Part shown: in pieces, positions 1 to 64,000 of the stretch
Layout: every line of letters starts with the position of its first letter
Position numbering within the stretch: position 1 is the stretch's first letter
Virus record (IMG/VR): IMGVR_UViG_3300045988_082633
DNA from: a virus
DNA length: 64,000 bases
Strand: one strand, 5' to 3'
Notes under the pieces: model-generated
Seen by the model: the letters and a program-made list of their open reading frames with translations, nothing else
What the model was told of the DNA's origin: nothing
Database searches by the model: none
Position numbers and translations under genes: made by a program

Positions 1-1
1 A

Positions 2-196
2 TATTATTGTGATGGAATTGGCCAAAAACATATTGCTGGTACTGCTTGGGGTGCTTATAATGCTGTTACAGGATTTTATTGTAACGTAGCTAACCTTGAA
101 GGAGAGAAGCGTGTTGAATCTCTCCTTTACGGGGGAGCTAATAACAATATGATTAAAGCTCTTAATTCTGCTAATGTTATTCTTAATGCTGCTTAA
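2..196 (+). CDS. 3' end of a gene entering from the left edge; C-terminus resembles DUF932 / phage-plasmid-like (TIGR03299-type) proteins
   Basis: The frame starting at nt 2 is open to TAA at 194-196: ...HIAGTAWGAYNAVTGFYCNVANLEGEKRVESLLYGGANNNMIKALNSANVILNAA*. The AWGxYNAVT...SLLxGxA pattern matches my recollection of DUF932 C-termini (no search possible). It is not in the ORF track because it has no start codon in the window. It contains GC-rich motif copy 1. Confidence 0.45.
   Translation, partial: YYCDGIGQKHIAGTAWGAYNAVTGFYCNVANLEGEKRVESLLYGGANNNMIKALNSANVILNAA
121..142 (+). repeat. GC-rich dispersed motif, copy 1 (variant TTACGGGGGAGCTA)
   Basis: Plus strand tctcctTTACGGGGGAGCTAat. It lies inside the DUF932-like ORF and is read L-L-Y-G-G-A-N. 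Confidence 0.9.
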
Positions 197-215
197 AGTG
201 TTAAAACTAGGTTTA

Positions 216-237
216 CTACCTCCCCCGTAGAAAAGTG
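216..237 (-). repeat. GC-rich dispersed motif, copy 2 (GGGGGAGGTA family)
   Basis: Plus strand ctaCCTCCCCCGTAGaaaagtg. It is intergenic and inverted relative to copy 1. Confidence 0.9.
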
Positions 238-260
238 AAAATATAAATAACTCAAAATAA

Positions 261-308
261 TACTGCAAATATTTGGTGATATAAATTATATTCCTTATAT
301 TTGCAGTA
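261..308 (+). promoter_or_regulatory. canonical Bacteroides-type promoter (TTTG-N20-TATATTTG, 272-303) embedded in a perfect 12-bp inverted repeat
   Basis: TTTG is at 272-275, followed by a 20-nt spacer and TATATTTG at 296-303, 41 nt before the dut ATG. tactgcaaatat (261-272) and atatttgcagta (297-308) are perfect reverse complements. Confidence 0.7.
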
Positions 309-343
309 TTACTATTTTAATTAACTTTTTAATAATAATAACA

Positions 344-1033
344 ATGGAAGTAAAAATTAAACGTCTTTGTGATGAAGCTATTATTCCACAATATGCACAT
401 GTTACAGATGCTGGAATGGACCTTGTAGCTACTAGTTATGAATATAATGAAGAACTTCATTGTCATGTTTATGGAACAGGTATTGCAGTTGAAATTCCAG
501 AAGGATATGTAGGATATATCTTCCTTCGTAGTTCTAATCGTAAAACTGAAGCTTATCTTACTAATCACGTCGGTGTTATAGATAGTGGTTATCGAGGTGA
601 AATTATGGTTAGTTTCAAAACTCGTGATTTTAAGGAAGGTGAAATTCAACAACTTTACAAGCCTTATGAGGTAGGTGATAAGATTGCTCAGCTTATTATT
701 ATGCCTTATCCAAAAGTAGAGTTTACAGAAGTAGCTGAACTTTCTTCTTCTGATAGAGGAGAAGGTGGATATGGTTCTACTGGAAGTAAAGTTGATGTTA
801 TTAAAGAAATTAAAGATACCAAACAACTTCGTAAAGATATAGATGAAGTAATTCAACGTGTTAAAACTCTTAATCAATGTAGAGAAACAAGTCTTGTAAT
901 TACTAAACTTCAAGAAGGAGTTATGTGGCTGGGTATGAATCTTAAACGTCTTGGTTCTACTAATCCATATCCACAGTCCTATAATCCTGAAAATGCAGAA
1001 GTAGAACCTACTTCTGATGGTCTCAAATTTTAG
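344..1033 (+). CDS. dut: dUTP diphosphatase (trimeric dUTPase fold) with a C-terminal extension of about 80 aa
   Basis: The classical dUTPase motifs are read directly: AGMDL, RSSNRK, GVIDSGYRGEI, IAQLII, RGEGGYGSTG. The protein is 229 aa, against about 150 aa for canonical bacterial enzymes. The tail (SKVDVIKEIKD...TKLQEGVMWLGMNLKRL...) looks helical. A canonical -33/-7 promoter lies at 272-303. Confidence 0.9.
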   Translation: MEVKIKRLCDEAIIPQYAHVTDAGMDLVATSYEYNEELHCHVYGTGIAVEIPEGYVGYIFLRSSNRKTEAYLTNHVGVIDSGYRGEIMVSFKTRDFKEGEIQQLYKPYEVGDKIAQLIIMPYPKVEFTEVAELSSSDRGEGGYGSTGSKVDVIKEIKDTKQLRKDIDEVIQRVKTLNQCRETSLVITKLQEGVMWLGMNLKRLGSTNPYPQSYNPENAEVEPTSDGLKF

Positions 1034-1112
1034 TATAATTATAAAAATATAAAATATTGGTAAATATAGTAAAGTAAATAGTATTTGTATTAAAAATTAA
1101 ATTAACGTTATT

Positions 1113-1409
1113 ATGGAAAAGTATCAGAAAAGTATGATTGAGGAACATAGTGGACTTGTTGTTCGTATTCAGAAACTTCATGATTATGTTTATAGTGATA
1201 AGTCTAATGCAGATGATAAAGTTGAATTTGCTAATAAATGTATTCAGCTTGCTGCTATGAAGAAGTATGAAGAAGCTCTTCGTGCTCGTTTTGTAAATGC
1301 AGGTATTGTATTTGAAAATGGTGAATATTTTGAGCATGTAGCTTCTATAAAGATTAATACTTCTGAAAACAATGATGAAGATAATGGAGAACAAGAACAA
1401 CAGCAATAA
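1113..1409 (+). CDS. small helical acidic-tailed protein, function unknown (possibly SaV-like / crAss001_48-like family)
   Basis: 98-aa ORF co-directional with dut. It has a heptad-like helical sequence (LVVRIQKLHDYVYSDKS...QLAAMKKYEEALRARF) and an acidic tail. The family assignment is only a recollection of similar phage proteins. Confidence 0.5.
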   Translation: MEKYQKSMIEEHSGLVVRIQKLHDYVYSDKSNADDKVEFANKCIQLAAMKKYEEALRARFVNAGIVFENGEYFEHVASIKINTSENNDEDNGEQEQQQ

Positions 1410-1671
1410 AGTTGTTTATATTGTAACAACTATTAAATGTTCTGCTTGTAAATGTATGGAATACATTCTTAATGATATTCAAAAAGATAATTCTACATTT
1501 TCTATTACTTCAACAGACTTTACAAAAGTTCCTGAATGGTTAAAGACTAATATTACTTTAACTGATTTTCCTACAGTTATCTTTATAGATAATGATGTAA
1601 TAAAATATCATTTTGTAGGAACAAAAAGCAAAAGTAAAGTTCTTAAACTTATGGAAGATATTAACTTTTAA
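1372..1671 (+). CDS. thioredoxin/glutaredoxin-fold protein (CxxC)
   Basis: VVYIVTTIKCSACKCMEYIL gives a beta-strand followed by C-S-A-C. FPTVIF further downstream fits the cis-Pro region of the fold. The ORF overlaps the previous ORF by 38 nt, and ATG at 1384 is an alternative start. The hairpin terminator 1677-1704 follows. Confidence 0.6.
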   Translation: MMKIMENKNNSNKVVYIVTTIKCSACKCMEYILNDIQKDNSTFSITSTDFTKVPEWLKTNITLTDFPTVIFIDNDVIKYHFVGTKSKSKVLKLMEDINF

Positions 1672-1676
1672 CTTGT

Positions 1677-1712
1677 ACCTGTAGGAGATTATTCTCTTAC
1701 AGGTATTCTTAT
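1677..1712 (+). terminator. intrinsic terminator closing the plus-strand block
   Basis: acctgtaggaga (1677-1688) pairs with tctcttacaggt (1693-1704): 12 bp including one G-U, with loop ttat. It is followed by the T-rich attcttatt, 6 nt after the stop of the thioredoxin-fold gene. Confidence 0.7.
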
Positions 1713-1793
1713 TATAAGTAAATGATTACATTCGAGTGAGGTAAGGAATGTGGCATCGTGCAATAATATAATGAAATTGCCCTAATTTGCCAC

Positions 1794-1886
1794 TAAATTT
1801 GGCTAATGTTGGACTTTTATGTATCAAGTGATACATTGTTAAGGTGCTTACATAAAACGGCTTAAATCGAATGAAAATATATTATA
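1794..1886 (+). repeat. AT-rich intergenic element A (AAATTTGGC...AAGTGA...GGCTTAAATCGAATGAAAATATAT)
   Basis: The GGCTTAAATCG core is at 1859-1869. Upstream blocks taaatttggctaatgttgg (1794-1813) and aagtga have the same spacing as in element B. Confidence 0.7.
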
Positions 1887-1899
1887 TTTTTGAACAATT

Positions 1900-1937
1900 A
1901 GAGTAAGTAGACTGAGAAGTTTATTTACTCTTTTTTT
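1900..1937 (+). terminator. second plus-strand intrinsic terminator-like hairpin with T-tract
   Basis: agagtaagtaga (1900-1911) pairs with tttatttactct (1920-1931): 12 bp with two G-U pairs and loop ctgagaag. A tttttt run follows at 1932-1937. It sits directly after intergenic element A (1794-1886). Confidence 0.6.
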
Positions 1938-1970
1938 AAGTATTAGGAACAAGTACGATACAAATACGAT

Positions 1971-2010
1971 AAAAATAAGCTCTTACTATCTTCACAGACA
2001 ATAAGAGCTT
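1971..2010 (-). terminator. intrinsic terminator downstream of the tRNA
   Basis: aagctctta (1977-1985) pairs with taagagctt (2002-2010), a 9-bp stem. On the minus strand it is followed by ATTTTT (complement of 1971-1976). It lies 46 nt past the tRNA 3' end. Confidence 0.6.
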
Positions 2011-2055
2011 TAATCATAAGTTACAAAGCAAATATAATTTTGACATCTATAGTTG

Positions 2056-2126
2056 TTGTCCAAGGAGGATTTGAACCACCACTAACAGAACCAAAATCTG
2101 TTGTGCTACCATTACACCATAGGACA
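2056..2126 (-). tRNA. tRNA-Gln, anticodon UUG (71 nt, CCA not encoded)
   Basis: The minus-strand sequence folds by hand into a cloverleaf: TGTCCTA TG GTGT AATGGTA GCAC A ACAGA TTTTGGT TCTGT TAGT GGTGG TTCAAAT CCTCC TTGGACA A. The acceptor stem is 7 bp with one T-T mismatch, the D stem 4 bp, and the anticodon stem a perfect 5 bp. The anticodon loop is TTTTGGT with U33 and anticodon TTG. The T loop is TTCAAAT. The U1-A72 pair fits Gln tRNAs. Confidence 0.8.
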
Positions 2127-2183
2127 ATATGAGTTGGAATATGATTAATATTACCAACTCTTTTCTATAACCTTTATTTTTTG

Positions 2184-2217
2184 CAAATATACTATTATTA
2201 CTTCATATATATACAAG
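2184..2217 (-). promoter_or_regulatory. Bacteroides-type promoter candidate for the tRNA
   Basis: On the minus strand TATATTTG (complement of 2184-2191) matches the -7 consensus TAnnTTTG. The upstream element is only CTTG (2214-2217), with a 22-nt spacer. An imperfect hairpin (2131-2160) lies between this box and the tRNA 5' end. Confidence 0.45.
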
Positions 2218-2237
2218 AATTAAAATGTTAAAATTGT

Positions 2238-2801
2238 TTATTTCTTTCCTTTTATGGTATTAAGACTAGGTCTATATTGTCTAACAACTCTAGTATTATC
2301 AGAAGGAGCAATACTATGATATTGAATAAAGTTTTTTCCTGCAACAGCACTACTGACGTTAGCAAGTGTGTTATCAATAAAGCCTAAAGCGATGCTATTA
2401 TAACTATTATTCTGTTCTTTAGTCATAGTAAACTTATGTCTAGTTCTTTTTGTTCTTCCTATAGTTTTAGTAACATATCTTCTTGATGCATTACTAGCAT
2501 CTAATGCTCTATCTAATTCAAGAAGTTTTTGACCTCGTTTAATAGCTTTAGCACCTATGACACCTAAAAGCATTTCTCCAACATTTTTACTAACATCACC
2601 ATAATCACCTTTTTGTATGCTTCTTCCAATTTAATATAAATCTATTGCAGAACCTGCTATATTACTACCAGCAGCAATAGCAGCTGTATATTGATTTGGC
2701 GCTACTAAAGTAGAACCTCCTGCAATAAGAGATGTAATAGCAGCAGCTGTTTCAGCGTAATCTGCATACTTATCTAAATCTTCTAAACTAAATCTAGGCA
2801 T
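2238..2801 (-). pseudogene. 187-codon reading frame interrupted by one in-frame TAA (2631-2633); nonsense allele, readthrough candidate, or two small genes
   Basis: Hand translation from ATG at 2801 gives MPRFSLEDLDKYADYAETAAAITSLIAGGSTLVAPNQYTAAIAAGSNIAGSAIDLY, then TAA. The same frame continues IGRSIQKGDYGDVSKNVGEMLLGVIGAK..., which is the 111-aa ORF 2238..2573 of the track. The Gly/Ala-rich character continues across the stop. Confidence 0.5.
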
Positions 2802-2833
2802 AATATTTTTATTTGTTATACATTTATTATTAA

Positions 2834-2863
2834 GTAGAAAGGTTGAATTAACAACCTTTCTAC
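2834..2863 (-). terminator. perfect 12-bp hairpin just after the giant gene stop (terminator-like, no clear U-tract)
   Basis: gtagaaaggttg (2834-2845) and caacctttctac (2852-2863) are perfect complements, with loop aattaa. The right arm is part of GC-rich motif copy 3, and the stop codon of the 4264-aa ORF is at 2875-2877. Confidence 0.4.
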
Positions 2864-2874
2864 GGGGGAGCTAG
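2852..2874 (+). repeat. GC-rich dispersed motif, copy 3 (GGGGGAGCTA family)
   Basis: Plus strand caacctttCTACGGGGGAGCTAg. It abuts the stop codon of the 4264-aa ORF, and its left part is one arm of the hairpin at 2834-2863. Confidence 0.9.
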
Positions 2875-5800
2875 TTATTTAGATATAAAATCAGCTATAT
2901 CTTTAACAGGTACTATAGAAAGCATATTATCACCAAGTTTATAATACTTGTTACTACGTTCAAGTCTTTCAACCATATTTATACTATGATAAATAGGAAT
3001 ATTACGACGAATTTGAACCCAAAATTTATTATCACCTTTATATAGACCGGTAGAATAATAAGGATCAAATTCATCACCCTGTATCATATATTGTGAAATA
3101 AGACCCATAGTACTTAGTAAATCACTAATTGAAGTTTGAGCTGCTATAGGACTAGACCAAAGCTTTTTACCTTCAGCATAAACACCAACAGGATTATACA
3201 TAAATGACTCAGAGGCAAGACGGTCAGCTTCATACATCATAAGATTGTAAATAATATTATGTTCTTTATCATCATCGCCAGCTGCATGTAATGCAATAGC
3301 AAGACAAAGAGCAGAAGCAACACCACAGAAATCACAAAAAGCACGTCTAATATTTGCTCTATCATATTCATTCATCATGTTATAATATGTTTTAGCATGA
3401 AGAGCAAATTCAACATAGTTCTTAACAATGTTCTGTACACCTTTAACTGCTTGAAGATTAGCATCAGTCATATTATTATCTTCTTGAAGTTTCTTAGTAA
3501 AACTCCGTTTATGAAGTGGTAAAGCAAGGAAATCTTTAATAGAAGCGTAACAACCTTTTTCTATAGTTCCACGTTCTTCATTAAAATATCCTTGTCTACG
3601 ATAACGTTTCATAATACCAGGATATATATGTTTATGATATTGCATTACAAGTCCACCCCACCAGTAAGATTCCCATTTTGCAGCACCTAGTTTGTCATAT
3701 ACACCATGTATCTTTTTATTAACAGAAATAACTCTTCCTTTAAAAGCTCCAAGAATTCGATAAGCTTCATCATCGATTTCAGCAAATATAGAACCGTCAA
3801 CAAAATCAAGAGTACCATCATTATCAAGTTTTAATTGACTCATAACAGTAGGATGTGTTTCGTCATTATTAAACTCTTCTTTTGCTTTAGCTTGATATTC
3901 TTTACGTTTATTTACAAATTTCCGTTTATCTTCATTGTTGAAATAAATATTTACAAATTCAGTAGTTAAATCTTTTCTGAACCAAGCATATTCTTTAACA
4001 TCGTTAGCATTAGAAAGTTCTTTTTTCTTAAATGCTTCATAAAGTTTACGTTGTTCAGCTGTCATAACATTTTGAAGAGCTTTTTCATTAGCATCACGCA
4101 TATATTCAGCTTCGTTAACTGCATCGTATTTAACTTCACCTGTAGCCTCATCTACTCTTTTAACAAGTCTATGACTGTACATCATAGCAAATAAAGTACT
4201 ATTTTGCATCATATGTTCACCCATAGCTTGAGGACTAAAAGCTAAATCTCTTGCACGTTCTAAATATGTAGCCATATCAGGAACAGTTACAACACCATTT
4301 ATTTCAGCAAAATCAACTACATTCATAAATTTAACAATAGCACTAGGAAGAGAAGATGCTTTATCACTGTACATATCTGCCATAAAACTAGGAATACCAG
4401 CTCTCCAAGTATTAAGTCCCATATGCCATGTTTTATTACCGAAATATTCTCTAGCAAAAACTTCTCCAAGAATTTGAGTACTACCTGCTGTTACGTTAGC
4501 AATACCACCAGTAACATTAAGCATCATAAATTTAGCAGAAGTTAAACTTTGAAGAATATTTGCAGCACGAGTTAAACCATTATTAGGTCTTTTCCATTGG
4601 TCATATACAAGTCTTCTAATCCAATTAACATATTGTTCTTGAAGTCTTGTATCTTTTTTAGTTACATAAGTATCTTGACCATCTATAGTTCTTTTTCCTG
4701 TTTTTTGTAAATCATTAAAACCTTCATTTTTAACATATACATTAAGTTTATCAAGCATATTCTTTGCATAAAATAACATATATTTATTATCTTGAATTGC
4801 ATTAAAATGTGCTGCTTTTTGAATAAATTCTTCCATTACAGATTCCCAATTATCATCAAGCATATTACGATGAATTTCCATATTTTTAGCTTCAGCGTCT
4901 GCTTTATCTTTTTCCCAATCATTTACACGCTTTTGATAACTTTTATCTGTTTCATTTTCTTCTCGTACAGGACGTTTTCTATCTATTTTGACACTATCTT
5001 TTGATTTAAGAAGAGTAGTCATTGGCATATCTATTGTTGTATCTGTAGCATAATCTATTTCAGAATCAGTATACCAATCTTCTTTACCAGTAGAACTATT
5101 TATCCATCCTACAAGTTTAGCAACTTCTTTTGCAGTATGTTTAGCATCAAGCTGTTCATTTTTCTTTCTTAAAGGCATATATCCATTACGAAGAAATTGT
5201 TGAGATTGCATAGTATGACAATTCTCTTTAAGAATAGTTTCAAAATACTCTTTTATTTCATCTTCAAACTTATTTCTATTAACTGTAGAATTATATGAAG
5301 CATTATTGCCTTTGTAATTAGCAGCTGTAGAAGAAAATTCTTTATAATCATGATTACGACAGTCTCTATTTACACTAAGAAGATCATCATCATCGTTTAT
5401 TATAGGGTTTCCATTAACATCAAGTCCTGTTTTAATAGTTCTTTCAGTTTGATTCCAAGCAGGTTCATACTCCATATTAGTATTCCACTTACCATCATCA
5501 CCTACTTCTCCAAACTCAAGAGTAGTCCAACATTGAAGAGGTTCTACGGCATGAGTGTAAGGATTGTAAATATGATTAGCAGCATACCATTTTCTAAATT
5601 CTTCTTTACCTTTAGCCTGAGCTTCTTTATATGCTTCATAATAATACATAGTGTTTCTACTTCTAGTATAATTACGAATAATGTGTAAAGCATCTGTTTT
5701 CTTTTTATCAACAAAAGTATTATCACCAGTACCATCAGCCTTATAACCTTTAGGTACAGCATATCCATAAATATATCTATTAGGAACAACTATATCATTT

Positions 5801-8800
5801 CCGTTTTCATCTTCTACTATTTGAGTATTAAGAGACAACCACATACGATAATATCGTTCTCCACGCTGTTTAGCTAAGTCTTCTTGTTGCTGAAATTTAG
5901 CATCATCGTATACAAAATCAACATTATCTTTTATAAATTCGTGAACACTTTTTGCATTAGTTGTAGAACCTTTTTCATATTTCTTTATATTTTCAAGTTC
6001 TTCATATAATTTTTTAAGTGTTTTAATTTCATCTTCAGATAATTCTGCTGTATGAAGAGTGCCATCATGTGTAGTATAATGAGCTTTAAGTATTTTATTA
6101 ATTTCATTTACTTTAGCAATATATTCATCATTTCTAGCACCAGATATAGTCATTCCTTTATAAAAGTCTGCTGTAAAGATAGTATCGTCTGTAGGAGAAT
6201 TACTAATTAAAGTTCTATCAGTAAATACTTGTCCTTCTCTAATGCCATAATTTATAAGTTGTTCTTCATATAATTGTTCAATATTTTTTTCTGTTAGTTT
6301 ACGACCATCTATAACACCTCTTTCATCATAAGCATCTTGTTTTTTAGCAATTATAGAAAGAAGTTTACGACCTTGTTTACCTTCTCTAAATACTTTAAAT
6401 GCACTATTAACAAGGTCCATAACTCCTTCTGTTGCAGTATAACGAGCATTATGTGCAAGCCATTCTTTAGCTTTTACATAGTCATCATGTTTCATCAACT
6501 CTGCAATAGGAGTAGTAATGTTTCCATTATCGTCTCTCATTTCATAGTTGTTAATAATATCAAGATTTCTATCTAGTTCTTCTTGAAAACCAAATTTAAC
6601 AGAATCATCAAAAAACTCACTATTAAGACTATTCATGTCTTTAAGATATTTTTGTAGAGCATAAGAACTATCTAAACTATAAATAATTCGGTCTTTATCT
6701 TTAAAAGGATTATTTGGATCATCCTTTTGATATTTTTCTATAAAAGTACCACTATTTTGGTCATATATATAATTATTAGTAAGATTATCTATTTGATGTT
6801 TAACTTCATCAAGTTCTTGTTTATAATTATCTGCTAAAACTCCGTTAGTTATATGACTAAGTAATTCTCTACGTCTATCAGAAAGTTTCTTATATTCTGA
6901 ATAAACAAGAGGATACTTATCAATCATATATTCTTCAATGTCTATTTTTCTTTGATAATATTCATCTATAACAGGCTGATTAACATTTGCTAGTTTCCAT
7001 TTATCATATGCTAATTTTGCTTTAAGATGTTCTATGCTTCCGACACCATGTTCAGACTTTGCTAAAGAAATATTTTCTCTAAGTTCAGCAAGTTTATCAA
7101 GGAAAGCTTGATTATAGTTTTGTATAAATTTACCATTTTCATCTATAATTTTTTTCCAATCAATATCTACACCTGCTTCTTTAGCTCTTTTCTTAATATC
7201 AGCAATTTTCTTTCTAAACTCTTTAAGTTGCTTAATAGCAAGATTTTCTTTAAATCGAATATCAGACATTACTTCCTTAGAAACAATTTGAATAAGTGGA
7301 GAAGATGATTCTTGTAAATCACCAACCCAAGCATCAAACACAGCAGCACTACGATAACCGTCTAATACACCAAGAATATTTTGTTGAATTAGAGGATCTT
7401 TACTAAGTTTAGCAAGATATTCATTTGCAAACAGTTTTTCAGTATCTGCAATAATTGTAGAATTTTGAAGCTCACCTATCTTTTTTTTAATTCTTTTAAG
7501 GAAAGAACGTATAGATTCATCTTCTGAGTCAATATTAAGGTTATCTATTATAGCAAAATTTTTAACAAGAGCACGAGCATCAAGAATTGTTTTTAGAAAT
7601 CTTTGTCTAACAACAGGTTTTGATTTAATAGCAGCAATCGCTTCAGGAGTGTTTATAGCAAATGTTTGCTTGTTATCATCTGTTATAAAATATTTCATAT
7701 CAGTAGACAATGTATTAACCGTTCCCTCTATATACTCAGCTGTAGTTTGAATAACATCTTTCACATTAGCTCGTACAGACGGAGCAGAACCTGTTATTTG
7801 TTTATCTTGTAAAAACTTAAGAGCTTTAGCAGCTTCAATGTCACCTTCAGACTTTCTACGAGAAAACATAACAGACATAGCTTGTACACCTAATGTAGTA
7901 GAATCAGGAGTATCATTCACTTCAGTTACTGAAGAATGCATAACATCTACATCTTCTTCATAAGGAGTAATCATGAAAACATCATGAACTGTATATCCAG
8001 CATCTTTTGCTTTCTGCATTATATCCTGAATATCTTTATTAGATTCTTTTACAGCTTTATCTTTATTTTCTTCTCCAATATATTTTTTATTAAGTCTAGA
8101 AAGATTTACTTTTTGAATAACATATTTTCTACCATTTATAGTTTGAATGCTACCACCATTTATACCAGGTGTAGTTATATAATTAGCTAAAGCTGCACTA
8201 CGAAGATATAAAGTAGAGAAAGGATTCTCACTAAATCTAGCTGTAACTTTTGCTATAACATCTTCAAAACCTCCGGTATTAACAGTATTTTTATCATTTA
8301 TATTAAAAGACTTTGCAAAACCTGTTGCTCGTTTAATAGCTTTAGGTTTATATTTATCTCTTTCAGGTTTATGAGCTTCCAATATTTGACCAAAGTCTAC
8401 AACATTATTTCCATATATTTCATTACGTTGTGCTTCAGTTATATTTCCTGTTTCATTAACAATATCATCTATTTGTTCTTGAATAATTCTATCTCTTTCT
8501 TTAAGTTGATCTCTAAAGTCATTTATTACACCAAGATAATACTCTTCTCTAAGATATTTGTTATTTGTAGGATTAGATGAAAGATCGGAATTTTCATTTT
8601 CTTCAAGAGTATTTACAGGATAAAGAACATAAGTTCCATTAACATTTGTAATTCTATAAAGAGTAACTCTATTATCAAAAGATAGTTTTACATAACTATT
8701 TGCAGTCATAGGATGATAACTCCTATCATTTGGCGTAGCATCATAAACAACTCCATACTTTTCTGCTAATGTTTCATTTGAGATAGTAATTATATAATCA

Positions 8801-11800
8801 GCTCTAGGAGTAAGTTCAAAATGCCAATGTCCTTGTTCATCCTTTTTCTTATAAACCTTTTTACCAGTTATAAAAGTAGAATTAGAATGACTACGAATAT
8901 AATTACGTCTTAGTTGATTTGTACTTATAGCATTATCTTTTATAGTAGCAACAGCTGTAGAAATATCTGATATAATATTTGTTTTATCTGAAAGAAGAAC
9001 ACTATTTTTAATTACTTTATTAACAGCATTCTTTTTCATTTTAAAACCTTCAACTACAAAGCCATATTTAACAACATCCATAGCAGCAAGAGCAACTAAA
9101 GGATTATCATTAAAGAAACATTTTTCAAATTCATTATAAACAGTTTCAATATCTTCATTATTTTCCACATATTGAATAGTCTGTTTTCCTGCATTTGAAC
9201 CTTTATTAAATAAAGACACATTTATATATTTAAATACGCCACTATCTTCAAATCTTTCTTGAATATAATGTATTTTTTGAGCAGGACTTAAAGTAGAAAA
9301 TTGTTGAATTTCTAACTCACTAACATGATTTATATCTGCTACTGTAAATTCAATAGTATTACCATTTTCGTCTTGTACTTCAAGATTTGGAGTTTTTCCA
9401 TATCCATAAATACGAGCACGCTCTTCATCTACATTTGTTTCAGAATATACAAATTGTCCATTTTTATATGTAACAGCATTACTTATAGCTCTAGCTTGAC
9501 TATAAATGTAATTAAGAATATAATTTTGAAAAGCTTTATATTCTTTTTCATTCATAGTTCTACCATTACTAAATAAATTAGCAAGTTTTTCTACTTCATG
9601 TCTAAATTCATCAGACTGTGTAGCAAACAAACTTCTATTTATTTTAATAGAAGGAGCAGTAGCATATCTTAAAAAAGCATTAAGAGGGCGATATGCTGAA
9701 TCTTCAATAGAAGTATGTTGCATATAATAATCTAATCCTCTATCAACATTAGGATATATAGCAGAAATGAAATTTTTATTACCTACAACAAGAGATGGAT
9801 ACTCATCATGTACAAGATCTTGAATGTCATCAAACACTTTAGCTGTAGCATATATTGTTTGCTTAGCACCAAACTTATCAGGATTACAAACTCTAGCATA
9901 AGCAGATACATCATTTGCAAGATAATTAAGCTTATTATATTGAAGAATAACACCTAAATCATAAAGTAATTGTTTCTCTTTTCCTACGGGGGAGCTAGTA
10001 TCAAACTCACCACTTTGATTTATTCTATCTCTAAGTTTAGAAGCAGAAATATTAAGTTTGTTAATATTTTCTATTTTAGTATCAAGAACATATTTATTGG
10101 GTTCAATACAATCAAACAGTTCTGCTATATCAGAAGAATAATCTTTAAGTTTTTCTAGAATTTTATTAACACTAATTTGTTCAGGAAGGGAAATTCCTTT
10201 AATTTTACATATCTCTTTACATATTTCTTTAATAGCTTCATTTATAACATTTCCAGATTCTTCTCCGTAAATAGACTTGTTAGCATTATATATATTTACA
10301 ATTCTAGTAACACCAGGTTGCATCATAAATGCAATAGCGGTTTTATAATCAGAACCAATATCAGGGAAAAGTTTATATACTTGGAAAGTAAAATCGTTAA
10401 CATTAGGTATAGAACCTTCTTTTACAGCATCAAGAATATGAGCTGTAGTTTGAGAAGAATATGCTGTTAGAATTTTACCAACAACATTTTTATTATCTTC
10501 ACTCCAGCCTAATGTATTATGAGTTACAATCCAACCACTTTCATCTTTAAGAGGTTTAACATTTTTAAAATGTTTTTTAAGTTCACTTTCTTTATAACCG
10601 TCTTCTTTTTTATAAACAATAGAAACAGTTTTATTGGAAGAAATAGTAGGTTGAACTGTGTTACATATAGAACAGAAAGTATCACGAGTAACACTAAATG
10701 CTTTAAGTTTAGCACCACTCATAACATCTTCTTGATATGCTGCTTGGTCAAAGAAATCATAAGGAGAACGAGCTTTTCTAAGTTTAGCAAGTTCTGGATT
10801 TATAACTTTATCTCTATCATGTATAATATCATCAAAGTTAGAACGAGAAAGATTTTCCTCAAGAGAACTAGGATCTGAAAGAATCTCAATCATAGTTTGA
10901 AGAATCTCGTTATTACGACCTTTAGTCTTTCTTTCAGAACGTTTGTCTTCTTCATTGTAAGAAATCTTTTCAAGCTTTCCAGTTTCTTTATTTATTTCTC
11001 CACTAAAATGAATACCATAAACAGAGTCAATATCAAAGTCAGAACCTGTTTGAGAAACCCAATCATCAGGAACAACAATAGTAGAACCGAGAGCATCATC
11101 TGTGAATTTAACAACTTTCATAACACAAATAGATTGTTTACCTTCAGTAGGAATACGGTATCCAATCATTGTATCAAGTCCTGAGTCTTGTAGTTCTTTT
11201 AAAAGCTCTTCATCTGTCTTAAGAGTACCATCTTCTTTAGTATATTTTAATCCTTTAAAATTACTCTTTGGAAGCATTATTTCTACATAAGGCTTACCTT
11301 CTGGATGATATTGTAGCTTATCACTATATTTACGTTTTTCTACTGTATCACTAATTGTAGACCAACCAACATTAGTGATCTGAGCAGCATGCCAACCAGG
11401 AAGTTTTTGACGAGTAATACGATTATTGAACATGCTCTGAGCAATACTTTCGAGCTTTGTAGATACATTACTCATATAAGTTGGCATCATAGGAACACCA
11501 TCTCTATCAAGAGTAACATAGTCCATCATATTGCTATCAAGACCAAGACGAGCTACTTCATCTTTAAGCATATCATAAAGAATAGCTTGGTCAAAAGCAC
11601 TTATTTCTCCATTCTCATCCTTTTTTATATGAAGTTCTTTCATTAGATTCTCATAACTATCAACGATATTTTGAGAATAAAGCTTAAAGAACTTTTCTTT
11701 AAGATCATACAGGTCTTTATTAGATTTATCAATATTATCTACAATTTTTTTCATTATCTGAATACCTGCTTTATTTTCAGCTGCAAGGTGCTGAGGAGTT

Positions 11801-14800
11801 TCTTGCTGAGTATAAAGATAATTATAATTGTAATATTCTGTAGCATGAACTGCGTTAGCTCTAAAGTCTGCTATATTTTTATCTGTTATATTTCCTTCAT
11901 TATCCCATATTGTAAGAACATTACATTTACCTGCTTTAGAAGTTTCTTCTGTATTTAGCTGGTCAATATTAAATTCTTTCATTAAATTATACACTTGTTC
12001 AAGTTGTGTACCACGAACAAGACGAGGAACAATTACAAATTCAGCATTTTTAATTTGACGAGGAACAATTACACCAAGTTCTGCATTATAATATTGGTCA
12101 TAATAAAAGTTTTTCTGAACTTGAATAAATTCACCTATTGTTTTAGCATCAAGAGGCTTACTTTCATCAAGAACAGCATCAATTAATTTTTTGTATTGTG
12201 GAAGTTGTCCACGAGCAGTAATACGTCGAACCCATTCTTCAAAAGTAATATAAGATTGTGCATCATTTACAGTAGTATTTGCATAACCAGCCATCATGTT
12301 AGCTGCATGAATTTTTGCATTTGACTCACTCATACCAGACTCAACAAGAGCATCTATTAAAGTCTCAGCAAGAACACCTGGCTTTTTAAACTGATAATTA
12401 CCATTTTCATCTTTAATAAGATTACCATCTTTATCTGTAACAAAAGTTCCAATAGTATCACCAGTTCTAATAGTATTTTTAATTGTTACTCCTCTAAATT
12501 TACTATATTGATTTATTTTAACTTGTGAAGTAACACCATCTACTGAAACATGATTGAATGTCGTATTATTCAAAGGACTATCTACTATAGTAGGTTCTTG
12601 AGATAAGTCCATAGCATAATCTACAATACCATAAGGAACACCCGAACCTTGTGCTTCTTTAGCTCGCTTCAGAAATGTTTGTGTATCTTTATAGAACTTA
12701 GTATCACCTTCAAATAAATCATTAAAGTTAATATACATAAGTCTATGATTAAGTGCAAATTCAGCAGCAGTAAGCTTAGTAAGCATTCCTTCAGGAATAA
12801 AATTTTTATAAACTTCAAGCTGTTGAACAGCTCTACCAGAATATGCTACAATAAATTTAGAAATTTGTTCATTTATAATAGCATTTTGTTCATCTGTAAG
12901 TTCTACTTGTACGCCATTGTTTGTAGTAGTTGTATGAAGATATGTATTATTAGCTCCCCCGTAGAGAAGGTTGAAGCTCTTTAGCATATCATCAGCAAAA
13001 TTAACAACTTCATATTTACCATTCTTATTAAGAATAGTTGTTTTAAATCTATCACTAGTAAATACATCTCCTACTAAAGCATATTCTCCTGTAGAAAGCT
13101 TCTTAATAATTTTACCTTTCTTTGTATGATAATTATTATAAAGCTTACGAGCAGTTTCAGAATCATTTGCATATCCTGGTTTAAATATAGGCATTCCATA
13201 AGTAGGTGAATTTACATCTGTATCAAGACGAACTTTTCCACCTTCATTTTCAAATAAAACATTTATAGCTGTAGCCATATCTTGAAGCTCTTGTATAAAT
13301 GTGTGTCTAAATTGTTGAAAAATAGGATGATTAATGTTACATCCGTCTTTTGTAAACAAACCAGTAACTGAATATTTAGGAGCTTTAATTATAAAATTCT
13401 TTGGAGCATCAGAAGGAATACGCATAAAATATTCAGCAAATATTATCTTATCTGCTTCATCTTGTTGACTATAATCATCTTCTGTTTTAAAGAAGTTTAT
13501 AAATGCGGTTGTAGTATAATCTCCTCTACTCATTTCTGAATAAAGAACATTTTTACCATTTACAACAGTTCCTGCTCCACTAAACAATGTATTTTGCAGC
13601 AATCTGTGAGCATAAGGAGTAGGAGTAAGTTCTTTGCTTTCAGGATCTTGAGTAAATAGACCATAATTAATAAGCTTTCCAGTATCATCACGATGTTCAA
13701 TCATAATATTACTGAAATCATATTGTCTAGACTGTCCTTTATATTTACCAAAATTTTCTAAAGCAGTTTGATTTTTGAGAGTATTTATAATATTAGTAAT
13801 CATACTGTTATTAAGAACATCAGATGATTGATTACCATGAACATTTCTAGAATTAAGTTCTGTTTTAACTAGACTAAATTTAACAAGAGCATCAGCAAGT
13901 TGGTACGCTGCTTGTTGTGTTTCTTTACTAACATAATCAATAGCATATAATTGAGAAAGATTTTTCTCTATCTCATCAAATACTTCTCTTTTAACAGGTT
14001 CTCCATTTTCTAACGCTTCATTTAAATGAAACTTTTTACTATAAAGAGCACTTAAATCCGCTTGACGGCTATCATAAACTCTTTTACTATTTTCAGAACC
14101 CTTTATTGTAAGTTTAGCTATATTTGTTAAATTAGATAAAGCATCAATCTGATTTTCAGAATTTATATAATTTATAATAGCTTTATCTGAAATAGTAGGA
14201 TAATATCTTTTAAGAACATCATATATTTCAGTTGCTATAGCTTTTACATCAGAATTAAAAGAATCTATATCTTCTTGTTCTATTCCGGTTCCTTCGTCAA
14301 TTTCACTCTTAAACTTACGTAACTCTGATAATTTTGTATCTATACTAGTAATCATATCAGAACTATATTCAGCTTCCGAACGAATACTTGTCGCTTTAGC
14401 ACTATTAAAGAACTCAAACTTCAAAGTAGTAAGTTTATCAGCAGTTCTATTAGTAGTCCTACTACTAAACTCACCACTAGCATCTGTAGTTTCCATTTTA
14501 CTTACTACAATTTTACTAAATGTACGATATACTTCAAAAGCAAAATTAAGATTTTGTTCAAGGTAATCTGCAAATTGACTAAAAGATGCCATTCCAGGAA
14601 CATTATTAGCAATTTCTCTAATACTTTCTATCATAGTAGCTCGATTAGTGAAATTACCATAAGAATATAAAACTGTAATACATTGAGCAGCAGACATTGT
14701 ATCTGCTATACCAAAAGCATTATTTGTATCTTGAACATATTTACCATCAGCTTTTTCTCCATTAAGAAGTTTAGGTAAACTTGAAAAATATCCTCTAATA

Positions 14801-15669
14801 CTCATTCCAACATGAGTCATGAAGTTATTATAATCTCCAAGTTTTTCATTTAATTCTTTAATAGAATTATTTTTGTCATCAGAACTTGATTCATTATTTT
14901 CTTCTGTTTCGGAATCATCATCAAGTTGTTCATCTATTGCTTCATAAGCAATATCTTCACTTATTGGTGTCTTTTTAAGTCTAAGTTCTCCAAGAATATT
15001 ATTACGAAATACTTCTTCAAAGAAACCTCTTCTATTTCCAAGCATTTCTTTATATAAAGCCATAAGATTTCTATTTTCAAGTGTATCATCTTTTGAAAAT
15101 AGTTCTTCAATCTTGGCTGTATTGTTCTCTTTCATAAGTTTAAGAACTTCTTCTTTTGTAGCTAAGTTTTTACTTACAAGTCTATCAAGTATAAAATCTT
15201 TAACTTTAGCTATACAAGTATTTGCAAAATAATCTCTAGGAGTCATATCTACCCCTATTGCATCTTTAATCTCTTCAAGAACTTGGCTAATTGTTTTATC
15301 TTGCTCGTGAAGAAGTTTATGATAAGCATTAAGCATAAAATTAGCAGCATGCTTTTTTCCTTGTGTACGAGTATCAACACTATCATATCCGAATCTAGTA
15401 ACTGGAGAGTCACTAGTATTTAATTGTGTACTATAATTTACATCAGGATATAAACTATTATGGTATTCTCGAAGAAGTTTAATAACTTCTTCGAGATCTT
15501 TTCTAGGAATTTTATTTACATCAATTTCCATTCTATCCTTAAGTTTTTTAGCAAACTTAGGACTATGAAATTCTGTCATATAACGAGTAGCAAGAATATT
15601 ATTTCCTTTACTAACTGCTACAATAGCATTATTGATTTCATTGTTATCTACATAAATATTACAACTCAT
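2875..15669 (-). CDS. giant virion-packaged RNA polymerase-type protein (crAss-like vRNAP, phi14:2 gp66 family), 4264 aa
   Basis: One uninterrupted 12.8-kb ORF. The sequence ...RIPTEGKQSICVMKVV...VSQTGSDFDIDSVYG... contains a DxDxD loop (DFDID encoded at 11026-11040). This is the type of loop that binds catalytic metal in the double-psi beta-barrel RNAPs of crAss-like phages and QDE-1-like polymerases. Its position next to other giant cargo genes matches crAss-like synteny. It carries motif copies 4 and 5. Confidence 0.75.
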   Translation of the reverse strand: MSCNIYVDNNEINNAIVAVSKGNNILATRYMTEFHSPKFAKKLKDRMEIDVNKIPRKDLEEVIKLLREYHNSLYPDVNYSTQLNTSDSPVTRFGYDSVDTRTQGKKHAANFMLNAYHKLLHEQDKTISQVLEEIKDAIGVDMTPRDYFANTCIAKVKDFILDRLVSKNLATKEEVLKLMKENNTAKIEELFSKDDTLENRNLMALYKEMLGNRRGFFEEVFRNNILGELRLKKTPISEDIAYEAIDEQLDDDSETEENNESSSDDKNNSIKELNEKLGDYNNFMTHVGMSIRGYFSSLPKLLNGEKADGKYVQDTNNAFGIADTMSAAQCITVLYSYGNFTNRATMIESIREIANNVPGMASFSQFADYLEQNLNFAFEVYRTFSKIVVSKMETTDASGEFSSRTTNRTADKLTTLKFEFFNSAKATSIRSEAEYSSDMITSIDTKLSELRKFKSEIDEGTGIEQEDIDSFNSDVKAIATEIYDVLKRYYPTISDKAIINYINSENQIDALSNLTNIAKLTIKGSENSKRVYDSRQADLSALYSKKFHLNEALENGEPVKREVFDEIEKNLSQLYAIDYVSKETQQAAYQLADALVKFSLVKTELNSRNVHGNQSSDVLNNSMITNIINTLKNQTALENFGKYKGQSRQYDFSNIMIEHRDDTGKLINYGLFTQDPESKELTPTPYAHRLLQNTLFSGAGTVVNGKNVLYSEMSRGDYTTTAFINFFKTEDDYSQQDEADKIIFAEYFMRIPSDAPKNFIIKAPKYSVTGLFTKDGCNINHPIFQQFRHTFIQELQDMATAINVLFENEGGKVRLDTDVNSPTYGMPIFKPGYANDSETARKLYNNYHTKKGKIIKKLSTGEYALVGDVFTSDRFKTTILNKNGKYEVVNFADDMLKSFNLLYGGANNTYLHTTTTNNGVQVELTDEQNAIINEQISKFIVAYSGRAVQQLEVYKNFIPEGMLTKLTAAEFALNHRLMYINFNDLFEGDTKFYKDTQTFLKRAKEAQGSGVPYGIVDYAMDLSQEPTIVDSPLNNTTFNHVSVDGVTSQVKINQYSKFRGVTIKNTIRTGDTIGTFVTDKDGNLIKDENGNYQFKKPGVLAETLIDALVESGMSESNAKIHAANMMAGYANTTVNDAQSYITFEEWVRRITARGQLPQYKKLIDAVLDESKPLDAKTIGEFIQVQKNFYYDQYYNAELGVIVPRQIKNAEFVIVPRLVRGTQLEQVYNLMKEFNIDQLNTEETSKAGKCNVLTIWDNEGNITDKNIADFRANAVHATEYYNYNYLYTQQETPQHLAAENKAGIQIMKKIVDNIDKSNKDLYDLKEKFFKLYSQNIVDSYENLMKELHIKKDENGEISAFDQAILYDMLKDEVARLGLDSNMMDYVTLDRDGVPMMPTYMSNVSTKLESIAQSMFNNRITRQKLPGWHAAQITNVGWSTISDTVEKRKYSDKLQYHPEGKPYVEIMLPKSNFKGLKYTKEDGTLKTDEELLKELQDSGLDTMIGYRIPTEGKQSICVMKVVKFTDDALGSTIVVPDDWVSQTGSDFDIDSVYGIHFSGEINKETGKLEKISYNEEDKRSERKTKGRNNEILQTMIEILSDPSSLEENLSRSNFDDIIHDRDKVINPELAKLRKARSPYDFFDQAAYQEDVMSGAKLKAFSVTRDTFCSICNTVQPTISSNKTVSIVYKKEDGYKESELKKHFKNVKPLKDESGWIVTHNTLGWSEDNKNVVGKILTAYSSQTTAHILDAVKEGSIPNVNDFTFQVYKLFPDIGSDYKTAIAFMMQPGVTRIVNIYNANKSIYGEESGNVINEAIKEICKEICKIKGISLPEQISVNKILEKLKDYSSDIAELFDCIEPNKYVLDTKIENINKLNISASKLRDRINQSGEFDTSSPVGKEKQLLYDLGVILQYNKLNYLANDVSAYARVCNPDKFGAKQTIYATAKVFDDIQDLVHDEYPSLVVGNKNFISAIYPNVDRGLDYYMQHTSIEDSAYRPLNAFLRYATAPSIKINRSLFATQSDEFRHEVEKLANLFSNGRTMNEKEYKAFQNYILNYIYSQARAISNAVTYKNGQFVYSETNVDEERARIYGYGKTPNLEVQDENGNTIEFTVADINHVSELEIQQFSTLSPAQKIHYIQERFEDSGVFKYINVSLFNKGSNAGKQTIQYVENNEDIETVYNEFEKCFFNDNPLVALAAMDVVKYGFVVEGFKMKKNAVNKVIKNSVLLSDKTNIISDISTAVATIKDNAISTNQLRRNYIRSHSNSTFITGKKVYKKKDEQGHWHFELTPRADYIITISNETLAEKYGVVYDATPNDRSYHPMTANSYVKLSFDNRVTLYRITNVNGTYVLYPVNTLEENENSDLSSNPTNNKYLREEYYLGVINDFRDQLKERDRIIQEQIDDIVNETGNITEAQRNEIYGNNVVDFGQILEAHKPERDKYKPKAIKRATGFAKSFNINDKNTVNTGGFEDVIAKVTARFSENPFSTLYLRSAALANYITTPGINGGSIQTINGRKYVIQKVNLSRLNKKYIGEENKDKAVKESNKDIQDIMQKAKDAGYTVHDVFMITPYEEDVDVMHSSVTEVNDTPDSTTLGVQAMSVMFSRRKSEGDIEAAKALKFLQDKQITGSAPSVRANVKDVIQTTAEYIEGTVNTLSTDMKYFITDDNKQTFAINTPEAIAAIKSKPVVRQRFLKTILDARALVKNFAIIDNLNIDSEDESIRSFLKRIKKKIGELQNSTIIADTEKLFANEYLAKLSKDPLIQQNILGVLDGYRSAAVFDAWVGDLQESSSPLIQIVSKEVMSDIRFKENLAIKQLKEFRKKIADIKKRAKEAGVDIDWKKIIDENGKFIQNYNQAFLDKLAELRENISLAKSEHGVGSIEHLKAKLAYDKWKLANVNQPVIDEYYQRKIDIEEYMIDKYPLVYSEYKKLSDRRRELLSHITNGVLADNYKQELDEVKHQIDNLTNNYIYDQNSGTFIEKYQKDDPNNPFKDKDRIIYSLDSSYALQKYLKDMNSLNSEFFDDSVKFGFQEELDRNLDIINNYEMRDDNGNITTPIAELMKHDDYVKAKEWLAHNARYTATEGVMDLVNSAFKVFREGKQGRKLLSIIAKKQDAYDERGVIDGRKLTEKNIEQLYEEQLINYGIREGQVFTDRTLISNSPTDDTIFTADFYKGMTISGARNDEYIAKVNEINKILKAHYTTHDGTLHTAELSEDEIKTLKKLYEELENIKKYEKGSTTNAKSVHEFIKDNVDFVYDDAKFQQQEDLAKQRGERYYRMWLSLNTQIVEDENGNDIVVPNRYIYGYAVPKGYKADGTGDNTFVDKKKTDALHIIRNYTRSRNTMYYYEAYKEAQAKGKEEFRKWYAANHIYNPYTHAVEPLQCWTTLEFGEVGDDGKWNTNMEYEPAWNQTERTIKTGLDVNGNPIINDDDDLLSVNRDCRNHDYKEFSSTAANYKGNNASYNSTVNRNKFEDEIKEYFETILKENCHTMQSQQFLRNGYMPLRKKNEQLDAKHTAKEVAKLVGWINSSTGKEDWYTDSEIDYATDTTIDMPMTTLLKSKDSVKIDRKRPVREENETDKSYQKRVNDWEKDKADAEAKNMEIHRNMLDDNWESVMEEFIQKAAHFNAIQDNKYMLFYAKNMLDKLNVYVKNEGFNDLQKTGKRTIDGQDTYVTKKDTRLQEQYVNWIRRLVYDQWKRPNNGLTRAANILQSLTSAKFMMLNVTGGIANVTAGSTQILGEVFAREYFGNKTWHMGLNTWRAGIPSFMADMYSDKASSLPSAIVKFMNVVDFAEINGVVTVPDMATYLERARDLAFSPQAMGEHMMQNSTLFAMMYSHRLVKRVDEATGEVKYDAVNEAEYMRDANEKALQNVMTAEQRKLYEAFKKKELSNANDVKEYAWFRKDLTTEFVNIYFNNEDKRKFVNKRKEYQAKAKEEFNNDETHPTVMSQLKLDNDGTLDFVDGSIFAEIDDEAYRILGAFKGRVISVNKKIHGVYDKLGAAKWESYWWGGLVMQYHKHIYPGIMKRYRRQGYFNEERGTIEKGCYASIKDFLALPLHKRSFTKKLQEDNNMTDANLQAVKGVQNIVKNYVEFALHAKTYYNMMNEYDRANIRRAFCDFCGVASALCLAIALHAAGDDDKEHNIIYNLMMYEADRLASESFMYNPVGVYAEGKKLWSSPIAAQTSISDLLSTMGLISQYMIQGDEFDPYYSTGLYKGDNKFWVQIRRNIPIYHSINMVERLERSNKYYKLGDNMLSIVPVKDIADFISK
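9976..9998 (+). repeat. GC-rich dispersed motif, copy 4 (GGGGGAGCTA family)
   Basis: Plus strand ctcttttcCTACGGGGGAGCTAg. It lies inside the 4264-aa ORF and is read on the minus strand as S-S-P-V-G-K. Confidence 0.9.
12951..12973 (-). repeat. GC-rich dispersed motif, copy 5 (GGGGGAGCTA family)
   Basis: Plus strand TAGCTCCCCCGTAGagaaggttg. It lies inside the 4264-aa ORF and is read N-L-L-Y-G-G-A-N-N. Confidence 0.9.
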
Positions 15670-15675
15670 AATATA

Positions 15676-15727
15676 AAAATTTATTTAATTTATTTTTATT
15701 TGATTTAAGCCACTTTATTTTCTGACT
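15676..15727 (-). repeat. AT-rich intergenic element D (AGTCAGAAAATAAAGTGGCTTAAATCAAATAAAAATAAAT)
   Basis: The GGCTTAAATC core is the complement of 15702-15711. The core ends 32 nt upstream of the ATG of the 4264-aa gene, in the 67-nt gap after the polyvalent gene. Confidence 0.7.
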
Positions 15728-15736
15728 GCTATAATC

Positions 15737-18700
15737 CTATTGACAAGACGTTTCAAGCTCAGCAGAAGCCACAAGAGCGTCAAATTTCGGCTGTTGTGCT
15801 AATGGAAGCATATCTGATATTGAAGCAATGGACGGTACATTCGGTATAAGAGTAATACGTTCTTCTGTTACACTACTATGACGAATATCATCATCTTCAT
15901 TAGAGAAAGCTCCTGTATTATCAGTAGCTGATTTAATTTGATTAGGATTAAATGCTACATATTCTTCAATTTTTCTACCAGTTACGATAATATGTTGACC
16001 ATCATTATTTTCATTTACATTACTATCTTTTTTATCGTAGCCATCTAAATTATTACCTATATAATTAGTAACTTTAGGATTTTTTATATTTAAGAAAAAG
16101 GCTCTAGTATTAGGTCTTTCAATTTCCCATGCTTCATTTAATGCTTTAATATCTTCTTCAGACATTTCACCAGAATTTGCTAATTCTGATAAAGTTATCC
16201 ATTTTTCTCCACTTTTGAAATTATAAATTTCTTCATATCTTTTAGCATCTTGTTTAGAAGTTGAAAAATAAGTACCTATATCTCCTTTTTTTATACCAGC
16301 ACCAAACGCACCTCCTTTAGTATTAAATATTTTAGTATTACTACCACCATGATAAACAACTAAAGGCTCACCATTTTCATCAACTACTTTAGAAGCTTTA
16401 TTAGGATTATTTTCCCAATCACCAAACCAATCTTTAAAAGCTTTAGTTCTAACCTGAGCATATTGTCTTTCATCAAGATTAGATACTTTACCATTAGGAG
16501 CAAGAAGTTGACCTTTTGCATTTCTAGGAGCACGACTTAGTATATCTTGCTCTTCTTTAGTGTAAGTACTTTCTGTTTGAGAAATAGGTTGCTCTGTTAC
16601 ACTACTAAATATACCCATAAGCCTATCACTAATATCTACAAAATCATCATTACCTTCTTTAGTTTCTTCGGCTTCTTCATCTTCTTCATCCTGTACTTCT
16701 ATTTTTTCTTCATTTGTTTTATTATTTTCTTCATCTGTTTTAGTGTTTTCTTGAAGATTAACATCATTGTTATCTTCTTGTTCAACATTTGTTTCATTAT
16801 TATCTGTTTGTGTTTCTGTATTTTGTTCTACAGTTTCACTACTAAGTTTTAACTCTCTAATAGTATTTAATTCTTTTTCGTAAAGACTTCCTTTAGTTAC
16901 ATTCCAACCAAAAATATCACTAAGAGTTTGAAGTATTTTTTGCCATAAATTCTTAGCACCACGTTTAGTAGGAACAGAAGTTTCAATACTATTAAGATAT
17001 TTAGCAAGTTCTTCACTAGTCAAAGACTCAACAAGAAACTCTTCTAAAGCTCTAAGTTGAGTACTTTCATTTTCAAATAGATAAGCTCTAATATGAGCAT
17101 CTTTTGGAACATTATTTTTATCTAAGTATTCTTTAAATTCATCATATATAGATTGAACACTTCTTACATATCCTTTATTTTTACTTAGCTTATAATGAAG
17201 TTGCTCGTGTATAAGTTTACGAATAGCTTGATTACGAGTAATAGGATTATTAAACATCTCAAGCCAACGTGGACCTACAGTAATTTTCTTTGTATTATTA
17301 TTATATTCTGCATTTATAGTTTCATAGCCTTGTTTATTGTTGAAATTCTCGTCAAAGATAAGATTTTCAGGTAACAATTCCAAGTCTTTTAAAGCTTTTA
17401 ACTGCTTGCCATTAAAAACTAAAGCAGCAATATCATTTCCTACATGATTACTTTGTTGTGTTCCATTAAGAATAGCAATAGCTTTTTCCGGAATAGATAT
17501 ATTATGTACATTAGGAATAACAGGCTCTACAGGTTGTTGTTCAACAATATCCTCTACGGGGGAGGTAATTACATTATTTATTCTAATTTCTAATACTTGA
17601 TTAGCACTTTGTGTTCTACTACCACGAGGATTGAAATTACTTGTGCCTCTTTCATTTGGCTTAGTATTAAGTCTAACTAGATTATTATTTAGAATAAAAG
17701 CATTATAACTATCGTAGCTCCAAGTTTTATCACCTATAGTTATTTCAAACTTTCCTTTTCTACGTTTTGCTATACCATTTAAAATAGTATTTGTAGCATT
17801 ATCAGAAGCAATATATGTAGGATTAAGATTAAACCTAAGATTATTAAGAAGTTCAGTAATAGCTTCATTTGCTTGCTGAGTTCCTAACTTCATTCGTTTT
17901 TGTTTATATCCTTTAATATTTGGCTTATATTCTGATTTAGAAATATCTACATTTTCATCTTTAGCATTTATAACTATTTTAGTTTCGTTATTCAAACTAA
18001 TACCAAAAGTATTACCTTGTTCAAATAATCTTAAATTCCAAAATAAACTACTATTTCCATTATGATTACTAAGAACAGATTTTATAAATTCTTTTACTTC
18101 ATTAAAACTTTCTTGTGTAGGATTTTTAGAATGATTATCTAATAGTTCTAATACTTTATTTTGAATAGCTTCAATAATTTCTTTAGCTTCTTTTCCAATA
18201 TAATCATCAGTAATTTCAGCAGGATAAGCTTGTACATATTCATAACTTCCATTTCTATTAGGAAGAAGAACAAACGTATTCATCTTACCAACACCTGAAA
18301 AATTAATAGATGGCATACCAGATACAGTAAGAGTATTTGGTGTTCTAGAAGAAATAGCTAATTTATGAACACCAGGATTAACACCTCCAGCTATAGCTTT
18401 ATTTGCTGGAAGAGCAACTTCTCGTCCATTAGTTTCAGAAGCTCTAATAATTTCTCCATCACTTATATTAGCTACTTCTATTTCTCCATCATTGTTATTT
18501 ACAAGATAGTTTACACCATCATAACTATTACGAAGTTTAGAAAACCAAGAATTTAATGATCTTTCAATACGTCTATTTTTAGAAGATGTAACATCTCCAT
18601 CAGTATAATTTTTATACTTCCAAAGTTTAACAAGACCATTTATAAGTTTTTCACTTCCTGCTGTAACATCAATAAAACCTTGCGCTTTAGCTGCTTTAAT

Positions 18701-21700
18701 TTCCTTATTTTCAATAAATTTAGCAAGAAGTTCTTTCTTTCTTTCAGGACTTGTTTTTTCAAATGCTAATTCATATATAATAGCATTTAATTCTTTACTG
18801 TCTTCATTTACTTCATTAAGCCAACGAGAAAATAAAGTTTTAAGTTTGCTATTTATTGTACCTCCAGCTTGAGTTAGAATATCATATTTCCAACCATCAT
18901 TAGTCATTTCATAGGCTCCTGTTTTAGAATTTATAGTAGGGATACTAAGAGTACCAATTGTTCTTCCTTTTGAATCTTTAAGAACAATCTTGTTATTTTC
19001 TCTTGTATATGTAAGTTTATCTCCTTTATTGAGAGCTTCAATAGCTTCTTCAAATTCTTTAATTTCTTTTTGAGAAGAAAGAGAATTACGAAGATCCCAT
19101 ATATTAACTCTTTGAGTAGTAGTATCTGAAAATCTTTCTTGATAACGTTGAGCAGCAGATTTAGCAATATTCTTTTTAAGAGTGTCACTATTTTGAGTTT
19201 CATCTGTAGTGATAAACTTTGTTTTAGCCTCATCTGTATTAAGATATACTTTAAGAGCATCAAACATCATATTAGACATTTGACTATCATTAGATATAGT
19301 ATTTACATATCTAAGAAGGTCTTCAAGATTTATATACTTTTTACCATTATATTCATTGATACCAAGTTCTTTACAAAACTCATTTATCATATTTTTAACA
19401 GCATTAGTATAATCTTCAATAAAAGGATTTCTATTTGTAAGTTCTATAACACTAGATTGTACAACTACATCGTCTATAGAACTTTTCATTGTAGTTTTAG
19501 AAGCTTTACCTTTTTTACGTTCAATAACTCTTTTAATAATAGATAATGATTTATTAACAGCAGCTTCTACAACTTGTCTATCTTGTCCTTTTTTGACTTC
19601 AGCATTTATAATTTCTGTAGCAATAGTATCTAAATCTACATCATTATTTGCTTTAAATTCTCTTTGAAATCTACCAAGACTAGACATACGAATTTCATCT
19701 TCTGTAGTTGTTTCATCAGGAACAACATCATCATATACAGATGTTGTAGATTCTTTAGAAGATTTTTGTTCTTGTGGAACAACTGTTGGAGTAACTGTTG
19801 GAACAGGTTGAGACTCTTCTCCAACTACACCCCCCGTAGAAGGGTTGTTAGATACATTATCCTCAATGTTTTCATTGTTACCTTCTACAGGCTGAGTAAT
19901 TGTTTCTGTATTCTGTTCTGTATTCTGTTCTGTATTCTGTTCTGTAACATCATTTGCACTTTGTGTTATTGTTTGTTCTTCATTTGTTTCAGTATTTTTT
20001 TCTTCATTTGTTTGACTAACTTGTTGTTCTTCTTGTTGAGCAGCTTGATATTCCAAAGTATCAGTATTAACTAATTTACCTTGTTTATATATTTCAAGTT
20101 TACCTTTTTTATTCTTTTTAAGAATAGGCTTTTCTACAACTTCATAAGGACGTGTCAAATCTACTTCATCAGCATTAGAAAAAAATCTATTATCATTAAG
20201 AGCTTTTTTGTCATCTCTTACATCAAGTGTAAAAGTACCATCATTATTGTCATATACTGCTGCACCACCATTATCTGTATTACTATGTCTACTACTAGAT
20301 AGAACACCTTTTGGAAACCAAAATTTAGCATAATAAGTAGGAGTTCGGTTTTCGGTTTTTTGTGGGTCTACTATTGGCTGATTTTCATCAGTTTGCCCTG
20401 TTTCTTGCTCAGTGTTGGCTTGTATTGTTGCTCCTGTAGAATTGTTCACGTCTTGATTTATCGTGTCTGCATTCGCTTCTAAATTTGTGGTGTTTTCCTC
20501 ACCTTTTTCATTATCATCAGCACTATCTCTACTAGCTTCAATAGCATCATATCGTCTAAACATCATTTCAAGTTGAACGCCAAGATATTTGTTATATGAT
20601 TTACTTAAAGCAAGAACTTTAAGTGCATCATATAAATCTCTACGTTCATTTTCAGAAAGAGTATCAATATTGTCATTTTCATTTCTATAACGTTTAGATA
20701 TATAATTTTCTACAGCATTACCATATTTTTTATAAAGAGATAATATAGTTTTATTTGCTTGTTCTATAGCTGTAACACGAGCTTCACTCATAGTGTTATG
20801 AAGCATATTAGCATAGCTTTTAACTTCATCTACAGTACGAACAATTTCAGAATTTAACATTTTACTTGAAAGTTCTGTAGCAGCACGAACAGCATATAAG
20901 TCATTAAGCTCTGGACTTATTTGTTTAAGAGCAGAAAAACTACTTCCTGCATCTTGCTCAAGAACTTTATATCTTTGCAATTCTTCATCATTAAGAACAG
21001 TTTTAGCTCTATCTGATAAATCAAGACTAGTTAAACTTTCAAATGTTTTACCAGACATATCTTCTGTTCTATTTATAATTTGTTTATCTCTATATTCAAA
21101 ATAGTCAGAAGTGTCATCAGTTGTATATTTTCCATCTTCTCCTTTAGTATATCTAAGAGCTAAAGAAGTAGCAAATACTAGTTCTTCATTTGATAATTCA
21201 TCTTCAAGAGTTTTTATCTTTTTATTTATATTTTCAAGAGAAATAGTTTTACTAATACTATCTTTTTGACTTGTAACTTCTCGTTTTTCAGCATAAAGTT
21301 TACCAAGTTCTGAAGATATAAGACCTACTTTAATATTTTTTGCATGATTTATATTAGGATCTAATTTATCTCTAAATTGATCTTCAAGTTGAGAAATTCT
21401 AGTATTAGTTCCTGCAAGAGACAAATTATTTTGTTTAAGAGCTAATCGTGTATGAACATTATTATTAGCCATAATTTGCATATATTCAGCTAATACATCA
21501 TTTCCTACACGAGAAGAAGCATAGTCTATAGCTGTAAGTTCTTCTTCATACATATTTGCAATTTCATCCATACGACGAACAGCAGAATCTATATATTCTT
21601 TAGATTCTGCTTCAATATCAGAAGCACTTTTGCCATTTTCTTCGGCATTTCCAAATACTCCACTTTCTATTAAATTTTTACGAACATTATCATTTTGAAG

Positions 21701-23530
21701 AAAAGCTTTAAGCATATCGTAATTACCGCTATTCATTGCTCTAAGAGTCATACTAGCAATAAATTCGTCTTTAAGTTTTTCTCTAGCAATATCAGCTTCT
21801 TCCTTTGAATTAAATTTTACTTCATTATTTTCAGTAGAATTATAAATATCAACACCTGAATTTATTTTATCAAGTTGTGCTTTATAAGTTGCAAAATCTG
21901 TAGCACGAGCTTCTATTTCTGATATACGTCTTTGATTTTCAGGAAGTTCATCAAGTTGATACCAAGGAGTTGATTTTTTAGCTTTTTCGTCAGCTTCAGA
22001 TTTTTCAAATTTTTGACGTATTCTTCTAAGTTTACTACCTCCATATTGAAAAACTACACCACCAAGTACACCCCAAAATGCAGCATCATGTAATTCTGGA
22101 GCTAGAAGATAAGAATGTAGTCTTCCATCAAAACCATTACGTATGTTTTCCCAAACTCCTTTATTTTCTCCTTTCTCGCTACCAAGTAAGACACGACCAA
22201 ATCTCATACCTTCTTCTGTAGCAATGTAGTTAAGAGCTTCTTCAGCACCTTCACTTAATTCAGAGCCAATAATAAGTTTAGAACCATAAAGTTTATCACT
22301 AGTCCATTCACCTGCTTTTTCTATAAAAGAACGTTGAGATTTAAGTTTAGCAATTTCTTCAGGTTTTTTTCCAAAATATTTTATAGCATCTTTTTCAGCA
22401 CGTCTTACAGCAGATGGTGTTCCATTAGCATTTTTTAAACCTTTCCAAGCATTTCTAAGTCCATACATTTCTATTACATCCCAACCTACATTATACCAAT
22501 CAAGTTGGAATGTTCTATCAGCAGCAGAACTTGAAACATATTTAGCAACACTATCTTTATCTGTTATATCTACTCCTGCTTTTTCCAAACTTTCTTTATT
22601 TTGTTCTATAAAAGCTTTATAATTATCATCATCTTTAAGATATTCAGAAGCCTCAACATACATATCATTATATGTTTGTCTAGCTTCTTGATAATTTTCC
22701 ATTGCTCTACTAAGAGCAGCAGTTGTTGCATTTTCTAAAAATAAAGAAGTTTGTTTAGCTGTACTAGCACTAGTAAGAAATCTTTGTACATCATTTAATT
22801 TAGTAGCTTTAGCAATATCTTCTGCACTTTTACCTGCTTTTCTTAGAGCTTCTGCTTTTTTCATTTTACTATTAACACCACTAATAGCTCTTACAGCATT
22901 TCTAGTTCTAGAACTTATTTTACCAAGTTTTCCAAGATATGAAATACCTCTTGTAATACCAGTACTAGGTATAAGAAGTGTTAGTGAACTAACAATACTT
23001 GGAATATTGCTAGCCCACCATCCTGGATCAAGTAATCCACCATTACTTATATGTAAATTTGGATCACTATAAATAGGTGCAAAATTACGAAATTCTTCTT
23101 GTTTTTCTTCAAGAAATTTACTAACAGGATTAGAATAATCCCCATCAGAAAGACCTATACCTTGACCAATTAAATCAAATAAATCACTAAAACCTTTTAC
23201 TGTTCCAATAGCAAATTCAGAAACTACAGCTTGAGCAAGAGCATTACCAAATTTAGCAAATGTTCCTTGTTGTTCTGCAAGTTGTGAATCAAGATTTTCC
23301 CAAGGATTCCAATTCATACCTTCTGCTCTATATTTATCAGCAGTTTTAGAATCAATAGAATATTGATTTATTTCATCTGCTACAGCCATATTTATAGCAG
23401 CATCATTATCAGGCTCTAAATCCTGAACAGTAATACTTCTAGATTGTATATTCTTTTTAGATTTAGAGTTAAAAAGAGGATTTGAAACTTCTTTTTTACC
23501 TCCTTTATTTATAAAATCAAGTACATCCAT
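15737..23530 (-). CDS. polyvalent virion protein, 2597 aa: zincin-like HExxH metallopeptidase motif plus C-terminal H-Y-E (PARP-like) ADP-ribosyltransferase-like domain
   Basis: AIRKLIHEQLHYKL contains HEQLH (encoded at 17195-17209). The C-terminus has LVVYHGGSNTKIF, DIGTYFSTSKQDAKRY and RKIEEYVAFNPNQIKS. These parallel the PARP catalytic signature H-G-S/T, G-x-Y-F-A...S-K-S-x-x-Y and Y-x-E-Y-I-V-Y-x-x-x-Q. Long acidic, Asn- and Gln-rich linkers separate the parts. It carries motif copies 6 and 7 and a 12-nt tandem repeat. Confidence 0.6.
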   Translation of the reverse strand: MDVLDFINKGGKKEVSNPLFNSKSKKNIQSRSITVQDLEPDNDAAINMAVADEINQYSIDSKTADKYRAEGMNWNPWENLDSQLAEQQGTFAKFGNALAQAVVSEFAIGTVKGFSDLFDLIGQGIGLSDGDYSNPVSKFLEEKQEEFRNFAPIYSDPNLHISNGGLLDPGWWASNIPSIVSSLTLLIPSTGITRGISYLGKLGKISSRTRNAVRAISGVNSKMKKAEALRKAGKSAEDIAKATKLNDVQRFLTSASTAKQTSLFLENATTAALSRAMENYQEARQTYNDMYVEASEYLKDDDNYKAFIEQNKESLEKAGVDITDKDSVAKYVSSSAADRTFQLDWYNVGWDVIEMYGLRNAWKGLKNANGTPSAVRRAEKDAIKYFGKKPEEIAKLKSQRSFIEKAGEWTSDKLYGSKLIIGSELSEGAEEALNYIATEEGMRFGRVLLGSEKGENKGVWENIRNGFDGRLHSYLLAPELHDAAFWGVLGGVVFQYGGSKLRRIRQKFEKSEADEKAKKSTPWYQLDELPENQRRISEIEARATDFATYKAQLDKINSGVDIYNSTENNEVKFNSKEEADIAREKLKDEFIASMTLRAMNSGNYDMLKAFLQNDNVRKNLIESGVFGNAEENGKSASDIEAESKEYIDSAVRRMDEIANMYEEELTAIDYASSRVGNDVLAEYMQIMANNNVHTRLALKQNNLSLAGTNTRISQLEDQFRDKLDPNINHAKNIKVGLISSELGKLYAEKREVTSQKDSISKTISLENINKKIKTLEDELSNEELVFATSLALRYTKGEDGKYTTDDTSDYFEYRDKQIINRTEDMSGKTFESLTSLDLSDRAKTVLNDEELQRYKVLEQDAGSSFSALKQISPELNDLYAVRAATELSSKMLNSEIVRTVDEVKSYANMLHNTMSEARVTAIEQANKTILSLYKKYGNAVENYISKRYRNENDNIDTLSENERRDLYDALKVLALSKSYNKYLGVQLEMMFRRYDAIEASRDSADDNEKGEENTTNLEANADTINQDVNNSTGATIQANTEQETGQTDENQPIVDPQKTENRTPTYYAKFWFPKGVLSSSRHSNTDNGGAAVYDNNDGTFTLDVRDDKKALNDNRFFSNADEVDLTRPYEVVEKPILKKNKKGKLEIYKQGKLVNTDTLEYQAAQQEEQQVSQTNEEKNTETNEEQTITQSANDVTEQNTEQNTEQNTETITQPVEGNNENIEDNVSNNPSTGGVVGEESQPVPTVTPTVVPQEQKSSKESTTSVYDDVVPDETTTEDEIRMSSLGRFQREFKANNDVDLDTIATEIINAEVKKGQDRQVVEAAVNKSLSIIKRVIERKKGKASKTTMKSSIDDVVVQSSVIELTNRNPFIEDYTNAVKNMINEFCKELGINEYNGKKYINLEDLLRYVNTISNDSQMSNMMFDALKVYLNTDEAKTKFITTDETQNSDTLKKNIAKSAAQRYQERFSDTTTQRVNIWDLRNSLSSQKEIKEFEEAIEALNKGDKLTYTRENNKIVLKDSKGRTIGTLSIPTINSKTGAYEMTNDGWKYDILTQAGGTINSKLKTLFSRWLNEVNEDSKELNAIIYELAFEKTSPERKKELLAKFIENKEIKAAKAQGFIDVTAGSEKLINGLVKLWKYKNYTDGDVTSSKNRRIERSLNSWFSKLRNSYDGVNYLVNNNDGEIEVANISDGEIIRASETNGREVALPANKAIAGGVNPGVHKLAISSRTPNTLTVSGMPSINFSGVGKMNTFVLLPNRNGSYEYVQAYPAEITDDYIGKEAKEIIEAIQNKVLELLDNHSKNPTQESFNEVKEFIKSVLSNHNGNSSLFWNLRLFEQGNTFGISLNNETKIVINAKDENVDISKSEYKPNIKGYKQKRMKLGTQQANEAITELLNNLRFNLNPTYIASDNATNTILNGIAKRRKGKFEITIGDKTWSYDSYNAFILNNNLVRLNTKPNERGTSNFNPRGSRTQSANQVLEIRINNVITSPVEDIVEQQPVEPVIPNVHNISIPEKAIAILNGTQQSNHVGNDIAALVFNGKQLKALKDLELLPENLIFDENFNNKQGYETINAEYNNNTKKITVGPRWLEMFNNPITRNQAIRKLIHEQLHYKLSKNKGYVRSVQSIYDEFKEYLDKNNVPKDAHIRAYLFENESTQLRALEEFLVESLTSEELAKYLNSIETSVPTKRGAKNLWQKILQTLSDIFGWNVTKGSLYEKELNTIRELKLSSETVEQNTETQTDNNETNVEQEDNNDVNLQENTKTDEENNKTNEEKIEVQDEEDEEAEETKEGNDDFVDISDRLMGIFSSVTEQPISQTESTYTKEEQDILSRAPRNAKGQLLAPNGKVSNLDERQYAQVRTKAFKDWFGDWENNPNKASKVVDENGEPLVVYHGGSNTKIFNTKGGAFGAGIKKGDIGTYFSTSKQDAKRYEEIYNFKSGEKWITLSELANSGEMSEEDIKALNEAWEIERPNTRAFFLNIKNPKVTNYIGNNLDGYDKKDSNVNENNDGQHIIVTGRKIEEYVAFNPNQIKSATDNTGAFSNEDDDIRHSSVTEERITLIPNVPSIASISDMLPLAQQPKFDALVASAELETSCQ
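17547..17568 (+). repeat. GC-rich dispersed motif, copy 6 (GGGGGAGGTA family)
   Basis: Plus strand atatcctCTACGGGGGAGGTAa. It lies inside the 2597-aa ORF and is read T-S-P-V-E-D. Confidence 0.9.
19823..19848 (-). repeat. GC-rich dispersed motif, copy 7 (GGGGGGTGTAGTT family)
   Basis: Plus strand aactacaCCCCCCGTAGaagggttgt. It lies inside the 2597-aa ORF and is read N-N-P-S-T-G-G-V-V. All 26 nt are identical to copy 10. Confidence 0.95.
19904..19946. repeat. 12-nt tandem repeat (TTCTGTATTCTG x3.6) inside the polyvalent gene
   Basis: Units lie at 19904-19915, 19916-19927 and 19928-19939, with a partial unit to 19946. On the minus strand this encodes TEQNTEQNTEQNTE. Confidence 0.9.
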
Positions 23531-23532
23531 AA

Positions 23533-25317
23533 TTAATCATTATTTATAATTGCAGCCATAATTTTGTCATAAATATCAAACACATCTTGATATTTATAAT
23601 AAAGTTGATATTGCATCTTAGAAGCATATTTATCAGCAACTGTAGCTCCAGCTCCTTTTTTATTAAATATATCTTTTATTGTAACGCTATCACCAAAGGA
23701 CACTTCTGGATGAAGTTCATTAGCTGCTTTTACAGCTATAGCACGAGCCATATTTTCATAACCAACTTCATTATACATTGTACCTTCTTTATTGATAAAT
23801 TGATATTTAAGATTATTAACAGCATCTTCAATAATCATGCTTTTGTTAATTGCAGTTGTTGCTTCATTTTTATCTATTTCTTGTCCGTTACACCAAAATC
23901 TACCATCCATAGAAGAATAAATTTCTTGACCATCAGTTGTTTTAAAACTATAACCATAATCTTGCATTGAATTTATTTCTTGAACAGCACGAGAAGAAGT
24001 ATTTCTATTTATTTTTTCTTGTGCAAGTTCAGACATAAATCCAGGAATAAATACTTGCCTACGACGACGTTTAACTTCATTTCTATCGTCATCATCTGTT
24101 ATATTTTTAGAATCTACTTCATCTGCATCTATTGTAACAAGTGTTCCTATTTGTCCATTTGATATCATAGCATTAAAATGAAGACTTTTAGGATTAGCAG
24201 CAGTTATACTTTGAATTATTTCAGAACGTTGTTTATTATCTAATGAAACTAATGTTTCATCTGTTGATTCGTCATTATAAGCATTACTAAACATTTCATA
24301 GTTGCCACTACCTAAACTTCTAATAGCTTGGTCTAATATACTATCAACACTTTTTCTTTGTTGATTATATTCTTGTTGAGTTATTTGACCTGTAGCAAGC
24401 ATTTGATTTAGCTGTTCAAAATTATCATCAAGAGATGGGCCAATAGTAGAAGAATAATCTTTTTCCGCCATATTTAATGCACTAAAAGCTTCTGTTTTAG
24501 CTTCATCAGCATCAGTAATCATATTGCGCATTTCACTCCAACTTTTACTTCTTAAAAGGGATGTATCTTTTATTTCTTTTCCGTCTGCTGTGTACCCTTT
24601 AAGTTCAATATCATAGTCACTACCTCTACTTATATCTCCTCCTGTTGTTGAAGGAATAGCATTATAAATTATTTTATTTGCTAAAGGATTAGACTTATCA
24701 AATTTAATTGTAGTATATCCATCTTTATGTGTTATTTCTACTCCAGCAGATTTAAGTGCAGCCTCATTAAGTCCACTATTGACATAAAAAGCTTCTACAC
24801 TTCGTTCAGTATTATCTTTAGCTAACCAATCTATACCAAATAGCGTTTGCTTTTCTGGAGCAAAAGTAAAAGATATAGCAGTAGCTTCTTTATCTATTTC
24901 GTCACTATATCCTATTAATCCTTTTTTATGTGTACTCCCTAAATGCTGTTTAAAAATACCAAATTGTTTAACATAAGGATTATCTGAAAGTCGATCAAGC
25001 CCACCATCAACAAATACGTTGTCTAAAAATGATATTTTATTAAGTTTGTCTGTATCATCTATTCTACCATAGACAGCAGCCATTTTACGACCTTCTCTAC
25101 GAAGATTTAGAATATCATTTTCATGTGCTCGTTGAGTAACAGGGTCATCAAAATGATAACTAGAAGCATAATCTGCTGCATCTTGATATTGTCTATTTGC
25201 TATAAGTTGTTGAAAATGACTATTATCAAATTTATATTTATTCATACTATCCCCTTGTGGAATAGCAGATTTATTAGTTGGGTCATAATATGAATAATTA
25301 CCAAAAGATATTTTCAT
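23533..25317 (-). CDS. tail or cargo module protein, function unknown (594 aa)
   Basis: Long ORF with 2 nt between its stop and the next gene start, co-directional with its neighbours. I recognise no motif. Confidence 0.7.
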   Translation of the reverse strand: MKISFGNYSYYDPTNKSAIPQGDSMNKYKFDNSHFQQLIANRQYQDAADYASSYHFDDPVTQRAHENDILNLRREGRKMAAVYGRIDDTDKLNKISFLDNVFVDGGLDRLSDNPYVKQFGIFKQHLGSTHKKGLIGYSDEIDKEATAISFTFAPEKQTLFGIDWLAKDNTERSVEAFYVNSGLNEAALKSAGVEITHKDGYTTIKFDKSNPLANKIIYNAIPSTTGGDISRGSDYDIELKGYTADGKEIKDTSLLRSKSWSEMRNMITDADEAKTEAFSALNMAEKDYSSTIGPSLDDNFEQLNQMLATGQITQQEYNQQRKSVDSILDQAIRSLGSGNYEMFSNAYNDESTDETLVSLDNKQRSEIIQSITAANPKSLHFNAMISNGQIGTLVTIDADEVDSKNITDDDDRNEVKRRRRQVFIPGFMSELAQEKINRNTSSRAVQEINSMQDYGYSFKTTDGQEIYSSMDGRFWCNGQEIDKNEATTAINKSMIIEDAVNNLKYQFINKEGTMYNEVGYENMARAIAVKAANELHPEVSFGDSVTIKDIFNKKGAGATVADKYASKMQYQLYYKYQDVFDIYDKIMAAIINND

Positions 25318-25338
25318 AATTTCATTATTTTTAAGTTA

Positions 25339-26550
25339 TTATTTTGGTTGCTGTTGCTGTTGTGATTGTGGTTGTTTGCTAAATCTAAAACTAATTTTAT
25401 CCGCAGACTGTCCAAGAATACCGAAATTATAAGTTCCGTTAAATCTTACAGGAGCACCTTTCCAAAATCCTGTATTTCGATTATAAGGAACACCTGTTCC
25501 AATACTTCCTCTAACACCAGAACCAGCACTTTGATAATCATTGCTTTTAAAATTTTCATTTCCACTAGTTGTCCATTTATATGCTAATGTATGTGCGTAT
25601 CTATTATTAGTAACCATTCTAGCATAATATTCTTTATAACTAATAGGAGCTTGATTTTTATACATGAGTTCTTTACGAACATCTAATTGATCTTTTATTA
25701 TAGTCTTATTTGGATCATCATCAGCAAGATTATCATATTGTTTTTGAAGTCTTTCCAAATCAAATCTTGCAACATTATATGCTTGTTCTGCTTGACGATA
25801 ACCATCAGGTGCTGAACTAAGAAGTTCATCGATATTTTCAAGAATATCTTCTACAGTAATTTCTTCTGTACTATTACTCCTACTCCATTTATTTCCATCG
25901 CCTGTACCATCTATATTTGTAGTACTATGTCCTCCACCTCTTGTAGTAGAACCTTTTTTAGGAGTTATAAGTTTATAAGCAGTAGCTGCATGTTCAGCCC
26001 AACTTAAATCTTTAACTGGTGTTGATTCTGCTTTCCAAGGAGAACCTTCAATATAATTACCTGAAGCATCTGTATTATCAGTATAAGAATATTTATTATT
26101 CTTAACCCACCAATCAAACGTATTTTGACTGATTTCTCCTCTATCTCTACGAGCTTGTTGTGTTTGTAATTCTTTTTCATACGCATCTTGTGCTCTCATT
26201 CTACCAAGAATACGAGGGTCTTGAAGTACAGAACTAGCTAATGAAGTAGCATTACGAATAGCAGCACCATAATCTCCAGAATCAATACTTGATTGAACTT
26301 GATTTTTAATATTACTTTTATATCCTTCAAACCATTCAGCTTCAGAAGGATTAAGTTTTGTTTCAATTTCACCAAGTGTTCTATCAATAGCAGCTTTATT
26401 TTGAGCTGCTTCTTTCATACGAGCTTCTTTTTGAGCTAAAGACCTTTCGAGAAAACCCATATCAGCAGCATGGTATTCATATTGTGATGGAGTAAAAACA
26501 ACAGGATTAAGTTGTGCTGTTTTAAGACTCATTGTAGGTATATTTGGCAT
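25339..26550 (-). CDS. tail or cargo module protein, function unknown (403 aa)
   Basis: Long ORF tightly packed with its neighbours. The N-terminal half looks coiled-coil and the protein ends in a poly-Gln run (QPQSQQQQQPK). Confidence 0.7.
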   Translation of the reverse strand: MPNIPTMSLKTAQLNPVVFTPSQYEYHAADMGFLERSLAQKEARMKEAAQNKAAIDRTLGEIETKLNPSEAEWFEGYKSNIKNQVQSSIDSGDYGAAIRNATSLASSVLQDPRILGRMRAQDAYEKELQTQQARRDRGEISQNTFDWWVKNNKYSYTDNTDASGNYIEGSPWKAESTPVKDLSWAEHAATAYKLITPKKGSTTRGGGHSTTNIDGTGDGNKWSRSNSTEEITVEDILENIDELLSSAPDGYRQAEQAYNVARFDLERLQKQYDNLADDDPNKTIIKDQLDVRKELMYKNQAPISYKEYYARMVTNNRYAHTLAYKWTTSGNENFKSNDYQSAGSGVRGSIGTGVPYNRNTGFWKGAPVRFNGTYNFGILGQSADKISFRFSKQPQSQQQQQPK

Positions 26551-26562
26551 AATTGTTATAAT

Positions 26563-28476
26563 TTAAGAAAAGTTATAAGCAGAAGCTAATTCATTAGCAT
26601 ATTGTTTAAGATTACTATTAGAACTGTTTTTCCAAGTGTTCCAAAGATTGTATGCTTGTCGTTTATTACCTGCTGTTTTTGTATTTGCTATAAGATAATC
26701 AACTTTATTTCTACTATCAGCATTAATTAATATATTTTCTCTATTTGCTCTTTCAGTCATAAGACCATTAGCTACAGAAGTGAAGCCTTGTGTAGAAGCA
26801 GATAAAGCAGAACTAAAAGCATTAGCTCCAGTTTGTAGTCCTTGTGCTTTAGCAATACTAGATTGAGTAATAGCATCAGCATTAGCTTGTCCTATACCAG
26901 CAATCTTTTGATTTTCAATATCATTATTATACTGAAGTAACGATAAACGAGCAGCATTATATCTTTCATTTGCTTGAGCATCACGATTTGCATTTTCATT
27001 TGCAACTTGTGTAATACGTTGTGCATTTTCTTGTTTAATACTTTCACGAATTCTATTTGCTTCAGACTCAATCCTATTTATATTGTCGTTATATTCTGTT
27101 TCAGCAAGAGTCATTCTATCTTGTGCAGCAGCACCACTCATACTATATCTTTTAGAATTAGTAAGTCTACGTTGCAAAGCTCTATCTTCAGCCGCAGTTT
27201 GAGCATTAGTGTTGACTATTGCTGCACGAATAGCAGGCATTGAATGAACAGCAACATAATCATTTTTGTTAATAAGATTCATATCAATACCGTGCATTTG
27301 TCTATAAGCATCTGCAAGAACACCAGCAGCTTGCATATTAGCATCAGCCATAAGATTAGCAGCTCTTTTACTTCCATCTTGTATAATCCAAGCTCCACCT
27401 AAATTACCTAACGCATTTATACCTGCACCTGCCCAATTACTCCAAGCACCTGCTTCAGCCTTATGTCGTCCACCACAAGCTAGTTTTTTACGAACAGAAG
27501 TACCATTTTTAGCTTTATTATCTTTGCTATACATGTCATTAATAGAACCGTATGCTACTCCTGTAGCAATAGGTGCCATTCCATCTCTACTTAAATCAGG
27601 AACTTGAGTAGCAAAAGGAGAATTATTATAAGTTAGCCCTCCAATCATACGTTTATTTGTTTTACCACTGTCAGATATACCATTAGCATTTTTAATTTGT
27701 TCTTGCATCATAAATGCCATAAGAGGATTCATTCCATTATTCACAGCTTTAGCTGGATTAAATCCTTTAATAGAATGTCTACTAATAAACATAGCGTCAG
27801 TAGGAGTTACTAAAACATATTCTCCTTGATTTCCATTTTGATTACCTTCACCTTCAATAACTTTTCCATTAGCAAATTTAAAACCAACTCCAGTTTTATG
27901 TTTACCAGATTTAGTTTTATGATAATGTTCGTGATCGTTACCTTTTATTTCGTACATATCAAAACCTTCAGGAGTAACACCAACAGGTACTACTCCTCCA
28001 CCATCAGTAACAACAAAAGGCATATTAGTTGGACTATAGCTCCCCCGTAGAAGAGTGTCATCTTGTCCATTAGTTGATTTCATACTCATTCTACCACCAT
28101 TACGAACTTGTATTTTCGCAGCATCAAGTCTATCATTTACATTTTGTTGACCTGTAAGCATTTGAAGATTAAGCTGAATATCTTTTTGAAGTTCACGATT
28201 TTCAGCATTTTGTTCTTTAGTAAATTCAATAGAGTGTTCTTGTAATTCTTTAGATTTATTTGTTTGATCTTTAAGAGCATTTGCTTGTCTTGTAGCAGCA
28301 TTAATTGTAGCTTGAGCTTGCTGTTTAGCAGCATCACTAGTGGCTTTACTACTTATTCCAGCAGCAGCCATTTGTCCTGCTACATTTATTGCAGCAGCAC
28401 CAAGAATGGCAGCTTCTTGTGAACCAAAAGGAGCTTTTGGCCTACTATTTATAGTTTTTAATTTACGTCTTACCAT
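26563..28476 (-). CDS. tail or cargo module protein, function unknown (637 aa)
   Basis: Long ORF with Ala/Gln/Asn-rich helical segments at both ends and a central Gly/His-rich segment (GNDHEHYHKTKSGKHK). It carries motif copy 8. Confidence 0.7.
   Translation of the reverse strand: MVRRKLKTINSRPKAPFGSQEAAILGAAAINVAGQMAAAGISSKATSDAAKQQAQATINAATRQANALKDQTNKSKELQEHSIEFTKEQNAENRELQKDIQLNLQMLTGQQNVNDRLDAAKIQVRNGGRMSMKSTNGQDDTLLRGSYSPTNMPFVVTDGGGVVPVGVTPEGFDMYEIKGNDHEHYHKTKSGKHKTGVGFKFANGKVIEGEGNQNGNQGEYVLVTPTDAMFISRHSIKGFNPAKAVNNGMNPLMAFMMQEQIKNANGISDSGKTNKRMIGGLTYNNSPFATQVPDLSRDGMAPIATGVAYGSINDMYSKDNKAKNGTSVRKKLACGGRHKAEAGAWSNWAGAGINALGNLGGAWIIQDGSKRAANLMADANMQAAGVLADAYRQMHGIDMNLINKNDYVAVHSMPAIRAAIVNTNAQTAAEDRALQRRLTNSKRYSMSGAAAQDRMTLAETEYNDNINRIESEANRIRESIKQENAQRITQVANENANRDAQANERYNAARLSLLQYNNDIENQKIAGIGQANADAITQSSIAKAQGLQTGANAFSSALSASTQGFTSVANGLMTERANRENILINADSRNKVDYLIANTKTAGNKRQAYNLWNTWKNSSNSNLKQYANELASAYNFS
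28037..28059 (-). repeat. GC-rich dispersed motif, copy 8 (GGGGGAGCTA family)
   Basis: Plus strand TAGCTCCCCCGTAGaagagtgtc. It lies inside the 637-aa ORF and is read D-T-L-L-R-G-S-Y. Confidence 0.9.
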
Positions 28477-28485
28477 AATATTGTT

Positions 28486-31400
28486 TTAATATTTTTGATT
28501 ATTTATAAGTACATTTTCAAATTTAACAGGGGTTCCATTGATAAAACCAAAAGTTAGAATAAAATATCGACCATACACTAAACTGTTATTATCAGAATTA
28601 GGATGTCGAGTTTCTTTCCCATCATTAACAACTAAATCAACACCTGGTTGATTAGGATATTTATAAATATTATCTGCATTAAGAGCATTTCTAAAATAAT
28701 TAGCAGTCCAAAAGCCTAAATTATATTTAAATCCTTTATAGTCTAATAATGAGTTAGGTCTTGCAATATCATCAACATTTGTTATAACAGAAGTTGATTT
28801 ACATTCATCTGTAATTGCAAAAAATTCTTTAACAGGATTTATTTTTGTATTACGAGATATATCAAGAATAGTTTTATCTTTAGCTGTATTTGCAAACATA
28901 TTTGTTTTATTCAAATCTGCAATATATTGGATACTATCTAAAGATGCTCTTTGAGATTCATCAGGAAAAAGAATAACAGATATTGAATGTTTACAATCTT
29001 TATAAGTTCCTTCATCTGGGGCATCTGTAAGATAACTATCTGTTGTAGCACCACCATATAAAGCATCCGTATTTATAGTATCTGCCTCATTAAATAAAGT
29101 ACAAAATGTTTTATTATAAGAATAACAAATGTCTCTACTATTAAATGCGTTTCTGAGAGTAATATCATGAAGAGAAATAAAATGTTTAGTTTTATAATTA
29201 AAACTAATAGTTATTTCTTTTGTGTATTCAATAAAGAAATTTATAAGAATACGAGTATTCTTATCATCATGAATCATTTTGCATCCATAAGGTTTATAAT
29301 ATTTAATAATTTTAAATATATCTTCATCTATTTGTCCAAGTTGAGATTGACCTGAATAACCAAACAAATGATTACTTTGTCTATCATAGAATATATAAGT
29401 ATCAAATGTAACACAACCAGAATATTTATTATCAATACCTGCATATCCATATTGTGAATCACATATTTGTGTAATACCATTAGTAAATGGGTCAGATTCT
29501 TTTAATTCAATATCTGAATTATTTGAAACAAGCATTTGACTAGCATCAAATTTATAAAGAGAACCTTTAGTATGAACAAATATATTATTTCCTATAGAAA
29601 ACAGTTTAACAATAATTCCTCTATCTGTAGGAATATTATAATAATCAGAAGATATAAATTTAAATACAGAATTATTAAATGTTTCATCAGATAGAACTGT
29701 ACTTACTCTAATAGTATTATTAAAATCTACTCGTGTACTGCCATCATATTCTCTAAATAGTTTATTTCTATAATTTTTATACATACTTTTAAGTTCATAT
29801 ATAAAACTTAAAGTAGCAGAATTTATAACTTTAGCAACTTGTTTTAATCCAGAACTAGCATTACCTACACTGAAAATTTGATCATTAACATCTTCTGTAA
29901 GACTTAAATAATTCAAATTAAAATTACTTCTAATAAAATAAGTAATGCTATTTTGAATTGGTATATAACCATTAAACTCACTAAGACTTAAAGTATTAGA
30001 ACGTTTAGCACTATATACATCATTTCCTGAAACATAACAGCTAGAAGACAAATCAAAATCTGGTTTTTTAACAAGACAAAAATGAGAACCATAAAATCCT
30101 TTATTTACAGTAGTAACACTTGTTTGTTTAAGTGGATAATATGGACTGCATTTAATAAGATTATAATTCTTTTCTTTACTTATATCTCTATCTATTACAA
30201 TATAAAGTCTATCATCAGAATAATTACCATAGTCATTCCAACTAATATAACCACAATTACCAAAAGCAAGAGTAGGAAATGAAGAACCACTAGAATAATA
30301 CTTTGCCTGTGTAGCTACAATAACTTCATTTCCATTACTATTTATTTTTATTATCTTTATATCAGTATTTATATTGTACAATAGACAATCTATTTCAATA
30401 CAATTTACTATATTTGTATTATTATTTACTTTTCTATAATTAAAACATTCGATTATTTGTCTTCCTGTATTAACTATAGAAAAGAAAAATCCTTTATATT
30501 TACTAGCAGGAGGTTCAGCATTATAAGCAAATGTTAAATTAATAATATCTTTATTACTATTAACATCATCTGTTTTTACCGTAGTTAAAAACTTACCATT
30601 TGTGATTATATGATTATCATCAACATAATGAACATAAACATTATATTTAGATAATGGCATAAGTGTAGCAGCTTGATTAGTCTTTTCAGTTGTATCATTT
30701 GTATCAATATAAGTATCTTTAACGTTAAAATTACATACAGACTTCCATTCTGTAGTTTTAGCATTTATATAAAACCTTTTATTAAAATGAAGATCATCAT
30801 TTACAATCTCTTCTGTATCAAGTGTAAATTGTACAGACTTAAAGACAGCAGTTGCTGTACAAGTTCTTACTATATCTCCACTAAAATTAAATACTAAAGC
30901 TCCATTTTCATCTATACCAACAACTTTATTTTTTATTGTATTAAAAACTTCATCTGTTATTTTATTTTTTATCGAATAATATATTGATGAATTATTTGCA
31001 TTTTCATATCCATAGTCTTTATCATTTGTACTACCTATATAATTAGATTTATTCATATAGCTATAAAAGCCAATAGGATAAGTTTTAGCACCAGAAGAAA
31101 ATTCTATATAACAATATACTAATCTATTTTTACTTTCTATTTCATCTTTTATATTTTTCTCTATAAAAGCTTTAGCTTCATTAGAAAAACCTTTATTTCT
31201 AGTTGGCCAATAATCATTAGTAGTTTTATTTGCTACACCATAAATCTTTGTTAACTTATTAAAACGATATGTTCCATTTCTAAGTTGAGTATGTGTATTA
31301 AGATCTTTTTCATCAGTAGAACCATAAATAAAAGTGAAACCTAAAGCATCCCATTGATGTGGTTTTTCTGTATCTCTATCATATAACCATAAATCACCTT

Positions 31401-32739
31401 CATGCCAATGTTCAACTATACCTATCTTACCACCATTATATAATCGTTCTTCTGTATATCCAAATATAGCACTGTCATAAGCATCATTAAAAATATTATA
31501 AATTGTACATAAATCAGGATCATCTTTATAATCCCATTTTATATCAAAACTAGCTATTTTATCTTTTTCTAATGTATTTCCTTTATATAGATTTGACATA
31601 TCCCAATCAAACATATATGATTCTAAAATAGAAGAAATAGCCTTGTCAGCACTTGATTTATCATAATATCCTAAACTATTATTAAATACAAGGGAAGTTT
31701 CATTAAGTTTCATATTACGATATGAAACATTGTCACTTCCGTTATTATCTGAATGATTATACCCTATAATTATTGGTTTGCTTATTTCATCAACATTTTC
31801 ATTTATATTACTTTCAACATAATTACTAATATATAATTTATTTTTAAAACTAGTTATATTACGAACATTATATATTTCATAAGTAGTAGCAAGCAACTCA
31901 TCTATATCAACATCTGTAACATGATCATAATCAAAATAAATTTTATTAGTATTAATATCAAATTCTTTCCAAGCACGAGCATTAGTCGAATCATCATGAG
32001 AAATAATAAATCCTAATTGAAAACTTTTATATAAAGATTTAGCAGAATCATTAACAAATGAAACATCAAATATAAAAGATTTAGCAGAATCAATATGATA
32101 GTTTATATAACTAAGGCCTCCTTGAAGTGTATTTATTTTAGTAGAAGTTCCACCAAAAATAGGACAACTACAAAGATACCAATTAGTATAAACATCAGTT
32201 CTAATTTTATATCTAATAAAAAATACATATGTTCCATTAGGTATAGTTTTCGCATATGTATCATTAAGAGTAAGATTACACATAGGAACTCTAGGAGCTT
32301 GTGTATAAATACTCTCATCATCTGTGTTTTTGCAAAAAGAAAGATTTATATGTTTTATTGGAATAAGTTTAGTTTTACTGCTTATATATTCAGCAATAGA
32401 AAGAATCTTTTCTCCACTAATATTAGTAGTTACAGTTCCATCTATTTCTCCACCGCTATATTTCCAACCACATTGTATTTTTGTAGCAGTTTCAGTTTTT
32501 TCATTATATTCATATATTTCACTATTATTATCAGTATGAGTGAAAATATAAATTATACTATCTAAACCAACTATATGCCCAACAATCTGTTTTCCTGAAA
32601 AAGCAGATATATTATTATAACCAAAATCAGATACAAGAGAACCATCAGAATCAAGTTTCATATTTTTAGCAAACATAAGACTTCCTTCTTCACAATTCTG
32701 AGGATTTTGATTAAGATTTAATTTAGGTATTACTCTCAT
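28486..32739 (-). CDS. large tail structural protein, function unknown (1417 aa)
   Basis: 4.25-kb ORF in the tail block. The sequence is rich in Asn, Tyr and Ser and looks beta-rich, as is typical of tail or baseplate-like components. I recognise no motif. Confidence 0.7.
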   Translation of the reverse strand: MRVIPKLNLNQNPQNCEEGSLMFAKNMKLDSDGSLVSDFGYNNISAFSGKQIVGHIVGLDSIIYIFTHTDNNSEIYEYNEKTETATKIQCGWKYSGGEIDGTVTTNISGEKILSIAEYISSKTKLIPIKHINLSFCKNTDDESIYTQAPRVPMCNLTLNDTYAKTIPNGTYVFFIRYKIRTDVYTNWYLCSCPIFGGTSTKINTLQGGLSYINYHIDSAKSFIFDVSFVNDSAKSLYKSFQLGFIISHDDSTNARAWKEFDINTNKIYFDYDHVTDVDIDELLATTYEIYNVRNITSFKNKLYISNYVESNINENVDEISKPIIIGYNHSDNNGSDNVSYRNMKLNETSLVFNNSLGYYDKSSADKAISSILESYMFDWDMSNLYKGNTLEKDKIASFDIKWDYKDDPDLCTIYNIFNDAYDSAIFGYTEERLYNGGKIGIVEHWHEGDLWLYDRDTEKPHQWDALGFTFIYGSTDEKDLNTHTQLRNGTYRFNKLTKIYGVANKTTNDYWPTRNKGFSNEAKAFIEKNIKDEIESKNRLVYCYIEFSSGAKTYPIGFYSYMNKSNYIGSTNDKDYGYENANNSSIYYSIKNKITDEVFNTIKNKVVGIDENGALVFNFSGDIVRTCTATAVFKSVQFTLDTEEIVNDDLHFNKRFYINAKTTEWKSVCNFNVKDTYIDTNDTTEKTNQAATLMPLSKYNVYVHYVDDNHIITNGKFLTTVKTDDVNSNKDIINLTFAYNAEPPASKYKGFFFSIVNTGRQIIECFNYRKVNNNTNIVNCIEIDCLLYNINTDIKIIKINSNGNEVIVATQAKYYSSGSSFPTLAFGNCGYISWNDYGNYSDDRLYIVIDRDISKEKNYNLIKCSPYYPLKQTSVTTVNKGFYGSHFCLVKKPDFDLSSSCYVSGNDVYSAKRSNTLSLSEFNGYIPIQNSITYFIRSNFNLNYLSLTEDVNDQIFSVGNASSGLKQVAKVINSATLSFIYELKSMYKNYRNKLFREYDGSTRVDFNNTIRVSTVLSDETFNNSVFKFISSDYYNIPTDRGIIVKLFSIGNNIFVHTKGSLYKFDASQMLVSNNSDIELKESDPFTNGITQICDSQYGYAGIDNKYSGCVTFDTYIFYDRQSNHLFGYSGQSQLGQIDEDIFKIIKYYKPYGCKMIHDDKNTRILINFFIEYTKEITISFNYKTKHFISLHDITLRNAFNSRDICYSYNKTFCTLFNEADTINTDALYGGATTDSYLTDAPDEGTYKDCKHSISVILFPDESQRASLDSIQYIADLNKTNMFANTAKDKTILDISRNTKINPVKEFFAITDECKSTSVITNVDDIARPNSLLDYKGFKYNLGFWTANYFRNALNADNIYKYPNQPGVDLVVNDGKETRHPNSDNNSLVYGRYFILTFGFINGTPVKFENVLINNQKY

Positions 32740-32745
32740 ATTATT

Positions 32746-33492
32746 TTAGTTTCTTGGAAGAAAAGTACTATTATAAAAGAAATTATTCCAACCATCAGAA
32801 CTATGACTGATTGCTATTTTAACAGAAGCCATAGCTTTAGGTCTAAGAGTATTCCATTGTATATATGGATTAAGAACTTGATTAGGACTTGAAAGACTAT
32901 AAACTTGGTGCTTACTACCTCTACTAAGATATTTAAATAAACAATACCAAGCAAGTGCTTCAAGAAGAAGACCGTTGTCATATATGTAAGGTACTTGACA
33001 TTGATAATATTCATCAAAATAAGTAGCAGTTTCATAACTTTCTACTTCAATTTCATCAGTGTCAAAGTTAAGTTCTATATTGTTTCCATCAAGAATAAAA
33101 TTATGATTTCTATTTGATGTTACAACAGTTCCAACAGTCATAAAGTTAATTCCTGTTTTATTGGCATCGTCAATAACAGCAATTTCTTGTGGTATAGTTT
33201 TTGAAGTTTTACTACAACCACAAGAATTATCACTATTTAGTTCTGTTATTTCACAACCATGTTTATCATAAACTTTAAGTTCTTTAGCATTGATTATACA
33301 TGGAAATTGAGCAACTCTATTACTAACTTCAAGTTTTCTACGTTTTCTTTCCATTGGTAGAACTTGCATTTGTGATAGAGCATCTATAGTCCAAGCTGCA
33401 ACTCTTGGAATCCAATCAGATTCACTGATATTAAAATCATTATCTATTTTACCTATTAGTCTTGACAAAGGTAATTGGTTTTTGAGCTTCAT
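32746..33492 (-). CDS. structural module protein, function unknown (248 aa)
   Basis: Co-directional ORF that overlaps its upstream neighbour by 44 nt. Confidence 0.65.
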   Translation of the reverse strand: MKLKNQLPLSRLIGKIDNDFNISESDWIPRVAAWTIDALSQMQVLPMERKRRKLEVSNRVAQFPCIINAKELKVYDKHGCEITELNSDNSCGCSKTSKTIPQEIAVIDDANKTGINFMTVGTVVTSNRNHNFILDGNNIELNFDTDEIEVESYETATYFDEYYQCQVPYIYDNGLLLEALAWYCLFKYLSRGSKHQVYSLSSPNQVLNPYIQWNTLRPKAMASVKIAISHSSDGWNNFFYNSTFLPRN

Positions 33493-34393
33493 TTCTTATA
33501 AATTTAGTATATAAAATTTTATCAACTTTATCACACAAAGTAACTTTAGTTTTAAGATCAATAGCTAACTCACAAATTTTCCTTGTATTGTTATCACAAA
33601 GTTCAATTAGTTCATCATTAGTTTTTCCTCGTAAAGATCTATGTCGATAATCTCCAATTTCAAGTTTAAAAGTACTACCACCAGAAATCTTACAATCTAT
33701 AAGAGGAATTTGATAACAATATTCATTAAAAATAAATACCCTTTTATCTTTAGCTTTATATTCTATTCCATTACGAACACACCAATCAGCTTCTTCTTTA
33801 TTGTAAATTCTTTCACCTTTTTCTTTAAGTTCTTTTTCTTTCTTTTTAGTAGCAGCATAATCAAGCATAGGTTGCTTTTTATCAAAGACACAACGATTAA
33901 CACATATCCAACCTATACCATTACTAAAAGAATATCCTTGCCCTTCAAGAATTAATTTTTTATGAACTTCAGTATAATATACTCTAAGATATTCTGTATA
34001 TTGTTTAAGTGTAAGTTTTAAACATTTATTATAAAATTCTATATCTTTAATACATTGATATAATTCTTTCTGTTTAGAAGCTAAATCATAAAGATTATAT
34101 AAATCAGTAACAAGTTCATAATTATTTTGTTTATTTATAAATAAACCTTTAGCTACTTTATAAAATGTACCTGTTATATATTCATTATTCTTAAATTCAA
34201 TATAATCGAAAAGTTTTATTCCAAACTCTGTTTCATATGTTTTAGCCCAAGAAGAAACATTAGTATGTTTTATATCAACGTCTTCTTTTAATAGTTCTTT
34301 TAATTTAAGAGCATCTTCTAGTTTTTGTTTATTACTTTCCATAAACAATTTATAATATGTTCTGAAATTAACAGGTGTTTCTTTAATTGCCAT
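33449..34393 (-). CDS. structural module protein, function unknown (314 aa)
   Basis: Co-directional ORF with 1 nt between the upstream gene's stop and its start. Confidence 0.65.
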   Translation of the reverse strand: MAIKETPVNFRTYYKLFMESNKQKLEDALKLKELLKEDVDIKHTNVSSWAKTYETEFGIKLFDYIEFKNNEYITGTFYKVAKGLFINKQNNYELVTDLYNLYDLASKQKELYQCIKDIEFYNKCLKLTLKQYTEYLRVYYTEVHKKLILEGQGYSFSNGIGWICVNRCVFDKKQPMLDYAATKKKEKELKEKGERIYNKEEADWCVRNGIEYKAKDKRVFIFNEYCYQIPLIDCKISGGSTFKLEIGDYRHRSLRGKTNDELIELCDNNTRKICELAIDLKTKVTLCDKVDKILYTKFIRNEAQKPITFVKTNR

Positions 34394-34394
34394 A

Positions 34395-35081
34395 TTAGTT
34401 AAACTTTATAGTATCTGGTATTTCATTAGTTTCACGAATAGTACTTAGTAAATCTCGTTTATAAATAATATCTTTAATTTGTCCAATCATATCTTCAGAC
34501 AAAAGAAATTCATTTTCTTCCATGAGAACATCCATACTATCTACTTCTTTATTTGCTATTTGAATTTCAGTAGGATGTTCAAATGCAGATTCTATTATTA
34601 TTTTTTCAAGTTCAAAGGCTTTATTATCAGCAGGAAATATATAAATATAACCATTTATATAATCATAACATGGTATACCACATAAACCAGGAACTGAACT
34701 TCTAAAACGAGCAGAAGTTTCTTTAATAAAAGGAAATTCTCTAGAACTTCTATAACCAACAGAACTAACTCTATCAAATGGAAGATTATTAGTAAGTCTT
34801 ACAGGTGTAGGAACTTTTTGACAACTACGTTTAATTAAAGTAACATCAATATCTTCCATTCCTTCTGGAAGTTCAATTTCACCATCATAAACATCTGTAA
34901 GATTAACTTTAAATCTTTGAACTAGTCCTTTATCAACATATCCATGATTTTCAAAACTTCTGCGAATAACTTCATTTCTAGTATGAATTATAAGAAGTTT
35001 AATGTTTTCTCTAAGAGATTTATTGTTAGGCTGTTTAAGAGAATGAGCAAACTCAGAAACAAGCATTGCTATACTAGCCAT
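34395..35081 (-). CDS. structural module protein, function unknown (228 aa)
   Basis: First gene after the 271-nt intergenic region 35082-35352, and co-directional with the array. Confidence 0.65.
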   Translation of the reverse strand: MASIAMLVSEFAHSLKQPNNKSLRENIKLLIIHTRNEVIRRSFENHGYVDKGLVQRFKVNLTDVYDGEIELPEGMEDIDVTLIKRSCQKVPTPVRLTNNLPFDRVSSVGYRSSREFPFIKETSARFRSSVPGLCGIPCYDYINGYIYIFPADNKAFELEKIIIESAFEHPTEIQIANKEVDSMDVLMEENEFLLSEDMIGQIKDIIYKRDLLSTIRETNEIPDTIKFN

Positions 35082-35108
35082 ATCTTAATCAATTTTATTA
35101 TTAAAAAT

Positions 35109-35128
35109 ACTCCCTCGCAGATGTTGTG
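35109..35128 (-). repeat. degenerate motif-like copy (9b)
   Basis: Plus strand aCTCCCtCGcAGAtGTTGTG, compared with the consensus gCTCCCCCGTAGAAGGGTTGTG. It is intergenic and inverted relative to copy 9, 55 nt away. Confidence 0.45.
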
Positions 35129-35183
35129 CAGTAGTACACTAACTAATTATTATACTAACACTATTATAATAACAATTAAATTT

Positions 35184-35207
35184 CACAACTTTTCTACGGG
35201 GGAGCGC
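35184..35207 (+). repeat. GC-rich dispersed motif, copy 9 (variant GGGGGAGCGC)
   Basis: Plus strand cacaacttttCTACGGGGGAGCGC, intergenic. Confidence 0.9.
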
Positions 35208-35306
35208 ATTATCTAACTTTGTAATATGCTCCATAAAGCACAGAACCTAAGCTATTTTCGATTTAATATGCTTGACTGATGTCTCCATCATAAATCATAT
35301 TTGAGT

Positions 35307-35334
35307 GTCTTAAATCGCTTGAAAATAATTATAA
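35307..35334 (+). repeat. AT-rich intergenic element C (GTCTTAAATCGCTTGAAAATAATTAT), partial
   Basis: The core is at 35307-35317. Only the 3' part is shared with elements A, B and D. Confidence 0.5.
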
Positions 35335-35352
35335 TAATTTATCATTATTATC

Positions 35353-35670
35353 TTATTTAATTTTAGAATAATAACCAATATTAAATTTTTCACATATAGG
35401 TTTGAATATCCAAGACCAAGATACAGGAGCAAGAATAAAACTATTAAAAATTGTTTTACTATCACTTCCTGTAGCATAATAAATAACAGCAGTTATAATA
35501 CTAATTACAAGAAATATAAGACGTTTATTACGAGTACTAATTTGACTTTTCTTTTTATAATCTGTATAAAGTTTAATAGCAAGATATGTTGCTATATTAA
35601 CAATAATACAAAAAGGAAAATCAAAACTTTCTAATGTTTTGTTTACAACTTCTAAAATTATTGTCTCCAT
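35353..35670 (-). CDS. small integral membrane protein (2-3 TM segments), holin-like architecture
   Basis: Hydrophobic segments FPFCIIVNIATYLAIKLY, LIFLVISIITAVIYYA and FILAPVSWSWIF are separated by a basic loop (KKKSQISTRNKR). The gene has its own canonical promoter (35713-35744), and the upstream gene ends in a terminator. Confidence 0.5.
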   Translation of the reverse strand: METIILEVVNKTLESFDFPFCIIVNIATYLAIKLYTDYKKKSQISTRNKRLIFLVISIITAVIYYATGSDSKTIFNSFILAPVSWSWIFKPICEKFNIGYYSKIK

Positions 35671-35712
35671 TATTATCTTTATTATTTGTTATATATGTTT
35701 TACTATCATCAG

Positions 35713-35744
35713 CAAATATATTAAAAATCCTCGAATTAACCAAA
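35713..35744 (-). promoter_or_regulatory. canonical Bacteroides-type promoter (TTTG-N20-TATATTTG)
   Basis: On the minus strand, TTTG is the complement of 35741-35744 and TATATTTG the complement of 35713-35720, separated by a 20-nt spacer. It lies 43 nt upstream of the ATG at 35670. Confidence 0.7.
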
Positions 35745-35802
35745 TTTTTATGTATTTTTAACTTTTAGATTATATATAGAATCTTCATTATTATATAAAA
35801 TA

Positions 35803-35836
35803 ATAGTAGTAGCAATTTCACAATTACTACTACTAT
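35803..35836 (-). terminator. intrinsic terminator after the 140-aa gene
   Basis: aatagtagtag pairs with ctactactat (a 10-bp stem, 35803-35812 with 35827-35836). On the minus strand it is followed by TATTTTATAT. Confidence 0.6.
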
Positions 35837-35874
35837 ACTTAAAATTAACATCACAATTATAAACAATTAAACTT

Positions 35875-36297
35875 TTATATCATCATTTCCCAATCTATTA
35901 CAATACCACTTCTACACATATCTGCATACCAACGATTAAATACAAGACCGTCATATCCATCTACGTCATCAATGACATCTTTAACATATAAACATAAATG
36001 TTGCTCGTCAGGTACACTACTACCAAGAAAATCAGCTTTACACATATTAGCTACATATACATAATCATAAAGTTGATTATTTTCAATTTCAACACGATAT
36101 GCTTTAAGTAAAGAATCTATTTCTTCTTTTTCTAGTTTAACTAGATGAACTACACCCCCCGTAGAAGGGTTGTGAGCTTCCATTTTACTAATAGCAAAAT
36201 CACATAGTTTTCTATTAAAATGCCTACCATTATAACGAAGATAATGTTTCATATCTTCAGGCATATCGTCATAAATATCTAAACTATCTCTTTTCAT
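35875..36297 (-). CDS. conserved phage protein, function unknown (140 aa)
   Basis: ORF bounded by terminators on both sides. It carries motif copy 10, read as NPSTGGVV. Confidence 0.65.
   Translation of the reverse strand: MKRDSLDIYDDMPEDMKHYLRYNGRHFNRKLCDFAISKMEAHNPSTGGVVHLVKLEKEEIDSLLKAYRVEIENNQLYDYVYVANMCKADFLGSSVPDEQHLCLYVKDVIDDVDGYDGLVFNRWYADMCRSGIVIDWEMMI
36148..36173 (-). repeat. GC-rich dispersed motif, copy 10 (GGGGGGTGTAGTT family)
   Basis: Plus strand aactacaCCCCCCGTAGaagggttgt. It lies inside the 140-aa ORF and is read H-N-P-S-T-G-G-V-V. Confidence 0.95.
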
Positions 36298-36310
36298 ATT
36301 ATTAGAAATT

Positions 36311-36339
36311 AAAAAGGAGAGAAGAATATTCCTCTCTCC
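36311..36339 (-). terminator. intrinsic terminator after the 82-aa gene
   Basis: ggagaga (36316-36322) pairs with tctctcc (36333-36339). On the minus strand it is followed by TTTTT (complement of 36311-36315). Confidence 0.6.
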
Positions 36340-36356
36340 AATTATACTTAGTTTAA

Positions 36357-36605
36357 TTAGTATCGAGGACGCATACCTCTACGATTGTCTTGATTATAAT
36401 CATCGTCATCATAATTATCATAATCTTCATCGTATCTGCGACCTTCAAGTCTGCCATCTCTACGAGTTCTTGTTCGACTTTCAGATTCATGACTTTCAGA
36501 ATATGCTTCTTCAAGACATTCCATTACTTCACAAGCAAGTTCTTTAAGCTTACGAACCTTATGCTTAAGAGCATTAGATTTATCTTTTTCTATTACAATA
36601 TACAT
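36357..36605 (-). CDS. small protein with a highly charged Arg/Asp/Tyr-rich tail (82 aa)
   Basis: N-terminal helix (KHKVRKLKELACEVMECLEEAY), then SESRTRTRRDGRLEGRRYDEDYDNYDDDDYNQDNRRGMRPRY. Confidence 0.55.
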   Translation of the reverse strand: MYIVIEKDKSNALKHKVRKLKELACEVMECLEEAYSESHESESRTRTRRDGRLEGRRYDEDYDNYDDDDYNQDNRRGMRPRY

Positions 36606-36609
36606 AACT

Positions 36610-37104
36610 TTACAATTTTAATGTTGGATTACTATTGGATGATAATACATTTAGAATTTTATCAAGTTTTCCTTCCATACTTGAAACTTTTGTATCTAAA
36701 CTATTAATCCTATCATCACGTTCTTTATCTTTAGCAAATTGAGGATTAAGTTCTTTAAGAACCTCTTCACATCGAGCTACTTGATTTTTATAATCTTCAA
36801 TATGTTCTATAACATAGTTAGCATGTTGGAGAGTAGCTTCTATTTCAGATTGAATTGTTTGTTTACTTTCAGCAATAATAAGATTACCGTTATTATAACT
36901 AACAGAATTATTGTTAGCAGGAATATTGTTATAATCTACATTATTTCCATCTACTTTAACCTTTAGATTTACAACCATTGTATTAATACCGTCAGTTGCA
37001 AATACAGGTGTTGTAGTTCCAACAACTTCTCCAATCTTAAAGTCTATTCCATTAGCTTTGTTTAAAATATAAACTCGGCTACCTTGATTAAGAGCTGAAA
37101 ACAT
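36610..37104 (-). CDS. hypothetical protein, beta-rich N-terminus plus coiled-coil C-terminus (164 aa)
   Basis: Co-directional ORF whose ATG overlaps the upstream stop (ATGA-type junction at 37104). Confidence 0.6.
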   Translation of the reverse strand: MFSALNQGSRVYILNKANGIDFKIGEVVGTTTPVFATDGINTMVVNLKVKVDGNNVDYNNIPANNNSVSYNNGNLIIAESKQTIQSEIEATLQHANYVIEHIEDYKNQVARCEEVLKELNPQFAKDKERDDRINSLDTKVSSMEGKLDKILNVLSSNSNPTLKL

Positions 37105-37421
37105 TATACTATAAGTTGAAGTTTATTATTTTGTTTATCAAATACTATAATGTGAAGACCTGCTGTAAGAGCAGTAAGAGCTTCTCCATTACTTGCCAAG
37201 AGAGGAAGAGTGCTATTATTAACCATAATTTCAAAACCAGTTGCAGTAGCTGTAGCTGCATTAAAATTAATTACCATGATACCAGCAATTCCCATAGCTC
37301 TGAAAGTATGATTAGGCATACTAAACACAGCATTAGCAGTAGCACTGCCAGCAGTCGTTTGAGTAGCAGCTACTAAAGGTATACCGCCACGATTACCAAT
37401 GAACTCATTATTTAAAGCCAT
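37104..37421 (-). CDS. hypothetical Ala/Thr/Gly-rich small protein (105 aa)
   Basis: Co-directional ORF. The local G+C is visibly higher than in the flanking sequence. Confidence 0.6.
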   Translation of the reverse strand: MALNNEFIGNRGGIPLVAATQTTAGSATANAVFSMPNHTFRAMGIAGIMVINFNAATATATGFEIMVNNSTLPLLASNGEALTALTAGLHIIVFDKQNNKLQLIV

Positions 37422-37439
37422 AATATTACCTCCTATAAT

Positions 37440-38375
37440 TTAAAACCAAAAACCATTAAGACCGTTACCACCATTATACATACCATATTGATAAGCAACA
37501 CAATTTGGTATTGCCTGGAATGGTTGATAAGGAACTGTTACAGTCTGAGGCTGAGCACACTTAATTTCGTTAACAGCTTGAGCAATAGGATTTACAGCAG
37601 CAGCTATTTGCTGAGCAATTACTCCACTTTGATGTTCAGTAGTCAGCTGAGTTTGCAAAGCATTAATCTTATCTTGCATTGCTGACTTCTCAGAAGCATC
37701 AAGTCTAGCAATAATTCTATCACCAATACCATCTACAGACTTTTCAAGATTGCAAGTCTGGTCACGAAGAGCATAACCAACATCAGCAAAACCACGAGTT
37801 ACAGCACTATTTACACCACTAACTGAGTCTTTAATAGCATTAGTTTGCTGAATAGTAGCAATCTGATTTTGATAATTACCCTCTGTAATAGCACTCTTCA
37901 AGTTGCAGCAGCAAGTAGCCAACTGATTAGCAAGAGTCATAGTATTCTGAGTACCAGCATTAAGCAAAGCACCAGTAGAAGAATCAATCTTACAACCTAC
38001 TTGTGTAATACCGTTGTTTACTTGACAAATAGCTGCTTGAATCATATCAACTTTAGTTCCAAACATACTAGCTAATCTTTGAGTTGCAGCACCGTTACCG
38101 TTAATAGCTTGCATAAGCAAATCACGTCCATCATTATTACTAACCATATTAGCAAGAGGACCAAGACAACCGCCGCCACCATTCTGAGCTGCGTTACCAA
38201 ATAGTCCACCATTACGCATAAGAGGATAAAGGAAGAACAAGAAGATTATCCAAATCCAATTACCGCCACCACCAAAACCTCCATTACACATAAGTAGAGG
38301 AAGCAGACTGTTAACATCACTAGAAGTCTGACGAGTTCCAGCATCAGGGAACATAAAAATTTTAGAATCGTCCAT
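37440..38375 (-). CDS. Gly/Asn/Gln/Cys-rich membrane-anchored protein with a long helical region (311 aa)
   Basis: GGFGGGGNWIWIIFLFFLYPLMRNGGLFGNAAQNGGGG contains one TM segment flanked by Gly runs. A Gln/Ala/Thr-rich helical region with several Cys follows, and the protein ends in the aromatic NGGNGLNGFWF. It is preceded by its own promoter and a palindromic operator-like site. Confidence 0.6.
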   Translation of the reverse strand: MDDSKIFMFPDAGTRQTSSDVNSLLPLLMCNGGFGGGGNWIWIIFLFFLYPLMRNGGLFGNAAQNGGGGCLGPLANMVSNNDGRDLLMQAINGNGAATQRLASMFGTKVDMIQAAICQVNNGITQVGCKIDSSTGALLNAGTQNTMTLANQLATCCCNLKSAITEGNYQNQIATIQQTNAIKDSVSGVNSAVTRGFADVGYALRDQTCNLEKSVDGIGDRIIARLDASEKSAMQDKINALQTQLTTEHQSGVIAQQIAAAVNPIAQAVNEIKCAQPQTVTVPYQPFQAIPNCVAYQYGMYNGGNGLNGFWF

Positions 38376-38412
38376 AACTATTGAATAATTAAATAAATAA
38401 AAAGATTAAATT

Positions 38413-38435
38413 TGTACATTACCGGTATTTGTACA
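38413..38435. promoter_or_regulatory. operator-like composite palindrome TGTACA-T-TACCGGTA-TT-TGTACA
   Basis: TGTACA (38413-38418), TACCGGTA (38420-38427) and TGTACA (38430-38435) are each self-complementary. The site lies between the -7 box (38439-38446) and the start of the 311-aa gene, and immediately downstream of the HTH gene and its terminator. Confidence 0.45.
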
Positions 38436-38438
38436 ATG

Positions 38439-38472
38439 CAAAGTTACAATATTAATGTTCAGTTCACACAAT
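38439..38472 (-). promoter_or_regulatory. Bacteroides-type promoter candidate for the 311-aa gene
   Basis: On the minus strand TAACTTTG (complement of 38439-38446) matches TAnnTTTG. The -33 element is imperfect (ATTG/TGTG at 18-22 nt). Confidence 0.45.
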
Positions 38473-38483
38473 TTTGCTCAAAA

Positions 38484-38528
38484 TAAAGCAGTCTGTCTAA
38501 TTACCAATGAATTAGACAGACTGCTTTA
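38484..38528 (-). terminator. strong intrinsic terminator after the HTH gene
   Basis: aagcagtctgtctaatt (38486-38502) and aattagacagactgctt (38510-38526) form a perfect 17-bp stem with loop accaatg. On the minus strand it is followed by TATTTTGAG. Confidence 0.75.
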
Positions 38529-38558
38529 TAATCATCCAATACAGGCCATCACAGAGCC

Positions 38559-38858
38559 TTATAAGCCATATTTTTCTTTATATTCAGCTATATGATTTTC
38601 TACTTCATCTTGCCACCAATATTTATTACCACCAAGAGTTTTACGAGGACGTGGTATTCTACCGTCAGTAACCATTCTTGTAAGAGTAGAACGAGAAACA
38701 TTAAGATACCTTGCAAGTTGTTCTGCATTTAACTTTCTATGAATAAGCATATTTGCTATTTCAGTCAATTCTCTATCATCAACTTCACAAGTATCATCTT
38801 CTATTCTTTGAGCCATTTGTCTAAAAATAGAGGCAATAACTTTCTTAGTTTTAATCAT
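38559..38858 (-). CDS. helix-turn-helix DNA-binding protein (excisionase/MerR-like HTH_17 type), 99 aa
   Basis: LNAEQLARYLNVSRSTLTRMVTDGRIPRPRKTLGGNKYWWQDEVENHI fits the pattern (x)AAxYLGVSRSTLYRxVxxGxIPxxKxGxxxWRFxxxELxxW of this family. Confidence 0.75.
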   Translation of the reverse strand: MIKTKKVIASIFRQMAQRIEDDTCEVDDRELTEIANMLIHRKLNAEQLARYLNVSRSTLTRMVTDGRIPRPRKTLGGNKYWWQDEVENHIAEYKEKYGL

Positions 38859-39232
38859 GATTTGAAAAATTTAAGATATATTATTGTTAACATTGTTACT
38901 ATTGTTATACATACAAATAATATAAAGTAGTTTGCATCATTAAGTGGTATTCCAATATAAAAATCATAAATGTTTAAAACATCAATAAGAATACTGTAAT
39001 GTAGAAACATTCTGTAATAACTACAAAGTTGAAAAGTATAACTAGCAACATAAAGATATATAATTGGTAGTAATGATATACCACCAATATAATTTAATGG
39101 AATATCATTACTACCTAAGAAACTTAGAAAAGAATTTATACAATGAACAATAGCTATAAGAATTGGTATGACTTTTGTTATAAGTATAAATTTTCTAACA
39201 GTATTTCTATTCAAACTTTCCGCCATTTTCAA
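38855..39232 (-). CDS. polytopic membrane protein (about 4 TM), 125 aa
   Basis: Hydrophobic segments FILITKVIPILIAIVHCI, ISLLPIIYLYVASYTF, a segment within FLHYSILIDVLNIYDFYIGI, and FILFVCITIVTMLTIIYL. The stop overlaps the start of the HTH gene by 4 nt. Confidence 0.6.
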   Translation of the reverse strand: MKMAESLNRNTVRKFILITKVIPILIAIVHCINSFLSFLGSNDIPLNYIGGISLLPIIYLYVASYTFQLCSYYRMFLHYSILIDVLNIYDFYIGIPLNDANYFILFVCITIVTMLTIIYLKFFKS

Positions 39233-39362
39233 AACTTCTACGACCAGATTTTGTAAAACCAGCTTTAGGAATCATAGGATTAGCTCTATTAGAAGATCTA
39301 GTAGGATTACTTTTGGAATTTGTTATACGAGGAGTAACAATTCTTTTTCTAGTATGTGCCAT
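39207..39362 (-). CDS. unlisted small basic ORF (51 aa)
   Basis: Hand translation gives MAHTRKRIVTPRITNSKSNPTRSSNRANPMIPKAGFTKSGRRSFENGGKFE*. It fills the gap between the 181-aa and 125-aa genes and falls below the 60-aa cutoff of the ORF track. Confidence 0.4.
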   Translation of the reverse strand: MAHTRKRIVTPRITNSKSNPTRSSNRANPMIPKAGFTKSGRRSFENGGKFE

Positions 39363-39365
39363 AAT

Positions 39366-39911
39366 TTATTCTATTTGAATGTTAAGTATATCAGGATATT
39401 CTTTTGTTATATCATAAGTAAGACAATCTTCTATTGATTCAAGTTGTTTTATTTCTGCATAATGTTTTTGAGTATTGTCATAACACTTTTTAGCATACAT
39501 TTCTACAGCAGTAAGAAGAGCAAGTGCTTTATCTATACTAACCTTTATAGACATAGTGTTAAACCAAAGAGTTGTAACATCTATTCCTTTACTTTTTTCA
39601 AGGTTAATAGTGTTAAATAGTACAGCACGAGTTAGTTTATCAAGCCAAACCTTCTTATTATTAAGAATAAAACAATTAACTTCTGCACTACTATCATATT
39701 CTTTTTGCAAAGATAATAAATGATTTTTAATATCAAACAATGTAGGCTTATTCTTAACAATTATTGATACTATTCTTGTATCGCTGTTATCTTGTTCACT
39801 TTTTTCTATATTTTTTGAATTAGGTGATAACCTAAGAATATGTTTATCATTTGTAGGATTGATACATTCTAATCCTACAAGTTCATTTTTTTTAATATTT
39901 ATCCAACGCAT
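39366..39911 (-). CDS. hypothetical protein (181 aa)
   Basis: Co-directional ORF directly downstream of the fibre genes. I recognise no motif. Confidence 0.6.
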   Translation of the reverse strand: MRWINIKKNELVGLECINPTNDKHILRLSPNSKNIEKSEQDNSDTRIVSIIVKNKPTLFDIKNHLLSLQKEYDSSAEVNCFILNNKKVWLDKLTRAVLFNTINLEKSKGIDVTTLWFNTMSIKVSIDKALALLTAVEMYAKKCYDNTQKHYAEIKQLESIEDCLTYDITKEYPDILNIQIE

Positions 39912-39950
39912 ATAATTATATAGTTTAATTTTACTTTCATTATTTATATT

Positions 39951-42206
39951 TTATAATTCTTCTGTAGCATCATCTATAATATAAACAGTATATTCAGACC
40001 CGTTATACATCAAACGAACACCTGATACACCACCAGGATACATAGCGTCACGAGAATCAATATGGCTAATTCCATTATTAGAATAATTACAATAACCACC
40101 TCTATATATTTTATGGTTTGCATAATTAAAGAATGCACTATCGGTAAAACCAGTATCAGCATTAACACCATTATCATAAGCTTTAGGTATTATATCTGCA
40201 TGATCACCAAATATCATTTTTTTTATATATCCCATACGAGCATTTGTTATGCTCGTATCTATAATTCTTAAAGCATTTATATCTTTATCTGTATAACATA
40301 CAAAGGTATTATTCCAGATAGGATAATCTTTAACAAATTCATCTTTAGACTTATAAATGACATCTTTTCCTGTAGACTTAGTGATAAGACAACTACCATT
40401 ACTGTCAATATAATCTGCTACAAAGTTATTTGCGCTAGGATTACCACTATTTCTTGAAGCAAACATAATATACACATCAGAAAGAGCTTCATCTATATCA
40501 TCCCAACAACTTTCAAGACCCCAAAAATTAACAGTTTTTATATCAGGACCAATACCTGCTTTAATTTGTTCTTCGCTAGGATTTAAAGCTCCAGTTCCAT
40601 TGCTATTGTCAGTATCGGTCATATTAAGTTCATCAGTGCTTCCTGTAATTTTTGGATAATATGTGTTGCCAATTTTATTAATTGTACCATAACCACATAT
40701 TTGTTGACTTCCTAAAGAGCTATAATAACCATAAAATAAAAAAACAAATAATTTTGCCATAGCATAAGTACAATAATTAAAATTATTACCTCGAGCTTTA
40801 ACCATAGTAATAATATTCTGTAGTTGTATATTAGCTATCGCACGTTTACCTGAAAGACTATAACATTTATTATTTATTTGACAAGCAGGATAAACACCAA
40901 TAAGGTTATATTGGCTCCATTTACACCATTTACTAGAATCTTCATTTGATGGAAGTTCTTTTGCAATAGTTACAGCAACATAATCTGGATCTGGTTCTGT
41001 TTGTCCTTTTGGAATCCAAGCTTCAGTTTTATAATAAATATCACTGCCAAATTTTAAAAATACATCAAATTCTCCATTTTCATTAGAAATATAACTTGCA
41101 GCACTAGTTCCATCTGCAAAAATTTTACGATTAGTATCAGAAAGTTGTTTAAGTCTAACGCCTTTATTGTTTATATACTTGCTAACATAAGCATGTGTAT
41201 TTTTACGAAGCCAAGTTAAAGTATTAATATTAGGATCTCCAGAAAAACCATTATTAGAAATAACAGATAAACTTCCATCTGAATTTAGAATATAGTTTTC
41301 AGATACCATATCGCTAGGATCGCTAAGACCTAAATTATATCGTTGATCTATAATGAAAACTACAGGACGCAAACCATAAACATTAAATGTAGTACTATTT
41401 GATTTAGTTACAGTATTATTGCAAGCATGTAATGTAAGTATAAGATTAGCAGTACCTTGTTTTTTAGTAAGAATTGTAGTTCCTTGAGTAGATGTGTTTA
41501 TATCAAGAATATCAGGTGTAGTTGTAGTGTAAGTGTACTTAGCTCCTTTAAGTTTAGTTGAATCCACAGGAATTGGTTTTACAGAAACTTCTACTTGAGA
41601 ATTAATAGGTATATCTGATTTAGTAGATATAGAAATATCTTCTATCTTTTTAGCTATAACAGTTAAAACAACATCTGGTTTACTACTTGTTGGAATATTA
41701 TTAAATTCTTCTTCTGAATAATAACTAGGATATGCAGTTAAAGTTAGTTGTACACTCCAAGAAGCATTTTCTTTTGGATCATCAACTACAAGATAACCAT
41801 TCTTTACTCGTATTCTATCTTTAATATTTTGTTCTGAAATATCACCATCTATAACAAAATTAGAAAAATCATATTTCCATTTAAGAAAACTATGATTAAT
41901 ACCAGTATCTGTATCAATAGAAATAGGTTCATTAGTACCTTCTTTAATTGTGTTTGTAGCAAGAGCGATATTAAAAACATCATCAAGTTCTTTGTCACAA
42001 ATTATATTTAAATCTTTAAATTGGGATTCAAGTGCATATTTAAGAAACTTCTGCATTTTACGACTAGACGTAGTAATATATCCGCTAACTTTACTTTCTA
42101 TATTTTTATTTTGCCCAATCGCAATAAGTTTTTTAATTTGGTCGTTTGTAAGAATAATAGGACTACTTTTAGTCCCATTATTCCAAGTATATTTGTTTAG
42201 TTTCAT
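39951..42206 (-). CDS. tail fibre / receptor-binding protein with a Big_2-like Ig domain (751 aa)
   Basis: VEVSVKPIPVDSTKLKGAKYTYTTTTPDILDINTSTQGTTILTKKQGTANLILTLH resembles bacterial Ig-like group 2 domains. It lies next to the 1515-aa fibre gene. Confidence 0.55.
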   Translation of the reverse strand: MKLNKYTWNNGTKSSPIILTNDQIKKLIAIGQNKNIESKVSGYITTSSRKMQKFLKYALESQFKDLNIICDKELDDVFNIALATNTIKEGTNEPISIDTDTGINHSFLKWKYDFSNFVIDGDISEQNIKDRIRVKNGYLVVDDPKENASWSVQLTLTAYPSYYSEEEFNNIPTSSKPDVVLTVIAKKIEDISISTKSDIPINSQVEVSVKPIPVDSTKLKGAKYTYTTTTPDILDINTSTQGTTILTKKQGTANLILTLHACNNTVTKSNSTTFNVYGLRPVVFIIDQRYNLGLSDPSDMVSENYILNSDGSLSVISNNGFSGDPNINTLTWLRKNTHAYVSKYINNKGVRLKQLSDTNRKIFADGTSAASYISNENGEFDVFLKFGSDIYYKTEAWIPKGQTEPDPDYVAVTIAKELPSNEDSSKWCKWSQYNLIGVYPACQINNKCYSLSGKRAIANIQLQNIITMVKARGNNFNYCTYAMAKLFVFLFYGYYSSLGSQQICGYGTINKIGNTYYPKITGSTDELNMTDTDNSNGTGALNPSEEQIKAGIGPDIKTVNFWGLESCWDDIDEALSDVYIMFASRNSGNPSANNFVADYIDSNGSCLITKSTGKDVIYKSKDEFVKDYPIWNNTFVCYTDKDINALRIIDTSITNARMGYIKKMIFGDHADIIPKAYDNGVNADTGFTDSAFFNYANHKIYRGGYCNYSNNGISHIDSRDAMYPGGVSGVRLMYNGSEYTVYIIDDATEEL

Positions 42207-42208
42207 AT

Positions 42209-45200
42209 TTATGAATTTATAAGATTATATATTTTATCAATTCCAAAGGTTGCTGCTCCATAATTATTAGAACCAGTTATAGAAATTTCTCTAACTTCAT
42301 CCATACTTTGAGCATTTATTTCTTTAATATTTGGTTTATTAGTAAGAGTAATCTTTGTAAGATTTGCAGGAAGATTTACAATTTTAAGATTATCTGTAGA
42401 TGGTAAAATAAACTCTTCAATTTTATTGTCATTACGAGCTTCAAGTACTTCAAGTACAGGAAATACTGTAAGATCAATAGTACCATTAAGATTAGTTAAT
42501 CCTGCAATGTTAAGTTTTTTACAACAGCCAAATACAAGTCCTTTAGTATTAAGATCTACAAGATTTGGATTATTATAATCATATTTATTTCCGTTTGCAT
42601 CTTCTACTTGTTCATATCTTCCAATATTAATTTCTTCAAGATTTACAAGAGTTCCCCAACCAGTATAAATAGAACTTATATACCAATGTGAAAGGTCATT
42701 AATAGTCTTAATATTTTTACAGCCTCTAATACCAATACGAAAATCTCCACCACTTTCATTTACAATATTATCAGCATTTGTTTTAAGCGTTACTTTCTGA
42801 CTAACTCTATTAACTATAATATTTCCTTCAACTACATCATTTACTTCAATAAAAGCTTTATCATGAAGCGTGTTACCTATAGTAAGATAAGAGTATGTTC
42901 TTTCATAAGCAGTAAGCTCAATAGCCCATCGTTTTGTACCATTAGGACCTGTATGCCAATATTTATTTCCTGCATCAGGTATATTAGCAAAACCACTAAC
43001 ATTAAATTGAACATTATCTGTAGTAAAGTCACTAGACGCTCCACCAAATACGTAATTCTCTCCACCTTTAAAATAACAACGATTTTTTACAAACCATTCA
43101 TTATGTTCTTTAGCAGAACCATGAGCTTTCTGATAATCTGAACTAATACTTGTATATGAATATTCAGAGTTAGCATTATATATCATTGCATTGTATAAGT
43201 CAACTTGATTATCGTGCATATATTTTAGCATACCTTCAGAAGTTAAAATACCACCAGCAAATAAATGGTTGTAAATAGTTTTTATTTCTTCTGAAAATAC
43301 TTCAAATATAAGTGCCCAAAAATCAGGTCCTCTACCTTCATGTTTACCATCATAAAGTCCATCAGTATAAAGAACATTATAAAGGAATTTAAAGAAGTTA
43401 TCATTATCACAACCAAGACCAGAGTCAAAATCATAACCAAGAAGTCTAAGAAGTTTTTGACGTTTACCATAATAATCAGTTATAATATCTTGCTCCCCCG
43501 TAAAGAAGGAGAAAAATTGATTTTTAGTATCTTGGTCACATAGTAGATGATTATCCATGATAACAGCATTAAATAAAATTTGATTAAGAACAACATAATA
43601 TTTAAGTTCTTGATAAAATTTACTTTTTCTATTTGCAAGATTATCAACTACTTCTGCTCCATTGATTGAAAGTTTATTGTTATAATTTGAATCGTGTTGA
43701 CCATTAAGTGCTTGATCTCCTATGTTATAAGGAGAACAATTATATGTAAAATCAAACAATCTTTGAATTGGACCAGTAGTTTCAAGTCCTATATTAGAAG
43801 CATCTCTATTTGCAGGAATTATATCACCACATACTGCATCTATATCTGGATATCTATATTCAAGATGTGACAATCCGGCACTACCATCACCTTTCCAAAC
43901 ACCTCCATTACTAATATCATAAGTATGAAAATTACAAATAGGAGAAGCATTATCTCGCCATTCAACAGAGAAAGTTTCATCTTTTTCATCATCATGCCAT
44001 GTTCTAGTACCATCAGGATTAACAGTCCAATAACCTCCAAAACCAAATACTTTCATATTAGTTTTATCTGTAATAAGGTCGAATTGTCCAGAAAAAGCAG
44101 TAATAGCAGCATTAGATGTTGGATCACGAAGAATACTTTGACTATCTGTACGTTTCATTTCAAATGCTATAGATGGAACACCGTCAACACATTGACGAGT
44201 TTTAACCATAGCTATTTGTTCAGTACGAGTTAAATTAGGAAAATTTTCAATAACAGAAGCAAGTTCTTTACGTTGTGGTGGAGTTAAACAATCTTCATAA
44301 ACATAAACACCTTGAACTTGAACAGATGCTAAATATCTAGCACCATCTTCATACATTTTAGCTGTAGGTAAATTTCTAGCTTGAGTAGATTCATTAGGAT
44401 TCTTTTTCATTGTAAGAAGATAACAAGGTAAAGAATCTTTATCAGGAATAAAAAATACATTAGCATTTTTACCATATTCTGTATATTCAGCTGAAAAGGT
44501 TTGAGAAAGATCATCAAACCAATGAAGTTTAATAGTTCCTCTAACATCCCAACGAACATTACCTTTAGTAGAGTCTTTAGTAGACGTTCCTTGACGTCTT
44601 GCTCTAAGAGAACCAGGAGTGGCACCTTCAAGCCAATATGTATTTTTGGAATCTATAATACCTTTACCTTGTTCATTTACAGTAAATGAGAATTTATACC
44701 AATCCTGTCTATCTGTAGTATTAGTAGCTTTAGTAGAACCTTGATATCCACCTTCAGGAATATTATTTCCAACAAGACTTACATTATTGCAAAAATCTGT
44801 TGCAACAACTACAGAAAAAGGTACAGGTCCTCTTTTTTGTTCTGCAAGATATTTACCATAAGCAATAGCTTGTTTTAGAGTTATAACAGGTTGACCTGTT
44901 CCATCAAGTTCATAAAAATTATTCTTGTTATACAAAGCAGACATTTCTCCAGCATCGTCTAAGTCCATTGTACGAGTCTGAAGAATATCAAAAGCATTTG
45001 TATAAGAATCATAATATCTAAAATCAAACAAGTCAAGTGCAGCTCCATCTCCACCAAATACTATTTCTGTACGATTTGCTAAAAGTTGACTAAGAGTCTG
45101 ATTAGGAATAATACCAAAACCTGCAATTTCACCATTTATATAATATCTGGCTTCATGTTTTGTTGCAGCACCATCTTGATAATATGGTTGAACTGTAATA

Positions 45201-46756
45201 GTTAAATCAATTCTAGTATTAGCACTAAACCTACGAGAATTATGACTAGTAGCACTTTGTATTTCATCTGGACGACTAAGAAGATTAGCACCTACTCCAA
45301 TATAAATACTGTCCCCTGTTACATAAAATCCAACACCATCTGAATCAGAATAGCAGTCTATAATTCTTTTATTAGCATCACTAACACCTGTCACTCTAAA
45401 TGACATTTTAATAGTAAAACCAGTTGAAAGAATACCACCACCTACACTATTTGCGACAAATTGAGTTGCATTATAAAAAGGATAGAAATTTTTAATTCTA
45501 GCACGAGCAGTTCCAACAAGATGAAGATGATTTTCATCTCTCCAACCTGTATTATTATCAAATTGAACATTATTAAATTCTACTTGATAACCATTGTTAG
45601 TCCATATATTTTTATCTGCGTCATTGTTTGTTCTATTTTGTGCTGTAAGATAAATTACAGGATTTTCTTTAGCAACCCATGTAATATTACTAGCAGTTGC
45701 TTCAAAAATAATATCTACAGAATTTCTAATACGAGGTTCTCCTTGTGGATTTGTAGAAATACTTCCATCTTCATCTAAAAAAGGAACGCCAATTTGAATT
45801 TGATTAGAAGTACTAGGAACAAGATATTTCCAAGTGTTACGAGAACGATTGGAAATACTACGCTCACCTTTTTTAACATATTTACGAGTAGTAGAATCCC
45901 ATTCACGAAGAAGAACAATTAAATTATCTGTATCAGAAAGAGCAGGATCAAATGCAGAAAATACAATATTATAATAATCTTTTTCTACTGCACCTTTAAT
46001 CTCTTCATAAGTAATATAGACATCATCTGCTTGTGCTCCAACAGTTGTAAAAATACTAGTTGTCAAAGTTTCTGATTTAGTTTCACCATCTTCAAGAAGC
46101 AAATATGCTTTGACAATATGAGCACCAGCAGTCAAAGCAGGAACTGTTACAGTTGCTGCACCGGCAGTGTTAAGAGTATTAGTTACAGTTTGAGAACTAT
46201 TTTCATCAACACTACCTGTTGCTCCAAAGAATTGAACAATAAGTTGAGCACTAGAACCTGTAAATTGTGCTTGAAATTTAAGAACACGAGGATCTACAGT
46301 GTTAATTTGGTTATCAGTACTAAGTGTTGCAGACTGACGAGTATATTTAATACGTTTAACAGCCGAAGACAAGCCGTCACTTGTATAAGCTCTAATCTTT
46401 ATAGTAATAACATCATTACCAATTTGAGCTAAATAAGGAGCTAAATTCGGAGTTTCGAGTTCATCATCTGCACTATTTGACTTAACATCTGTTAAAGTAA
46501 TAACACTATTACCGATAGTTATTTCTACAGTAAAATCAGGATTATAAGTTCCATCAACAGTACTATTAACTTTATAAAAGAAAGTAACTTTTTCAGCTGT
46601 AGCAACAAAAGTTCTATTAAGAGAACCTACAATACTAACTGCAATTTGACTATAATTACCTCCTTGTAGCATAGCTATAGTACTCTTTAAAGCACTCTCT
46701 ACTTCAGCATGAGAATGACCTTCCCAAGAATCAAAAATATTTTCTATTTCAGCCAT
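42209..46756 (-). CDS. large tail fibre / receptor-binding protein with a LamG/concanavalin-like domain and C-terminal leucine-rich repeats (1515 aa)
   Basis: FTIKMSFRVTGVSDANKRIIDCYSDSDGVGFYVTGDSIYIGVGAN...EARYYINGEIAGF has the LamG-like pattern (about 45.1-45.6 kb). The C-terminus LVFGCCKKLNIAGLTNLNGTIDLTVFPVLEVLEARNDNKIEEFILPSTDNLKIVNLPANLTKITLTNKPNIKEINAQ is LRR-like (about 42.25-42.7 kb). It carries motif copy 11. Confidence 0.6.
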   Translation of the reverse strand: MAEIENIFDSWEGHSHAEVESALKSTIAMLQGGNYSQIAVSIVGSLNRTFVATAEKVTFFYKVNSTVDGTYNPDFTVEITIGNSVITLTDVKSNSADDELETPNLAPYLAQIGNDVITIKIRAYTSDGLSSAVKRIKYTRQSATLSTDNQINTVDPRVLKFQAQFTGSSAQLIVQFFGATGSVDENSSQTVTNTLNTAGAATVTVPALTAGAHIVKAYLLLEDGETKSETLTTSIFTTVGAQADDVYITYEEIKGAVEKDYYNIVFSAFDPALSDTDNLIVLLREWDSTTRKYVKKGERSISNRSRNTWKYLVPSTSNQIQIGVPFLDEDGSISTNPQGEPRIRNSVDIIFEATASNITWVAKENPVIYLTAQNRTNNDADKNIWTNNGYQVEFNNVQFDNNTGWRDENHLHLVGTARARIKNFYPFYNATQFVANSVGGGILSTGFTIKMSFRVTGVSDANKRIIDCYSDSDGVGFYVTGDSIYIGVGANLLSRPDEIQSATSHNSRRFSANTRIDLTITVQPYYQDGAATKHEARYYINGEIAGFGIIPNQTLSQLLANRTEIVFGGDGAALDLFDFRYYDSYTNAFDILQTRTMDLDDAGEMSALYNKNNFYELDGTGQPVITLKQAIAYGKYLAEQKRGPVPFSVVVATDFCNNVSLVGNNIPEGGYQGSTKATNTTDRQDWYKFSFTVNEQGKGIIDSKNTYWLEGATPGSLRARRQGTSTKDSTKGNVRWDVRGTIKLHWFDDLSQTFSAEYTEYGKNANVFFIPDKDSLPCYLLTMKKNPNESTQARNLPTAKMYEDGARYLASVQVQGVYVYEDCLTPPQRKELASVIENFPNLTRTEQIAMVKTRQCVDGVPSIAFEMKRTDSQSILRDPTSNAAITAFSGQFDLITDKTNMKVFGFGGYWTVNPDGTRTWHDDEKDETFSVEWRDNASPICNFHTYDISNGGVWKGDGSAGLSHLEYRYPDIDAVCGDIIPANRDASNIGLETTGPIQRLFDFTYNCSPYNIGDQALNGQHDSNYNNKLSINGAEVVDNLANRKSKFYQELKYYVVLNQILFNAVIMDNHLLCDQDTKNQFFSFFTGEQDIITDYYGKRQKLLRLLGYDFDSGLGCDNDNFFKFLYNVLYTDGLYDGKHEGRGPDFWALIFEVFSEEIKTIYNHLFAGGILTSEGMLKYMHDNQVDLYNAMIYNANSEYSYTSISSDYQKAHGSAKEHNEWFVKNRCYFKGGENYVFGGASSDFTTDNVQFNVSGFANIPDAGNKYWHTGPNGTKRWAIELTAYERTYSYLTIGNTLHDKAFIEVNDVVEGNIIVNRVSQKVTLKTNADNIVNESGGDFRIGIRGCKNIKTINDLSHWYISSIYTGWGTLVNLEEINIGRYEQVEDANGNKYDYNNPNLVDLNTKGLVFGCCKKLNIAGLTNLNGTIDLTVFPVLEVLEARNDNKIEEFILPSTDNLKIVNLPANLTKITLTNKPNIKEINAQSMDEVREISITGSNNYGAATFGIDKIYNLINS
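43492..43514 (-). repeat. GC-rich dispersed motif, copy 11 (variant, GTAA instead of GTAG)
   Basis: Plus strand GCTCCCCCGTAAagaaggagaaa. It lies inside the 1515-aa ORF and is read F-F-T-G-E-Q. Confidence 0.85.
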
Positions 46757-46767
46757 AACTTAAATAT

Positions 46768-46926
46768 TTAGTATTTCCATTTTTCTTTACTTTTCCAAAC
46801 TTGTTTTCCTTTCCATATACGAAGAGCAGCTTCCCATACAAGAACACTACCTTTATATATAGCAGTTACTACTTTTTTACCAATGTAAACAGCAGTAATT
46901 TCTTTATCTTTTATGTATATAGCCAT
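46768..46926 (-). CDS. unlisted small ORF (52 aa) upstream of the fibre gene
   Basis: Hand translation gives MAIYIKDKEITAVYIGKKVVTAIYKGSVLVWEAALRIWKGKQVWKSKEKWKY*. It fills the 46757-46929 gap. The repeated I/VYxG pattern recalls small fibre-associated phage proteins (recollection only). Confidence 0.45.
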   Translation of the reverse strand: MAIYIKDKEITAVYIGKKVVTAIYKGSVLVWEAALRIWKGKQVWKSKEKWKY

Positions 46927-46929
46927 ACG

Positions 46930-47502
46930 TTATTCAAAATCATCATCTGGTTCTGTATCAGTTTGTTTTTCGAAAACAAAATAAATTTTATTATCTTCTA
47001 ACGCACTATTGTCTTTAGCTACTTCATAATCATCTTCTGTCATTTCTGCAAAAGCATATCCATTAAGATTTGTTTCAAGTATAGTAAGACGTTTTGTACA
47101 ATCTACAATAGCACCAGCAAGTTTTAAAGCTTCTTGTTGATCTTTAGAAAGAAGTTCAATAGCATCAAGAGCTTGTTTAGAAAGAACTACTGCATCTTTT
47201 ACAGTATCATTAAATTCATATTGTTTATTCCAAAGTTCTGTAAGAAATTTTTGGGTCATTGACCTAAAACTATCTGTACCAAAATTTTCAGTAAGTGGTA
47301 TTCTATTTGTACCAATACTTAATGGTTGCCAATATTTATCATTAAAAATATCTATACCTACAGGAACAGGACGTCTTGATATATAACTATTACCTGTTTT
47401 ACTATCAAAGACACATGATAATCTATCATAGGCTTTAGTATTATCAAATGCTCCTTCAAATGTAGGTGCAACTTTACCTAAATTTTCAATCACTGATTTC
47501 AT
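46930..47502 (-). CDS. hypothetical structural-module protein (190 aa)
   Basis: Co-directional ORF that overlaps its upstream neighbour by 17 nt. Confidence 0.6.
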   Translation of the reverse strand: MKSVIENLGKVAPTFEGAFDNTKAYDRLSCVFDSKTGNSYISRRPVPVGIDIFNDKYWQPLSIGTNRIPLTENFGTDSFRSMTQKFLTELWNKQYEFNDTVKDAVVLSKQALDAIELLSKDQQEALKLAGAIVDCTKRLTILETNLNGYAFAEMTEDDYEVAKDNSALEDNKIYFVFEKQTDTEPDDDFE

Positions 47503-48250
47503 AATGTAAATCTTTAGTTACAACATCAACTTCTCCTTTATAATGTACTACTACCATAAAGTTATGAGTAGTATTTATTTCTATATTAGTACAAGTTAGA
47601 AATGATGTTACTTGTTCACCGTCAAAATAATAATCAATAGTTACAGCTGTAGGTTTTAAAACACGTCCATCATAATAAAATTTAATATCTGCACATGCGG
47701 TTGCAATACCATCAACAATATCATAACGAGGTTCCATTTCTACATAAAGTCCTTTATCTTTAACTTCTTCTGTATCTATAGGAGTGTTATGTGTAGGATC
47801 TGTGTCTTCAGAACCAAGATGAAAATGTTCATCAAATCCATTGTTAAACTTATGTTCAAGAAGTTCACCATCTTCTGGATTTATTTCAAATTTAGGTCTT
47901 TCTCCACAACTAACAATAGCTTTTAAATGACCAGTTTCATCTACAGGGAAGACAAAACTAGTAGAATTATCTTTATTCTTATAAAGTTGATTTAATTTAG
48001 CCTTAATATATTTAATAAGTAAAGCTGCAAGTTTGTCATTTCCAAGTTTTCTTGCTGCTACTGCACTATTAAACATATTAAAACATTCAATAACTCCACT
48101 ATTTTTATCACTACAACTAGCTTTACAATCTTGTAACATTTCCATACCATAGTCAGCTAGTAAACTAAGTATTCTATGATAAACACAAATATAATCAGCA
48201 GGAACTGTTACATAAACATATTCAAGATCTATTTGTTTAAAATTACTCAT
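47486..48250 (-). CDS. hypothetical structural-module protein (254 aa)
   Basis: Co-directional ORF with a 4-nt overlap with the upstream gene. Confidence 0.6.
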   Translation of the reverse strand: MSNFKQIDLEYVYVTVPADYICVYHRILSLLADYGMEMLQDCKASCSDKNSGVIECFNMFNSAVAARKLGNDKLAALLIKYIKAKLNQLYKNKDNSTSFVFPVDETGHLKAIVSCGERPKFEINPEDGELLEHKFNNGFDEHFHLGSEDTDPTHNTPIDTEEVKDKGLYVEMEPRYDIVDGIATACADIKFYYDGRVLKPTAVTIDYYFDGEQVTSFLTCTNIEINTTHNFMVVVHYKGEVDVVTKDLHYEISD

Positions 48251-48480
48251 GATGTATAAATTTTATTATAAAGAACTTCAATAGCCTTTTGTTGTTCACT
48301 ACTAAAAACATCTATGTTTTCAAAAGCATGAAGCAGTATGCTACTCCATTCTTGCTTAATTCTTTTATTTTTATTAACAATATAACCTTGAGCAGACAAG
48401 GCTACAGTAGTATGAGAAATACTTATAGCTTTCTGCTCAAGGTTACTTATTGCAATAGTTTTTATAGCTTCATCATACAT
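48247..48480 (-). CDS. hypothetical small protein (77 aa)
   Basis: Co-directional and tightly packed with its neighbours. Confidence 0.5.
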   Translation of the reverse strand: MYDEAIKTIAISNLEQKAISISHTTVALSAQGYIVNKNKRIKQEWSSILLHAFENIDVFSSEQQKAIEVLYNKIYTS

Positions 48481-48492
48481 AAGAACGTCTTA

Positions 48493-49116
48493 TTAATGAT
48501 TAAGAATTTTATTTTTAATATAAATTGAATACTCTTCAGAAATAAGATTAAGTTTGAGATTTAACTGTCTTATTCTATCAAGAGCTGTACCGCCATTATA
48601 TATAATAGCAATACATTCATCAGTTATGTCGTCTATCCATTGTTCTTTTATTTTTGTAGCAACATTAACAGAATCATGTTCGTATGCTGAAAATGTAGAA
48701 TAAATAGTATAATAACCGGTACTAACAGTTTTATAAATATTTTGTGTTACATTATCTCTATTAGTTTCAATATTGTTATGTATAATTGTATCAATACATT
48801 GGTCTAATATAACAGATTTAAAACTTAGAAAAGAAGTTGTAACAACATTGCTTATTCTATCACATTCTTTTTGTTCAGTATCTTGAATAGTTTTATCTAA
48901 AACTTGATTAAGTTTAACTACATTTTCACTAATTTCTTTTATTGCAGACGCCATTTGAAGCAATGGCTTATTTTTGTCTTTAGACTTATAAAGATCTACA
49001 AGTTTGATAATTAAAGTGTATAATATAAAAACACTACTTGAAATCAAAATTGTAATATAAGATGAATTTTTAACGGCATCACTAACTATATCATTTACTG
49101 TTTGTAATTCATCCAC
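48493..49116 (-). CDS. hypothetical protein with an N-terminal TM segment (207 aa)
   Basis: SSYITILISSVFILYTLIIKLV is hydrophobic. The gene follows the hairpin at 49132-49168. Confidence 0.55.
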   Translation of the reverse strand: MDELQTVNDIVSDAVKNSSYITILISSSVFILYTLIIKLVDLYKSKDKNKPLLQMASAIKEISENVVKLNQVLDKTIQDTEQKECDRISNVVTTSFLSFKSVILDQCIDTIIHNNIETNRDNVTQNIYKTVSTGYYTIYSTFSAYEHDSVNVATKIKEQWIDDITDECIAIIYNGGTALDRIRQLNLKLNLISEEYSIYIKNKILNH

Positions 49117-49131
49117 AATTTTTAGATGTTT

Positions 49132-49168
49132 AAGTGTACCCTGTCTATTTATAAAACAAGGTACACTT
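49132..49168 (-). terminator. hairpin after the 288-aa gene (attenuator/terminator candidate, weak U-tract)
   Basis: aagtgtacc (49132-49140) pairs with ggtacactt (49160-49168), and the stem can be extended by tgt/aca. It sits between the stop at 49180 and the next start at 49116. Confidence 0.35.
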
Positions 49169-49179
49169 AATTTAATACT

Positions 49180-50046
49180 TTATCCTTTACCAGTTTCAGC
49201 TGCAACAGTTGAAAGACCAAAAATTGTATCAAGAGTTGTAATCGCAGCAGCTCCAACAGGAACTGCAATATGTACAATTTGATATACAACTTCATCACGC
49301 TGCTTTGCTGAAATACGAGGAACAGCAAAACGAAGAGTGTAAAGAGTATATTGGTCTTCACTTACAACTTCAGGATAACCAGGATAAATCTCTTTACCAT
49401 CTTCACCAGTATAATTAAAGCCTTTACCAGCAGCACAACGAGAAGCCAAATCTTGAATATCAGCTTTATCAAGTTCTGCTTTCTTGCCATGTGTTACCTC
49501 AGTAGGAGTAACATCTATGAGACCATCAGCACCAAGAACTTCAAAATCTTTTCCAGCTTCAACAGCTGTAATTGTAATAGCACCACCTGTATTTGATGCT
49601 TCTACACCAAGATTATACTTATTACCATTAATTTGACTAACAATCTGCTTAGCTACATCAGCCGCAGTTGTAGTTGTTGCCATAGTGGTAAATGTCCAAT
49701 TACTACGTTCATTAAATACAGTACCTTTCTTAACTATAACTACAGTATAATGTGTACCTTTTTCTGGAGTAGGAACTGTAATTTTAGCAGTAAATGTTTT
49801 AGACGCTTCATAAGAAGCCTTAGTAACTTGAAGAGATTTAACATCTACTTCAGGAAACATAAGAGGCATTTTACCTGTAGCACGTCCTACTACAATAGAA
49901 AAATTATCAGTAGGAGCAGCTGTAAGCAATGAACCATCACTCAAAGAAAAGAGAGCAATAGTTCCTTCTGGAACTGTAGTAAGATCAGTAGCTTTAGCAG
50001 TAGTTGTAGCATAAGCATTTTTCTTACAAATAAATAATTGTTTCAT
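49180..50046 (-). CDS. abundant-looking capsid-module protein (288 aa), possibly an auxiliary or decoration protein
   Basis: Ala/Thr/Val-rich protein with higher local G+C, like the capsid gene, and followed by a hairpin. The functional guess rests on position only. Confidence 0.4.
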   Translation of the reverse strand: MKQLFICKKNAYATTTAKATDLTTVPEGTIALFSLSDGSLLTAAPTDNFSIVVGRATGKMPLMFPEVDVKSLQVTKASYEASKTFTAKITVPTPEKGTHYTVVIVKKGTVFNERSNWTFTTMATTTTAADVAKQIVSQINGNKYNLGVEASNTGGAITITAVEAGKDFEVLGADGLIDVTPTEVTHGKKAELDKADIQDLASRCAAGKGFNYTGEDGKEIYPGYPEVVSEDQYTLYTLRFAVPRISAKQRDEVVYQIVHIAVPVGAAAITTLDTIFGLSTVAAETGKG

Positions 50047-50069
50047 TACTTTCTATATTTATTGGTTAA

Positions 50070-50999
50070 TTATTGTTGTTGTTGAGCATTACCTTCATTA
50101 CGATAATTATTTCTCATATTCTCTTGACGAGCATTTTGTTCTTGAGCTTGTGCCGCCATCATAGAACCACTAATAGCAGTACGATACAAATCAACAGCAT
50201 GTTTAACTATATCAATGTGCATATATTCAGGCAAGTCACAATTTACATTTTTTCCACCAACATCTTCTTTATACATAACAGTAGCAGGTTTTGCTATGTA
50301 AGACATACGAAGTTGATAAGGAAGAAGCTTATTTGAAAGAAAATATCCATTACCATCTATGTCTTCTGTAAATTTATCAATGTAAAGGTCAAATATGTTC
50401 TTTCTTTTTGTCTCCTCTAAAGAACTAATGTCAGTACTATATGAGACAATAATAGGACTTCTTAATCTTGGTTTAAGAACAAAATCGTTAAGAGTATCAG
50501 CTAGAAAACTATCATCTATAATACGAACAGGAAAGAAATTTGTAACAAGATCATCATTATCATATGTAACAGATGTAAAGTCATTAGAATTACCACTATA
50601 TCCTGTAATACATACCTTGTAATTTAATGAAAAATCTACAAGAAACATATATTCCGGAATAGGTTTCTTAACTACTTCAAAATTAGTACTCATACGACCA
50701 GTTTGTACATCAGAAGCAGAAAAAGCAAAACTTACAAACTGCTGTTGTCTTGGAAGCATATCTATAATAGCAACATGATACAATGAACGAAGTGCATTTA
50801 TCTGTCCTATTTTAGAATTATCTGTAATTACTCTATCGTTAGTAATACCAATATTCTGTTTTATGACCTCGTTAACAGCATCCATAATAGAAGTGTTAAT
50901 GAGCAAATCAATCTGTTCAGGAAGAATAGCTCGATGATTTTGCATACCCATTTGTTGAGCATACTGTCTAAACATGATGTGCATCTCGGGTATTTCCAT
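50070..50999 (-). CDS. capsid/connector module protein, function unknown (309 aa)
   Basis: Co-directional ORF two genes downstream of the capsid gene. Confidence 0.55.
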   Translation of the reverse strand: MEIPEMHIMFRQYAQQMGMQNHRAILPEQIDLLINTSIMDAVNEVIKQNIGITNDRVITDNSKIGQINALRSLYHVAIIDMLPRQQQFVSFAFSASDVQTGRMSTNFEVVKKPIPEYMFLVDFSLNYKVCITGYSGNSNDFTSVTYDNDDLVTNFFPVRIIDDSFLADTLNDFVLKPRLRSPIIVSYSTDISSLEETKRKNIFDLYIDKFTEDIDGNGYFLSNKLLPYQLRMSYIAKPATVMYKEDVGGKNVNCDLPEYMHIDIVKHAVDLYRTAISGSMMAAQAQEQNARQENMRNNYRNEGNAQQQQ

Positions 51000-51014
51000 A
51001 TCTCTTACTTTTAA

Positions 51015-52103
51015 TTAGAACATTTTAAGTTTATTTTCGTAAAGTTCTTTCATATCCTTATTGTCAGGATTATTAAAGAAAGCTACAGCTCCATTCATAT
51101 TAGAACCAATTAGAGTACCATCTGCTGTAGAAATCTGCTGATTAAATTCAGAACGAATAAGTTCTCCACGAACAATCAAAGTTTCAATGAAAGCACGAGT
51201 AACAATATTTTTATCAGCAAACAACTTGTTAAACTTATCAGGATGTGTATTTACATAATCCATAAGATAAGAAGTCTTTTCACTATCAGTTTTGATAAGA
51301 GCTTCTGATACATTCTCGTTTCTAGATGCAACAATAGCAACATATACAGCATTACGTTTTGTAGGAGATGCGTTAAGTTCAATAAAGTTACGCATAGCTT
51401 GCATACGATATTCTGTAAGTTTCTTTTGCTTTTCAGCTTCTTTAGCTTCGTCCTTAATATAAAAACGAATAGAAGGATCTGAATTAACAACAGCTGTATC
51501 TTTTGCTACATCTTTATAAAGAAGACAATGACGATAAATAATATATTGTTCAAGATTTACTGGATGGCCAATCTTATATTTTTCGCTTTCAAGAGTATTA
51601 AGAGCATCTACACGCCTTTTAATAGCCTCTTTAATTGCAGAAAGATTAGTCCTATCTACTTTTGCATAATTTTCATCAATAGCATCTTCTTTCTTTTTGA
51701 AATCAAGATAATCTTTCTTTGTATTGTAAACAAAAGAAATGTCCAAAGGAACATCATTTTCATTTACAACAAATTGAATGTTACTAAGCCAAGCTTTAAC
51801 TCTACTTGTAAAATCAGCATGGTTAGGTGATAGACCTACAAGTGCAGGAAAATAGGCATTTACTTCTCCAGAATTAGAAGAAAGAACTCGACAAGAAGTA
51901 ATAGAACTACCAATAGTTTCTTTACGTTGACCGAGAACTTTCATATTTACTTTACGATAATTTGAATAATTATGAACAAGACTAATAACAATAGTTCTCT
52001 TATCCACATATTCTTTAGTTAAATCTTCGTTATTTGCGTCACTACCACCTAACTGTTCTTGAACTTTAGTAGGACTACTTTGTATATTTGTTTTAATATC
52101 CAT
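51015..52103 (-). CDS. capsid module protein, function unknown (362 aa)
   Basis: Co-directional ORF immediately downstream of the capsid gene. Confidence 0.55.
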   Translation of the reverse strand: MDIKTNIQSSPTKVQEQLGGSDANNEDLTKEYVDKRTIVISLVHNYSNYRKVNMKVLGQRKETIGSSITSCRVLSSNSGEVNAYFPALVGLSPNHADFTSRVKAWLSNIQFVVNENDVPLDISFVYNTKKDYLDFKKKEDAIDENYAKVDRTNLSAIKEAIKRRVDALNTLESEKYKIGHPVNLEQYIIYRHCLLYKDVAKDTAVVNSDPSIRFYIKDEAKEAEKQKKLTEYRMQAMRNFIELNASPTKRNAVYVAIVASRNENVSEALIKTDSEKTSYLMDYVNTHPDKFNKLFADKNIVTRAFIETLIVRGELIRSEFNQQISTADGTLIGSNMNGAVAFFNNPDNKDMKELYENKLKMF

Positions 52104-52132
52104 TGTTCTATAATATTACTGATTATTACTAA

Positions 52133-53608
52133 TTAGATTACACACTTCAAATGGAACATCTTAGTTGCATTATTCACTTGAAGACCATAACTGTTCTTAA
52201 TTTCATAACGAGACATGTCAATTTCTGTAGAAATTGAATTATTAGGAACAGAACCCCAAGAAGCAGGAATATCTGTAAGACCTTTCAAAATACCAATCTT
52301 ATAAATTTGACCTGTTTGACGAATCTTACGAACATTACGAACACCTTGATAAGTAGAAAGGTCAATAAGGAATGCTTGATGTGAAGTAATAGGACGACCT
52401 GTACGAGGATGAACCATACCATTAGCCTTAGCATTCTCTGCAAGAGTACCTGTATCAAGGAAAGGCAAATGTTTAACAGTAATAATATGTCCATCTACAG
52501 TTTTATAACGACGGAAATACTTACCATAAGAAAGACCACCTTCAAAATCTTCCATCATCTTATCTCCAAGAGGTGTAGCAAATCCTTCAGAACGAGCTTC
52601 ATTACGGATAGCCATATCAAAGTCTTCCATAAAACCTTTACCACCCATAAGAACAACCTCCATAGAACCAGTATCAGTGTCCTTGTCAAGAATATCACCT
52701 ACTGTACGTTCAATCTTATTCAAAGTAAGAACTTCACCGTAAGTATCGTAATTAGATTCACGACAAATCTGCATCATACCAGCAGTATGAGGAATTGGTT
52801 GACCATTATCTGGATCAATAAGAAGAACTTCACCATTCTCATTACGGTTATATTCTGCAAGCCATAGACGCTCTTCGTCCATAATACGACAAGTAATATC
52901 ATGTTGACGCATTTCTTCATTAATCCAAAGGTTAGTAGTACCACCACCTTTAGTCTTAAACTCATAAGTTACAACAACATTAGAAATATTACCTGCAATT
53001 TCCTTAGAATAACGATGGAACTCAAGTTGACTAGTCATCTTACCAGGACCCATAACATTGCTTCTATTACCCTTAGAATAAGATTCACTAATAGTAGGAG
53101 CAGTCATAGACCAATACTTACCAACAGCAAGATTAGCAGGATCTACATACATATTAGGATCAGGAGTAGTAAGTTTAAGACGATAAAGATAACCACCATG
53201 AGGACCTTCACCAAGATCTTTCATAATACGAACTTGCGTTACGCCATCAGGAGCAATAAGACCATACTGTTCAATAAGCCAATGAGTAGCAAATTCTACC
53301 TCAAACATAGCACCGCCTTTACCAGGTGTAGTATTAGCAGTGTTAAAATAAATAACATAATCATTGAACTTCATGCGGCCCATAGTCTTCCAAGTCCACT
53401 GAACAGTTTTAATGTCTTTAACACCAGCACTACCTTGACCTTCAGTAAGGAATGTCAAAGGAAATCTATCATCATCCATACCATAAGTATAGGTGAGAGT
53501 ATTGTTAATCTCCTCTGGCTTAGACAACATAAGATGAGCAATAGTCTCTTCATTAGAATAACCACGGTCATCATAATTACCACGAGATACTTCTCTAAGT
53601 TTATACAT
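52133..53608 (-). CDS. major capsid protein candidate (491 aa)
   Basis: The call rests on the order terminase, portal, scaffold-like gene, then this gene. Its size fits crAss-like HK97-fold capsid proteins, and its G+C is noticeably higher and codon choice more uniform than in flanking genes. No motif-level proof is possible by eye. Confidence 0.6.
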   Translation of the reverse strand: MYKLREVSRGNYDDRGYSNEETIAHLMLSKPEEINNTLTYTYGMDDDRFPLTFLTEGQGSAGVKDIKTVQWTWKTMGRMKFNDYVIYFNTANTTPGKGGAMFEVEFATHWLIEQYGLIAPDGVTQVRIMKDLGEGPHGGYLYRLKLTTPDPNMYVDPANLAVGKYWSMTAPTISESYSKGNRSNVMGPGKMTSQLEFHRYSKEIAGNISNVVVTYEFKTKGGGTTNLWINEEMRQHDITCRIMDEERLWLAEYNRNENGEVLLIDPDNGQPIPHTAGMMQICRESNYDTYGEVLTLNKIERTVGDILDKDTDTGSMEVVLMGGKGFMEDFDMAIRNEARSEGFATPLGDKMMEDFEGGLSYGKYFRRYKTVDGHIITVKHLPFLDTGTLAENAKANGMVHPRTGRPITSHQAFLIDLSTYQGVRNVRKIRQTGQIYKIGILKGLTDIPASWGSVPNNSISTEIDMSRYEIKNSYGLQVNNATKMFHLKCVI

Positions 53609-53645
53609 ACTTATTAAAGTTAAAAATTAAACATTAAAAAATTTA

Positions 53646-54929
53646 TTAAAGAATTATATCATCCATGTTTGTCTTACCATCTTGTTTTTTAACAAGTTTA
53701 ACAGTTTTAGTAGAACGATTTTGTTTAGATTTGACAATAAGTTTACGAACTTCGTTTTCCTTAACTGCCATATCAATCAAATCTTTATAAGTTCCTCCTG
53801 TAAACATAAGCCAAGCATCGAGCATTTCACGAGCCATATATTCATCATCAGTAAGTTCAGCTAAATCTCTCTGATACCCTGTAATCTTACTACCATCTTC
53901 TTTTTCTACTGAAGCATTAGAAATATAATTAAAGAAATCATTAGGAGTAATAACTACTTTTTTACCATTAATTTCTTTTGTAAAACTATCAGGAATTTTA
54001 TAACCGTTAATAACACGTCCATTAATCATATTATTAACTTTTTCCCAATATGCTTTAAGATCTTCTGCTTCTTGTTGACGTTGAGCAGCAGCTTGTGTTT
54101 CAATATCTTTACGATATGCTTTATCTTTATCAACAAGAGCTGCAAGTTGAGTTTTAGCCTCATCATAAAGACTTCCGCTATCTCGAAGATATTTAATATA
54201 GTTATCATTAAGACTCTTATTACCGAACTCAGCAGCAGCCATCTTAATTACAGCAACAAGTTGACTTTCATTATCTTTATCTAATGTAATTCCACTACGA
54301 TCTGGAATATCACCAAAACCTTTAGGAGTACCTTTAAGCTGTACATAGTCTTGGAATTGTTTAAGAAGAGGATTATCTTGATAAAGACGATTGATTGCTG
54401 CTTGTTGAAGTTCATTAGAACGAAGATTTATAACAGAATCAATATAAGATTTAACTCCATTTGCATCTTCTGTAAACTCAATAGGAGTTCCATTTTCATC
54501 GTTTATCGTAATACCTACTGCTTCTTGAATAGAAGAAAGACTGAGTGGTTCGTTATCACTACTATCGTTAATATCAACTGTTTTAAGCCACTCAGCTACA
54601 TCTGCTGCTGCTTTAAAAACATTTCCTTCAGCATCAACAACGTCTCCATTTTCAGAAACAGTATAAGTAACACCATCAACCTCAATTTGATCTCCAACAT
54701 TTAGCTCCCCCGTAGAAGCGTCGCCATTACCATTGTTGTTGTCATTGCCATTGTTGTTACCATCTTTATTGTTATTACTATCTGTAGTAGGATCATTAAT
54801 ATCTACTGTATCATTACCATTAAGATGAGTAACATCATCTTGATTATTTTGAGCACCACCATTATTGTTGTTATCGGTGTTAGTATTTTGACTACCTGCT
54901 CCTTCAAAATCAATGTCTGTAACTGCCAT
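53646..54929 (-). CDS. scaffold-like protein with an Asn/Gly/Asp low-complexity N-terminus (about 427 aa from ATG at 54929; the track ORF starts at GTG 54977)
   Basis: The gene lies between portal and capsid. It is acidic and helical, with coiled-coil-like stretches (AAAQRQQEAEDLKAYWEKV). The -7 box of the promoter overlaps the GTG listed in the track, so MAVTDIDFEG (ATG 54929) is the more likely start. It carries motif copy 12. Confidence 0.4.
   Translation of the reverse strand: MAVTDIDFEGAGSQNTNTDNNNNGGAQNNQDDVTHLNGNDTVDINDPTTDSNNNKDGNNNGNDNNNGNGDASTGELNVGDQIEVDGVTYTVSENGDVVDAEGNVFKAAADVAEWLKTVDINDSSDNEPLSLSSIQEAVGITINDENGTPIEFTEDANGVKSYIDSVINLRSNELQQAAINRLYQDNPLLKQFQDYVQLKGTPKGFGDIPDRSGITLDKDNESQLVAVIKMAAAEFGNKSLNDNYIKYLRDSGSLYDEAKTQLAALVDKDKAYRKDIETQAAAQRQQEAEDLKAYWEKVNNMINGRVINGYKIPDSFTKEINGKKVVITPNDFFNYISNASVEKEDGSKITGYQRDLAELTDDEYMAREMLDAWLMFTGGTYKDLIDMAVKENEVRKLIVKSKQNRSTKTVKLVKKQDGKTNMDDIIL
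54702..54725 (-). repeat. GC-rich dispersed motif, copy 12 (GGGGGAGCTA family)
   Basis: Plus strand TAGCTCCCCCGTAGaagcgtcgcc. It lies inside the scaffold-like ORF and is read G-D-A-S-T-G-E-L-N. Confidence 0.9.
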
Positions 54930-54976
54930 AATTTTATTACTATTTTTAGGATTATTATTAGAATATCTAATCATCA

Positions 54977-55007
54977 CAAAGATAATACTTTTTGTTTTAG
55001 CTACAAA
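54977..55007 (-). promoter_or_regulatory. canonical Bacteroides-type promoter (TTTG-N19-TATCTTTG) ahead of the scaffold-like/capsid genes
   Basis: On the minus strand, TTTG is the complement of 55004-55007 and TATCTTTG the complement of 54977-54984, separated by a 19-nt spacer. Confidence 0.65.
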
Positions 55008-55149
55008 ATAAATTTGAAGATTTTTAGCAATAATATCACTAAAAATAATATGTTTTGTATTATTACTGCCAACATTAGATACAATAAAGGTTAGTGAAAT
55101 GCCGATATTTAATAGAGTGCTGCCAATGAAAAATATGTCTCAGATAGTG

Positions 55150-55243
55150 TCAAATTTGGCCTGTGTTGCTTTAAAATTAGATAAGTGAACAACTATATTA
55201 GTCAGTAAATAGAATGGCTTAAACAGCTTAAAAATATATGGAA
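55150..55243 (+). repeat. AT-rich intergenic element B (AAATTTGGC...AAGTGA...AGTCAGTAAATAGAATGGCTTAAACAGCTTAAAAATATAT)
   Basis: The GGCTTAAAC core is at 55216-55224. Block caaatttggcctgtgttgc is at 55151-55169. The AAGTGA block sits at the same offset as in A, and the 16 nt before the core match element D at 13 of 16 positions. Confidence 0.7.
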
Positions 55244-55290
55244 TAAAATAAAATAGTCTTCTTAATAATCATAAAGACTATTAAGAAGAC
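55240..55290 (-). terminator. intrinsic terminator after the portal gene
   Basis: gtcttcttaataatc (55256-55270) pairs with gactattaagaagac (55276-55290): 15 bp with one mismatch and loop ataaa. On the minus strand it is followed by TATTTTATTTTATT. Confidence 0.75.
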
Positions 55291-55337
55291 ACAGAGTAGT
55301 TTGAAAATGCACTATACTACTAAGTAATTAGAAATAT

Positions 55338-57752
55338 TTACTTATCATATTTATTTTTATTAGTTTTAGCAATTTTTAATTGAGTATCTATTTGATGTCG
55401 TTTAACTTCTCTATCTGCGGCTTTACTATAACTATCTGCTACAAGTTTTTCTCGTTCAAGTTGGATACGTTGTTGTTCAAGATTACGTTTATTTTCTTCT
55501 GCTAATCCAGCAAGACGAGCTTTAACTTCTGAATCATTGCTATCAGCAGCAAGCATAGACATATCAACATCAATATATTTAAGCTGCATTTCATAAGCAT
55601 ATTGTAGTTCTTTAGTTAATCTATCTTGCTCACCTTTAGCTTGAATCTCTCGAAGTTTAGCTTGAATTTCTTCTTGTTTTAACATCTGTTCCATTTGTTG
55701 CATCTGTTCTTCGTGTTGTCTTTTAATTTCCATAAATTTTTGAACAGTTGCTTTAATTTGACTAACATTATCTCCAGATATTGCAGCAAGAGCCATATCT
55801 AAATCTCCATTTTGTGCAGCACTAAATGCCCATTGACGAAGCTGTTGAATTTTATCAAGTTCTTTAGAATCATTACGAACTGTAGTAGAATAGTCAGAAT
55901 TTATAAAACTATCAACATCAAGACTTATATATCTACGTTTACCAAGTTCATCCCAATAAGAAGTATCAAGTCCTTCAACAAAAGCAAGTTTACAATAATC
56001 TAAATCTCTATTATAATCTGCTTTTCTAAATTCATCAAACATTTGAACAAGAATAACCATACCCATTGATGAACGAGTAATAGCTTCTTGTGTTGTTGCT
56101 GCTCCAGCAGATTGAGCAATATCTCCATATCGTTGCATATTCATATCTACCATTTCACGAGCTTCAAGTTTGGTAGACTCCATAAGATTAGTAAGTTGAG
56201 TAATATAGTCACCCATATTAGCATTAAGTAATCTTATTTGCTGCATTTTTAGAGAATTAGTATCTTCACTATCATCTATAAGAAGAACTCCATCTGCTTG
56301 AAGTTTATATAATTTATCTTCTGTATCAGAAGCAATAAGAGATTCAGGAAGAAGAAGAATTAACATTTTATTCTTAGCAATAACCATTTCTCTATGATAA
56401 GCAAATATATTACGCATAACTTGATAAGGAGTTACAAGTTTAATTATACTAAATTTACCCATCATAGGAAGAACTTCCATAATACCATTATAAGGTAATT
56501 TACCTTCACGATTAAAAGCTATAGGACGAGCTTTAATAGGATATATAGAGTTATATCTTCCGCCTATTCGATAACCTTCATAAACTTGTGGTTTATAAAG
56601 CCATTCTATACTTATATCTCCTGCTTGTTTATTAAGAGTATAATCTTCTTCAACAATACGCGTAGTTTCTAAACCAAACTCATTTATATAAGTAAGAACA
56701 CCTTGTTTTGCTTCGCCTCTCCAAACAACATGCCATACTTCAAATAAATTATTATTTTCAGCAGTAAGAGTTATAGGCTCTTTTTTAAACAATTCTCTTT
56801 CAGTTTTTGAAAACTTTTCACAAACATCAGAATAAGATTCAAACATTTGATTATAACTAAGTCTAGTTATGCCATTATTAGATGAAGCTCTTCCATAATA
56901 TAATTCAAGAAACGCTTTATCTTTTTTATCAAGAAAATCATCAAACATATCTATAATTTGTTGATAAGACATAAGCATACGTCTTGCAAACATATCATGG
57001 TCTTGAACAAAAAACTTATCATTAGGAATAGGATAAGCTTCAAGAACAGGAACATTTTCTTTAAATAATTTATCTCCTCTTACATCTGAATAAGAATAAC
57101 ATTCTCCAAGAGAAACAAAATTAAAGAAAGCAGAAAGATAAATAATATTATCTTGTGTCATTGAACGAATATAATCAAGAATATCTTGTCCTTGTTTGCT
57201 TTCATTATCAATATATTTCTCATTAAAATCTTTAATAAATGCTTCTATATCAGGCATAGCTTGTTGTGGATCAACAGTATTAGGATCTTGTCCTTGTTGT
57301 TGCGCTTGTTGAACCATAGCTTGATATTGACGTTCAAATTCTTGTTGGAATGCTTGTTGAGCAAGTTCACCAATCTTTTCTTTTAATTTTGCATTTTTAT
57401 TAATAATTATATCAGGATTGTTAGCTCCTACAACAAATTCATGAACACCTTTAAAATATTCAGATACATATCTACGAATAATATCTGACATAATATCAAG
57501 ATTACGCATAGTAGCAGGAAATCTAGTATATTTCTCATTATTACTATTATACGGATTAAGAGTCTTTTTATAAAACTCATTTGGCATATCACCTCGAAGA
57601 ATACCAAGTTTTAACTCAGTATCTGTTCTATCGTTAAAACTCAAACCTGCATCAATAACATAATCTATGCAATTAGCATACCAATAAGGTTTTCTTTTTT
57701 CTGTGCCACTAACTCTTTGTTGAGGAAAAGTAGCATTATACTTTGGCATCAT
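55338..57752 (-). CDS. portal protein candidate (804 aa)
   Basis: The size fits, and the gene lies immediately downstream of the large terminase (separated only by a 133-aa gene). The C-terminal region is a long Gln/Glu-rich coiled coil. The call rests on synteny and size. Confidence 0.65.
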   Translation of the reverse strand: MMPKYNATFPQQRVSGTEKRKPYWYANCIDYVIDAGLSFNDRTDTELKLGILRGDMPNEFYKKTLNPYNSNNEKYTRFPATMRNLDIMSDIIRRYVSEYFKGVHEFVVGANNPDIIINKNAKLKEKIGELAQQAFQQEFERQYQAMVQQAQQQGQDPNTVDPQQAMPDIEAFIKDFNEKYIDNESKQGQDILDYIRSMTQDNIIYLSAFFNFVSLGECYSYSDVRGDKLFKENVPVLEAYPIPNDKFFVQDHDMFARRMLMSYQQIIDMFDDFLDKKDKAFLELYYGRASSNNGITRLSYNQMFESYSDVCEKFSKTERELFKKEPITLTAENNNLFEVWHVVWRGEAKQGVLTYINEFGLETTRIVEEDYTLNKQAGDISIEWLYKPQVYEGYRIGGRYNSIYPIKARPIAFNREGKLPYNGIMEVLPMMGKFSIIKLVTPYQVMRNIFAYHREMVIAKNKMLILLLPESLIASDTEDKLYKLQADGVLLIDDSEDTNSLKMQQIRLLNANMGDYITQLTNLMESTKLEAREMVDMNMQRYGDIAQSAGAATTQEAITRSSMGMVILVQMFDEFRKADYNRDLDYCKLAFVEGLDTSYWDELGKRRYISLDVDSFINSDYSTTVRNDSKELDKIQQLRQWAFSAAQNGDLDMALAAISGDNVSQIKATVQKFMEIKRQHEEQMQQMEQMLKQEEIQAKLREIQAKGEQDRLTKELQYAYEMQLKYIDVDMSMLAADSNDSEVKARLAGLAEENKRNLEQQRIQLEREKLVADSYSKAADREVKRHQIDTQLKIAKTNKNKYDK

Positions 57753-57757
57753 AATAC

Positions 57758-58159
57758 TTAAATGTTTATAAGTTTATAATTATTAAAATCTAACACTTGT
57801 TCTAAAATATATTCAAGAAGATAAGTATATGGTTCATTTGCTTCATTCTTAAAACAAGGAATATCAATAAATGACAAAGTTCTCATAGTAGCATGTAGAC
57901 ATTCATGAGCTGCTATAGCTATTTCTTTAGGAGATTTAGGATGATAATGTAGTTCTATAATTCCATTACCATCAATATCGTTATACCAATATGATGCTTC
58001 TGCATTATCGTCACTTTCTAAAATTTGAGTTATAATACTATTCCAAGTTTTAGGACAATCATAAGTTTCAATCCATTCCTTAAACTCTTTGTGAGAACCT
58101 ATAAAAACAGTAATATCTCTTTTATAAAGTTCTATTCTTATATTTTTATATTTAGCCAT
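57758..58159 (-). CDS. small HExxH (zincin-like) protein, 133 aa
   Basis: EIAIAAHECLHATMRTL contains H-E-C-L-H in a helical context. The gene is wedged between the terminase stop (58161) and the portal start (57752). Confidence 0.45.
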   Translation of the reverse strand: MAKYKNIRIELYKRDITVFIGSHKEFKEWIETYDCPKTWNSIITQILESDDNAEASYWYNDIDGNGIIELHYHPKSPKEIAIAAHECLHATMRTLSFIDIPCFKNEANEPYTYLLEYILEQVLDFNNYKLINI

Positions 58160-58160
58160 A

Positions 58161-60449
58161 TTAAAACCATGCTCTTTTTAATATATTTTTATTATTACTA
58201 TTATCATCTTCAGTTATTTTTTTACGATGTGCTAAAAGTTTAGCAGCTTCTATATCACAAAGACGCCATTGAAGTGCTCGTATAATCATTTCAGAAACTC
58301 TATCAAAGTTACCAAGACTATTCCATTTTTTAAGTTCAAGAATAGATTGATAATCATATATTGTTTGAAATAAATAAATGTCGTTTCCTAAATCATCTTG
58401 CCCTACAACAGTATAAAGCATTTCTTTAAGTAAACGAAGACCTTCAAGTTTCTTTGTACCATCTCCCATGTTAACACCATAAGTAGACACAACATTACCT
58501 TTAATAGAAGTATCCCATATTTGTACTGGGTCTTTCATAAGATATTTAAGTGCTTTCCACTTACTAAAATTACTTACAGTTTCACCACGGTTTATCTCAA
58601 CTCCTGTTGTTCCAATACAATTATAATATATTGCAAGAAGCAAACAAACTTTATCAGCTTCTTCAAGTTTTTCAGGACGACCATAATATGCTGCAACAAG
58701 AGCTGTTTTAAATCCATTATATTGACATGGATTCATCCAAACTTTAATACTATTATGAGAATGCTTATTAGTAATGAGTTTGTTTTCTTTATTAACACCA
58801 ACAGGGTCATAACTAATAGAATATAGTCCAGGAGGTGTTCCTATTATTTGTTTTCCGTTTTTATCTATATGTGGAACTTGCATTGGATTAAACCATTTAC
58901 GAATACAACCATGAGGATGTTCATGTCCTTTACGAGGTACTCCTTCAATCCAATCATAAAAGTCTATATTATGTCTTCCTCCTTCAGCTTCTATACGAGA
59001 ATTACTTTTAAATATAACTTTTCCATTTTCTTCAAACAGCCAACCATCAGAATAAAATTTAAAGCTATTATCAGTTCTAAGACGTTCTTCCCAAGCCATT
59101 AGTTCTTCACTACTAAAAAGATTTTCTGTAGCAGAACTAAAAGATTCAGCTGGCATAAGAGCATATTGTCCAAGATAATTTATATAATCAGCAAAAGTTT
59201 TAGCTGTTTCTTTTTTAAGCTTTCGTTCATTATATGCAATTCTAAGTCCAAGTTCAATATTTGAATTACCATCTTGGTCCATAGCATATTGATCTCCAAT
59301 TTGACCTTGAAGACCCCAAGCATAAGGTTTGAAATATCCACAAATTTCATTTCTACTATCTTTATCCCAAACATTTTCAAAAGGCATAAAATGATAAGAT
59401 AAAGGAGAATAAAAATTTTGTTCAAAAGTTTGCATATTTCCAGAAGTTGCAGTACCCCAACAAAAAAGATTTCCAGTAACATAACTACCAGTTCTCATAG
59501 CAGGTTCTGTAACTCCCATAAAATCATCAAAGTTTTCCATAGTAGAAAGCTCTTCTACTTTAACATTAACTGCATCTTTACCAATAGCACAATCAGGATT
59601 ATTCATTGCAGATACAGTAAAAAGTGCAGAATTCCAACTTTTAGGACTAACTACTCCATTAGGAAGTTTAAAACCAAGACGAAAATTTTCTTTATCTGTA
59701 GATAGAATACCTTTTACAAAAGGTGTTTTAGTTTCAAAGAAACGAAGATTATTAATAGTGAAATCAGTTAAACCTCCTGTAGCTACAAGATATTTCTTAT
59801 CAGCAGCAACATGTATTTGAACTTTACGAGGTTGTAAATTTATAGTATTAGCACTATCGGCAGCCATAATATAAGAAAAACCACCACGACGAGTTTTATC
59901 TATTATAAGATGAAAACCGTTTCTTATAGCAAATTCCATTACATGAAATGTCCAAAACTGAGCATCTATAAACTTACTAAAATCATAATGTTTCTTACCT
60001 ACACTAGCTTTAGAAGTAGACTTAGTTGTATTTTCATCAAGCTGCTCAATCATAGTATAGTTAAGAAAATTATAATGAGAACCAGTAATTCTTATATTTT
60101 CAATATTACCATTACGTAAAAGACAAGGCATACTAATACCATGTTTTCTACGATATTCTTCTCTTTTTCTAAGTTGACGATGTGGAATAGTATCTTCTTT
60201 AAGAAAAGTATATTTTTTATTTTTACGATAAAAATCAGCCATTTCAGTAAATAAATGAGTATTAACAAATTTATCATCAGGCTGTATATTAAGAAGAAAA
60301 CCACCACTATCACCAATGAGAAAAAGATTATCAGGGTCATCATATCCAGCTTCTGTTGCTGTTCTATAATGACTTTTATCCTCAGATAAATATTGTAAAA
60401 ATGGATAACTTTTTATTACTTCTTCTACATTCGTTTCAATTTTCATCAT
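58161..60449 (-). CDS. terL: terminase large subunit (762 aa)
   Basis: IIDKTRRGGFSY is Walker-A-like, AVNVKVEELS is Walker-B-like, and YSISYDPVG looks like the first acidic motif of an RNase-H-like nuclease. The gene lies just upstream of the portal gene, and its size is typical of crAss-like TerL. Confidence 0.75.
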   Translation of the reverse strand: MMKIETNVEEVIKSYPFLQYLSEDKSHYRTATEAGYDDPDNLFLIGDSGGFLLNIQPDDKFVNTHLFTEMADFYRKNKKYTFLKEDTIPHRQLRKREEYRRKHGISMPCLLRNGNIENIRITGSHYNFLNYTMIEQLDENTTKSTSKASVGKKHYDFSKFIDAQFWTFHVMEFAIRNGFHLIIDKTRRGGFSYIMAADSANTINLQPRKVQIHVAADKKYLVATGGLTDFTINNLRFFETKTPFVKGILSTDKENFRLGFKLPNGVVSPKSWNSALFTVSAMNNPDCAIGKDAVNVKVEELSTMENFDDFMGVTEPAMRTGSYVTGNLFCWGTATSGNMQTFEQNFYSPLSYHFMPFENVWDKDSRNEICGYFKPYAWGLQGQIGDQYAMDQDGNSNIELGLRIAYNERKLKKETAKTFADYINYLGQYALMPAESFSSATENLFSSEELMAWEERLRTDNSFKFYSDGWLFEENGKVIFKSNSRIEAEGGRHNIDFYDWIEGVPRKGHEHPHGCIRKWFNPMQVPHIDKNGKQIIGTPPGLYSISYDPVGVNKENKLITNKHSHNSIKVWMNPCQYNGFKTALVAAYYGRPEKLEEADKVCLLLAIYYNCIGTTGVEINRGETVSNFSKWKALKYLMKDPVQIWDTSIKGNVVSTYGVNMGDGTKKLEGLRLLKEMLYTVVGQDDLGNDIYLFQTIYDYQSILELKKWNSLGNFDRVSEMIIRALQWRLCDIEAAKLLAHRKKITEDDNSNNKNILKRAWF

Positions 60450-60450
60450 A

Positions 60451-60840
60451 TTATTTCAGTAATAATAATAAAGTTACAATAGATAATACTATTCCTCCAC
60501 CAATAGTAATGTTTCTTTGGTAAACAGCTTTTTTATAAGCTTTATTTAACAAAATATTACTACTTTTATAATGTTGTATAACAATACTATCGTTTACTAT
60601 AATACTTTTAAGACTTTTATTAATTTTCTTTTCATAATCAAGTTCTATAAGTTTACTATTTGCTAATCTTAAATCATTATAAGAAATAAGAACTGAATCT
60701 TTAACAATAGTATCTTTAACAACCACACCCCCCGTAGAAGAGTTTGTACAGGTTAAGTGTGTATTATTTGCCAATAAGGTGATAGAACAATTTAAGAGTA
60801 CTATCATTGTCAAGGCTTTTAATTTCAATAGATTTAACAT
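60451..60840 (-). CDS. two-anchor envelope protein (N-terminal signal/lipobox-like segment with Cys, C-terminal TM), unimolecular-spanin-like architecture, 129 aa
   Basis: The N-terminus is MLNLLKLKALTMIVLLNCSITLLA and the C-terminus is ITIGGGIVLSIVTLLLLLK. The ORF overlaps the upstream 95-aa ORF by 77 nt in another frame and carries motif copy 13. Confidence 0.4.
   Translation of the reverse strand: MLNLLKLKALTMIVLLNCSITLLANNTHLTCTNSSTGGVVVKDTIVKDSVLISYNDLRLANSKLIELDYEKKINKSLKSIIVNDSIVIQHYKSSNILLNKAYKKAVYQRNITIGGGIVLSIVTLLLLLK
60721..60747 (-). repeat. GC-rich dispersed motif, copy 13 (GGGGGGTGTGGTT family)
   Basis: Plus strand aaccacaCCCCCCGTAGaagagtttgt. It lies inside the 129-aa ORF and is read T-N-S-S-T-G-G-V-V. 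Confidence 0.9.
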
Positions 60841-61051
60841 TTTTAATACTATCTAAATGTTTAACTTCTATAATTAGTTTATTGTTATCTTTAGTAATAG
60901 AGTCTATTTTGAGTTCTTCTACGGGGGAGGTAGTTGATGTGCTCTTTAAAGTTAACTGTTTTACTATCGATATTAATACGATAAACAATGGTATAATTAC
61001 CATTATAATTATTTTTATAACAAGTAAGTTATTTATCTTTTTGCATTTCAT
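60764..61051 (-). CDS. single-pass membrane protein (95 aa), holin or i-spanin candidate
   Basis: MKCKKINNLLVIKIIIMVIIPLFIVLISIV is an N-terminal TM segment. The gene lies between the cell-wall enzyme candidate and the two-anchor protein and carries motif copy 14 (antisense orientation). Confidence 0.4.
   Translation of the reverse strand: MKCKKINNLLVIKIIIMVIIPLFIVLISIVKQLTLKSTSTTSPVEELKIDSITKDNNKLIIEVKHLDSIKNVKSIEIKSLDNDSTLKLFYHLIGK
60911..60936 (+). repeat. GC-rich dispersed motif, copy 14 (GGGGGAGGTA family)
   Basis: Plus strand gagttcttCTACGGGGGAGGTAgttg. It lies inside the 95-aa ORF and is read T-S-P-V-E-E. It is inverted relative to copy 13. Confidence 0.9.
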
Positions 61052-61664
61052 CTATATCCTCTTCTGTTATAAGTGTATAAGTAAAACAATTACCGTAAAT
61101 ATTAGCAGCTTTTTTAACAAGATACATAAAAGAATTAAATTCTTTAGGATCATTAAACACTTGACAACCTGCTGAATAATTATCTACTGTAGCACGAGTC
61201 CAAAATTCATTAGAACGATGAATGTTAATACCAAACATTCCTGTTTCTATATTTTTAGGATTATAATCATAAATATCATCCCTATTGTTATCACGATAAA
61301 CTTTTACTGGCTTATTTCTTTGACAAAGTGCATCATATTTACCACGATGTTTATCTATTTTATAAGTTCCTCTATACTGTCCAGGAGCAAGGATAGCAGT
61401 TCCTTTAGCATTAGATGGAGCTTTCATAAGAGAACTTCCTGGCTCTGTAGTAATACTATAAATTTGACGTTTCCAACCTATATTTGTATCATAAATAACT
61501 ACAAGATAATCATCATATTTATTTGTTACTTTATTATTTTGGTTACTACGAACACCAATAATATTTAAATTATAAGTACCTTTAGTAAAAAAAGCATAAC
61601 CTTTTTTATCAAATAGTTTCTTAAAATTAAAATTTTTACATTTACTATATAGTTTAGTTTTCAT
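61029..61664 (-). CDS. putative peptidoglycan-active enzyme (His...Ser-x-Gly-Cys motif as in YkuD-fold enzymes), 211 aa
   Basis: GINIHRSNEFWTRATVDNYSAGCQVF has a His followed 18 residues later by SAGCQ. This resembles the H-x(n)-S/T-x-G-C-I/V signature of L,D-transpeptidase-fold enzymes. Two membrane protein genes follow. Confidence 0.4.
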   Translation of the reverse strand: MKTKLYSKCKNFNFKKLFDKKGYAFFTKGTYNLNIIGVRSNQNNKVTNKYDDYLVVIYDTNIGWKRQIYSITTEPGSSLMKAPSNAKGTAILAPGQYRGTYKIDKHRGKYDALCQRNKPVKVYRDNNRDDIYDYNPKNIETGMFGINIHRSNEFWTRATVDNYSAGCQVFNDPKEFNSFMYLVKKAANIYGNCFTYTLITEEDIDEMQKDK

Positions 61665-62662
61665 AAATCGAATAATGTTTTTTGTTGTATATTATTATTT
61701 TTATTAGCTCTAACTTTAACCAATCTATCAGCAAGAACTGCATCTGCTTCTTTTCTACGATATCCAATTCTATACCAAGTAGGAACCTCAACTCCATTAG
61801 GATCTATTGGATATTGATTATGTTCATCTCTATATGGCATTCCATATTGATTTTTAATAAAAGGACTAGCTATATGACAAAGACCAAGTCCTACACAAGG
61901 AATGTCAAGAATAAGTTCTACCATTCTAGCATACATAGATAATTGCATAGTATAATGATAACCGTTGCAATTAGGAAGATAATTAAGAGGAGGTAACATA
62001 TATTCTGATTTTAGAATATATTCATTAGTTCTTTGATGAGGCTTACAAGTTTTATCTTTTTTAAAATAACCAGATTGAAACTGAAGACCATCACGATTAG
62101 TTTTCCAATCAAGAATTACAAAATCTTGATCTCTTATACAAAGAATATCTATAGTACCACTTATAAGATAATCAATAAGAAAAGCTCCAATTTCACTATA
62201 TATTGTATAACCTTTATCTGTGTAAAATTGAAATACACGATAAATTTCTTCATATTTATTATTTGTAGCTTTTTTAAATTCTTCTATATCAAGAGGTTTT
62301 ACATTTAGATAAGGAATATCTGCAACTGTTACGACACGTCCATCATCTATTTTAGTTAGATATTGAATTGCTTTTTTAAATATACTAACTTCTTTTATAG
62401 CATCTTCAAGTCCATTATGTGTAATAGTTCCTCTAGCACAAGCTTCATTTGTTATATCTTGCCATTGTTTTTCAAGTTGTTTTTCACTCATTCCAAGCTC
62501 TTTAGCTTTTTTATGAAGCCAATACTTTTTATTAAACTTAGGAACATAGTTGTCATGAATTAAAGTAGTAACAGAAGTATAACTGTTACCATTAGAATCA
62601 CTATATTTATGTCCTTCTTCTTTAAAATAAAGAAAAACTTCATCATACCTACTATCTCTCAT
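61661..62662 (-). CDS. PD-(D/E)XK nuclease, RecB/Cas4-like family (333 aa)
   Basis: YTSVTTLI, GTITHNGLE, GTIDILCIRDQDFVILDWKTN (the D...D-x-K core) and YTMQLSMYARM (Q-h-x-x-Y) appear in the order expected for this family. Confidence 0.7.
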   Translation of the reverse strand: MRDSRYDEVFLYFKEEGHKYSDSNGNSYTSVTTLIHDNYVPKFNKKYWLHKKAKELGMSEKQLEKQWQDITNEACARGTITHNGLEDAIKEVSIFKKAIQYLTKIDDGRVVTVADIPYLNVKPLDIEEFKKATNNKYEEIYRVFQFYTDKGYTIYSEIGAFLIDYLISGTIDILCIRDQDFVILDWKTNRDGLQFQSGYFKKDKTCKPHQRTNEYILKSEYMLPPLNYLPNCNGYHYTMQLSMYARMVELILDIPCVGLGLCHIASPFIKNQYGMPYRDEHNQYPIDPNGVEVPTWYRIGYRRKEADAVLADRLVKVRANKNNNIQQKTLFDL

Positions 62663-62969
62663 ATTTTATGTTGTTAATATGATTTATAATATTGGCACGA
62701 CATATCATGCCCCAAACTTTATCTATCCATTCTTGTTTAGATAAACCATATAAAGAAACTACTTTATTATACAAAAGTGTAATAGCTTTACGTTGTCCAT
62801 CATTAATTCCTAAATTATACGCATTTTCAATATCTATATTACGATCTTTTTTAATATCTTCATATGTATATCCTCCTAGTTTATGTATAATAGCAGTTTT
62901 AATACGCTTCGGCATCCATTGAACTAAGAACTGTTTGACCACCTCTACCAATTTCAGTTTCTTTTTCAT
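62652..62969 (-). CDS. hypothetical small protein (105 aa; a start at Met19, nt 62915, would reduce the overlap)
   Basis: Co-directional ORF that overlaps the upstream gene by 71 nt if it starts at the first ATG. Confidence 0.5.
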   Translation of the reverse strand: MKKKLKLVEVVKQFLVQWMPKRIKTAIIHKLGGYTYEDIKKDRNIDIENAYNLGINDGQRKAITLLYNKVVSLYGLSKQEWIDKVWGMICRANIINHINNIKYER

Positions 62970-63507
62970 ACATTAAATTTTGTTTAGCTTCTTCAAGTTT
63001 TTTAAGTATAGACGGAATATCTCCAGCTTTTTTACTAACAGCATCAATAAGATTCATAATGTTAGGAATTTCCTCTAATGTAATATTAGTATTAAGCTTT
63101 TCATTAAGAACATTGTTTATTACATCTATACTTAAATTTATATTATGAACTGTTTTTAATATATTTTCTACAACTTTACCTGCTTCTGTTATATTTTCAT
63201 CATAGTATCTACTAATAAGACGAATAACAAGTTTATCAGGTATATAATCTTTATCTAATCCTGCTTGCTCTATAGCTAATTTAAGAGCTTCTGGATCACT
63301 AAGACCAGATTGTCTAGCAGGTGATTTAGGATCACCAAGATAATAAATGACAATAGCTTCAGCAATATAATTCTTTTTATCAGGCGTTTTATCTCTAGTA
63401 TAAAGTTCTCTAATATCTCTATCTATGAGTTGTCTAACAGTAGGAGGTTTAGGCATACCATTATCATCAATAACGATAAGACTATCTATTAACATTTTAT
63501 TGTTCAT
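62899..63507 (-). CDS. hypothetical protein (202 aa)
   Basis: Co-directional helical protein. It lies upstream of the nuclease/terminase region, so a small-terminase role is conceivable, but nothing I can read supports it. Confidence 0.5.
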   Translation of the reverse strand: MNNKMLIDSLIVIDDNGMPKPPTVRQLIDRDIRELYTRDKTPDKKNYIAEAIVIYYLGDPKSPARQSGLSDPEALKLAIEQAGLDKDYIPDKLVIRLISRYYDENITEAGKVVENILKTVHNINLSIDVINNVLNEKLNTNITLEEIPNIMNLIDAVSKKAGDIPSILKKLEEAKQNLMYEKETEIGRGGQTVLSSMDAEAY

Positions 63508-64000
63508 AATCTCCTATTTTAATATATTCATTACTAACAGCTACTACTTCATGAGAACAATAAAGAAAAAGTCTTGCATAAACTTCACCTTTAGTATTGC
63601 ATAATTTTCTAAATAATTTTTTGTTATTATTTACAGCAATACTTGTTATATATCTATAATATCTTTCTTGTGAAATATGTTTAGCATTTTCTTTATTAAG
63701 TGCTTTTTTAAATATTATATATTTCTCTTTTCCAAGTTGTTCTTTAGCTTCTTGAATTAGAGCTTGTTGTTCACTTGTTTTAAGCATTTGAATAGTCTTT
63801 GGTGTTCTTATATTTCCTATAAAAGGAATACCAGTCCAACGACCTTCTCTAAGAAAATTAGCAGCTTCAAACTCACAATGTTCAATAATAGCAAGTGCAA
63901 TATCTTTATCAATTATATTTTTGTCAATACAATTTAGAATATCTTGTTTTCTACATATTGTAACATCGTATCCTCCATTTGGAAATTTAAAAATATCCTC
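63497..64000 (-). CDS. hypothetical protein, 5'-truncated by the window edge (at least 167 aa)
   Basis: The 96-aa ORF 63497..63787 of the track is only the part after an internal Met. The same frame stays open upstream to nt 64000 (EDIFKFPNGGYDVTICRKQDILNCIDKNIIDKDIALAIIEHCEFEAANFLREGRWTGIPFIGNIRTPKTIQ-MLKTSEQQ...). Confidence 0.6.
   Translation of the reverse strand, partial: EDIFKFPNGGYDVTICRKQDILNCIDKNIIDKDIALAIIEHCEFEAANFLREGRWTGIPFIGNIRTPKTIQMLKTSEQQALIQEAKEQLGKEKYIIFKKALNKENAKHISQERYYRYITSIAVNNNKKLFRKLCNTKGEVYARLFLYCSHEVVAVSNEYIKIGDYEQ

Follow-up and report, generated by a model that had tools for sequence, protein, structure and literature searches.

A polar, lineage-specific DNA signal, very probably read by a protein, tiles each strand of Intestiviridae crAss-like phage genomes

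USS/DUS signals are found as dialects at conserved positions, in both orientations and as intergenic inverted pairs, lie in tolerant protein regions and are spaced more evenly than random. Known Chi sites, which are read as ssDNA, are 5–8 nt long; we know of no precedent for one with 20–28 conserved nucleotides. Known consensus sequences for site-specific nicks are asymmetric, 9–20 bp long and present in up to ~14 copies per genome, and those of phages tf (TACT/RTGMC) and phiKMV (CCTA/CTCCGG) share a TAC/CTAC-like element. The T7, T3 and SP6 promoters are resembled by the motif described below in count, length and lineage co-variation, and mini-hairpins of the d(GCGAAGC) type are reported at the origins of ssDNA phages. 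The signal analyzed here is apparently undescribed so far: no account of it was found in the literature searched, consistent with the statement in the initial annotation of this DNA that no described crAss-like phage element matches it.

The window is a stretch of 64,000 nucleotides from a gut phage (IMG/VR record IMGVR_UViG_3300045988_082633), in which TACGGGGG has 14 matches against 0.05 expected, and CTACGGGGGAG, with at most one mismatch, has 11 against 0.02 expected from dinucleotide shuffles. The TACGGGGG matches lie at 128+, 222−, 2861+, 9985+, 12956−, 17555+, 19831−, 28042−, 35195+, 36156−, 43495−, 54707−, 60729−, and 60920+. The over-representation, all of the coordinates and the three flank subfamilies (GGGGGAGCTA, GGGGGAGGTA, and GGGGGGTGTRGTT) had been reported in the initial annotation and are borne out here, as is its remark that the window has no G or C run of at least five outside the motif copies. 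Its estimate of the extent was also accurate, with 150 unique copies from relatives giving a conserved span of approximately −6 to +12 around TACGGGGG, weaker to −9 (~19–22 nt); the motif is a short linear site with no body past ~22 nt. The same motif family is found in cultured isolates and in independent assemblies of pig, mouse, goat, and human origin, which rules out the assembly artefact considered at the outset, and the motif is real. The copies, together with one hairpin spotted by reading the sequence, are as follows.

119–141, plus strand: copy TTACGGGGGAGCTA, sense, in the 3′-terminal part of a DUF932-family ORF that is truncated where the window begins, reading LLYGGAN; convergent partner of the next copy.
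216–238, minus strand: copy CTACGGGGGAGGTA, intergenic, upstream of the dUTPase gene (344–1033); orthologous to cr271 68771 and cr8 113.
2838–2860, no strand assigned: hairpin GAAAGGTTG-aatta-CAACCTTTC, directly 3′ of the giant RNAP ORF stop; the 5′ flank of the following copy forms its right arm, and cr271 has a compensated equivalent, as read from the sequence.
2852–2874, plus strand: copy CTACGGGGGAGCTAG, intergenic, just beyond the stop of ORF 2875–15669 on its 3′ side and antisense to that gene; position kept in cr271 (66209−) and cr8 (3399+).
9976–9998, plus strand: copy antisense in the giant RNAP ORF, reading SSPV; conserved in Obtuvirinae, within an 8-codon insertion (RNAP column ~2508) missing from Crudevirinae.
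12950–12972, minus strand: copy, sense, in the giant RNAP ORF, reading LLYGGAN.
17546–17568, plus strand: copy GGGGGAGGTA, antisense, in the 2597-aa RNAP-associated ORF, reading TSPVE.
19825–19847, minus strand: copy of the GGGGGGTGTAGTT variant, sense, in the 2597-aa ORF, where it falls in a low-complexity linker and reads PSTGGVV.
28036–28058, minus strand: copy, sense, in ORF 26563–28476, reading LLRGSY; conserved in cr271, ctcc615, and several IMG/VR relatives.
35186–35208, plus strand: copy, intergenic, upstream of the 228-aa ORF 34395–35081, by synteny a candidate counterpart of the p-crAssphage IHF-like gene; corresponds by synteny to cr271 31906−.
36150–36172, minus strand: copy of the GGGGGGTGTAGTT variant, sense, in ORF 35875–36297, reading PSTGGVV; ctcc615 has this copy, cr271 a degenerate form, and two IMG/VR relatives a deletion of it, with a 12-nt gap in relatives at site 36156.
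43489–43511, minus strand: copy TTACGGGGGAGCA, sense, in the 1515-aa ORF 42209–46756 (a variable gene), reading FFTGEQ.
54701–54723, minus strand: copy, sense, in ORF 53646–54977, reading ASTGEL; invariant in 10 relatives with flanks 66–90% identical, and kept as far as p-crAssphage and Rudgehvirus, with none at the aligned position in cr8.
60723–60745, minus strand: copy of the GGGGGGTGTGGTT variant, sense, in ORF 60451–60840, reading SSTGGVV; conserved in cr271, cr8, ctcc615, and Rudgehvirus; forms a divergent pair with the next copy.
60911–60933, plus strand: copy GGGGGAGGTA, antisense, in ORF 60764–61051, reading TSPVE; restricted to the window's own lineage.

All seven Intestiviridae crAss-like phage genomes sampled, the prototypical crAssphage among them, carry the signal, at 14–31 copies each and with a length of ~20–28 bases. 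Its spelling is exemplified by CTTCTACGGGGGAGCTA in the window and cr271, CCTTTTACGGGGSGGCTAGAG in cr8, CCATCCTCYACGGGGRGTCTA in p-crAssphage, CCTTTACAGGGG in Rudgehvirus, and CCTTTAYGGGGGAA in crAss002, with a core common to all dialects of Y-A-Y-R-GGGG, in which the variable position following A-Y is a purine in each lineage sampled, and the change of dialect is concerted across copies. These dialects had been missed in the initial annotation. ΦcrAss001 (Steigviridae) has no such motif, cr127_1 (Crevaviridae) has one unrelated to that of the Intestiviridae, and the motif was not repeated in any of the bacterial genomes scanned.

Several copies occupy precisely orthologous residues in proteins that share only 24–39% identity between the phages. 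A sense site occurs at RNAP alignment column ~1209 (window copy 12950–12972) in 6/6 genomes from two subfamilies, and an antisense site at the orthologous residue of gp45-like column ~2317 (window copy 17546–17568) in five of six, the exception being cr8, where the copy is ~20 alignment columns off in a gapped region. The initial annotation had suggested looking for presence/absence indels at the copies in orthologue alignments; instead, sites are positionally orthologous across all three Intestiviridae subfamilies sampled.

Within ORFs the window copies read (S/F)TG(G/E) five times, LYGG twice, LLRG once and, antisense, SPV three times, with three further copies intergenic (222, 2861, and 35195); the earlier ORF, frame, and peptide assignments hold for all 14. 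The motif is read in three frames when sense and is also read antisense, and among relatives it is invariant while the flanks are 66–90% identical and contain indels. Synonymous codons follow the lineage dialect (Pro CCT in Rudgehvirus, giving TACAGGGG, and Val GTG in p-crAss, giving CACGGGG), and the residues flanking the motif inside genes are dictated by it. Selection on the nucleotide sequence rather than on a peptide, as first proposed from the window, is strongly supported and extended by these data.

Each strand is tiled evenly on its own at about one site per 5–9 kb, with a CV of gaps of 0.26–0.43 compared with ~0.9 expected (p ≤ 0.001 on many strands), and the spacing of both strands merged is less regular. 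The smallest same-strand gap is at least 2.0 kb and opposite-strand gaps go down to 30 nt, with 32/32 close pairs inverted; tight pairs show a modest excess of divergent (14) over convergent (5) arrangements, which is partly non-independent because some pairs are orthologous. Orientation switches number 96 against 67.6 expected in the pooled genomes (z = 5.1, overstated because the genomes are related); few orthologous sites are common to cr8, p-crAss, Rudgehvirus, and crAss002, each of which is significant alone (crAss002, 22/28, p = 0.002). Motif orientation is independent of gene direction, sense and antisense copies both being common in both genome arms, and of the copies inside ORFs ~40% run antisense to the genes around them, in either arm and with the same regular spacing. 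A separate even array on each strand implies that each orientation is needed separately, with no stretch of either strand far from a site.

Taken together, the copies are very probably a polar DNA signal that is read by a protein and is neither mobile nor RNA-structural. They would be cis-acting, strand-specific recognition sites read as a linear sequence of ~20–28 bp; we infer that the reader is a protein, probably encoded by the phage. This is the class that the initial annotation had listed first (recognition sites for a phage DNA-binding, nicking, or modification activity). Its second candidate, promoter, pause, or processing sites, is retained only as initiation sites untied to gene expression, because orientation ignores gene direction.

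Our preferred mechanism, a tentative one, is that RNA or primer synthesis starts at the sites and would prime either strand for DNA synthesis. Docking would be at the G-free, pyrimidine-rich 5′ half, the conserved A-Y and then R would lie at or adjoin the initiating purine, the G-run would keep the first hybrid stable in a genome of 30% GC, and tight divergent pairs would be bidirectional starts. An apparent resemblance of the architecture to T7-group promoters (…TATA|GGGAGA) and pppAC-type primase starts is counted for initiation, as is the purine after A-Y in every lineage sampled. In p-crAss, divergent pairs are located just upstream of both repL genes, one of them in the region of a published origin prediction, and d(GCGAAGC)-type mini-hairpin cassettes follow some of the p-crAss and crAss002 sites, 16–30 nt downstream. 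The absence of these cassettes from the window's own lineage counts against priming. The primase had no match in Pfam, NCBIfam, or PDB, and a primase or polymerase requiring a 20–28-bp site every ~7 kb would be unusual for lagging-strand synthesis. Site positions show no strand bias relative to published origin predictions, so that there is no support for simple theta replication with site-specific priming of the lagging strand.

Chi-like end processing and site-specific nicks are close rivals of priming. In the first, which we consider doubtful, a correctly oriented site would stop or switch end degradation by a translocating helicase-nuclease or resection machinery and promote recombination, the reader being the phage RecD-like SF1 helicase, PD-(D/E)XK exonuclease, or RecT, or the host AddAB/RecBCD. 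Intestiviridae genomes appear to be headful-packaged and circularly permuted, so that any position can be a physical end and both orientations would have to be available everywhere; two strands evenly tiled apart, regardless of gene direction, are what ends arising anywhere predict. The per-strand spacing is on the scale of E. coli Chi, the core is G-rich as in known Chi sequences, a RecD-like helicase is encoded, and so long a motif would keep the signal out of the host chromosome, in line with the bacterial genomes scanned. Motif presence also tracks packaging mode, crAss002 being reported as pac-headful and permuted and the motif-less crAss001 as having fixed short DTRs, a correlation of one phage per family. 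The 20–28 conserved nucleotides, however, far exceed known Chi sites, a Gam-like nuclease inhibitor is annotated in these phages, and an identity step marking recombination hotspots was not found at the sites (p = 0.2). A Chi-like role also gives no reason for the association with repL, origin, and mini-hairpins or for the divergent excess in tight pairs.

Single-strand nicks as in T5, phiKMV, and Pseudomonas phage tf, which a phage nickase would introduce while the DNA is replicated or packaged and the phage ligase would seal after injection, are an unlikely explanation. Length, asymmetry, copy number, and the TAC/CTAC-like element all resemble known nick consensus sequences, strand-specific action suits per-strand tiling, all these phages have an annotated ATP-dependent DNA ligase, and in cr271 a NUMOD4-HNH-NUMOD1 protein, with the architecture of nicking homing endonucleases, adjoins it. 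The described systems nevertheless mark one strand only, whereas both are equally used here; inverted pairs 30–100 bp apart would give staggered opposite-strand nicks and a weaker duplex; and HNH genes are neither syntenic across lineages nor universal among motif-bearing genomes. For crAss002, a reported PhageTerm analysis gave one pac-type terminus and not ~28 read-start peaks, which is weak evidence against nicks, and no report of nicks in Crassvirales was found in the literature searched.

An orientation-independent dsDNA-binding array, either a USS/DUS-like packaging tag, a condensation or architectural protein (phage IHF/HU-like), or an insulator, appears improbable. The evolutionary pattern is very USS/DUS-like, down to the way in which the motif fixes the local peptide, and the structural module of Intestiviridae has two annotated IHF-like genes, but IHF/HU-type proteins also occur in the motif-less crAss001. 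Orientation-blind selection would even out the merged spacing and make tight pairs redundant, contrary to the strand-wise regularity and exclusively inverted close pairs.

We regard as similarly improbable that the copies direct a phage or host RNA polymerase in gene expression, whether as promoters, terminators, or pause sites, or that they act as RNA, for example through a C(UACG)G hairpin or long-range sense/antisense duplexes processed by RNase III. The similarity to T7, T3, and SP6 promoters fits the former, the p-crAss intergenic sense copies examined lie 33–270 nt upstream of gene starts, and one p-crAss divergent pair is at the divergent arm junction; the frequency of antisense copies argues against it, and the described crAss-like middle and late promoters are host sigma-type, with no motif found for the virion RNAP. 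As RNA, the G-strand fold CUCUUC-UACG-GGGGAG is more stable than shuffles in 5/6 lineages and the 2838–2860 hairpin overlaps a copy, but the UACG hairpin fails in cr8, shows no compensatory changes and pairs no better than register-shifted controls, the arms of close pairs are no more alike than unrelated copies, and Rfam matched tRNA only.

The third initial candidate, a miniature selfish element (REP/REPIN-, RPE-, MITE-, or mitochondrial GC-cluster-like) spread by insertion and persisting where the frame was kept, is very improbable and largely refuted: the motif is a GC-rich island in an AT-rich genome, contains GTAG/CTAC, coincides in places with short indels (RNAP column ~2508 and site 36156) and in a subset of p-crAss and crAss002 copies seemingly holds an inserted GC-rich hairpin cassette, but a mobile REP/MITE-like element was rejected because there is no body and residues are orthologous at such low identity, terminal repeats and target duplications are lacking, dialects change in concert, no scanned bacterial genome has multiple copies, no transposase/RAYT-type gene was seen among the annotated products of relatives, and transposition does not produce even tiling.

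At the level of genes, the alignments indicate that positions have been kept since the three subfamilies split, with a spelling that differs by lineage, and hence some phage machine probably reads the signal. The specificity of a phage-encoded reader would have drifted together with its sites in each Intestiviridae lineage. A need for coverage everywhere would mean that sites had to be accommodated in the tolerant linkers of long essential genes.

A scan of the 64-kb window recovered 11 matches to CTACGGGGGAG with at most one mismatch and 14 matches to TACGGGGG, against 0.02 and 0.05, respectively, expected from shuffled sequence, counts that exclude chance as the source of the motif, a polar GC-rich DNA signal of ~20-28 bases. 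An artefact is likewise excluded, the motif being found in independent assemblies and in isolates. The coordinates given for the copies in the initial annotation were all correct, as were the expected excess over shuffled controls, the division of the flanks into three subfamilies and the assignment of every G/C run of at least five bases in the window to a motif copy. The open reading frames, frames and peptides also proved right, with five copies translated as (S/F)TG(G/E), two as LYGG, one as LLRG and three, in antisense, as SPV, and with three copies intergenic. The window is crAss-like phage DNA of ~30% GC with minus-strand genes from ~2.9 kb onward, and its closest annotated relative is cr271_1 (Intestiviridae, Obtuvirinae, Hacihdavirus), with ~75% nucleotide identity over the aligned parts and 17 motif copies on both strands and in both genome arms. 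The following features of the window are referred to here.

2055-2126, minus strand: tRNA-Gln gene (anticodon TTG), in a gene-poor stretch of ~1.2 kb separating the giant RNAP ORF from the dUTPase arm
2838-2874: hairpin of 9-13 bp (read by eye), one arm of which is the 5' flank of a motif copy, directly 3' of the stop of the giant RNAP ORF
2875-15669: giant RNAP ORF
60451-60840, minus strand: small ORF with one copy of a divergent motif pair
60764-61051, minus strand: small ORF with the other copy of this pair, 189 nt away

The tRNA-Gln gene has a syntenic counterpart in both cr271_1 and cr8_1, and in the window it is the only match to reach an Rfam gathering score, so that the motif is not a known RNA family. 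The hairpin arms are GAAAGGTTG and CAACCTTTC in the window and GAAGAGATAGAAT and ATTCCATCTCTTC in cr271 (~66180-66225), the stem being kept by different sequences; the structure looks terminator-like, but without a T-run. The two small ORFs overlap by 77 nt and neither has a PHROG match.

Beyond the window, a scan of IMG/VR with TTCTACGGGGGAGCTA returned 78 loci on ~25 contigs, mostly crAss-like contigs of ~90 kb with several copies apiece. In a position matrix built from 150 unique copies, information is limited to about -6 to +12 around TACGGGGG and extends more weakly to -9 (~19-22 nt), with no flanking conservation outside these limits. The motif is thus a short, linear, asymmetric site without an element body. 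Among 50,697 GenBank phage records, the window's version was found only in cr271_1 and ctcc615. Each of the remaining Intestiviridae genomes sampled carries a version of its own, a lineage-specific spelling termed here a dialect, and these other dialects were detected by unbiased k-mer enrichment.

Motif dialects in Intestiviridae genomes (genome; dialect; copies)
cr8_1 (Fohxhuevirus); tACATACCTTTTACGGGGSGGCTAGAg; 28, including one terminal-overlap duplicate
ctcc615 (Wotdevirus); TTCTACGGGGGAGGTCG; 19
p-crAssphage (Carjivirus communis); tCCATCCTCYACGGGGRGTMTA; 31
Rudgehvirus jaberico; CCTTTACAGGGG; 21, plus 5 of TACGGGGG
crAss002 (Churivirinae); CTCCTTTAYGGGGGAA; 28

All dialects have in common a core, Y-A-Y-R-GGGG, that follows a G-free, pyrimidine-rich tract, and the position after A-Y varies but is a purine in all lineages sampled. 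Partial matches to the motif outside its copies have a background expectation already below 1, too low for any avoidance of them to show. The pentamer TACGG is ~2-fold rarer than expected outside the copies in all Intestiviridae genomes examined (18 versus 39 expected in p-crAss and 15 versus 43.5 in Rudgehvirus) and is also low in cr127_1; this deficit could reflect codon or CpG effects instead of avoidance of partial sites. No such motif is present in crAss001 (Steigviridae). The genome of cr127_1 (Crevaviridae) contains an unrelated GC-rich motif of ~40 nt, acgaatTTCGGAACACCTCTCGCCCTTGTGGCCATTA, in 10 copies on both strands, which are mainly intergenic, often just 5' of gene starts, and include inverted pairs; it may be an analogue restricted to this family, or else a promoter.

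Positions of acgaatTTCGGAACACCTCTCGCCCTTGTGGCCATTA in cr127_1
1770, 11356, 11913, 19700, 28699, 28871, 42041, 42232, 59325, 82342

When each window copy was used with ±400 nt as a BLASTN query, the motif was essentially unchanged in relatives whose flanks were 66-90% identical and contained indels, with only occasional degeneration or loss. At site 54707, CTACGGGGGAGCT is kept in 10 of 10 relatives and only the two bases 5' of it differ, in a few of them. A protein-anchored comparison extended these positions to more distant genomes.

Depth of conservation of window sites (protein-anchored)
12957, 17554, 54708, 60730: retained in other subfamilies, at protein identities of 24-39%
9984, 28043: conserved within Obtuvirinae
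36157, 60919: only in close relatives

The initial annotation had asked whether copies appear as presence/absence indels among orthologues; most window sites are orthologous between genera, four of them between subfamilies, and lineage-specific gains and losses are few. When the two giant virion proteins of six genomes were aligned, a sense copy fell at RNAP column ~1209 in every genome, and an antisense copy at column ~2317 of the RNAP-associated protein, encoded by the 2597-aa ORF, in five of six, that of cr8 lying ~20 columns off in a gapped region. The corresponding LYGG and SPVE peptides form small conserved islands within indel-rich variable linkers, and the synonymous codons and flanking residues at the copies track the motif version of their own lineage. 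For example, p-crAss uses the codons GAC ATC CTC TAC GGG GGG TCT ACA at a copy, Rudgehvirus encodes Pro by CCT, giving TACAGGGG, and p-crAss encodes Val by GTG, giving CACGGGG. This upholds the earlier proposal that selection acts on the nucleotide sequence and not on a peptide. Because codons and residues follow the lineage's motif version and the copies occupy orthologous positions, the DNA motif constrains the proteins and not vice versa. Alignment ends are in excess near the sites (20 versus 6.4), since the sites lie in variable linkers, and the step in identity across sites does not differ from that at control positions (p=0.2), so that no signature of recombination hotspots was detected.

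Same-strand gaps between copies are far more even than random (CV 0.26-0.43 versus ~0.9 expected), with p<=0.001 on both strands of cr8 and p-crAss and elsewhere on the better-populated strand, and spacing is less regular when both strands are merged (CV 0.55-0.81). The strands are used about equally (plus:minus counts of 6:8 in the window, 14:13 in cr8, and 13:18 in p-crAss), and orientation alternates, with 96 switches versus 67.6 expected in six genomes pooled (z=5.1, a significance inflated by kinship). Alternation is significant on its own in cr8 (p=0.0025), p-crAss (p=0.019), Rudgehvirus (p=0.012), and crAss002 (p=0.002), which have few orthologous sites in common. The minimum same-strand distance is 2.0 kb, and copies on opposite strands can be only 30 nt apart. 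Inversion is seen in all 32 pairs less than 1 kb apart, and tight pairs (<250 nt) comprise 14 divergent and 5 convergent cases. Sites are enriched ~4-fold in non-coding DNA (49 of 134, where 9-12% of the DNA is non-coding), and sense and antisense copies, relative to the local gene, are both frequent in both genome arms, with ORF-internal ratios of 11:10 in p-crAss and 8:6 in cr8. We conclude that each orientation is needed independently, that every part of either strand should lie near a site, and that the direction of transcription is of no account to the signal. It follows that the signal is polar and operates at the level of DNA.

A long, asymmetric, and unstructured motif that changes in concert with the lineage points to a phage-encoded, sequence-specific protein, by which we infer the motif to be read, and the tiling of each strand on its own suggests a transaction that is strand-specific. 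Two candidate readers, the first also considered as a nickase, were set aside. The HNH endonuclease encoded beside the ligase has I-HmuI-like domains, yet is neither syntenic nor universal in motif-bearing genomes, and the primase, whose gene is outside the window, has no Pfam, NCBIfam, or PDB match. Several replication genes are annotated in two pieces, namely the DNA polymerases of cr271 (gp67/gp66, 33336-36033) and cr127 (gp70/gp69, 12271-15205), and the Rudgehvirus helicase gene (19903-22242) is interrupted by a GIY endonuclease gene; the pieces are a few hundred bases apart or separated by a homing-endonuclease gene, which is consistent with the introns and inteins already described in crAss-like phages.

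What such a protein might do at the sites can be addressed only tentatively. It is possible, if still rather doubtful, that they are start sites for RNA or primer synthesis, in which a docking tract would be followed by A-Y, the initiating purine, and the G-run, an arrangement that parallels T7-group promoters and pppAC-type primase starts. This reading is favoured because of that architecture, the purine found after A-Y in every lineage sampled, the mainly divergent tight pairs, the pairs at repL genes, and nearby mini-hairpin cassettes. In p-crAss, divergent pairs lie directly upstream of both repL genes, one of them in the predicted-origin region. In p-crAss and crAss002, a GC-rich cassette of 30-40 nt, made of GCGNA pentamer repeats or d(GCGAAGC)-type mini-hairpins, is found 16-30 nt 3' of some copies, where it appears inserted between the left (…YACGGGGAGT) and right (GGTCTACTAAT) parts of the motif. 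Some of the cassette-bearing copies are within ORFs and some flank both repL genes.

Cassette-bearing copies
p-crAssphage BK010471.1, e.g.: 6025, 28077, 28176, 44953, 58727, 93667, 95868
crAss002: 4211, 47841, 86211

Neither Obtuvirinae, to which the window belongs, nor Rudgehvirus has the cassette. Mini-hairpins of the d(GCGAAGC) type have been reported at the origins of ssDNA phages. Known priming signals (RSF1010 ssiA/ssiB with RepB', the ColE2 origin with its Rep primase, and the complementary-strand origins of G4 and phiX) resemble the motif in being strand-specific; they are 30-40 nt long, with a dedicated, co-evolving primase, opposed pairs at origins, and d(GCGAAGC)-type mini-hairpins nearby. 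Unlike the motif, which is tiled along 90 kb, they are limited to one or two sites at the origin of a replicon, and they depend on defined hairpins, which the window's lineage does not have.

The main rival to this initiation reading is that the motif acts as a polar signal of the Chi type, which we consider unlikely, though still a serious contender. The motif-bearing crAss002 is packaged by a pac-headful mechanism and is circularly permuted, and the motif-free crAss001 has fixed DTRs; on a Chi-like reading, both orientations would be needed everywhere because any position of a permuted genome can become an end. Separate tiling of both strands is also compatible with polar action on a helicase-nuclease. 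Chi sites of RecBCD and AddAB are, like the motif, polar, strand-specific, G-rich, spaced at kilobase intervals, and taxon-specific, with a coverage logic for DNA ends. However, Chi sites are 5-8 nt long and are found in the host chromosome, with a bias to one strand in each replichore, whereas the motif is 20-28 nt long, balanced on both strands, and not repeated in bacterial genomes. The sites are unlikely to be multiple pac sites, because PhageTerm reported a single pac-type terminus for crAss002.

Site-specific nicking is improbable. The nicks of T5, phiKMV-like phages, and Pseudomonas phage tf share with the motif an asymmetric consensus (9-20 bp), a handful to ~14 fixed positions, and a similar TAC/CTAC element, and they are ligase-sealable and of enigmatic function. 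They are all on one strand, whereas the motif uses both about equally, and no report of nicks in crAss-like phages was found in the literature searched.

Two further explanations are each quite improbable. The first is an array bound irrespective of orientation. However, orientation matters for the motif, as seen from its more regular per-strand than merged spacing and the uniform inversion of close pairs. The motif can also be compared with the stoperators of Cluster A mycobacteriophages, in which ~20-30 dispersed asymmetric copies of 13-14 bp, within and between genes and with cluster-specific variants, are all read by one phage protein (L5 gp71). Stoperators have a single orientation to transcription and serve temperate-phage immunity, unlike the balanced and alternating motif, and no repressor, integrase, or lysogeny module is annotated in the relatives' records. 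The second, a signal for expression or at the RNA level, could draw on T7/T3/SP6-group promoters, which are asymmetric sites of ~23 bp in ~17 copies per genome, with positions conserved between related phages, a sequence that co-varies with the polymerase, and a pyrimidine-rich 5' part followed by a purine/G-rich start (…TATA|GGGAGA). Against it, sense and antisense copies of the motif are both common and alternate; T7-type promoters all point in gene direction and are mostly intergenic, whereas about half of the motif copies are antisense and most are inside ORFs. No T7-like single-subunit RNAP is annotated in the relatives' records, where the giant two-barrel virion RNAP is the sole one, and the motif differs from the crAss-like promoters that have been reported in phi14:2. 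The literature searched yielded no mapped transcription starts from any Intestiviridae phage. A UACG-tetraloop RNA hairpin folds better than shuffled sequence in five lineages, though not in cr8, and it shows no compensatory change, with pair counts equal to those of shifted registers; this fold was treated as a compositional by-product.

The selfish REP/REPIN- or RPE-like mini-element considered in the initial annotation is scarcely credible: the motif has no body, carries information over only ~19-22 nt, occupies orthologous positions, and is multi-copy in no bacterial genome scanned, and no transposase or RAYT is among the annotated products of relatives, on which grounds mobile elements of the REP/REPIN/RPE/MITE type were rejected. 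REP/REPIN, Rickettsia RPE, and yeast mitochondrial GC clusters are also short GC-rich repeats of AT-rich genomes, sometimes in-frame and with GTAG/CTAC, but they are palindromic or structured, mobile, and position-polymorphic, whereas the motif is non-palindromic, positionally ancient, and evenly tiled. A host repeat was excluded by scanning 185,579 bacterial and archaeal genomes, in which multiple copies occurred only on crAss-like contigs of ~60-97 kb in low-GC MAGs; the contig scan found the 16-nt motif repeated in no bacterial genome. JAFRAK010000011.1 (93.8 kb), CAJTXC010000001.1, and JAZOOK010000082.1 (~60-94 kb, several copies each), from MAGs assigned to Bacilli or Coprovivens, are in all likelihood crAss-like phage genomes binned there wrongly by their low GC, and CABUVO010000015.1 (97 kb, Porphyromonadaceae MAG, a single match) may be another such contig.

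In its evolutionary pattern only, the motif resembles the uptake sequences of Haemophilus (USS) and Neisseria (DUS). These also have a short asymmetric core in an extended consensus of ~20-30 bp, dispersed on both strands with more even spacing than random, intergenic inverted pairs, in-gene copies in tolerant regions with motif-dictated peptides, and dialects at conserved orthologous positions with proteome accommodation. In contrast, they occur in thousands of copies in competent bacteria, whose uptake machinery does not need each orientation separately, and the motif occurs in 14-31 copies in a phage genome, with strands tiled separately and no uptake process. The closest parallels are USS/DUS for evolutionary pattern, Chi for distribution logic, T7/T3/SP6 promoters for architecture and co-evolution, T5/phiKMV/tf nicks as enigmatic fixed phage sites, and stoperators as dispersed in-gene sites of a phage protein. 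The motif lacks at least one defining feature of each and is filed under the known kind "dispersed polar recognition motif". Motif strings were not found in the searched literature, and the phi14:2 promoter paper, the crAssphage phage-plasmid preprint (p-crAssphage culturing), the crAss002 paper, and the Crassvirales review contain no description of the motif; it thus appears undescribed, although present in prototypical crAssphage.

Our tentative proposal, which may well prove wrong, is that the motif represents a new class of phage cis-element, a genome-wide "tiling code" in Intestiviridae read by a dedicated, co-evolving phage enzyme. If true, a long polar signal would be spread evenly on each strand with the amino acids of giant essential genes subordinated to it, the specificity of the enzyme would co-evolve with all ~20-30 sites at once, and the code would govern how the DNA is replicated or its ends are processed, through site-restricted priming or a phage-private Chi system, for which no equivalent has been described in phages. 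The crAss-like Intestiviridae rank with the most abundant viruses of the human gut and include the most abundant one, and their replication, transcription, and genome-end biology are barely known. A 20-28-bp signal kept in place since the subfamilies split, which dictates codons and residues in virion RNA polymerase genes and is tiled separately on each strand, must, on these grounds, serve an important DNA transaction. The ~26-28 defined sites in each of two cultured phages, crAss002 of B. xylanisolvens and Rudgehvirus jaberico of B. cellulosilyticus WH2, provide an experimental handle and a route to the reader protein, to maps of priming, nicking, or end-processing, and to how permuted genomes replicate or stay protected. 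The dialects are of practical use in classifying Intestiviridae contigs and in recognizing phage contigs wrongly placed in MAGs, and they are a natural system for the co-evolution of a protein with many simultaneous targets.
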